A stretch of DNA of 58,758 bases, counting the filler, from Sphacelaria rigidula (taxonomy: Eukaryota), in assembly GCA_964200075.2 (NCBI GenBank). It is 8 parts of 8 records of this genome, joined end to end, with 100 filler letters (N's around TTAATTAATTAA, not from the genome) between each part and the next. Parts side by side here need not be neighbours in the genome. Positions count along the whole stretch, not along the records: positions 1 to 7,259 come from CAXNAA020015735.1; positions 7,360 to 14,617 come from CAXNAA020015736.1; positions 14,718 to 21,975 come from CAXNAA020015737.1; positions 22,076 to 29,332 come from CAXNAA020015738.1; positions 29,433 to 36,689 come from CAXNAA020015739.1; positions 36,790 to 44,046 come from CAXNAA020015740.1; positions 44,147 to 51,402 come from CAXNAA020015741.1; positions 51,503 to 58,758 come from CAXNAA020015742.1. The stretch is one strand, 5' to 3'. Below, piece after piece: positions 1 to 58,758 of the stretch. The position numbers and the translations under genes are program-made. Under the pieces are notes generated by a model that did no database searches, was not told the DNA's origin, and saw only the letters and a list, made by a program, of their open reading frames with translations. How positions within the stretch are numbered: position 1 is the stretch's first letter; the number at the start of each line of letters is the position of its first letter.

Positions 1-382
1 GCTGAAATAAAGCCTAGGGATTGATCCGTCACGAGGCGGCTCATTATACCAAAACCAAGTAATTTTCAGACGAATCATTGTTTGTCCGACCCTTGAAAGA
101 GTCAACTATCTATCCTTCGCCACGGGCCATGGAATACCCCGAACCCCCACCGCTGACCTTTTTTACTCTTTCGCCTGGGACGCTCGTTCTGTTGTGTGTT
201 CCTAAACGTCCTCTCTCTCATTATAAACGGACGCTGATATACGTAGACCCCGCGGAGGAGGCTGATCCAAAGAGAGGGGCAAGAGCGGAGAAGGGCACTG
301 CTACAGAGGCGCGGGATAGATAACCCCTGAAGACCCTTGACGGCGGCGGGATTGGTTGGAGGGGCGACGGGACGTACGAAGT

Positions 383-460
383 ATGTCGGAGCCAGTTGTC
401 CGACGGAGACCGTCCTTGGCTAGCGAAGATCGATCTTCGGCGGGGAGCTTGGATGATAAC
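383..460 (+). CDS. Possible first coding exon (MSEPVVRRRPSLASEDRSSAGSLDDN), unknown protein
   Basis: ATG at 383, 26 open codons, then a consensus donor AAC|GTAAGT. No downstream exon confidently linked. Confidence 0.3.
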
Positions 461-685
461 GTAAGTTACGTGAGGGTTTTGTAGCTGTGTACACTGCATT
501 TTGAATCGCCCTGACCGAATATATATATATTTTTTCTTGAGAAACACACCGTTTTTTTTTTCCTAGGGTGTATCAGGCACGTCGTGGGAAAAGGGCACCC
601 GCGGCCGGGGTCAGGGACCAGCGATCAGGGGTACGTGGATACTTGTGGGCCGTTCGTAGATGCAGGCTCTTGCGACCTGAAATGG

Positions 686-1464
686 TGAAGCTCGGAAATT
701 ATACCAGTTATACCTAGCCATTATCAATATAATGGTAATAATGGTAACGGTTGTACGATAATTTCGGACAATGGTTTCGAACCATTATCTACCGTTACCA
801 GCTACGTATGCTACATACAGCACGCGTATTTGTTGGCTCTAGTGAGGCGGAATCGCGTAAAAACTTGCCTCCGGCACGGCGACTCCAGCGTGCCCCCTCT
901 GTCGGAGGGGGGGCTTTTCGGCTCGCGGCTTTCGCCGCTCGATGACCAAACCGTTATATATTATTATCATTATTGTTATTGTCATTATTATTACTATGTT
1001 CGTCACGTGAGCTTGATCTCTCGAACCCGTGGTCACAGAGTGCAAGGAGTACACCACTTTCCATACTTACTCATACCCATAAATCAAACAGCCCGCAGAG
1101 GAAGGCAAGAAACAAAACATTTACACGAAAAAAGGGCACCTACACTACGATATATATATATATATATATTTGTCGCACTTTGAACCCCCCCCCCCCCCCC
1201 CCCCCCCCCCCCTTTTCCACCCCCGCCCCTCCCCCACCCCCCCCCTCCCCCTCCCCCCCCCCNNNNNNNNNNGCCACTAACACTACGATAGAGCGTTCTA
1301 GTTCCATTTGTCGCACTTTGAACCCCCCCCCCCCCTCCCCTCTTCGGGACGAGTCTGTGGTCTCAAGGAATCAACCCATCTCTCCCCCGGGTACACGCCT
1401 TGCATTTGGGTCATTGGGTATCGTTCAAGTGGTTAATGGTTGGACAAACCATTTCCGAGCTCTA
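686..1464. mobile_element. Non-autonomous hAT-like element (TIR TAGAGCTCGGAAAT) carrying a SINE 3' fragment
   Basis: tgaagctcggaaat at 686 and atttccgagctcta at 1451-1464. Flanks tgaaatgg/taaaattg match 6/8. An inverted homologue lies at ~21451-21890. Confidence 0.6.
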
Positions 1465-1824
1465 TAAAATTGCGCATTCCTGACGTCGTCAAGCCTGATG
1501 GACATTCTGCCGACCCACACACACACACACACGAGCTCCGCATCGTAAGTACCTTACAACAGGTGTTTTGCCAAGGTAGCCAAGCTTGAGCTCCCGCAAT
1601 GTGCACCAAGGTCAACTGCCGAGTGATTGTACGATACGGGTGCGCTCTCTAGCCCGAAAGTTTATGAGGTTGCACACTATTGCAAGGGTCAGATGTTTGT
1701 CATGGGAAGGCGCCAACAATGCAGAGCCCCAGAAAAAAATTGTGCCCCCTGACCGGAGAACCACTCTACCTCGGCGGTAGTCATCTTTGGCTGGGTCGCC
1801 GTTCGCAGAGGCGGTGGAACCTTC

Positions 1825-2668
1825 AACGGTTCGGACGAATCATCGCCTGTTCGAATCACCAAATTCACGATTTCTTAGTAGGCTCAAGCTTGGCATGCGC
1901 GCATAAGTTTCAGCTTGATTTGCTTTTTTTGGGTTCAAAATAACTTTTTTTACTAGCTTGAGGCGAGTCTCAACATTTATGACAAACTTATAATGTGCTT
2001 GGAACAAGCATGAAGTTCCGATGACGTTTTATGCGCCTCCTCCAGCCATTGATTGCAGTAGCTGTCTGAAAGTGCCTCCTATGGCCTATGGCGTGACTCG
2101 TCACCCGTCACCAGACAGGCTTCAATACTCCAAACGGCCATGCTTGCGGGTCTGATCCGGAAACGTTTCGCTGTAAATATTTTATATACGTGATACTATG
2201 TTGAATTGAAGAATATTGTCAAGATTTTGTACTAGAGTGTCACACGGGGCCCCTCTCCTCGTGCTAGAGGGCCCTCCTCATGAGGGGATACTGCCACAAC
2301 GCCACAACAAGGACGCAAAGTAGGCGCATAAAGTACGCATATTTCCGCTGGAAAATGCTTGAAATGAGGCTTAAAACAAGGTGGCAAAACATATAAAATA
2401 AAATAAAAATGAGCATAATTAAAAAAAAAATGCGCATACGAAGCTAAAGCCTATTTCTTGGGCCTGATTGATCAAAATCGAGAGAAAAAAAGTCGACCGC
2501 TGGTCAAGCAGGTCTCCGCGCAACTCTTGGGTCATTCCGCCTGCCTGGGCTGCGCGTACCTGGGTTGCGACGCTGAAAAGAATGCGTAAGGATTGATCCC
2601 TACCATACTAATTAATTAAACCAAAATCAAATATTTTCCGGACGAATCGTTAATTCGTTCGACCCTTG
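1825..2668. mobile_element. hAT-like non-autonomous element 'F' interrupted by a second hAT element
   Basis: Homologous to 57432-57912 and to 1-95. Ends are aacggttcggacga and tcgttcgacccttg. Flanks gaaccttc/gaatgttc. Confidence 0.65.
1879..2453. mobile_element. 575-bp hAT-like non-autonomous element nested in F
   Basis: TIRs taggctcaagcttggcatgcgc / gcgcatacgaagctaaagccta. 8-bp TSD tttcttag/tttcttgg. The F copy at 57432 lacks this insert. A fragment also occurs at ~44313-44418. Confidence 0.75.
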
Positions 2669-2730
2669 GAATGTTCGAAGGATTTGTGTGCTGGGTAGGG
2701 TAACTACCGGGGTATTTATTCTCCCGAATC

Positions 2731-2986
2731 GAGTGACGCTACGGTAGCGGTGCACAAATATTTTCTGAGGTTAGAAATGTTACGAGCCCTTTATCTCATC
2801 CAAAACACAGCTCATGAAATACTTGAGAGTATGCCAGGATTACTATTTCAATGTGCTAGGGATATCCTGAATGAATTTGCCATCGGGGATGCCCTGACCC
2901 ATACTCTTGTGCATCTAGAATCCTTAGGAGCCCCTGAAGCAGACGAGATTTTGCGCAAAAGGTGCAACCCTACGGCAGCATCGCTC
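2731..2986. mobile_element. 256-bp MITE, GAG...CTC termini, 4-bp TSD (Sola-like)
   Basis: TIR ~GAGTGAYGCTACGGTAGSGGTGCAC. TSD aatc/aatt. Homologues at 45704-45959 and 45972-46229. Confidence 0.75.
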
Positions 2987-3075
2987 AATTATGTCTTGCG
3001 ATAGTCCGATCTCCAAACTCCACCCGATCATTGGGTATAAACAGGTACAATCCCCATAAGTTTTGCTTTTCTTGG

Positions 3076-3145
3076 GTACGTCTATCATGCGACCACGGCT
3101 GGACCCATTGGTGGTCAGTTAAAGTTCGACGATTAATCAGTCAAA
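3076..3145 (+). mobile_element. Retroposon 3' tip family D (...GACCACGGCTGGATCC...AAAGTGCGACAATC(AATC)n)
   Basis: Related copies at ~3860-3940(+), 17833-17903(-), 30851-30910(-), 44850-44926(+) and 55070-55195(+). They share a 3' end with a degenerate AATC tail. Confidence 0.65.
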
Positions 3146-4227
3146 TGAAAAAAAATCTACCAAACATCTGGCTATTAGTGAGTACGATCTCAATACTCTA
3201 CCCGAGTTTAGGGTGCTTGGAATACGAATTTTCAAGAGCCCAAATTTAGAAAATATGCTACCCTACACACCATTAAATCTTCCGGGTCGTGCAAATTAGC
3301 AGAATCAAATACAGCATAACGATTTCCGCCCAGTTACAGTTTTGATCATTGGCAGTAACGAGCCGGGGCTGAGGTGCAAATTTCGCAGGAAAGAGTCTGG
3401 AACAGGTATACCTGATGGTCATGTCGCCACAAAGAGATACATCATCGACTGCCTGGGCCAATCACACGGCGAAGTATATATATTTATATGGAGATATGTA
3501 TAGTTTTTTTGTCAAAAATGTATGGAGGCGAGGTGGGTACTCGTTTTTGGCTCAGTGTCCAGGTGTACCCGATCGTGTCGTTTGCTTCCACAGGAAGCTT
3601 TTTAAATCCATGCAGCGGCACCATTCTCTGTTGAACTGCCGATGATGATTCGAGCGTTTTCCCTTCTCTGACTCGAATGTTTCAACAAATGAGCGCACTG
3701 TTGGAGAAGGTCGAGTCTCTCCTTCCTAGTCATTTTCTTTCTTCTCCTATCCTATTTTATTATTTTTTCCCCGAGTCTACTCTGCTTGTTGTTATTCCTT
3801 CTCTGCGTTCTTCACCTTTTTTTCAGCAAGTTTTTCCGTTTTTTTTTCTTCAATCTCGGGTACGTCTATCATGTAACCACGGCTGGATCCATGGGGTATC
3901 AATAACGGTGCGACGATCAATCTATTAACCAAAATCAATCTTTTGCGCGCGATGTCCGGATGCTAATCTATGGACAAGCGTCGTACCGCAAGATCGTCTA
4001 AATCCGCGACAATGGACGTTGAGTACAGCACCAGTCAAATATTTCAGTCTCCTCCTCTCTCTTCCTGTTATGGTCTCTTCTCTCTTCCCCTGTCCCCCCC
4101 TATCTGCGACTTCCAGATCCCTGTTTCTTGCTTTCCGTCTGCTCCTCTATTTTTCTCGTCTTCTCTTGCCTGTTTGTTTCCCTCTCTCGCTATCTCTCTC
4201 TCTCCCTCCCTCCCTCCCCACCTCTCT

Positions 4228-4296
4228 ATTGCTCCGCCTCGAAAGGGATGCGTAGTTAATGGTCAAACGACCAAGGCAAGCAATTAATGAGTACGC
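4228..4296 (+). mobile_element. 5'-truncated LINE 3' end (family A) in a C-tract
   Basis: ctccgcctcgaaagggatgcg...aatgagtacgccccc. 12-bp TSD ccccacctctct at 4216-4227 and 4312-4323. Confidence 0.8.
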
Positions 4297-4544
4297 CCCC
4301 CTCCCCTTCCCCCCCACCTCTCTCTGCTTCAACTCCTTTCTGATGATCCTCCCTAACCCCTGTCGCCCTCTTTACGCTCCCCATGTGGGACAGGTGCGCT
4401 CTTCCCCGTGGCGCTTGCACCAAGATAAATCGAGGCAACACGCCACCACTTCTGTCTCTTCGTCATCCGGTCTACGTCACCCGGTGCATGTACGTCCGGG
4501 TCACCACCCATTGTGCCGGAGAGTCTACTCATCGTGCGCGACTG

Positions 4545-4722
4545 ACGAAATCTACCCGCAGTACAAAACACCCGCCTGCTCTACCGGGAAATCTACCCGC
4601 AGTGTACTCTATCCATTATACACGAACTACATCCGCTTTACACGGAATCTACCCGCTAGTCTCGGAGTTCGACCCGCTATACCCAGATATCGACCCGCTC
4701 CACCGAAAAATCTACGCCCGTT
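4545..4722 (+). repeat. Degenerate short repeat cluster (AATCTACCCGC / TCGACCCGC, ~6 copies)
   Basis: aaatctacccgcagt at ~4548 and ~4589, with variants at ~4646, 4669, 4690 and 4709. Confidence 0.5.
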
Positions 4723-4843
4723 GAAGCTTGTACGCGTTTGCTCCTCATCTTCTAGTCTTTGATCCCAAACTGCAAGCTCTCCCACGGCATCCCATCGTAC
4801 ATGTTGCCCTGTCGGTCACCCCCCTCATCGTATTGCGTATGGT

Positions 4844-5149
4844 GAGACAGCCATGAGGCAGTTTGTATCCCCGTGGCTGTCTGCGGTAGTGGTGATACCA
4901 GAAAATGAAGCAAGTCATTGGAGTCTGTCATTCATATGCGAGGTGATCAGTACGCTTCGGGCCGAACAATATTGGCAGGATGCAGCTCACCCTTCATACG
5001 ACTCGCCGAACACACCACGGCGCTTTTGCGTTTGGTGATTGATTACGATCCTGGTCCGGCGAAAACCCGGCGAGCGCCGTCTCGGCTAAGTAAGGATGCG
5101 AAGTCAACGGTCTTAAGACCGCGGCTTGCAAGATTATGAGTACACCCCC
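4844..5149 (+). mobile_element. ~310-bp SINE-like element (family B), full length
   Basis: Colinear with 31551-31858(-). Ends gcaagattatgagtacaccccc, and its last ~70 bp align with family A. Confidence 0.7.
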
Positions 5150-5458
5150 TTGCGTTACGTGGTTTTACCGACGACCCACCGCGATTTATGTCCATGTGGC
5201 GCATCAATGGGCAACAATCTAGCAGGTCATTGATGCAGATGCAACACACGCGTCCGTCTCCGTCCTCTGACCTGTTACTCTCGAGACTCTTACCATGATG
5301 TGGTGGTGAACGTTAGGCCGGGGGGTGTACTCATGTTTTGACGCGAACGTCGACTATTTTTCACGTCAGAGCAAGATGTCACTGTAATACTTCTAGACTG
5401 CTATTCTCTTACAGTTATCGAAGAAGACCGTCGTTCAAGACACATGCGCGCGCGCACG

Positions 5459-5461
<3 letters not shown>

Positions 5462-5514
<53 letters not shown>
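5462..5514 (+). repeat. (CA)n microsatellite
   Basis: Direct reading. Confidence 0.95.
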
Positions 5515-5516
<2 letters not shown>

Positions 5517-7068
5517 AAACGGTATACATGATGCTAGCGGTACAACAATTGAAAAAAAACTGTTCCCACACCACAGACCACAGAAGCAAGCAAAATTTGA
5601 ATGGGTGCATGCCCGCCCGCGAGGATAATGATGGTAACCGCGGAAATCTGTGTACCGATAGCGTCGCAATTTTTTGGTTGCCTGTGTACAAGTTTGTTCT
5701 TGTGGATGTCGTCGTGAGGTGCCACTTACAATCAGCTGCTGCAGCTAGCTACACGACGCCAGAGTGAAAGTAAAATTTTGACGAAAGTCAAGTGGGATTG
5801 GGGAGTGCTGATCCATTCCTCGACACAAAAATGTCGCGCAGTTTTTGATGATAAATGATTGATTATCTCACATTAGTTGATTGCAACAATCAAGCCCGTG
5901 ATCAGGAGCAGCAAAAATAGAACAAGACAATAAAAAGAAGAGAAAAAGACAGAAGCAACGGCCTCAGAAAGGAAAGAAAGGGAGCAGTGATGACAACAAC
6001 AACAACGACAAAATAACGACAAAAACATACACAAGCACGAACAGCACAAAAAGATGATGATCGCGCGTTACGTCGCTGATTGCAACACTCCGGCTCGTGA
6101 TCAGAAAAAAAGGAGAAAAATAAAGAAAAACCGGAAAAAAAAAAAGAACAAAACGTAAAGAAAGGAATGCAATGGACAAGAAGACAGAGCCAGGCTCGCG
6201 ACGACAGCGGCGGGTGGGGGGGGGGGAGCGGGGAGCACAGACGAAACAAAAAAACAGACAATAAAAAAAAGAAATCACCAGGAACAAAATATGAGCGAAT
6301 CGGAGATGGGAACCAAACACAATGCTCCACGTATCTGGCGTGGTCTATGATGAGTTGCTGTTGATACTCTCGGTTCCAGGTGCTGTCGGTGCATCTTGAC
6401 CTGCAGCTTTCGCGTGCCGTATCGCTGGTTGTGCGTCATCTTTTTGGCACCAGCCCGCCATAAACCTTATTCATGTATTACTCTAGATCTCATTTACTTG
6501 GTTGTGTGTTGGTCTTATTCGTCTGTGCATCTGTTCATATATCCACATATTTATATATTTCTTTTTGATCCGCCATACTTTCACACCTTCACTCCCCCCG
6601 GACAAGCGTAGTCTGGAGGGAGTACAACCCGCCTCTCCCCCGGTACTATACCTGCCTTACATTTTGGTATATCACAGGTTGGATCATGACTCCCGTCCCG
6701 CGTCCGCGTCGACTCTCACCAAAATTTTGCCCCTCCTCACGTCTCCAGTTTTTTTCAAGACAGATCAGATACTCCTGAGAGAAAAAAACATAAGGGATTG
6801 TATCTGCTGGAAATCGAAGCCCCTACTTATCCCTAACCGATTTCAAAACATAATAGTTACACCACCGGGGCGCGGCGGAATAATGCCGCGAAAGCCCCCC
6901 CCCCCCCCCCCCCGCCCCGCGTAGGGCACGGGAGTCGACAGGGGGGGAGGGCGGGTNNNNNNNNNNAAAACCAACCCCCCACTTATCCCCAACCGATTTA
7001 AAAAAAAAAAAGTTCCCCCCCCGGGGGGCGGGGGAATAAGGCCCCGAAAGCCCCCCCCCCCCCCCCCC

Positions 7069-7200
7069 GTGTATGGAAGAAACGTGTTGAGCGCCGAAAT
7101 GTTGGAGGTGTGTCGATGACGAGTAAGAACGGCGCTCCGTCTCGAAAAGGGATGCATGGTCAATAGTCAAACGACTGAAGCAAGCAATAAATGAGTACAC
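7069..7200 (+). mobile_element. 5'-truncated LINE 3' end (family A) between two poly-C runs
   Basis: gtatggaagaaacgtg...ctccgtctcgaaaagggatgc...aatgagtacaccccc. Confidence 0.8.
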
Positions 7201-7259
7201 CCCCCCCCCCCACCCCCCACCCCCCCCCCCCCCCCACCCCCCCGCCCCGCCCCAGCCGC

Positions 7260-7359
7260 NNNNNNNNNNNNNNNNNNNNNNNNNNNNNNNNNNNNNNNNN
7301 NNNTTAATTAATTAANNNNNNNNNNNNNNNNNNNNNNNNNNNNNNNNNNNNNNNNNNNN
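7260..7359. other. Artificial contig linker N44-TTAATTAATTAA-N44 (also 14618-14717, 21976-22075, 29333-29432, 36690-36789, 44047-44146, 51403-51502)
   Basis: The same 100-nt spacer with stops in all six frames recurs 7 times. The intervening contigs are 7259, 7258, 7258, 7257, 7257, 7257, 7256 and 7256 bp. Confidence 0.98.
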
Positions 7360-10300
7360 ACTCGACCGATGACGACTCGTTTACTGACGACTCGATCGCC
7401 GACGACCCGACCACTGACGGTTCGTTGACAACCAGTTCAACCCCTGACGGCTCGTTGACCGACAACTCCACCACTGAGAACTCGTTTAATGACAACTGAT
7501 TCACCGCCGACTGGACCACTGACGATGCCACCACTGTTGATTCGCTCGCTGGCGAATCCACGATGGACGACCCACTCGCCGTGACTCGACCACTGTGGAC
7601 TCGACCGCAGACGACTCCACGACCAACGACTCGATCACTGACGATTCCACCACTGACGACTCCATCACTGACGACTCCACCACTGACGACTCCACCACTG
7701 ACGACTTCACGACAGGTGAGTTGGTGACAGACGACCTCACCATAGATGCCTTCGTCATGGACCATCCAACAACTCATGACTCAACCAGACATGACCTTCC
7801 GCTACGACTCAAGGGCAGACGGTCTGACTCATCGCGAGTGACTCGACTACCGGACGCTCGTTCACCGACGCATCGACCCCGTTAGACACATCCACTGACT
7901 AGGGCACCACCAAGTTGACAACCAGAATCTCCACCATATACTACTTCATCACACACGGCGGTACTACAAGCGACCTGATCACTTGCTCACAGCACTCTTG
8001 ATCACGGACGAGACAGCCGTGAAGGCGGCGACCAAAGACAGTTCGAACAGATACGGGTCGACAACCGTCGACTCGACCGATGACGACTCGTTTACAGACG
8101 ACTCGATCGCCGACGACTCGACCACTGACGGCTCGTCGACTGACAACTGCACCGTTGACAACTCGTTCAATGACAACTGATTCGCCGACGACTGGACCAC
8201 TGACGATACCACCACTGTTGATTCGTTCGCTGGCGTCTCGACGATGGACGGTCCACTCACCGTGACTCGACCACTGCGAACTCGACCGCAGACGACTCCA
8301 CGACCGATGACTCGATCACTGACGACTCCACCACTGACGACTCGATCACTGACGACTCCACCACTGACGACTCCACCACCGACGACTCTACCACTGACGA
8401 CTCTTCGACGGGTAAGTTGGTGACAGACGACCTTACCATAGATGTCTTCGTCATGGACCATCCAACAACTCACGACTCGACCAGGCATGACATTCTGCTC
8501 AGACTCAAGGGCTAACGGTCTGACTATCCGCGAGCGACTCGACTACCTGACGCTCGTTCACTGACGCATCGACCCCGTCAGACACCTCCACTGACCAGGC
8601 TACCGCCAAGTTCACAACCAGAATCTCCACCATATACTACTTCATCACACACGACGGTACTACAAACGACCTGATCACTTGCTCACAGCACTCTTGATCA
8701 CGGACGAGACAGCCGTGAGGGCGGCGATCAAAGACAGTTTGGACAGAAACGGGTCGACCACCGACGACTCGACCGATGACGACTCGTTTACTGACGACTC
8801 GATCGCCGACGACCCGACCACTGACGGTTCGTTGACAACCAGTTCAACCCCTGACGGCTCGTTGACCGACAACTCCACCACTGAGAACTCGTTTAATGAC
8901 AACTGATTCACCGCCGACTGGACCACTGACGATGCCACCACTGTTGATTCGCTCGCTGGCGACTCGACGATGGACGACCTACTCGCCGTGACTCGACCAC
9001 TGTGGACTCGACCGCAGACGACTCCACGACCAACGACTCGATCACTGACGACTCCACCACTGACGACTCCATCACTGACGACTCCACCACTGACGACTCC
9101 ACCACCGACGACGCCACGACAGGTGAGTTGGTGACAGTCGACCTCACCATAGATGTCTTCGTCATGGACCATCCAACAATCCACGACTCAACCAGACATG
9201 ACGTTCCGCTACGACTCGAGGGCAGACGGTCTGACTCATCGCGAGTGACTCGACTACCGGACGCTCGTTCACCGAGACATCGACCCCGTTAGACACATCC
9301 ACTGACTAGGCCACCACAAAGGTGACAACCAGAGACTCCACCATATACTACTTCATCACACACGACGGTACAACAAGCGACCTGATCACTTGCTCACAGC
9401 ACTCTTGATCACGGACGAGACAGCCGTGAGGGCGGCGACCATAGACAATTTGAACAGAAACAGGTCGACAACCGACGACTCGACCGATGACGACTCGTTT
9501 ACTGACGGCTTGATCGCCGACGACTCGACCACTGACGGCTCGTTGACTAACAGATCGACCTCTGACGGCTCGTTGACTGACAACTGCACGACTGACGACG
9601 TGTTCAATGATGACTCATTTACCGCCGACTGGAGCACTGACGATGCCACCACTGTTGATTCGTTTGCTGACGATTCGACGATGGACGACCCACTCACCGT
9701 GACTCGACCGCTGTGGACTCGATCGCAGACGACCCCACGACCGACGACTTGATCACTGACGACTCCACCACTGACGACTCGATCTCTGACGACTCCACCA
9801 CTGACGACTCCACCACCGATGACACCACCACTGTCGACTCCACGACAGGTGAGTTGGTGACAGACGACCTCACCATAGATGCCTTTGTCATGGACCATCC
9901 AACAACTCACGACTCAAGACTCGACCAAGTATCATTCCGCTACGACTCGAGGGCAGACGGTCTGACTAATCGCGAGAGACTCGACTACCGGACGCTCGTT
10001 CACCGACGCATCGACCCCGTTAGACACCTCTACTGACGAGGCCACCACGAAGTTGACCACCAGAATCTCCACCATATACTACTTCATCACACACGACGGC
10101 ACTATAAGCGACGTGATCACTTGCTCACAGCACTCTTGATCACGGGCGAAACAGCCGTGGAGGCGGCGACCAAAGACAGTTTGTACAATAAACGGATCGA
10201 CCACGGTCGACTCGACCGATGACGACTCGACCACTGACGACTCGATCGCCGACGACTCGACCACTGTCGGCTCGTTGGCAACCAGTTCAACCCCTGACGG

Positions 10301-13300
10301 CTTGTTGACCGACAACTCCACCACTGACAACCCGTTCAATGACAACTGATTCGCCGACGACTGGACCACTGACGATGCCACCACTGTTGATTCGTTTGCT
10401 GGCGTCTCGACAATACACGATCCACGCGCCGTGACTCGACCACTGTGGACTCGACCGCAGACGACTTCACGACCAACGACTCGATCACTGACGACTCCAC
10501 CACTGACGACTTCATCACTGACGACTCCACCACTGACGACTCCACCACTGACGACGCCACGACAGGTGAGTTGGTGACAGACGAACTCACCATAGATGCC
10601 TTCGTCATGGACCATCCAACAACTCACGACTCAACCAGGCATGACGTTCCGCTACGACTCGAGGGCAGACGGTCTGACTAATCGCGAGCCACTCGACCAC
10701 CGGACGCTCGTTCACCGACGCATCGACCCCGTTAGACACATCCACTGACGAGGCGACCGCATAGTTGACAAACAGAATCTCCACCATGTACTACCCCATC
10801 ACACACGATGGTACTACAAACGACCTGATCACTTGCTCACAGCACTCTTGATTACGGGCGAGACAGCCGTGGAGGCGGCGACCACAGAAACTTTGAACAA
10901 AAAAAGGTCGACCACCGACGACTCTACCGATGACGACTCGTTTACTGACGACTCGATCGCCGAAGACTCGACCACTGACGGTTCGTTTACCGACAATTCC
11001 ATCCCGGGCGGCTCGTTGACTGACAATCGCACTACTGACGACTCGTTCAATGACGACTCATTTACCGTCGACTGGACCACTGACGATGCCACCACTGGTG
11101 ATTCGTTCGCTGGCGACTCGACTATGGACGACCCACTCACCGTGACTCGACCAATCCGGACTCGACCGCAGACGACTTCACGACCGACGACTCGATCACT
11201 GACGACTCCACCACAGGCGACTCCACCACCGATACTTCCACCACCGATGACTCCACCACTGACGACTCCACCACAGGTGAGTTGGTGACAGACGACCTCA
11301 CCATAGATGCATTCGTCATGGACCATCCAACAACTCACCACTCGACCGGGCATGTCGTCCCGCAACGACTCAAGGGCAGACGGTCTGACTAATCGCGAGC
11401 GACTCGACTACCGGACGCTCGTTCACCGACATATCGACCCCGGTAGACACCTTCACTGACGAGGGGACCACAAAACGACAACCAGAATCTCCACCATATA
11501 CTACTTCATCACACACGACGGTACTACAAGCGACCTGATCACTTGCTCACAGCACTCTTGATCACGGGCGGGACAGCCGTGAGGGCGGCGACCAAAGACA
11601 ATTTGAACAAAAACAGGTCGACAACAGACGACTCGACCGATGACGACTCGTTCACTGACGGCTCGATCGCCGACAACTCGGCCACTGACGGCTCGTCGAC
11701 CGACAGATCGACCTCTGACGGCTCGTTGACTGACAACTGCACCACTGACGACTTGTTCAATGACGACTTATTCACGACCGACTGAACCACTGACAATGTC
11801 ACCACCTTGATTCGTTTGCTGCCGACTGGACGGTGTGCGACCCACTAACCGTGACTCGACCACTGTGGACTCGACCGCAGACAACTTCACGACCGACGAC
11901 TCGATCACTGACGACTCCACCACTGACGACTCCACCACCGATGACTCCACCACTGACGACGCCACGACAGGTGAGTTGGTGACACACGACCTCACCATAG
12001 ATGCCTTCGTCATGGACCATCCAACAACTCACGACTCAACCAAACATGACATTCCGCTACGACTCAAGGGCAGACGGTCTGACTAACCGCGAGAGACTCG
12101 ACTACCGGACGCTCGTTCACCGACGCATCGACCCCGTTAGACACCTCTACTGACGAGGCCACCACGAAGTTGACAACCAGAATCTCCACCATATACTACT
12201 TCATCACACACGGCGGTACTACAAGCGACCTGATCACTTGCTCACAGCACTCTTGATCACGGTTAGGACAGCCGTCAAGGCGGCGACCAGGGACAGTTTG
12301 GACAGATACGGGTCGACCACCGACGACTCGACCGATGACGCCTCGTTTACAGACGACTCGATCGCCGACGACTCGACCACTGACGGTTCGTCGACTGACA
12401 GTTCAACCTCTGACGGCTCGTTGACTGACAACTGCACCACTGACGACTTGTTCAATAACAACTGATTCACCGCCGACTGGACCACTGACGATGCGACCGC
12501 TGTTGATTCGTTCGCTGGCGTCTCGACGATGGACGACCCATTTGACGTAACTCGACCACTGCGGACTCGACCGCAGACGACCCCACGGCCGACGACTCGA
12601 TCACTGACGACTCGATCACTGACGACTCCACCACCGATGACTCCACCATTGACGACTCCACCACAGGTGAGTTGGTGACAGACGACCTCACCATAGATGC
12701 CTTCGTCATGGGCCATCCAACAACTCACGACTCGACCAGGTATCATTCCGCTACGACTCAAGGGCAGACGGTCTGACTAATCGCGAGCGACTCGACTCCC
12801 AGACGCTCGTTCACCGACTTATCGACCTCGTTAGACAACTCCACTGACGAGGCCACCACAACGTTGACAACCAGAATCTCCACAATATACTACTTCATCA
12901 CACACGACGGTACTACAAACGACCTGATCACTTGCTCACAGCACTCTTGATCACGGGTAAGACAGCCGTAAAGGCGGCGACCAAAGACAATTTGAACATA
13001 TACGGGTCGACAACCGACGACTCGACCGATGAATCCTCGTTCACTGACGACTCGATCGCCGACGACTCGACCACTGATGGTTCGTTGACTGACAGTTCAA
13101 CATCTGACGGCTCGTTGACTGACAACTCCACCATTGACAACCCGTTCAATGACAACTGATTCACCGACGACTGCACCACTGACGATACCACCACTGTTGA
13201 TTCGTTCGCTGACGACTCGACGATACACGACCCACTTGACGTGACTCGACCACTGCGGACTCGACCGCAGACGACTCCACGACCGACGACTCGATCACTG

Positions 13301-36689: not shown

Positions 36690-39600
36690 NNNNNNNNNNN
36701 NNNNNNNNNNNNNNNNNNNNNNNNNNNNNNNNNTTAATTAATTAANNNNNNNNNNNNNNNNNNNNNNNNNNNNNNNNNNNNNNNNNNNNTGTGGGTGGTG
36801 TGGTGTGGGTGGCCCAGCACCGCGGCTCCGGTGGCGCGGCGGGGCGGGGGGGGGGGGGGGGGGGGGGGGGGGGTAATTTACTTCCACTTGGCTGAATTTG
36901 TATTGATCTCTGGTCATCGTTTACGGTATTTATAGGAGTATGGCCTCGGTAGGGGTGCACTTTTCAGTCTCAAAGATTTCTGAAGCTGCACACTAAGGCC
37001 TAGATATTTGTCAGCGAGAGCCTCCTACAAAAAAAGGTGCACCCCCAACTTGGCATCATGTTATTGCTCATGGGTTATATATAGGGGTATACTGTCAGCC
37101 GCTGATATTTCGGTGCTTGCGTATCATCCACCAGTAGAACGCTGGTTCGACTGTTGGAATGTTTGGACGTCTCGCGAAGGTAGGAATGAGTGTTCGAACT
37201 AGACGCTTCCAATCGTTGATATTTTGATATTATATATATATATATATATACATGTACGTATGTGTGCATATGTGTTTCCAGGTGACGATGACTGTCTCGT
37301 GGGTTGTGTCATGCATGTACAATTCTACTGTAAGAAGGGTGCGGAGGAAAAAGAAGACGAGTCTTGCGGTCGTTGACATTATTGTTGTTAGTATTATACA
37401 GCAATTCATTGTTGTTTTTTTCCCTTTTGTGGCAGACTGTGTACCTGAACGTGACTGCTGATATCTGTGTGTGTTTGATTTTATTTCTTTCCCCTGTTGT
37501 TGTTTGAGGAACGATATGAGAAGTCGACCTAAAGCAGGACAAATAAATAAGCAAGCGAAGGCGGTAAACTTTTCGCGTGCTTGAATATCAAAAGGCGTAA
37601 TCCGCAAGTGAATAATGGTCTTACCGTTGTGGATTGTTTTTTTCTTACATGTATGTTATTTATTGTAGGGTATGTGGATGTCACGCGGACTTCAATGATT
37701 GAAACAAGAAACTAAGATCTTTCCGGCATTTTCGTATTTTAGGGTAGTCGGTATCGAGGTTTTACATGTTGGCTTGAAAAAAACTGTCGGACATAAAATT
37801 CGACTGTTCTTGTTATTTATCGAGGGGTGGGGGTGGGGGGGCGGGGGGGGGGGGCGGAGGCGTCTACAGTAGTAGTATTACGCCTCGACTGTTTCTGCGT
37901 GGCGTTCGCCTTCTAGTCGAGTCTAGTCTAGTCTAGTGGTGGCAGTAGAGTAGTGTCATGTTCAAAATGGGGGGGGGAGTATGGTAGCCCTCTCGACCAA
38001 CAGCTCATTCGAAAAACGCCGGATTATGTCGCACAACTCCGCGTTTTTTTGTTATTATTTTGTTATTATTATTATTTTTTTTGACCGTCTGTTTTGACCG
38101 ATTTCATGCGATATTCATCGCTGCGTCGGTCTGTTCCTCCACGGCTTTCTCGGGAGAAGGGACACTTGTTGTTGGGTCACATGTAGACGACACACTTCTG
38201 TTTGAGTCGTGTGCGGGGGGGCATATATATCACTCTTACTTACCCAGAGCGCGTCAACGGTGCTTGTTTCGCTGTTGATTCGTGCTGTTTTTTTCTTCTT
38301 GTTTTCTCGTACAAGTGCGTCGTATCGTACACGAAGTACACAAAGTACACAAAAGACAGACTCTCGTTGCTCAGTGTGATTTTTGTTTTTCCCTTTCTCT
38401 TATACCCTCAGTGGATCGAAGACCCTTTTCGCCTCGTTTCTTCGTTTTTTTTGCAAAACAAGAGAGAAGATAAATCAGTCATTTGTTTTGTTTGCTTCGT
38501 CGGTTATTTGTTTGAATTGATGAAGCATTTTCTGGTCGGTCTTGGCGATGAAAGTTGGTTATAAATATAAAAAGCACGGCGACCCTGTTGGACAGAAGAA
38601 CACGGAGTGCAGTAGCGGTAGATGACACCACAGTGATGGGTGGTGGCCTCTTCGACATTTCGTTTGTGTCTTTTCCCCCCGGATGACCAGCGCGTGTATA
38701 TTTCCCGCCTTGATATCGACGTTGCAGTGATAGCGAACTCTTTTTCTTCTTTTATCTGTTTTTTCTTGTCTGGGAAAAAGGAAAACACCGGTATGAGCGA
38801 TGATGAGAACATGTTGGGTTTTCAGAGCGGTAGTCGTTTTCATTTTTGGTATTTTTGTTTCGAAAATGAAGAAGAAATAAACTGTCGTTTTCGGTCTATA
38901 TTCACAAACTAACAGGGATGATGATGAATGGGAACTCATTGGATTTTCGGAGCAAACTGTTTTTGTTGTTGTTGTTGTTGTTGTTGTTGATATTTTCGGA
39001 TGTTTTCGTTCCGAACAATAGCTGTTGCTTCTCGTTTCAAGATGTATAATGTATTTGACCTATCACGTACCCCCTTTCTTTTTGCCCTTGAAGGAAGGAG
39101 AAAACCCCTCTTAACACTCACCCCGCGAAACGGTTCGTGTGCCGATTATCCGAATGGGGTGCTGCTAGACCACCCACCGTATGGCGGTCATATGGGGTAG
39201 GCGCCAAGAGCGTTTTGGAAAGCTGTGCTCGAGAGAAGTGTGGATTCGACCCACTCAAAAAACCCTCGTCAACTTGGCGCAGTGCACGTGCCGCCCTACT
39301 CTTCTGAGCTGCGGCCCTACACATCATTCATGTTGATACTTGATTCGCAAGTTCCCGCACACAGAGGGGGGAAAGGCCAAGGGAAAACATATACCCCGTT
39401 GTAAGCTCACTGCTCCCTATTTGCACCAATATAATATCCCACACGCGGCCATTCGGCCACCCCCTTAAAAGTACTATATCGCGATTTTCCTTCTCTCGAG
39501 GGTAAAGTGACCCTCTCGAGGATAAGAATACTCTCTAGAGGGTATATCATACTCGTTTCCGGTCATAAAACGAATCCTCTGGAGGATATCCGATGCCTTA

Positions 39601-40299
39601 GTGCGTTCTGAGGTCTGAATCCCTCCAGAGTACCAAAAATATGGTGCTGGGGAGCACGTGGTTTGCGTAAACGTCCCTTGAAGGGAAATATGAACAGCAG
39701 AGGGGAATATGAGCATCATTCCTCTGGAGGAGGGACCGCCTATGGCCTCTAAGGCATTTGTCGCGACTCCGGAGGACATAGCCGTGCAGTATCCTCCAGC
39801 GTGTACATTTACACTGGTGCACTTGTGTCCTAACTGCTTCCAGGGAACCTTTAGGACCATCACGCCAGATACAATACCACAACCAAAACCCTGCAGCAAA
39901 GAGCACCAGTTGGGTGCAGGGATAGAGGTACAGACTATAGTAGTTGGGTATGATGTATGTCTTGGTGGTGGAAGTCGGAGGAAAGGTGGCCGCTTCGGGT
40001 CCAGTTCAACATGCGAGGATACGATGGAACAGCAACACCAAACTTTTCGGGAATAGACATCACCCAGTGCTTGAAGTACGGAACAGAAATCGACAAGTCA
40101 CCGTTCGTATTAGAAAATAATGCGCGTAGAACGCTTTGTAGATTGGAGAGTACGGATTTTGATGGAAGAGGAGTACGGATTTTGATGGAAGAAACTTCTC
40201 CGGGCCCCCATTTCTGTTGTATCAGCCTGTCAAAAGTCTTTCCTCGTTCATTAATGCCTGGCTGGAGGACAGGGAAGTCGTCCTCCCCCGGTTTTGAGA

Positions 40300-42530
40300 G
40301 CCGTTTGAATTGTGTGGGTGAACTTCATAAAAATGAAACTCTCTAGCTTTCACAGATGTTGCGACTTCGGTGCAGCATGTCGTTACCGTGACCACCTCTG
40401 AGCAGGCGGGAGGACGCGCGGTAGAGCAACGAAAGGTAGCTATTATCCGGTTTGCCTGGCGTACTGCCGACAGCGTCACGTGAAAGCCAGAAGACCCTTG
40501 CTGTCGGCGGTTGATGGCGTGGGTCTCGAGTGTATCGACATCCGGTTGATCGTAGAACACTCTCGTCTCTCCTTTCGAGTTGTGATAATTCATGGCCTTC
40601 TGACATCGGAATAATTATTACTTATGGGAAGCTACTCGTACTGTACCGAGCTTTCCAAGCGACCACCGTGGTGTGCTGCAGATTGCCTATGCGCCACCCC
40701 AGCAACAGTTAGGTCACCACCACACATATCTTTTTTCTCTCCGCATGTCAAGGAGGTCTCTACAAGTGTTTGATCTCTCATACACCCCCCTCAACTGGCG
40801 TGTGGCAGCCCCTTCTGCTCAGGCGCCCGGCTGGGAGAAGTCGGCGAAAATCAACGATTAATAGTACTCCCCAAGTTCAAATTGGATATATCTGTTATTG
40901 CCGCAGCACCGCCCTTGCTGGCATGTGTGTGACAGGGAACAGTAGTAGCGGTAACGGGAACATTGCCCTATTTTTCAATGACATGTTTTTCAGCGCACAG
41001 AGGCGCGTCCTGTCCAAAAGGAGAGGCAGAGAGGAATCGATCTTCGTATTCGTGAGCTCGACAGGCAAGAAGAGACGATGGAATCTCTCCGCACGTCGAT
41101 GTTCTGGCACATGGAAAACTTGGCACATGCTGGTATAATAACATTGATGATGCCAGTTTCTCAAGCGATTGGTAATCGCCGAGCGAGGACACACAAAGGA
41201 CACGGGCGAGGAGCTTCCTCTCTGTCGTTGCTTCTCTCTCTGGTGATATCGTGTCATTGACACGCATGTACACCGCATTCCTTAGGTGCACCTAGCCGCA
41301 GCTGCTCAACTGCTGCGGACATTTGGGGGGGAAGATGACTTCGCTCGGTCGTAAGTGTTCAGCGTCATCCCTGCGAAAGAGAAATAAATGCACTTCAACC
41401 CCATATTTTGTGTGAACCTCATTTTCTAGGATCCACCAACAGTGGATCCTAGAAAATCGGGTCCATCTCAAAAATAAGGTTCAAGTGACATTTCTTTTTC
41501 CAGGGATGACGCGAAACACTTGCGACCGAGCGAAGCCGTCTTCCCCCTCAAATGCCCGCAGCAGTTAAGCAGCTGTGGCCCGGTGCACCTAAGTAATGCG
41601 ATGTACACGCGTATCAATGACGATATCACCAGAGAGAGAAGCAACGACAGAGAAGAAGCTCCTCGCCCGTGTCCTTTGTGTGTCCTCGTTCGGCGAGTAC
41701 CAAACTCTCGAGAGACTGGCATCATCGATGTTACCAGCATGTGCCCAATTTTCCATGTGCCAGAACATCGAGCTGCGAAGGGATTTCCTCTCTTCTAACA
41801 ATTGCCTGTCGAGCTCACGAATGCGAAGATCGATTCCTGCCTGCCTCTCTTTTAGACAGGACGCGCCTCTGTGCGCTGAAAAACATGTCGTTGAAAAACA
41901 GAACAATGTTCCCGTCACACTACTACTGTTCTCTGTCACATACATGCCAGCAAGGGCGGTGCTGCGGCAATAACAAACAGATTCAATTTGAACTTGGGGG
42001 GTGTTATTCATCGTTGATTTTACCCACATCTGACTCTCTGGGTGCCCCACCAGAAGAGCGTGCCACACGCCAGTTGAGGGGAGTGTATGAGAGATCAAAA
42101 ACTTGTAGAGACCTTCTTGACATGCGGAGTGGAAAACGATACCTATGGTGGTGACCTCACTGCTACTAGTGTGGCGCATAGGAGTCCGTCCATGCTGCAG
42201 TCTGGAGCACACGCTGGTCGCGTGAACACCTCGGTACAGTACGAGTAGCTTTCCAGAATTATTCCGATGTGAGGAGGTCATGCATTACAAGCTGGGACGG
42301 GAGTGCTCTACGATCAACCGCTTGTCGATGCATTTGAGACTCACACCATCAACCGCCGACAGCAAAGGTCTTGTGGCTTTGACGCAACGCTATCGGTAGT
42401 ACGGCAGGCAAACCCGATCATAGCTAGCTTTCGTTGCTGTACCGTACTTACTCCCGACCGAAGTTCGCAACAGGTATGATGAAAGCTAGACAACAGTTGA
42501 TATTTTTCAACTACATTCACCCAATTTAAA
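40300..42530. repeat. ~2.2-kb imperfect palindrome (two ~1.1-kb arms)
   Basis: Apex attttctaggatccac-caaca-gtggatcctagaaaat (41421-41457). The arms match out to tctagctttca/tgaaagctaga. Confidence 0.92.
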
Positions 42531-43650
42531 CAACCGCGGGGGCTAGGATTAGCGCCCAGGGAAAGTCCTGAAATAACGGATGGTTTCCTTGGAAAGCAGT
42601 CGTCCATTGTAACGGGTATAAACCGTTCAAGTGAGGGGATTTCGATTTTGAACAGGGAAAGATGTAGTACGATACCCCTGAATACTATTCTACATGCTTC
42701 ATTCCGAGCGATGTTCCCCAAATACCCCCACAGTTGTCACGAAACATATCTGAGGGAAAGGGTGCCAGCACTTTCCGTCGCTAGTTCAGACCCCCTTTGA
42801 GATCCAGAGAAGAGGTATTCAAACTGTAGCTGATGCGGGTTCTAACTGAAAAAAAACGGCTCGGATTTTTCAAGCGCGCTGCACAACAGCATGCTTCGAC
42901 AGTCCCACCCCGAAACCAGTTCCCAACACAGCCACGGCGGCGGTGGCCATACAAGGCGTGATAACTGGTTCAGACTGGATAAAGCGCCTCTCATGGGTGC
43001 TACTGGCGAAACAACCCCAAGCATGGGACTAACCCTAACCCCTGTTGTGTGTATGTGCAGCTTTTTTGTGTGGGGCATCCATTTTATCCAACTGACGACT
43101 GTACTGTAGTGATGCTGTACTCTGGTGATGGTGTATCTCAACAGACTGCTGAATGATGCTGCGTTTCAAAGATCGCTGGCGTCTGTCGCCGTATTGGATC
43201 GTTTCGCTGACGGCAGTCGTCGCCGGCGCAACAGTATGACGGCTTCCTGAAATACTCGACAAGAGGCGCTCAAAACCTCGATGACGAATCCAAAGAAGTA
43301 TGTTTTCAGCATGCTTTGTTACGAGTTGTGTAGCGCTTAGAGGCACGTCCTCCTGTTCAAAAACCGCCGCACCCTGACGACGGTGGTTTTTCTTTTGAAC
43401 TTGTCATCATGCTTAGGCTGCCGTGTAAAAGCTTCTGGCACAAGTGCCATGGCCGAAGCTACTTGCGTACCCCGAGCCTACTGGACAAGATGCATGAAAT
43501 TTCGATGGTCGCTTCAACCTCTCCCAAATGTTATACCTCAAAAGCGGATCCAGGCTGTTGCATGATAATGACTCTGCATACATTTACACGCGAATTGCGG
43601 CTTAAGCTCGGCCAGGCGTTCTCCCCGACCATTTTCTATATTTATGCCCA
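41440..43650 (-). pseudogene. Possible decayed hAT transposase ending at a CAGTGGATCCTAGAAAAT terminus
   Basis: Minus-strand fragments in hAT order: FACKCMQ..NFMHL (BED-like), GFERLLSSISGSRHTV..TTAVS, QLDK(W), FW..LSRV..FFS..SGDIVIDTR (dimerisation-like). Interrupted by stops and frameshifts. Motif resemblance is judged by eye. Confidence 0.4.
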
Positions 43651-45703
43651 TCGCCCGCATGTTGGTGAAAAAACGGCGTTGTTGTCTTCAAGAAGAACAG
43701 CTGTTGTGAACCCCAAACAGGTCATCGTTCATCTGAGTCCACCTGCGGGGGGTTCGCGGTTCAGCGATAATTTCACAAACTGTACAAGTGCAACGGCGCA
43801 CGGCAAAAACAAACGCACCGCCCATCATACCACGCACTTGATTGCAAAGAGAGAATGAGTTGTTGGAAGCGTTTTAATCTTCTTGAAAGAATCCAAACCT
43901 TTGGTACGGCACTTGTTGAAATCGATTTAAACAAAAAACACGCTTTTCAACGAGGCACATAACTTGCGGGCATACAACAGCGAATCATCTATGTTGAGGA
44001 TGGTACTTTTTGTTGAGGATGAAACACAGTCGGAAAAACTTCGCGCNNNNNNNNNNNNNNNNNNNNNNNNNNNNNNNNNNNNNNNNNNNNTTAATTAATT
44101 AANNNNNNNNNNNNNNNNNNNNNNNNNNNNNNNNNNNNNNNNNNNNCATGTGGGCGAAATTGCTGCAAACGAGTTCAATAGTGGGATTGCAGCCGGTTTG
44201 TCAGACGGTCTCCGGTGAACTTTTTATGGGGGTGCTATATCGGCATTAGTCAATCGTGGTGAACACCATTATTACACCCTTCTCAAGGTGCCTTCACCCC
44301 TATCACATCATAAAGGACGCGAAGTAGGCGCATAGAAGTGCGCATATTTTCGCTGGAAATGGCTTAAAATGGGGCTTAACACAAGGTGGCAAAGCATGCA
44401 TAAAAAAATGAGCATAAAACATGGGATCTTACAAATTGGGGATGGGTCTATCTAGAGGGTATTTTTATCCACCGGAGTCACTTTACCCTCGAGAGGATGA
44501 AAATCACGATAGAAGATTTCAAGGGGGTAGCCGAATGGCCGCGTGTGCTGTGATCACGGGTTCATGGACGAGATGTTTCATTCCCAAAAGTAGTGACGTT
44601 GTAGCAGATGAGTCGCGATCTTTTCGCATGCGGCCTTTTGTTTTCTACTATGTATGAGTGGGGTTTCCGCGCAAAACCTGTTCCACCGACGCCATGTGGT
44701 GAAATCGATCATTTATATATTTTTTGTTTTTTTCTTTTGTCGTTTTCTTTTCTCTTCGTTTTTTTTCTTGGTATGCTCTGTTTGTCTGTTTCACCTTTTC
44801 ATTTTTTCTTCACTTTCCTTCGGCGTGTGTTCTAGTTGTGCTTTGTCTCGAGTACATCAATCATGTGACCACAGCTGGATCCCTGGGAATCAGGTCAAGT
44901 ACGATAATTCATCTACATAATCAATCAGATCACGGAAGGTGTCCGCACCAAACAGAGTATACTACGGCCGGCAGAAGGTACTGCGTAGAGATCGGAACGT
45001 TTTTTAATTTGTTTGTGAAGCCAACAACAAGAACAACAAAATGCAACCATCTGATGACGGGATTTTCGCCAGATTGAGGCTAGCTTTTGATTGAGAGTGA
45101 AAACCCGAATAATAGGAAATCCTAATCCACTTATCGACTATTTTTTGTTGTGGAATACTTTGCTGAGACTGGCAAGGAGCGGCTCGAGTAAAATCTATTA
45201 GCCGTGGGATGAATCTGAAGTATAGTTTTAGTGCATTAGCCTCGTCAACCGTCAGGGATCTCGAACTCCAGACTTCCAGAGATGGTCGATTGGTAGCTGA
45301 AATAGTTTAACTTCCGGAATGTGTCTCCAGGCCTTAAACGGGGCCTTATACGCTGTCTGTGGTAGCTTGCTACTAAAGCCTCTGATATCTCTGAGAAAGT
45401 CATCGATGTGTAGCTGTAAGCACATGACAATGTTATTAGAGGCAAACACACACACTCACAAGGTGAAAAAAATATCAAGTTAGAGTGAGTCATAAACTCA
45501 CTTGCCATCAATACTGAACCCTAATCTGGCAAAACCCGGTTCAATATATCTGCGTACGCGCGACATACATTGGCTACCAAGTGAACGGTCCCATGACCAC
45601 AACGAACCCCCGCCGCACAAAATACCTACAGTGCTCCATTCATAATCAATGATGGAACACATGAAAGTAACGTCTTCCCATCAACCCCTTGAGCACCTGA
45701 GGT

Positions 45704-45959
45704 GAACAACGCTTCGGTAGGGGTGCACTTTTTGCGCAAAATCGTGTCTGATTCAGGGCTGTCAATAACTCTAGATACACAAGGATATGGGTCAGGGCAT
45801 CCCCGTTTGCAAATCTATTCGGGATATCCCTAGCAAATTGGAATAGTAAATCCTGGCGTGCTCTCACATGTTTCAGAAGTCGCGTTTTGGAGGAGATAAA
45901 GGGCTCCTAGCAGTTCCTATCCCGGAACATATTTGTGCACCCCTACCGTAGCATCCGTC
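45704..45959. mobile_element. 256-bp Sola-like MITE
   Basis: Perfect 4-bp TSD aggt. TIR core cggtaggggtgcac/gtgcacccctaccg. Confidence 0.78.
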
Positions 45960-45971
45960 AGGTGTCCATTT

Positions 45972-46229
45972 GAGTCATGCTACGGTAGGGGTTGCACGTT
46001 TGGGTCCAAATCTTCCTCATTCATCATGGGCTCCCGAAATTAGGAGCTACACAATAATATGGGTCAAGATATTCCCGTTATCATCATCATTCGGGATATC
46101 CCTAGCCCATTGGAATGCTAATCGTGGCGTCTTCTTACATATTTCATGAGTCATTTATTGGATGAGATAGAGGGCTCCTAACAATTCGAACCTTAAGAAA
46201 ATTTGTGCACCTCTATCATAGCACCACTC
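45972..46229. mobile_element. 258-bp Sola-like MITE
   Basis: gagtcatgctacggtagggg...tagcaccactc. TSD attt/attc. Confidence 0.75.
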
Positions 46230-49014
46230 ATTCGTGGGAACGACACCATCTTCACTTCTAGAAAAAGTAAACACGGTGCAGACTCCAAACGAAAATGATC
46301 CCAATTCCACAAATAGATACGCCCGGCGGTGAAGAGGTTAAAAATTGCACACTCAAATCAAGTGATGGACACTCAATCTAGTGTATGCGACATGATACGA
46401 TGACACCCAAATGGTTAAAGATAGTAGGATAATATTTAGTCTAGGATCAAGCCTTTAATGATTGCCTTATGAGTCATGTACTCCGGAAGGCTCGGTGCGA
46501 GAGTTGTGTACTCTGGGAGACTCACGATGAACCGGAAGGATATTCTAACAACCCAAAGCAGAGTCAAATCAAGCACTACTGTACGCTCAACAACACGAAG
46601 CTCCTGACTCACTGGTTAGCTTTGTTCTTGAGGACTTGTTCACCCGAAGCAGGTGGTGGCTGAGTGTACAGCAGATGATCAGATCCTCGAAGATGTGTTT
46701 GATCAGTTTCTACTGTATTACTGACCTCCAAAGCGACGGTTTGAGAACGAAGTGGGCGGTATGGCTTCTGCATCAAACCTTTCTTCCGACCCGGAAGATA
46801 TTCAGCCATCACTAAAAAATCTTATACGTCACGAATTATTTCAAGCTGCGTAAACGTACACGCAGGCAGGCCTTCATCCCTCAGCAGTTGCCATTGGTAG
46901 TTACTCAATCGAAATCGATGACCGTATTATGCCTTCAAAACCACATAATCCAACATCCGGTAGCGACCACGGCGTACGTGCTTTCAAAACGCGACTACAG
47001 TTTGTGCAGCAGCTGCTCCAATGTACGTGCAATTATTCACCAAAAATGCACTTCTCCTATCCGCCAGTCATATCTTGTCTGAATCTTGGAGAATAACACA
47101 GCAACTCTATACTCCTTGTCCTATCTCATCGCATGTAAAGGTTGTCGGTTGTGGTGATGGGGGGGCGATCAACGTTTTTATAGCCCGAAAATATCCACGT
47201 CGAGACATTGCTCGAGGTATAAAGCAATGTTGTTTGAGCCGCGTTCATGTCAAGGCGGAATGTGCACGCCGGATTCCAGTTTGGATTTTTTGTTCACGTA
47301 GTTATGTTGAAATCAAATGTTCTGACGGCTTTATCAAGAGACGAAAATTTATTCGCACGGGACGACGGACGGGACGGGACGGGAAGGGATATTAACAGAT
47401 ATTGCTCGACGCAGTAAGCACTGCTAGGTTGAATAACCTTGTTGTCGATATTCAGCAACATGCCGTCATGTAGCTTGGCTTCGTAAGCCCTACCCCGCCC
47501 TGCACGTCCACGAGATTTTCTTGTTTCTCGGTCACAGATTTGTTATCATGTTTGTCGTCCCTTCCTTCATTATTCTTTGCTTTTTCTCGAGTTTTCTCTG
47601 GCAATGCGTATTTTTCCGTTTCCTTGCCGTGGTTGATTTTTGTCTGATTTTTATTGATCTTGATTGTCGCACATGAACTGGTCCTCGAAGGACCCAGCCG
47701 TGATCATATCATGAATGTACCCAAGACAAACAGCTTAGGGATTGGTTGCTTACGTCTACCTCTTGGAGACGAGTGGGTTCGAAGTGAACCAGTGAATGTG
47801 TTTCGGAAATTCACAATAATCGATCTTTCAATCCAGCAAGTGTACTGTTCTACACCATGCGAACGAATCCCGTCGTTTCGAGTGATAATTTACGCTCACC
47901 CCCTTCCGCGAGAGGAATCCCACTAAGTATGGCACAAGGGAAAACAACCTTTGAAACAATACCAGGAGCACCGGTAAAGACAGCAACAACAGCCGCTGCA
48001 GCAGCAGCAACATCATCACCAGCAGCAACACCAGCAGCCACAGCATCAACGATAGCACCGACCATTTTCGCTAAGTTCCCCGGTCCCTAGGCACAATCGA
48101 TCTGGTATAACCACGAATCATTCGTGTAATAAGTAAAGGTGTGCACAGAAAGCACCAATAGTACTTACCTAAGGAGTCGTCAGCTGTGCGCGGATATGTG
48201 TTGTAGTCTGGCCACGAGATGATAAGGGTATCATCACTCTCAAGGAACATACCAGGCCAGGGGTTGCACGAAGCGAACGGCTAGCCGTAATGAATAACTG
48301 CAGTCGAGTGGAGTAGCTCTCCAGCTCGTGGCTCACAGATCCTTGAGTCCAAACCGGCACTGCATCATAAAGCAAAACATAGACTCACTTTCACGTGCAG
48401 AGAAGTGCTCTTGACTTGCTTGCGAGCGAGATGTCTACGAGTGGTGCCTGATAGCTTTTGTTATTAGGCGCTGCTAGGTAGCTAAACGAATGTTGCTAGG
48501 TAGCCGGAAGTTCTGAAGGACCAGGGGCCCGGGTGGAGCACGCCAAATTGGAACACAGCGCTAATATGCGAATGGAATAAAACCTACTGCACATGCCATG
48601 CGCACTTCGAAACGCCTACTGCATATACAGCCGATATCCGCCGTGACATATAGCGTTTCAAGTATGAATAATCGGACAGGAAAATACGGCGACGAAGCGC
48701 GGGTAGTAGAAAATACTACGCGGCGAAGTCTTGGTGGGTGCCTTTTTCTCCCGCTTTCGGATCGGACCTTCGACTACAATTAATTGCTGCAACCGCGTTC
48801 GCTAAGTTACAATCGGGCTTGAAAACCACCCTCAAACAAATGGATGACGACAAAAAGGCACGAAGTGACATGGTGGTAGTTGCGGTGTGCCATGTGTACC
48901 AAGGGCGCTGCAACGGCACATACGTGGCTCTCGTGCTTCACTGGTGGGGCATCGTCTTGAACCCGCAAATGTTGAAACATTCTTTGACTGTTCTCACCTC
49001 GGTTGGCGGTCTTC

Positions 49015-49450
49015 CACTATCATGGAAACTCCATCTGGGATACGGACACTTATCTGAGACACCATATGGATCTGGGAAATCCATTTGGGATATGGGTATC
49101 CCTCTTGGGTATCAATCTGGAATGTAGATATTCCTCCGAGTTATCCATATACGATGCGGACATCACTCTGGGATACGAGCAGTCATCTGGGATATTGACA
49201 TCCCAGATGGATCTCTTAGAATGTACTTCTCCCATGGACATCTCCGATGGACATCCCTGATAGATACCCGCGTATCCCAAGTGGACGTCCATATCCCAAA
49301 GACATTCCTGACGGATATTATCCATATCCCAGATAGATGTCCGAGACGGATACGATATTCCAGTTAGATATCCCAGATAAATGTGATATGATATTCCAAA
49401 TGAATATCCCAGATGAATGTGATACCTCAGATGGAAGTTGCACGATAATG
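49015..49450. mobile_element. CACTA-like non-autonomous element with subterminal ATCTGGGATA repeats
   Basis: cactatcatggaaactccatctg / cagatggaagttgcacgataatg. The motif is forward in the left half and inverted (tatcccagat) in the right half. No TSD seen. Confidence 0.6.
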
Positions 49451-51260
49451 ATGCACGGCTTGCATAGCATGTGCGGATAACTTGATTTTGGACACATCGC
49501 TTAATCTCTCTCTCCCTTTCGAAGGGTTCGTTCGTCATCGAAATGTTCTCACGCGGTATTGGCCTTTGCTCCAAGGCTTTATTGTCGAACATTGGATCAG
49601 CATTTCCGCAGCTCGTTGATTTTTATCAAACTGTTTTACCTGTAAATAATACATCGTACATATACTGTAGGCAGAGAGGACTACACATATGAAAACGAAT
49701 TCAATAAGCGGATACGCGACTAGTAGGATGGTGATGATAGTAAAGTAGCAATGTTTCAAGAGCCAGGCAGTTTTACTTTGCGGTATTTTTACTTAAATCG
49801 ATTGATCATCTCTTATTGGATCTTCCTGAAATCACCGTTAGGTTGAAATACTCGTGTACTTGCACCAAAGGGAAATATAATATGCGCCCGAATTGTCCCC
49901 ATCGATTACCAACTAAAGGGGCGATCATCGCATTCTCGCCGATCAACCACCTCAAGCTAGACTGTTTGTTGTCTTTTTCGGTTGTGAAGACGTTGTTGAA
50001 GTCGCTGGGGCCGCCTGCACTGTCACCCGCAGAATACACACGGCGATGATGAATCAGAGCTCAAGGCTGGTGTTTTCAAGTATTCAAGGGGAACGATATC
50101 CCAAATGTCACTCTCAGGTGAGTATCAGCACTTCTGATTGTAGAATGGGTCGTCAGCCCGCGCGGTGCCGAACACCTCTTGCCTCACACCTCATACTCTT
50201 AGTTCATTTGTAACGCTAGCAATGCAGAGTATAGCTTTCGTCACAAACACCCATCATCCTGTCTCTAGCGGGACGGGCGCAGTGCATTCCAACCTGAGAC
50301 TGATGCTGCGATAGCTCCCCCTAGAAACATGGCTAGTTTGAGGAGGCAAAATCTGCATGAGAACCAAAATGGCAAAAGTCGGGCACTCTGAGCTGCTAAG
50401 AATGCCGACGCTAAGGATAGTTCTCGTCACAGTCGGCCATAGGAGGCGCTTTATGCGGTCTGAAACCAGCCGTCATGCGCGGGATGACCATTGTCTTCGT
50501 GACAGTTCCATTATCTTGGACCGAGTACCCCAAACAGCCCCCATAATCGGAACGGGATAATGATCACGAGCACTTTCAAGAATTGTCATGAATAAACAAC
50601 CATCAATCAAACCTCAATTTCCTCCCTCATATCGATCTGAAATCTCCCAGATCTCTCAAATCCACACACTTTCTGGAAGATATCAAAAACATTCGAAATC
50701 AAATAATTTCAGAAACAATCAGCCCCCTCAAGAATATATTCAATCAAATCTCACTTCATCTCAATAACTTCCTAACCCGCACCGAATACAATATTCCCCT
50801 GGGGAAAATATTCTCAACTCGAAAACAATACCGCGTCAAAAAAATAGTTCTGGCATTTACGCGCACCCTTGTGCTTGTGTGCCCATAATATTTGCGTATA
50901 CCGGAATTCTCTTCCTGGGGAATGCGGCAATTCATCACGACAGATTCCGTAGACAAAATCGTATTTCAACTATATCGACCAATTCCAACCAGGTTTCGGA
51001 AGCACAAAGGCCTCAAAGATGGCTTTGCAAACATGTGAAAAAAAACATCCTTCAATACATCATGAAGCATAATAGTACATGGCAAAGTAAAAAACTCCGC
51101 GTGTAAAGACGCAAAGCAAAACTCCCTCCAATGTTTACTCCCTATACTGTTGCTTGAACATCAAGACACTCTCAATTGAATGTTCAACAGCCCCCCAGCC
51201 CCCCTGCTACAAAACTATTCCTGCGTGTATAACAACCCCACCCCCCTTCCCGGTTTTGCT

Positions 51261-51330
51261 TGGTGCTCCGTCTCGAAAGGGATGAGTGATCAATGGTCGA
51301 AAGACTGAGGCAAGCAACGAATGAGTACGC
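51261..51330 (+). mobile_element. LINE 3' tip (family A)
   Basis: ggtgctccgtctcgaaagggatg...gaatgagtacgcc between C-rich tracts. Confidence 0.75.
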
Positions 51331-51548
51331 CGGCGCCCCCCCCCCGCCCACCATCGTTGGGAGAGAGGAAGTCGCGTAGCGGGGCGGGAAGGGGGAGGAG
51401 AGNNNNNNNNNNNNNNNNNNNNNNNNNNNNNNNNNNNNNNNNNNNNTTAATTAATTAANNNNNNNNNNNNNNNNNNNNNNNNNNNNNNNNNNNNNNNNNN
51501 NNCAAGCAAATCAGGATCATGGCTCCCCCCCCCCCCCCCCCCCCGACT

Positions 51549-51613
51549 TGCTCCGTCTCGGACGGGATGCGTGGTCAATAGTCAAACGACTAAGGCAAGC
51601 AAGGGATGAGTAC
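51549..51613 (+). mobile_element. LINE 3' tip (family A), in the intron of the LRR-type gene
   Basis: Poly-C, then tgctccgtctcg..gggatgcgtggtcaatagtcaaacgactaaggcaagcaagggatgagtac, then poly-C. Confidence 0.8.
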
Positions 51614-51701
51614 CCCCCCCCCCACAAACACACACTTCTCCCGCTTCTCAACCCTTCCCCTAACAAATCCTCACAGAGCATCATCTCGTCTATCCAATCA
51701 C

Positions 51702-52740
51702 CTGAAAGAGAAAATGCCGTGAGCTTTTTCGAGGCAACCAGCAACCTCAAAAGCCGGGCGCAGAGCTCATGCGGCATATGGTACGCCCGCGGCACATACA
51801 CCGTCCCGTGCGACTCCCAAGCGTCCACCATGGCCTCGAGGCAAAGATTCGACAATACCATCGTCTCTCCGGACGACAACAGCCGCCGCCGCCGCAGTCG
51901 CCCGCCGTCGGTCCCGGCTGCATCACACGCGTCCCCGGCCGCCTCCGGAGATCCCACCTCCGACCTCGTCTCGTCTGACTGTTGTTGCACCACCGCCTGG
52001 GGGTGGTCTCCTCGAACCTCGCCTTGTGCTCCATATCGTGGCCGATGCGGGCCTTCCATGTCCTGCGCGGCCGCTGGCGCCTGCCCGTACACGACTACTT
52101 GCGGAGCATTTCGGGGGACATCAACAGCGTTGAACATCTCTACTGCTGCTCCTTCCCCTCGCGCTCTCCGTCCTGCTCGTGGTGGTGGTGGCGGTAGCGG
52201 CGGAGGCGGCGGCGGAGGCGGTGGTGCTTGCAGTAGTCGCGGCCTTCGTTCTCGCGCGGTATCCATGACATTTCGACTACCGTTGTCATCATGAGCATCA
52301 CCATTACCATCAATATTATTTTCTCCATCTCCATCACCATCGGGACGGTAACCGATGCGGTCATCATTGCGATAGTCCCCGCGGGGTTGATTCCCCCCCG
52401 GCGGGGCTCTAGCCCCTGACCCTGCCCTCTCCTCAATCCCGCTCCGGCGCCGCGCCACCCTCACTTCTGCCGGCCCCGGTTCACCAACCCTCACAGCGCT
52501 GCCGTGAGACCCTCGTGCGACGGCGCTGCTGCCGGAAAACGCAAACTCGCTGAGACGCGCCGCCTGGTCATAGCGGCGACCCAGACCCCCGCCAACGATG
52601 CGGTGCGCGGTAACGGAGCGCAAACGCGGCCTTCCAGAGTAGGGAACGATGCCGTTAGTGCTGGCGTCTCCGTCGGTTTCGGCGGGGCCGTAGAATAGCG
52701 GGGCGCCGGGGCGCAGCCCCCGTGAGACGGGTTCAGGCAT
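51702..52740 (-). CDS. First exon (346 codons +1 nt) of a protein with a disordered Gly/Arg/Pro-rich N-terminus and the cap region typical of LRR (RNI-like) proteins
   Basis: Long GC-rich ORF from ATG 52740, with LSNLCLEAMV...MPHELCARLLRLLVASKKLTAFSLS, then donor CAG|gtgatt. The rest of the gene is off the contig. Confidence 0.75.
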
Positions 52741-53415
52741 ATATGTATGCGTGTCTGCTGTTGGAAGATTTTTCGGGTCGGGACGAATGAAAAGCACAAA
52801 CAACCGATAGCGGTGGGGAAAAGGATGGGGGGAGTGGGGGGGGAACAAGGGTCGTGTGGCGCGGGGTAAGTTTGATTGCTTTTGATGCTATTCGTCTGAT
52901 CGATTTTCTTCCTGCTTTTTTTCTTCCTTTTTTTTTCTCCTCCGGTTACACTTTTAACTCATTTCCGCGGGGCAAGTCTGATGTATTACGGGGTCCGTCC
53001 GTCCATCCATGTCCCGTCGATATGAACCTACCTGCCTCGATAGGCTGGCAGGTATCGTGGAATACTAGATCAACACTTTCAGAACTGTGTCGACTTGAAA
53101 AGGAAGAAAAAAGGCTGCTCGCGGAACTGTACATCGTCGCGTGTTCAACGGCGCAACGAGTGAAAAATGGGAGAGAAGAAAGCGTTACATGATAGTACTG
53201 CATCTGTTGGGACTCGAAGCTTTAACTCTGCCCCCCAAAAAGTTTCAAGATTCACCATTTTAATTTAGACCACCAGGGGGTGCATATTGACGAACTCGGC
53301 GATGGTCACAGCAAGAATAGTCAGGTAGGATAAACGGAAAACAGTCACTGACTAAAGGCACAGTACCTTCAGATTTTGCCCGATAGCATGGGGGGAGGAG
53401 GGAGGGGGGGGGGGG

Positions 53416-53507
53416 GTTACTCATGATCTTGCAAGCCATAGTCATATTGCCGCTGACCTTATCTCTCTAAAAAGCCGGGACGTAGCACGCCGAGTTTTCG
53501 CCGGACA
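53416..53507 (-). mobile_element. Family B 3' fragment between G-runs
   Basis: ggggttactcatgatcttgcaagccatagtcata...aaagccgggacgtagcacgccgagttttcgccggac. Confidence 0.7.
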
Positions 53508-54506
53508 TCCGGGGGTCTCCAGTGGCCGGGGGGTGTGGTTTTTGAGGGGGGGAGGGCGGAGTGGGGGGGTGTCTGTCGGCAGAGGAGCCGAAAAGCTCAC
53601 CAAGTCAACCATGTGTATTTGGAAGTTTCTCGCGGAAAATTATGAGCCGTGCACGAGGCCCGAGAGGCGCGGAATGCCCATTCTGACCAATCACAATCGT
53701 CAAAATGAGCACGTTCTTCCGGTTCGGGTGGACTAAATCGGACTAATTCGCTGTCTACCCCCACGACTCATTTTGGTCATGGGAAATCAACCATAGATTT
53801 ATCACATGAGTACAAATACAACGTGATTTGTATCCTGCTCGTGGTCTACGCCGCCTGCCTGACTCATCATGTGCTGCCAAAATAACTTCACACTGCCCGT
53901 AGTGTTCTTGTTGAGCACTAGGAAGAGGCACCAGCAGCATGCAGTACATTGTGTTCAGTGGAGAGTAATGGCACACTTATTCCGTCTCTTGCCGTTGTAT
54001 TCCGTGAAGACGTACAGCACACATACATACCGACTCTGCACGCAATTGACTGCAGGATCGACACTGGTCAGGGGCTTCCCGGTACTATTTTTTATTTAAA
54101 TGACAAATATCCACATATTCATAAAAAAAAGCGTTTTGTATTGTGACAAAGGAATGATTCTGAGCCCCAAAAGTGGCATAGTCCAACTCAGTCCATCTGC
54201 TGGGGGGTCGCTGTCAAAGTGTTAAAACACTTACGTAGTATCGTCACTGCTCTTGCTCAGAATTGAAGTTATCCCAACACGCACATTATGATCTAGCTCG
54301 ACCATCATGTTGACCGCAAAATAAACGCAAGCGTACAACACAAAAATGGTCTAGCTTACGCAGTGAGTGACGTGTTTCACAGCGTCATTGCCAACCGACA
54401 CCAACCCCATAGAAGGTTCGCCCCGACAAAGCCGAGACGGAGCACGCCGGGTTTCCGCCGGACCAGGCTCAGGTGGAGCGGGGTGGGCGCGGGGGGGGGT
54501 GAGGGG

Positions 54507-54866
54507 CGTACTCAATTGTTGATTGCCTTAGTCGTTTGACCATTGACCACGCGACCCTTTCAAGACGGAGCACCGTTCCTACTCCTAATGGAGAGACACT
54601 TCCAACATTGCGGCGCTCATTCCGTTCCTTCCATACATTGCACAAAAAACTTCTACATATCTTATTCCCATCCTGTTTTGCCGTCTGCGGCCACCATCTA
54701 TCTCCTCGTATAGTCATCGTTTTCTCCCTACTGTCTAATGCATCAAACAATTCCATGCCACCTTCGTTTACTTCCCACATTTCCCCCTATGACAAGTCAC
54801 GTTCCTCCTTGTATACTTCACATTCTGCCACTCCATGAGTTCTACTCTTTATTGCTTCACCACAGG
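54507..54866 (-). mobile_element. Longest family A copy: C-terminus of a LINE ORF2 plus 3' UTR
   Basis: Encodes CGEAI-ESRTH-VAECEVYKEER (CCHC-knuckle-type motif, one frameshift), then ..GDRWWPQTAKQDGNKICRSFLCNVWKERNER. Ends tgagtacgcccc. Confidence 0.8.
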
Positions 54867-55865
54867 GGGACGGAGGGAGGGGGGGGTGGGCGTAACTGTT
54901 CTCCCACAAGCGAAGCGATTGCCTCCATGATTTCGGTCGCCCAGCGTCGTGCATACTACATTATCGTACAGCACTTTTTTTCGTCTTGTCTACTCTGTTG
55001 TACTGTTTTACCTTTTCTGTTTCTTCCTATTTCTTCAGCGAGTGTATCAGTATTGTTTTGTTGTCTCGGGTGCGTCTATCATGTGGATAATGACCACGAC
55101 ATGACCACGACTCCTCGAGTGCGCATCACGTGGACAATGACCACGACTGGATCATGACTCCTGGGGGGTCAATGAAAGTGCTACTATCAACCAATAAGCA
55201 CAAGAGGGACTTCTGCAGTCATTCGTGCCAAATGGTGTATGACACAGCCGTGCAAACAGGTCAAAGATAACACAAGACGTGCTGCACTGGGGCACTCGTT
55301 GGGGCCACTGAAGTTGACGATTCACTATTATAGATATATGAATATACTATACCCCGACCGAGCGAGATTCTGTCGGACGAAACCAACCCGACATTAGCGA
55401 GGTTACTGCTCTGGATGCGCATCTCATACTGTAATACGAGTGCTTGTACTGTAAAGCGGAATATTCCCAATCGAGGGAATATGTGTATCATGGGAGCGAA
55501 AGAATTTCCAAACTGCCTTCATATTAAATTGAATTGAATCACCCATCAATAATCATGATACATGTGAGATGACGAACACCGAACAGAACTGGAGAGGCTC
55601 AACGCTTGGAACGTCTGTATCGCTGATACCGAACATCGAAGCGATTGTCATTCAACACGCTGAGAGAGAGGTAGGCAGACGTAGTATTATAGCAGGCGTG
55701 CAGAACGGCGGCCTGAACATCCAGCCAGCTCACTGTTCGATTGCAGGCAGTACGAGTGTTCAAGGTGGTACAACCGGAACACTGACTGTACTTTGTAGGG
55801 GTTGGGCCAGCTGACAGTGGTTTTTGAACGAAGAGTGGAGATGCCATTGGCACTTCGAAGAGTTG

Positions 55866-56046
55866 GGCCAACTCTTGCGGGAGCGTTCCTAATTTTATTT
55901 TGCAACAATTTCAGAGGAGTTTTTTCTTTTTCCCCTATCATCATGGTGAACTGGCACAAAATACACAACCACGGGAAGGGAAGAAAAAATAAGACGTTTA
56001 AAATTATTGCAAAATACAACTCCAAACGCTCCCATAAGAGTTGGCC
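55866..56046. mobile_element. Harbinger/Tourist-like MITE 1
   Basis: TIR ggccaactcttgcgggagcgtt / aacgctcccataagagttggcc. Flanks ttg/tta. Confidence 0.65.
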
Positions 56047-56049
56047 TTA

Positions 56050-56524
56050 GGCCATCTCTAATGGGAGCCGTTCAAAATTCCTGTCGAAAACTGCCTTTTG
56101 GACCCTTCTCCGTCGATTTACGCCCGAAAAGAGGGCTAGGCAGATGATGCTGACGCCTTGGAATGACTTGCTCTCGTACTCGTTGAGACCGTTCTAGGGC
56201 AACTTTGCATTTCCCGCTGGCCGCACTTTTGTTTTTGGCCAAATCAGGCCAAACACGGATTTTCAGTAAAAAACGGCCAGGTGATCAAAATCTCCCCCGT
56301 GTTTTGATCGCTAACCATTTTTCATTGGAAATCCATGTTTGGCCAAAAATAAAAGTGCGGCCAGCGGGAAATGCAAAGTTGCCCTAGAACGGTCTCATTG
56401 AGTAGAGCAAGTCATTCCAAGGCGTCATCATCGCCTAGCCCTCTTTTCAGGCGTAAAACGACGAGGAAGGGCCAAAGAGGCAGTTTTGAACGCAAAATTT
56501 GAACAGCTCCCATTAGAGTCGGTC
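56050..56524. mobile_element. Harbinger/Tourist-like foldback MITE 2
   Basis: ggccatctctaatgggagc / gctcccattagagtcggtc. Perfect 47-bp inverted block 56184-56230/56351-56397. Flanks tta/ttg. Confidence 0.75.
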
Positions 56525-56710
56525 TTGAGGTGCTGAAATTGTGACACGACATTTCCATCATCAACCCGCGCAACCCGAATTAGTAGTGCAGAGGAAAAAA
56601 AAAAAAAATCGAGCAAGCCGAAGTTTCAGCAAAATCTGGGAAAAAACAATAACAACCGTANNNNNNNNNNTACTAAAAAAAAAAAAAAAAAAAACAAAAA
56701 ACAAACAAAG

Positions 56711-56750
<40 letters not shown>

Positions 56751-57431
56751 GAGCAAGTTGAAGTTTCAGCAAAACCAGGGAAAATGCTATAACTTCCGTA
56801 AAAATGGATAAAAACGACGACAAAGCTCCAATACATACGCGCCCTTGCATCAACGCCATCCTGGTAAATTTTTGGCCAAAAATACCTCAAATTGGGCTTC
56901 GCGTCGCACTTTTCGTGTGCCACGGCTGCGCCCGTTTAATTCAAGTGATACAGGAGACTCCAATTGTGGAGGTCATGAGTTCGAATCCCGACAGACTTAT
57001 TTTTCTCCCGTCCGTCGTTAAGCCTATATATATTATGCGGTGCATTTTTTTTCCTGTATTTTTTTCTTCACTCAGCGGCGGTGCCGTGTGTTATCAGGTT
57101 GGTCTGCTCTTCACAGCGATACGCTCAAGTCGCCTGGATTCGGAAAACTTGAGAAGTTGTGGTGTGGAAAGCGAATGCGGAATTTACTGCTGGCCCAGCT
57201 CGTACTAATTTACTGTGAGCATCCTGGGAGGGGTCGCATCGCTTTCTTTATCCTTCTTGTGCAGGCGTGGGTGTAATGTGTGTACACGGCTAGCGAGGCA
57301 GGCGTCTGTCCCGAGAGTGAGAGCGGACAGTACCCGAAAATGTTAAAATACAACAACCAAAGAGCACCCGCCTTTCCCCTGCGGCGTTATTTTGAGGTCT
57401 ACCAACGCACACTTTGCCCAAGAGAACCTAT

Positions 57432-57912
57432 CACGGTTCGGACGAATCATCCCCGGGTCGAATCACCAAATCCATGATTTTCCAGGCCTGATTGCTCAAC
57501 AAAGAAGAAAACAAAATGACCGCTGGTGAAAAAGTCTCAACGGAATTTTTGCGCCATTCCATTCCACGTGCCTGGGCTGCGCGTACCTGGGCTGCAACGC
57601 TAAAAACAAAGCCTGAGGAATGATTTGTACGGTACGAATCAATGACCCTAAAATCAAGTAATTTCCAGACGAATCATTCAAGGGCAGGTCGAGTAGAGTA
57701 TACTCAATTACGGGGTATTTTGAAAGTCGTACCTCAAGTACATAAATTGGGGGTAGGGTTTTAAGGATCGCTTTCCAGTTAATTTTTGGGTACGACTCCC
57801 AACACTCTACCCTAATTTGAGTACCCCAAGTACGTCTTTCAAGATAGCCCGCAATTGAGTATACTCTACTCGACCTGCCCTTGGAATCATACATTTATCG
57901 TCCCGACCCTTG
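57432..57912. mobile_element. hAT-like element F
   Basis: Perfect 8-bp TSD gaacctat (57424-57431, 57913-57920). Homologous to 1825-2668. Confidence 0.75.
57679..57883. mobile_element. 205-bp hAT MITE nested in F
   Basis: Perfect 31-bp TIR caagggcaggtcgagtagagtatactcaatt. TSD gaatcatt/gaatcata. Empty sites at ~70-95 and ~2640-2668. Confidence 0.85.
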
Positions 57913-58758
57913 GAACCTATGCACCCCCCTTGCCCGAGGGTCTCGTACGCCTTGGGCTCGGGGTTGGGGTTCTAGGGTTAGCGATATTGTTAGGTTGTTC
58001 GAAAAAATCAGCCATAAATATCATACGAGCTGGGCCAGCCAACAATGGGTAGTTTTCTCACTCAGGCAACGCACGGCGCGATTTCACGAGTTGGACGGTG
58101 AAATTTTGACAGCAGCTTATCACGATTGACATGCAGAATATGACGAGAGCATCAAGGAAAAAAACAAAAAACAAAAAACAAAAAACAAAAAACAGGAAGT
58201 TATGGGGATTTGAAATTTCAGCAAAAACAAAGTAATGTCATAAGTCCAGCAAAAAAATGAGAATCTGCAGCTGCTCCCGGGATGTTTCACTTCCTCGGGT
58301 GCAGGAGGTGTTCGTGAAATTTCAGCTCACGGGTTGTCAAGTTCGGCCGTGCGTGCAACGTTTTGCGTGACGCTGCTGCACCCCACATATACCTAGTGCG
58401 GGGTCGTGAACCCACCACATGAGAAAATAAGAAAAAGCACTCCGACACGCAGTCGCCCAACGACATGAGACACGCCCAGTACTCTATGCAGTACAATAAC
58501 GTCATCGGCAATACGACGCCGATCGAACAGCGACGCAGTCCACTGTCATCAGGTGGGTCTGCAGTTCACAGTGATATGCGTACATCGGGTTCATTGGGGA
58601 AACTGGGGAAGGTGTGGTGTGAGCAGCTTCTATATTAGCCGCTTTTAACCTTTGGACCGCGAGGGTACGAGCTGGGCCAGCTTAAAAGCTCCACAGCTTC
58701 CCCAGTTTCCCGAATGAACCCGATGTAAGGATATCACTGTGAACTGCTGAACCGCCTG

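Follow-up and report, generated by a model that had tools for sequence, protein, structure and literature searches.

Dead, C-Tailed LINE Copies, Probably of an RTE-X-Type Element, in C-Runs of Sphacelaria rigidula

Truncated Copies of a Repeat Family with a Common 3' End

The DNA analyzed here (the window) is a stretch of 58,758 nucleotides, filler included, from Sphacelaria rigidula (GCA_964200075.2), consisting of eight equal slices of ~7,259 bp each that are joined by N44-TTAATTAATTAA-N44. Copies were delimited by self-BLAST and by alignment to a full element described below. Eight copies of one repeat family (family A) were found, confined to four of the eight slices, as the initial annotation had proposed for four unlinked contigs; they range from 65 to ~361 nt, show the variable 5' truncation that had been described, and have the 3' end ...ATGAGTAC(G/A) in common. 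Six of the copies lie on the plus strand. The copy at 4230-4294 is 65 nt long, its start coinciding with the -65 hot spot discussed below, and has a C-rich tail at 4295-4311 and a 12-bp target-site duplication (TSD), CCCCACCTCTCT, at 4216-4227 and 4312-4323. The copy at 7070-7198 (129 nt) directly follows a C18 run (7051-7068) of a local repeat, and its C-rich tail (7199-7259) continues to the slice end. The copy at 17093-17335 (243 nt) has a C-rich 5' flank (17061-17086) and a tail from 17336 (C13 then TC), and that at 21567-21667 (101 nt, with an internal 12-nt deletion) has a tail at 21668-21675 and the TSD CCCCCCCGGGCCCCG at 21554-21568 and 21676-21690. The remaining two plus-strand copies are at 51262-51328 (67 nt; C-rich tail from 51329) and at 51549-51613 (65 nt; C10 tail), the latter with a C20 run (51525-51544) just upstream. 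On the minus strand, a copy of at least 69 nt at 14718-14786 is cut by a slice edge; it is bordered at its 5' end by A10, beyond which lies the C tail of a copy of a second family (family B). The longest copy, at 54508-54868 on the same strand (361 nt by DNA alignment), encodes ...CGEAIKSRTHGVAEC..., with protein similarity extending to ~54880; its C-rich tail (54472-54507) is followed by an internal family-B fragment (~54400-54471).

With up to three mismatches allowed, the tip motif GGCAAGCAANNNATGAGTAC matched eight times in the window, compared with 0.13 expected, and none of 100 shuffles reached eight. Seven of these matches are family copies; the copy at 14718 has no tip because the slice edge cuts it. 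The eighth match (48405-48424, three mismatches) was rejected as a copy, having neither the shared upstream sequence nor a C tail.

A Nearly Full-Length Element with One Long Open Reading Frame

A metagenome scan returned four loci, two of which were true members; the other two, which represent one unrelated bacterial-looking sequence, were rejected. The two members, contigs L005 and L007, carry nearly the whole element, and both end in ATGAGTACG followed by C8 or C10. L007 (4,996 nt) contains a single ORF of 1426 aa (P0001), which encodes, in this order, an apurinic-type endonuclease (Exo_endo_phos, residues 235-461, E 6.7e-13), a reverse transcriptase (RVT_1, residues 807-1056, E 1.1e-30), and a CxCx8Hx4C motif. 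Upstream of the ORF, L007 has no other frame of at least 80 aa, and the contig may lack the 5' end of the element (4,996 nt vs. 5,511-5,867 bp for the Ectocarpus consensi). The stop codon is the TGA within ATGAGTAC, 4 nt before the C tail; thus, the 3' UTR consists only of GTAC(G/A) and the (C)n tail. All eight window copies align to the coding 3' end of this endonuclease-reverse transcriptase ORF, which bears out their identification as LINE sequences. The CCHC-type motif reported for the longest copy was also recovered, complete in the full element and with three of the four ligands in the window copy.

Homologues of the 1426-aa ORF numbered 182 proteins at E<=0.001 among 7170 candidates. 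The best named homologues are proteins of Ectocarpus sp. CCAP 1310/34, with 55% and 48% identity; these proteins are unnamed, and the Ectocarpus elements RTEX-1_Ec32 and RTEX-2_Ec32 were compared by table description only. The C-termini of the Ectocarpus homologues (...APSSRGRVVNGLTAK) match ...APSRKGCVVNGQTTKASNK. By analogy, we refer to the element as RTE-X-type, a label that follows the classification in the Ectocarpus paper and the 55% identity to the unnamed Ectocarpus proteins. Predicted folds of the 3' RNA were not more stable than those of shuffled sequences (z -0.04 to -1.31), and two-sided change was seen in only 1 of 11 consensus pairs.

C Tails and Insertion into C-Runs

As had been noted from the window, the 3' end of the family is followed by C-runs rather than poly-A: C makes up 70-90% of the 20 nt that follow GTAC in all seven copies whose 3' end is intact. 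Tails of the window copies range from ~5 to >50 nt and are interrupted by A, T, or G. The C-tracts reported on the 5' side were likewise found: in seven of the eight copies, the 30 nt upstream include a run of at least six C, compared with 2,065 of 115,338 background positions (1.8%); in six of the eight, C accounts for at least 60% of the preceding 20 nt, as it does at 1.0% of background positions. An unambiguous TSD was present in two of the seven copies with both ends, and both duplications begin in a C-run, as claimed. The TSD of the 4230 copy is exact over 12 bp and begins with C4, and that of the 21567 copy, starting with C7, is exact over 13 bp, or 15 bp when 2 nt in common with the element are counted. 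At the 7070 and 51549 copies, TSD matches were pure C and inseparable from the tail. No TSD was found at the 17093, 51262, and 54868 copies when looked for; the sole match at the 54868 copy, 7 nt long and 65 nt downstream, is probably due to chance.

Related sequences free of the insert were identified for two of the copies. Sequence from either side of the 21567 insert recurs on the other strand at 961-903 (82% identity) and 890-827 (80% identity), so that the empty version previously placed at ~865-955 corresponds to a diverged paralogue at 827-961 (minus strand), which lacks the insert and has GCCCCCCCTCC (C7) at the corresponding spot. The local repeat hit by the 7070 insert has a neighboring copy (6811-6913) with an uninterrupted C19. 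The 4230 insert lies in CT-rich surroundings, with only C4 at the TSD. These comparisons showed that the inserts enter pre-existing C-runs, and that the C-run is always on the sense strand of the element. By hand count, 18 of the 38 C-rich tracts in the window touch a copy, and the family accounts for a large part of the window's C/G homopolymer tracts. Scaffold gaps (N10) adjoin some homopolymers, at 1263, 6957, and 31476.

A Non-Coding, Probable Partner Family

Family B is non-coding; its last ~70 nt are common to family A (65% identity there) and are followed by a C tail. Three long copies in the window represent it, which do not define its full length, and their 5' limits, as that of the shorter fragment, are approximate: 14827-15016 (minus strand; ending in GCAAGATCATGAGTACA, C tail at 14795-14826, with a (CA)n tract upstream), 4880-5144 (plus strand; ending in ...GCAAGATTATGAGTACA, with a short C5 tail at 5145-5149), and 31552-31810 (minus strand; C-rich tail of C25 T C14 T C4 at 31505-31551). 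A 3' fragment at 53417-53500 (minus strand) ends in ...GATCATGAGTAA, with a C13-rich tail at 53387-53416. In addition, a variant 3' fragment of 39 nt at 31413-31451 (minus strand) ends in ...AACAACAGTA and has a C17 tail at 31387-31412; it is an exception in that its 5' flank is G-rich, not C-rich. All five family-B or variant copies have a (C)n 3' end. No Rfam match at the gathering score and no tRNA gene was found in the window, and we rejected family B as a SINE, as window scans gave no recognizable tRNA, 5S, 7SL, or snRNA-type head. Because it has no recognizable small-RNA head, we classed family B as a non-autonomous LINE partner, following the practice of the Ectocarpus curators for RTEX-N1, and it looks like such a partner of the element described here.

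Abundance and Ends of the Family in Sequencing Runs

Contigs from four sequencing runs (X1-X4) of the same organism, representing up to three samples from one study, were aligned to L007. These were Logan contigs, which collapse repeats, so that the following contig counts are not insertion counts: 111,791, 165,746, 81,380, and 28,859 contigs aligned in X1-X4, respectively, and the element family matched 1-2.5% of all contigs in the four runs. The family therefore matters for the annotation and assembly of the S. rigidula genome. Loose ends at the L007 3' end were observed in 1636, 1794, 816, and 243 contigs (X1-X4), and their consensus continued with 13-17 further G on the plus strand, that is, C on the element strand, often exceeding the 10 C of L007. 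Loose ends at -65 occurred in 396, 404, and 324 contigs (X1-X3), with a long G-run in the consensus, equivalent to poly-C on the 5' side of the copy. Up to 29 contigs per row carried joints that lead from 177-182 back to 104-108 (70-79 nt) and represent tandem units of ~75 nt. The summed contig depth, which is not a copy number, peaks over the last ~340 nt.

Relation to Known LINEs

In L1 target-primed reverse transcription, the poly(A) tail pairs with a T-run at the nick. The present family resembles L1 in having a homopolymer tail complementary to the presumed 3' end at the nick, a TSD that begins with the homopolymer, 5'-truncated copies, and partners that are apparently mobilized. Unlike in L1, the homopolymer consists of C/G instead of A/T, the element itself probably encodes the tail, which is not a product of polyadenylation, and the partners have a specific 3' sequence in common (the stringent type) and not just the tail. 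A C-tailed LINE landing in C-runs thus offers a clean natural contrast to the poly(A)/T-run priming of L1. Elements of the RTE clade, reportedly described by Malik and Eickbush in 1998, are said to have very short 3' UTRs ending in simple repeats; an apparently single ORF, the near absence of a 3' UTR, and a simple-repeat tail are likewise found here, whereas the repeat unit is a single nucleotide, C.

The initial annotation had regarded a C-homopolymer LINE as possibly undescribed, and this claim did not hold. The curated Ectocarpus TE library (Genome Biol 2025, PMC12477816, supplementary file MOESM3), the source of the RTEX entries, already lists RTE-X LINEs with (C)n 3' ends and C-rich TSDs: RTEX-1_Ec32 is annotated as "single EN-RT ORF; (C)n 3'" with a "C-rich" TSD, and RTEX-2_Ec32 as "(C)n termini/TSD", with RTEX-4_NV and RTEX-1_BF as the best blastp matches of the two according to the curators, whereas RTE-1_Ec32 has a (CAA)n tail. 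For RTEX-N1_Ec32, the same table gives "60 bp 3' end 83% RTEX-1/RTEX-2" and "can be present in tandem". Our element agrees with these entries in the (C)n at its 3' end, in C-rich TSDs, and in what appears to be a single EN-RT ORF, as well as in being very abundant, with tandem copies and non-autonomous partners that have the 3' 60-100 bp in common; it differs in its host and in a protein identity of only ~55% to the Ectocarpus homologues. The ORFs of the window itself gave only a weak indication of a brown alga. Compared by description only, family B is like RTEX-N1_Ec32 and RTEX-N2_Ec32 in being non-coding, with a 3' end common to the LINE and a C tail. The element is thus not of a new kind but a further member of the C-tailed Ectocarpus-type LINEs. 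Neither the table nor the main text of PMC12477816 mentions the -65 hot spot, the orientation rule, or the position of the stop codon 4 nt before the tail. As far as our literature searches reach, no analysis of the mechanism of a C-tailed LINE is in print, such elements figuring only in notes to that supplementary table.

A Model of C-Run-Primed Integration and Its Alternatives

We propose, with considerable confidence, that the window repeats derive from an RTE-X-type LINE of a brown-alga-like host, of which they are dead copies truncated at the 5' end. Their integration, which may have been primed at C-runs, would proceed by target-primed reverse transcription: a nick in the bottom strand would fall just 3' of a G-run (GGGG^A and GGGGGGG^C for the two clean TSDs), leaving a G-ended primer that would anneal to the (C)n terminus of the RNA, much as T-runs anneal to poly(A) in L1. 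Each insertion would add C's, so that old tails may become new targets and arrays may build up. The -65 hot spot may reflect pairing of the C-rich upstream target strand with cDNA of the GCTCC motif of the element, or alternatively the edge of a structured 3' module. More tentatively, the last 65 nt and the C tail might form a self-contained minimal retrotransposition module, at the 5' edge of which the enzyme often stops or switches template; new tails would then serve as new targets and give rise to ~75-bp tandem arrays (satellite seeds), and the element could be the main generator of the long C/G homopolymers in the genome. If so, it would be a natural system for testing primer-tail pairing alone versus endonuclease specificity in LINE target choice.

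A plausible alternative, although we lean against it, is that the endonuclease has no preference for C/G-runs and nicks broadly, and that only G-ended bottom strands anneal the (C)n RNA, so that annealing alone accounts for the C-rich TSDs. The TSDs begin with C4 and C7, which are able to pair with the tail, and in other LINEs, too, site choice may depend in part on pairing of the tail; nothing speaks directly against this view, nick choice and primer choice being inseparable in the present data. The insertions into long C18-C20 runs fit a nick preference and broad nicking alike. Rather less likely, the C tail was not copied from RNA but arose at integration, by non-templated C addition or by slippage of the reverse transcriptase on a few terminal C's. 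The tail lengths of 5 to >50 nt with A, T, or G interruptions, and loose-end tails that frequently exceed the C10 of L007, would be expected from such a process; however, the two independent near-intact copies from other samples have C8 and C10 directly after GTACG, and a (C)n 3' end is part of the annotation of the Ectocarpus consensus (PMC12477816, supplementary table). These two observations suggest that the C tail belongs to the transmitted element; the slippage variant may nonetheless apply.

Primed integration at C-runs in general, as we favor, also differs from a reading in which the C-runs upstream are nothing but tails left by older copies, through nesting or through template switching of the reverse transcriptase between RNAs. 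The 14786 copy does lie directly after the tail of a family-B copy, tandem ~75-nt units occur in many contigs, and tandem copies are recorded in the Ectocarpus table (PMC12477816), but the 4230 insert entered a CT-rich stretch with only C4 at its TSD, and the 21567 and 7070 inserts entered C-runs of an unrelated repeat, the uninterrupted paralogues of which keep the run; we consider this reading improbable. Scarcely credible, finally, is that the C-runs are sequencing or assembly artifacts or that family A is a SINE. The N10 gaps beside homopolymers might hint at the former, yet four runs yielded the same ends, which also occur in two contigs from other assemblies and in the Ectocarpus library. 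As for a SINE, two copies appeared to share a start until the full element was known, whereas all eight align to the coding 3' end of the 1426-aa ORF, with the 54868 copy reaching beyond that apparent common start.

Insertion of a C-Tailed LINE into C-Runs

The window carries eight copies of a LINE family (family A), which were defined by self-BLAST, MAFFT and alignment to the full element and are named here by their start coordinates. Six of them (4230, 7070, 17093, 21567, 51262, and 51549) lie on the plus strand, and two lie on the minus strand: copy 54868 (54508..54868) and copy 14786 (14718..14786), the latter cut by the edge of one of the eight equal slices (~7,259 bp each; joints N44-TTAATTAATTAA-N44) that make up the window. 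The slice-edge copy is at least 69 nt long, and the others measure 65, 129, 243, 101, 67, 65, and 361 nt. The copies have a common 3' position, ...ATGAGTAC, and the 20 nt past it were 70–90% C in all seven copies with a 3' end. The tip motif matched eight times in the window, compared with 0.13 matches expected; seven of these matches were family A copies, and the one at 48405 was rejected as a chance match. On the upstream side, a run of C6 or longer was found within 30 nt of seven of the eight copies, versus 2,065 of 115,338 background positions (1.8%), and the adjacent 20 nt were at least 60% C in six of the eight, versus 1.0% of the background. In every copy, the C-run is carried by the element sense strand. 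Thus, the pattern described in the initial annotation, a LINE ending in C-runs, is real and statistically strong.

Two copies were bounded by clean TSDs, both starting in C-runs as had been claimed: CCCCACCTCTCT (12 bp; 4216 and 4312) and CCCCCCCGGGCCC(CG) (13–15 bp; 21554 and 21676). Among the rest, the TSD search gave two pure-C matches inseparable from the tail and two copies without any match; a 7-nt candidate for copy 54868, located 65 nt downstream, was rejected as a probable chance match. The 21567 insert splits a repeat whose empty version had also been proposed, and indeed a diverged paralogue at 827–961 lacks the insert and shows GCCCCCCCTCC at the same spot. The 7070 insert is placed after the C18 of a repeat, the adjoining copy of which has an unbroken C19, and past the tail of the insert the host repeat picks up again at GCCCCGC. 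The two adjoining repeat copies at 6811–6913 and 6967–7068, separated by an N10 gap, end in ...GGAATAAKGCCSCGAAAG followed by C18–19, and a GCCGAAAAGCC-C-run motif resembling this end flanks both the 21567 insert and the paralogue at 827–961. We concluded that the C-runs of the 6811–7068 repeat, and those of the similar motif at 21567, are targets of the LINE.

The Full Element and Its Copies across the Genome

When metagenomes were scanned for a 21-base tip pattern, four loci were found, two of which were genuine family members (contigs L005 and L007, each carrying a near-whole LINE); the other two, L006 and L008, both represented one unrelated coding sequence and were rejected. The four loci from a scan of viral contigs with a looser tip pattern were all chance matches without C tails. 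L007 contains an open frame of 1426 aa with Exo_endo_phos and RVT_1 domains, and close to its C-terminus CPCGKAIESRTHIVAEC forms a CxCx8Hx4C motif. Copy 54868 codes for ...CGEAIKSRTHGVAEC..., which bears out the CCHC-type C-terminus reported for this longest window copy. The L007 frame terminates with ...VVNGQTTKASNK, and its stop codon is the TGA within ATGAGTAC; therefore, the spacer between the ORF and the tail is only GTACG. Directly after GTACG, L005 and L007 carry tails of C8–C10. The window copies were 84–97% identical to these two contigs, nearer than to one another, and the nearest named relatives of the LINE protein are from Ectocarpus.

Logan contigs from four runs (X1–X4) of one organism, containing the window DNA, were placed on L007 at 80% likeness. 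Each run contributed between 28,859 and 165,746 placed contigs, corresponding to 1.0–2.5% of all records. Loose ends immediately past the 3' end were observed in 1636, 1794, 816, and 243 contigs of the four runs, and their consensus continued with 13–17 more G on the plus strand, that is, C on the element strand. Loose ends were also observed 65 nt from the 3' end in 396, 404, and 324 contigs (X1–X3), with a long G-run as the consensus; thus, poly-C lies directly upstream of the copies truncated there. Within the window, three copies out of eight (4230, 51262, and 51549) likewise begin at −65. In addition, back-joints from 177–182 to 104–108 (70–79 nt) were found in at most 29 contigs per row, and these are head-to-tail units, each consisting of the 65-nt end plus a tail. 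The summed contig depth peaked over the last ~340 nt of L007, but such depth does not measure copy number, and therefore the peak is weak as support for truncation. The summed depth was ~100-fold lower in two bins of the 5' part of L007 (3763–3933 and 4105–4275), where the L007 sequence probably departs from that of the sequenced organism's own copies.

A Non-coding Partner Family

A second repeat family of the window (family B) is represented by at least five copies or fragments, with 3' ends at 14827, 5144, 31552, and 53417 and a variant at 31413. It showed no similarity to LINE proteins; its last ~70 nt are common to family A, with 65% identity between the two families versus 86% within family A, and its C tails range from 5 to ~47 nt. 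Family B behaves as a non-autonomous partner of the LINE. No small-RNA head was detected in it, Rfam matches and tRNA genes (ARAGORN) both numbering zero in the window. The variant at 31413–31451 (minus strand) is a 39-nt 3' fragment with a C17 tail and a G-rich 5' flank in place of a C-rich one; it adjoins an N10 gap and may have arisen by inversion or rearrangement of an insertion.

Proposed Integration Mechanism

The anatomy of family A is of the target-primed reverse transcription type. As deduced from the bases bounding the two clean TSDs, the nick would fall on the bottom strand 3' of a G-run (GGGG^A and GGGGGGG^C). We infer that the resulting G-ended primer pairs with the (C)n end of the RNA, a pairing that would account for the single orientation of the copies relative to the C-runs, for TSDs starting with C, and for insertions landing in C-runs and in older tails, as well as for the tandem units.

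The −65 hot spot falls on the first C-rich motif (GCTCC) met when going upstream from the 3' end, and copy 54868 starts at CCCC within the element. Pairing of the cDNA with the C-rich target strand upstream may therefore also set the 5' junction. Alternatively, the hot spot could reflect a structured 3' module; a hairpin, GGUC-N4-GAC, is kept in 10–11 of 12 sequences. However, single folds were no better than shuffles (z −0.04 to −1.31), and the consensus fold of 11 pairs showed two-sided change in just one. A candidate helix that would close the module by pairing GUGCUC (at −65) with the terminal GAGUAC appeared in two of four folds and was not kept in the other family B copies; it was rejected as evidence and retained solely as an idea.

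Relationship to Known Elements

The initial annotation knew of no described LINE specific for C-homopolymers. This part of its interpretation did not hold, as the Ectocarpus curation table (PMC12477816) already lists RTE-X elements with (C)n tails; the interpretation was otherwise essentially correct. RTE-X is the most abundant LINE group in that paper's account of the Ectocarpus TE landscape. For RTEX-1_Ec32, the table gives 'single EN-RT ORF; (C)n 3'' and a 'C-rich' TSD; for RTEX-2_Ec32, it gives '(C)n termini/TSD'. It also lists RTEX-N1_Ec32 (607 bp; '60 bp 3' end 83% RTEX-1_Ec32/RTEX-2_Ec32', 'can be present in tandem') and RTEX-N2_Ec32 (188 bp; 'could be SINE'). The term 'C-rich' and discussion of tails are absent from the main-text passages of the same paper. 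An RTEX-1 element is reported in Saccharina, without tail details (PMC11203168), and tails are unmentioned in the RTEX passages of PMC11203168, PMC5753468, and PMC4421812; beyond the Ectocarpus table, no description of a C-tailed LINE was found in the literature searched. Compared by table descriptions, family A and RTEX-1/2_Ec32 have (C)n tails and C-rich TSDs in common, and by this likeness the window LINE is of an already catalogued kind, the brown-algal RTE-X LINEs with these two features. Four observations come in addition here: a stop codon placed 4 nt from the tail, a strict rule for orientation, a hot spot of truncation at −65, and tandem units on the scale described above.

Other Features of the Window

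Besides the filler joints, the window contains four more N10 scaffold gaps. None of its 78 ORFs of at least 120 aa matched a Pfam family, and the longest, 51520–52887 (minus strand), matched an Ascophyllum nodosum protein with 71% identity over just 12% of the ORF length. Taken with the Ectocarpus relatives of the LINE, this match hints at a host that is probably a brown alga or related to one. The second slice (7360–14617) is nearly all a higher-order tandem array of 15- and 30-nt units (TCGACCACTGACGAC...), in blocks repeating every ~700 bp; it has a strong strand skew (GC skew ~−0.2, AT skew ~+0.18), and its minus strand contains long open frames, none of which matches Pfam. Another repeat, at 1140–1342 and 34940–34997 (minus strand), occurs three times and reads ...TTTGTCGCACTTTGAA, a C-run of 13–28, and TTCGGGACGAGTC..GGTC.CAAGG.ATCAA.CCATC; it is either an unrelated C-tailed element or a repeat with an internal C-run. 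A (CAA)n tract of 290 bp (36400–36689) lies at the end of the fifth slice, and since (CAA)n forms the 3' tail of RTE-1/RTE-2_Ec32 in the Ectocarpus table (PMC12477816), this tract could represent such a tail from an RTE-clade LINE. Finally, A-runs of 14, 20, and 38 nt around an N10 gap at 56595–56750 may derive from another retroelement's poly(A) tail.

Follow-up and report, generated by a model that had tools for sequence, protein, structure and literature searches.

A short non-coding C-tailed repeat sharing its 3' module with a second short element: a candidate retroposon pair without a tRNA-like head

The window, that is, the whole stretch of 58,758 nt that was analyzed, consists of eight segments of about 7.26 kb each, joined through N44-TTAATTAATTAA-N44 spacers, and contains scattered copies of two short repeats, A and B, which were located by blastn and alignment. 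A sequence-only reading had described B as a SINE-like partner of a LINE represented by A and had given 4844 to 53507 as its span. That span crosses seven artificial joins, so that adjacency is meaningful within one segment only. The individual B pieces were all recovered where that reading had placed them.

Element B forms a discrete unit some 305 bp long (4839-5143), with a C-tract behind it. In all three window copies that reach the head, similarity is lost upstream of the same base, the point of divergence being ATGryGAGACACCCATGAGGCAG, which agrees with the fixed start proposed earlier but places it about 5 nt further 5' than 4844. The full-length copy B1 (4839..5149, plus strand) runs for 305 bp to GAGTAC, continues with the letter A and C5, and is flanked by TTGCGT at 4833-4838 and 5150-5155. 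The second full-length copy, B2 (31507..31862, minus strand), has a body of 312 bp (31862-31551), including an internal duplication of about 15 to 20 bp, and a C-tract of about 45 nt, and it shares 77% identity with B1 across 244 bp in blastn. B4 (29433..29500, minus strand) comprises the first 68 nt of the head, preceded by a 13-nt C-tract and TATCA, the remainder being cut by a synthetic spacer. B3 (14795..15018, minus strand) is 5'-truncated and internally deleted, with a body of 191 bp (15018-14828) and a C-rich tail of about 33 nt, which is followed by A10 and then by a truncated copy of A. With B3, the shorter pieces are three 5'-truncated tails and one internal fragment. The other two tails are B5 (53390..53506, minus strand; 90 bp at 53506-53417 plus a C-tract) and B7 (33077..33140, minus strand; 59 bp at 33140-33082), which ends in GAGTAA without a C-tract. 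A short decayed tail of about 45 bp with a 23-nt C-tract also lies behind the B2 tail (31390..31455, minus strand). The internal fragment, B6 (54421..54471, minus strand), lies directly behind the C-tract of an A copy and lacks the B 3' end; thus, of the two "tips" previously assigned to B near 33084 and 54428, the first is indeed a tail and the second is not. Taken along the series of 305, 312, 191, 90, 59, and ~45 bp, the 3' end is constant and the 5' ends vary. In addition, four letters lie between a B tail (5148) and a B head at 4840 in one contig from run X1, and one 2,777-nt contig of run X9 terminates in a B copy.

Element A never exceeds 243 bp in the window. Its longest copy (17093..17349, plus strand; 243 bp plus C13) and the second long copy (54476..54744, minus strand; 237 bp up to GAGTAC, then a C-rich tail) both start at the same base, GATGCATT, within unrelated flanks. 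The remaining copies are a piece of 132 bp that immediately follows a C18 tract and carries a C-tract of 54 nt (7067..7253, plus strand), an internally deleted piece of about 111 bp with a short C tail (21567..21677, plus strand), a piece behind the B3 tail that is cut by a spacer (14718..14784, minus strand), and three tail-only copies, at 4230..4311 (plus strand; 65 bp plus a 17-nt C-rich tail), 51262..51345 (plus strand; with a C-tract), and 51549..51623 (plus strand; 65 bp plus C11, behind C20-GACT). As in B, the lengths (243, 237, 132, 111, 69, 65, and 65 bp) reflect a constant 3' end and variable 5' ends. The maximum of 243 bp and the common start base make A resemble a short passenger more than a LINE.

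A and B have in common a terminal module of 66 to 72 nt that extends from GTGCTCCGTC to GAGTAC and is followed by (C)n. The majority consensuses of the two elements are identical in 53 of 72 columns, and their alignment stops at GAGTAC. A 23-mer of the A tail has seven window matches at up to 3 mismatches, with 0 expected, and ATGAGTACMCCCC has 16 at up to 2 mismatches, with 1.9 expected, which confirms the shared end of about 70 bp noticed in the first reading. Within the module, two hairpins, CGUCYC-loop-GGGAUG and GGUC-loop-GACY, precede GCAAG..AUGAGUAC; the arms are kept while the loops differ (GAAA versus GGCUUUGWA, and AAAC versus UUAU or AUAU). Across 10 copies, whose loops vary, pairing in the GGTC/GACY hairpin stands at 90%; covariation, which had been suggested as a check on these stem-loops, did not accompany this conservation of the arms, as no pair was altered on both sides in the 10 copies. 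We count it against our preferred explanation that 228 of 500 shuffles score as well as the tail hairpin. Whole-element folds are likewise no better than those of shuffled sequences (z-scores of -1.2, -0.5, and -0.3).

Both elements are closely associated with C-tracts. A C-tract lies within about 10 nt upstream of six of the eight A copies and of B4, B5, and B6, and B3 sits behind (CA)13, indicating an insertion bias toward (C)n and (CA)n; B2 and the A copy at 54476..54744 have long C-tails and no upstream C-tract. As the earlier reading had noted, A and B adjoin one and the same C-tract at two places, 14795-14827 and 54476-54507. Such stacks of elements are always separated by a C-tract, and neither a directly fused partial tandem (pseudo-LTR arrangement) nor a 30- to 40-bp "tail" extension was seen in the window. 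Several runs share joints at which a C-tract of the A type passes directly into B (at 5046-5051, 4888, and 4975). The window contains 33 C-tracts of at least 10 nt, only about 10 of which follow GAGTAC-type ends, and another repeat family holds an internal C-tract, so that C-tracts are not solely tails, a point against our preferred explanation.

Direct repeats enclose several of the copies. The A copy at 4230 lies between 12-nt repeats, CCCCACCTCTCT, at 4216-4227 and 4312-4323, which enclose its 65 bp and the 17-nt C-rich tail, and the copy at 21567 lies between 11-nt repeats, CCCCCGGGCCC, at 21556-21566 and 21678-21688. The longest A copy has an imperfect duplication of about 14 nt starting with C6 (17079-17092 and ~17344-17357). 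All three duplications open with a C-run and enclose the element together with its tail. Among random position pairs, a repeat of at least 11 nt occurred in 31 of 20,000; when the pairs were drawn from C-rich context and the repeat had to contain 3 or more non-C letters, the figure was 9 of 10,000. B1 is the sole B copy with a candidate duplication, the 6-bp TTGCGT that abuts both of its ends, and this case is weakened by the fact that a 6-nt repeat is reached by 4% of random position pairs under a lenient criterion. Duplications of variable length (11 to 12 nt, ~14 nt imperfect, and 6 nt) around element and tail, together with 5' truncation, are the marks of target-primed reverse transcription, and the architecture is that of L1, with C replacing A.

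A and B are very abundant, with tens of thousands of distinct contig pieces in three DNA-type runs, X4 being from another study than X1 and X3. On a 1.3-kb stretch, at 80% likeness, 31,311 (X1), 18,243 (X3), and 24,585 (X4) contig pieces were counted, nearly all of which fall on the A tail and on B, and every unique flank corresponds to one contig (depth of 58.9 in X1). The depth profile peaks in the core of B rather than at its 3' end, which counts against our preferred explanation and which we provisionally attribute to the decayed tail of B1 and to the construction of short contigs. Two further uses of the contigs were dropped. The depth profile was not taken as a histogram of 5' truncation, as depth was added up contig by contig and varies with how closely B1 matches the consensus, and pieces ending at 4838/4839 were not taken as a test of the fixed 5' end, since the flank of B1 is unique there and any copy stops matching where it begins, which makes contig evidence on 5' ends weak. 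In pattern searches of public collections, the tail pattern gave 32 loci in viral_contigs, a B-core 21-mer gave 6 in metagenome_contigs, and genome_contigs yielded 5 bacterial loci; blastn matched nowhere beyond the pattern, and all are regarded as chance.

No reverse transcriptase or endonuclease domain was found in 154 stop-to-stop ORFs of the window (the 10 longest plus 144 of the 186 ORFs of at least 90 aa, the 42 others lying mostly in a tandem array). In the same ORFs Pfam yielded a single sub-threshold presenilin match, not upheld by translation. No open frame is conserved between the two long A copies or between the two full B copies, and the longest frame open in B1 drew no hit when searched as protein. 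A possible exon at 51643-51885 (minus strand) gave only LRR-like leads in the protein Atlas. In Rfam, no family reached its threshold in a whole-window scan, nor did any at an E value of up to 10 on either full B copy, and one sub-threshold bacterial sRNA match covers the 3' half of B1 (E=4.5). ARAGORN found no tRNA, in line with the earlier view of B as a fixed-length element of about 310 bp without a tRNA head, and the suggestion that the head derives from a small RNA gained no support from these searches. The impression that clear Pol III boxes are lacking held as well: matches to A-box and B-box consensuses are not above chance in the window (157 versus 175 expected, and 248 versus 232) and are not common to the copies. 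The dinoflagellate spliced-leader motif is absent from the window. In size and form, B is thus like a SINE (305 to 312 bp, non-coding, with a defined 5' end and a high copy number); neither a small-RNA-derived head nor an internal promoter, which define a SINE in the strict sense, was found in it.

Together, these observations support B as a non-coding, fixed-length, 5'-truncatable, C-tailed retroposed unit that shares a 3' module of about 70 nt with A, itself very likely another short passenger and not a LINE. The explanation we consider most probable, with moderate confidence, is that B (~305 nt) and A (~243 nt) are non-autonomous retroposons copied by target-primed reverse transcription through the enzyme of an autonomous element absent from the window. 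An RNA ending in the shared module, by which it may be recognized, and in a C-run would be copied by an enzyme supplied from outside the window. The enzyme would nick the bottom strand at a G-run, which could pair with the C-tail of the RNA and prime cDNA synthesis; synthesis would often stop early, giving 5'-truncated copies, and a staggered second nick would generate the target-site duplication of 6 to 14 bp with its C's first. Old C-tails could then serve as new targets, producing tail-to-head stacks. We favor a driver of LINE type over one of Penelope type. The absence of an autonomous element, a reverse transcriptase, and an endonuclease from the scanned ORFs is counted against this explanation, as is the failure to find a promoter or evidence of a transcript.

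The main rival to a LINE-type driver, which we consider possible but distinctly less probable, is a Penelope-like element of Chlamys type that carries a GIY-YIG endonuclease; A and B would be non-autonomous derivatives of it that have its 3' end in common and insert at (C)n and (CA)n microsatellites. Where Craig et al. (2021, PMC8557442) describe these elements of green algae and some protists, they are said to insert at (CA)n and (C)n targets, with frequent 5' truncation, head-to-tail insertions, and very high copy numbers in some algae, to lack a canonical hammerhead, and to include non-autonomous families with 3' ends similar to those of autonomous ones. The position of most copies behind C-tracts and of one behind (CA)13, the common stacks, the failure of Rfam to detect a hammerhead, and the labels "algae metagenome" and "marine metagenome" among the runs containing the stretch all fit this origin. 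However, the duplications (two clear and one imperfect) open with a C-run and enclose an added C-rich tail, as L1 duplications do with A's; two copies have long C-tails without an upstream C-tract; and the window shows neither pseudo-LTRs nor the "tail" extension. The SINE-LINE pair of the first reading, with A as the 3' terminus of a stringent LINE all of whose visible copies are 5'-truncated and with B as the corresponding SINE, stands as regards a fixed-length, C-tailed B sharing its tail, but is unlikely as regards A. The graded lengths of A, 65 to 243 bp up to one and the same 3' end, would suit a LINE, and the shared module fits the stringent SINE/LINE model as outlined by Ohshima (2013, PMC3747384), but the two longest copies share their start base within unrelated flanks, one being abutted by the imperfect duplication, and neither a reverse transcriptase domain in the scanned ORFs nor a frame open in both was seen. 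The reading of B as a sister LINE's 3' UTR, every visible copy being a truncation, is highly improbable. It is favored by the 5'-truncated copies and by the X9 contig ending in B; against it stand the same 5' end in three of three window copies and one contig joint and the 6-bp repeat abutting that end in B1.

The two elements have parallels in several known systems. Like A and B, L1 and Alu are heavily 5'-truncated, insert into earlier tails, and carry a homopolymer tail of variable length whose letter also opens their duplications. A and B differ in using C instead of A and in having before the tail a conserved 70-nt module that is lacking in L1 and Alu. Eel UnaSINE1 and UnaL2, as presented in Ohshima (2013, PMC3747384), likewise pair a short element with a partner through a hairpin-bearing 3' tail ending in a short repeat, which is thought to serve priming or slippage; they differ in that the head of B is not tRNA-derived, its terminal repeat is a C homopolymer rather than TGTAA, and its tail-sharing partner A is itself short, a LINE not being among the window elements. 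Also comparable to B are SINE-like elements whose heads have no known origin, SINEX-1/2/4_CR with the RandI/Dualen LINEs of Chlamydomonas and EhLSINE1 with EhLINE1 of Entamoeba, which the same source lists as having no tRNA, 5S, or 7SL head, a 3' end borrowed from a retroelement family, and protist or algal hosts. Their LINE partners, in contrast to that of B, have been identified, and their terminal repeats are (ATT)n, (CTTT)n, or the like (PMC3747384); (C)n does not occur among the 3' repeats in its tables. MRC1-like non-autonomous Chlamys derivatives, in the account of PMC8557442, match A and B in their (C)n/(CA)n association, 5' truncation, stacks, 3' likeness between families, and possibly an algal host, here judged by run labels only; A and B have no pseudo-LTRs and their duplications are L1-like, the comparison being by description rather than by sequence.

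More broadly, and tentatively, the host may possess a system for retrotransposition based on a poly(C) tail and on priming at G-runs, in the way that L1 relies on poly(A) and T-runs, with short RNAs (A, B, and perhaps others) as passengers. If so, the 33 C-tracts of at least 10 nt in 58 kb would be footprints of this system, and its passengers would be several unrelated short RNAs, perhaps including other C-tract-associated repeats. To our knowledge, no LINE/SINE system has been described as one tailed by a C homopolymer, and we know of homopolymer-primed retroposition almost only for poly(A). Among the papers listed by a literature search under the wording "poly-C" ("poly(C)" with brackets not being matchable), the only one containing it was on L1 endonuclease biochemistry. 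Should the driver of A and B instead prove to be a Penelope-like element of Chlamys type, their copies would offer clean junctions at which to study how it inserts, a process that is poorly understood. The abundance of A and B matters for assembly and repeat masking. A C-tailed family with target duplications that open with C's and a conserved hairpin module would give a natural second case of homopolymer-primed retroposition, in which base pairing between tail and nick could be separated from RNA recognition in target-primed reverse transcription, and poly(C) retroposition would account for the common C/G homopolymer tracts in this genome.

Family B, a non-coding C-tailed unit of ~305 bp, was recovered by blastn and MAFFT at the positions proposed by the sequence-only reading. 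Two copies are full length, B1 (4839-5143, plus strand) and B2 (31862-31551, minus strand), and share 77% identity across 244 bp in blastn. B4 (29500-29433, minus) is a head that ends at a spacer, B6 (54471-54421, minus) is an internal fragment, and B3, B5, B7, and a ~45-bp piece at 31455-31412 (minus) are 5' truncated. Upstream similarity is lost at one common point, ATGryGAGACACCCATGAGGCAG, in all three window copies that reach the B head. A contig linking a B tail, via four letters, to the B head at 4840 adds a fourth copy sharing this 5' end. Contig alignments ending at 4838/4839 are uninformative on this end, since the flank of B1 is itself unique at that position. The earlier suggestion of a small-RNA origin for the head gained nothing from Rfam: no match in the whole window reached any family's threshold, and those listed for the whole window were all subthreshold and outside A and B copies. 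At an E value of ≤10, B1 had one subthreshold bacterial sRNA match (E value of 4.5) and B2 had none. ARAGORN predicted no tRNA, and, as previously remarked, B has no clear Pol III boxes, with window matches to the box consensuses not above chance. Heads of unknown origin are also well documented in other SINE-like elements, such as SINEX-1/2/4_CR with RandI tails (PMC3747384).

The proposed tail sharing between B and the second repeat family, A, is real. The majority consensuses of A and B can be aligned only in their terminal 66 and 72 nt, respectively, a module that runs from GTGCTCCGTC to GAGTAC and has 53 identical positions in 72 columns. Behind every intact A or B end lies a C-tract measuring 4 to 54 nt. 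The tail motifs are far above chance in the window (7 versus 0 expected and 16 versus 1.9 expected). Between A and B, the tail arms CGTCYC/GGGATG and GGTC/GACY are conserved but the loops are not. In the second tail hairpin, 90% of cells pair, and the outer pair is G-U, A-U, or G-C; none of its pairs is changed on both sides, and an equal score was reached by 228 of 500 shuffles. Whole-element folds were no more stable than shuffles, and the tail hairpin structure is plausible but unproven. In addition, an exact ATGAGTACACCCC at 5322-5334 (minus), lacking an upstream A or B body and having a contig depth only ~2 times single copy, is either a tail-only microinsertion or chance (~0.002 expected, by estimate).

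In the alignment, the eight A copies have a constant 3' end, and their 5' ends lie 65 to 243 bp away from it. Both of the longest copies start at the same base within unrelated flanks, an imperfect duplication abuts this base in one of them, and no open frame is common to both; this suggests that A is a second short passenger, and its designation as a LINE was not substantiated. Pfam was searched with 154 stop-to-stop ORFs (the ten longest plus 144 of the 186 ORFs of at least 90 amino acids; the other 42 lie mostly in a tandem array). No domain was found among these ORFs, reverse transcriptase (RT) or endonuclease remnants included, except for one subthreshold presenilin match, rejected as unsupported by translation. 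A protein search found no related protein. The array occupies the whole second segment (7360-14617) as ~700-bp units with a 15-bp subrepeat, GACTCCACCACTGAC, and strong strand skew; minus-strand open frames of 160 to 190 amino acids recur per unit, and those scanned contained no Pfam domain. The 58,758-base window comprises eight ~7.26-kb segments split by seven synthetic N44-TTAATTAATTAA-N44 spacers (7260-7359, 14618-14717, 21976-22075, 29333-29432, 36690-36789, 44047-44146, and 51403-51502), across which there is no continuity; it is joined segments and not a single locus.

Flanking duplications point to retroposition. A 65-bp A copy with 17 nt of C-rich sequence at 4230 is enclosed by CCCCACCTCTCT, a copy with a short C tail at 21567 is enclosed by CCCCCGGGCCC, and the longest copy with C13 at 17093 has an imperfect ~14-nt repeat around it; a C-run opens all three repeats. 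In controls, repeats of at least 11 nt occurred in 31 of 20,000 random position pairs and, in C-rich contexts, repeats of at least 11 nt with at least 3 non-C letters occurred in 9 of 10,000 pairs. B1 with C5 is enclosed by TTGCGT, which is weak since 6 nt is reached by 4% of random pairs under a lenient criterion. The C-tract is thus a tail, not only a target, and the arrangement is that of L1, with C in place of A. Another C-tract directly precedes most copies, and the adjoining of A and B at C-tracts was confirmed within segments as tail-to-head stacks (B3 then A; A then B6), with B2 followed by a B tip as a further one. Truncation points are nonrandom: the 5' ends of three A copies (4230, 51262-51264, and 51549) lie no more than 2 nt from the module start, and B5, B6, and many contigs begin at equivalents of 5046-5051, ~95 nt from the B end. 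RT pausing at the hairpins is one conceivable source of these preferred 5' start points.

Among the runs listed, six contain the stretch or part of it; they come from three studies, with labels including a coded organism, "algae metagenome," and "marine metagenome." Contigs of runs X1, X3, X4, and X9 matched to 4100-5400 at 80% likeness gave 31,311, 18,243, 24,585, and 2,493 pieces, respectively, nearly all of them falling within B or the A tail; each unique flank is covered by one contig (depth of 58.9 in X1). Recurrent joints lead from an A-type C-tract directly into B at 5046-5051, 4888, and 4975. The depth profile, which peaks in the B core, was not read as a truncation histogram. Scans of external sequence collections yielded no further copies.

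C-tracts are a general feature of this genome. The window has 33 C- or G-tracts of at least 10 nt, about ten of them after A or B ends, and another repeat family (1168-1412, plus; 23016-23114, plus; 35000-34900, minus) has a C-tract internally, between TTTGTCGCACTTTGAA and TCYTCGGGACGAGTC..GGTCTCAAGGGATCAACCCAT, so C-tracts here are not only 3' tails. The same machinery may have left them as footprints, or they may form an independent class of microsatellites that it targets. A GC hairpin motif (..GGAATAAKGCCSCGAAAG) followed by C18-C24 occurs in two neighboring plus-strand copies (6870-6918 and 7023-7068), possibly an assembly duplicate given the 10-N assembly gap between them; a truncated A copy immediately follows the second. 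Against these 33 C/G tracts there is only one long A-tract, ~74 A's at 56675-56748, which adjoins a 10-N gap. Plant miRNA-precursor models give hits on both strands to near-perfect long hairpins at 41319-41555 and 18072-18215, but far under threshold (72 bits versus 144 needed); these hairpins are probably MITE-like inverted repeats.

For the autonomous driver, a LINE-type element is ahead, and C-initial duplications and added tails fit it. Stringent SINE/LINE pairs that combine a hairpin tail with a terminal repeat are well established (Ohshima 2013, PMC3747384); the 3' repeats in the tables of that paper are (A)n, (ATT)n, (CA)n, and others, with (C)n absent, unlike the C-tail of B. The rival driver is a Chlamys-type Penelope-like element. 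Chlamys elements are reported by Craig et al. 2021 (PMC8557442) to insert at (C)n and (CA)n, to be 5' truncated, to form head-to-tail copies, to lack a canonical hammerhead, to be very numerous in some algae, and to have nonautonomous derivatives with common 3' ends. However, no pseudo-LTR was seen among window copies, and copies without an upstream C-tract nonetheless bear long tails, for which reasons the LINE type is preferred. The SINE-LINE pair originally proposed is partly supported. The LINE status of A is not supported, and the SINE-like, C-tailed partner sharing A's tail stands: B is genuine and abundant, a head-less SINE-like retroposon whose C-tail is unusual.
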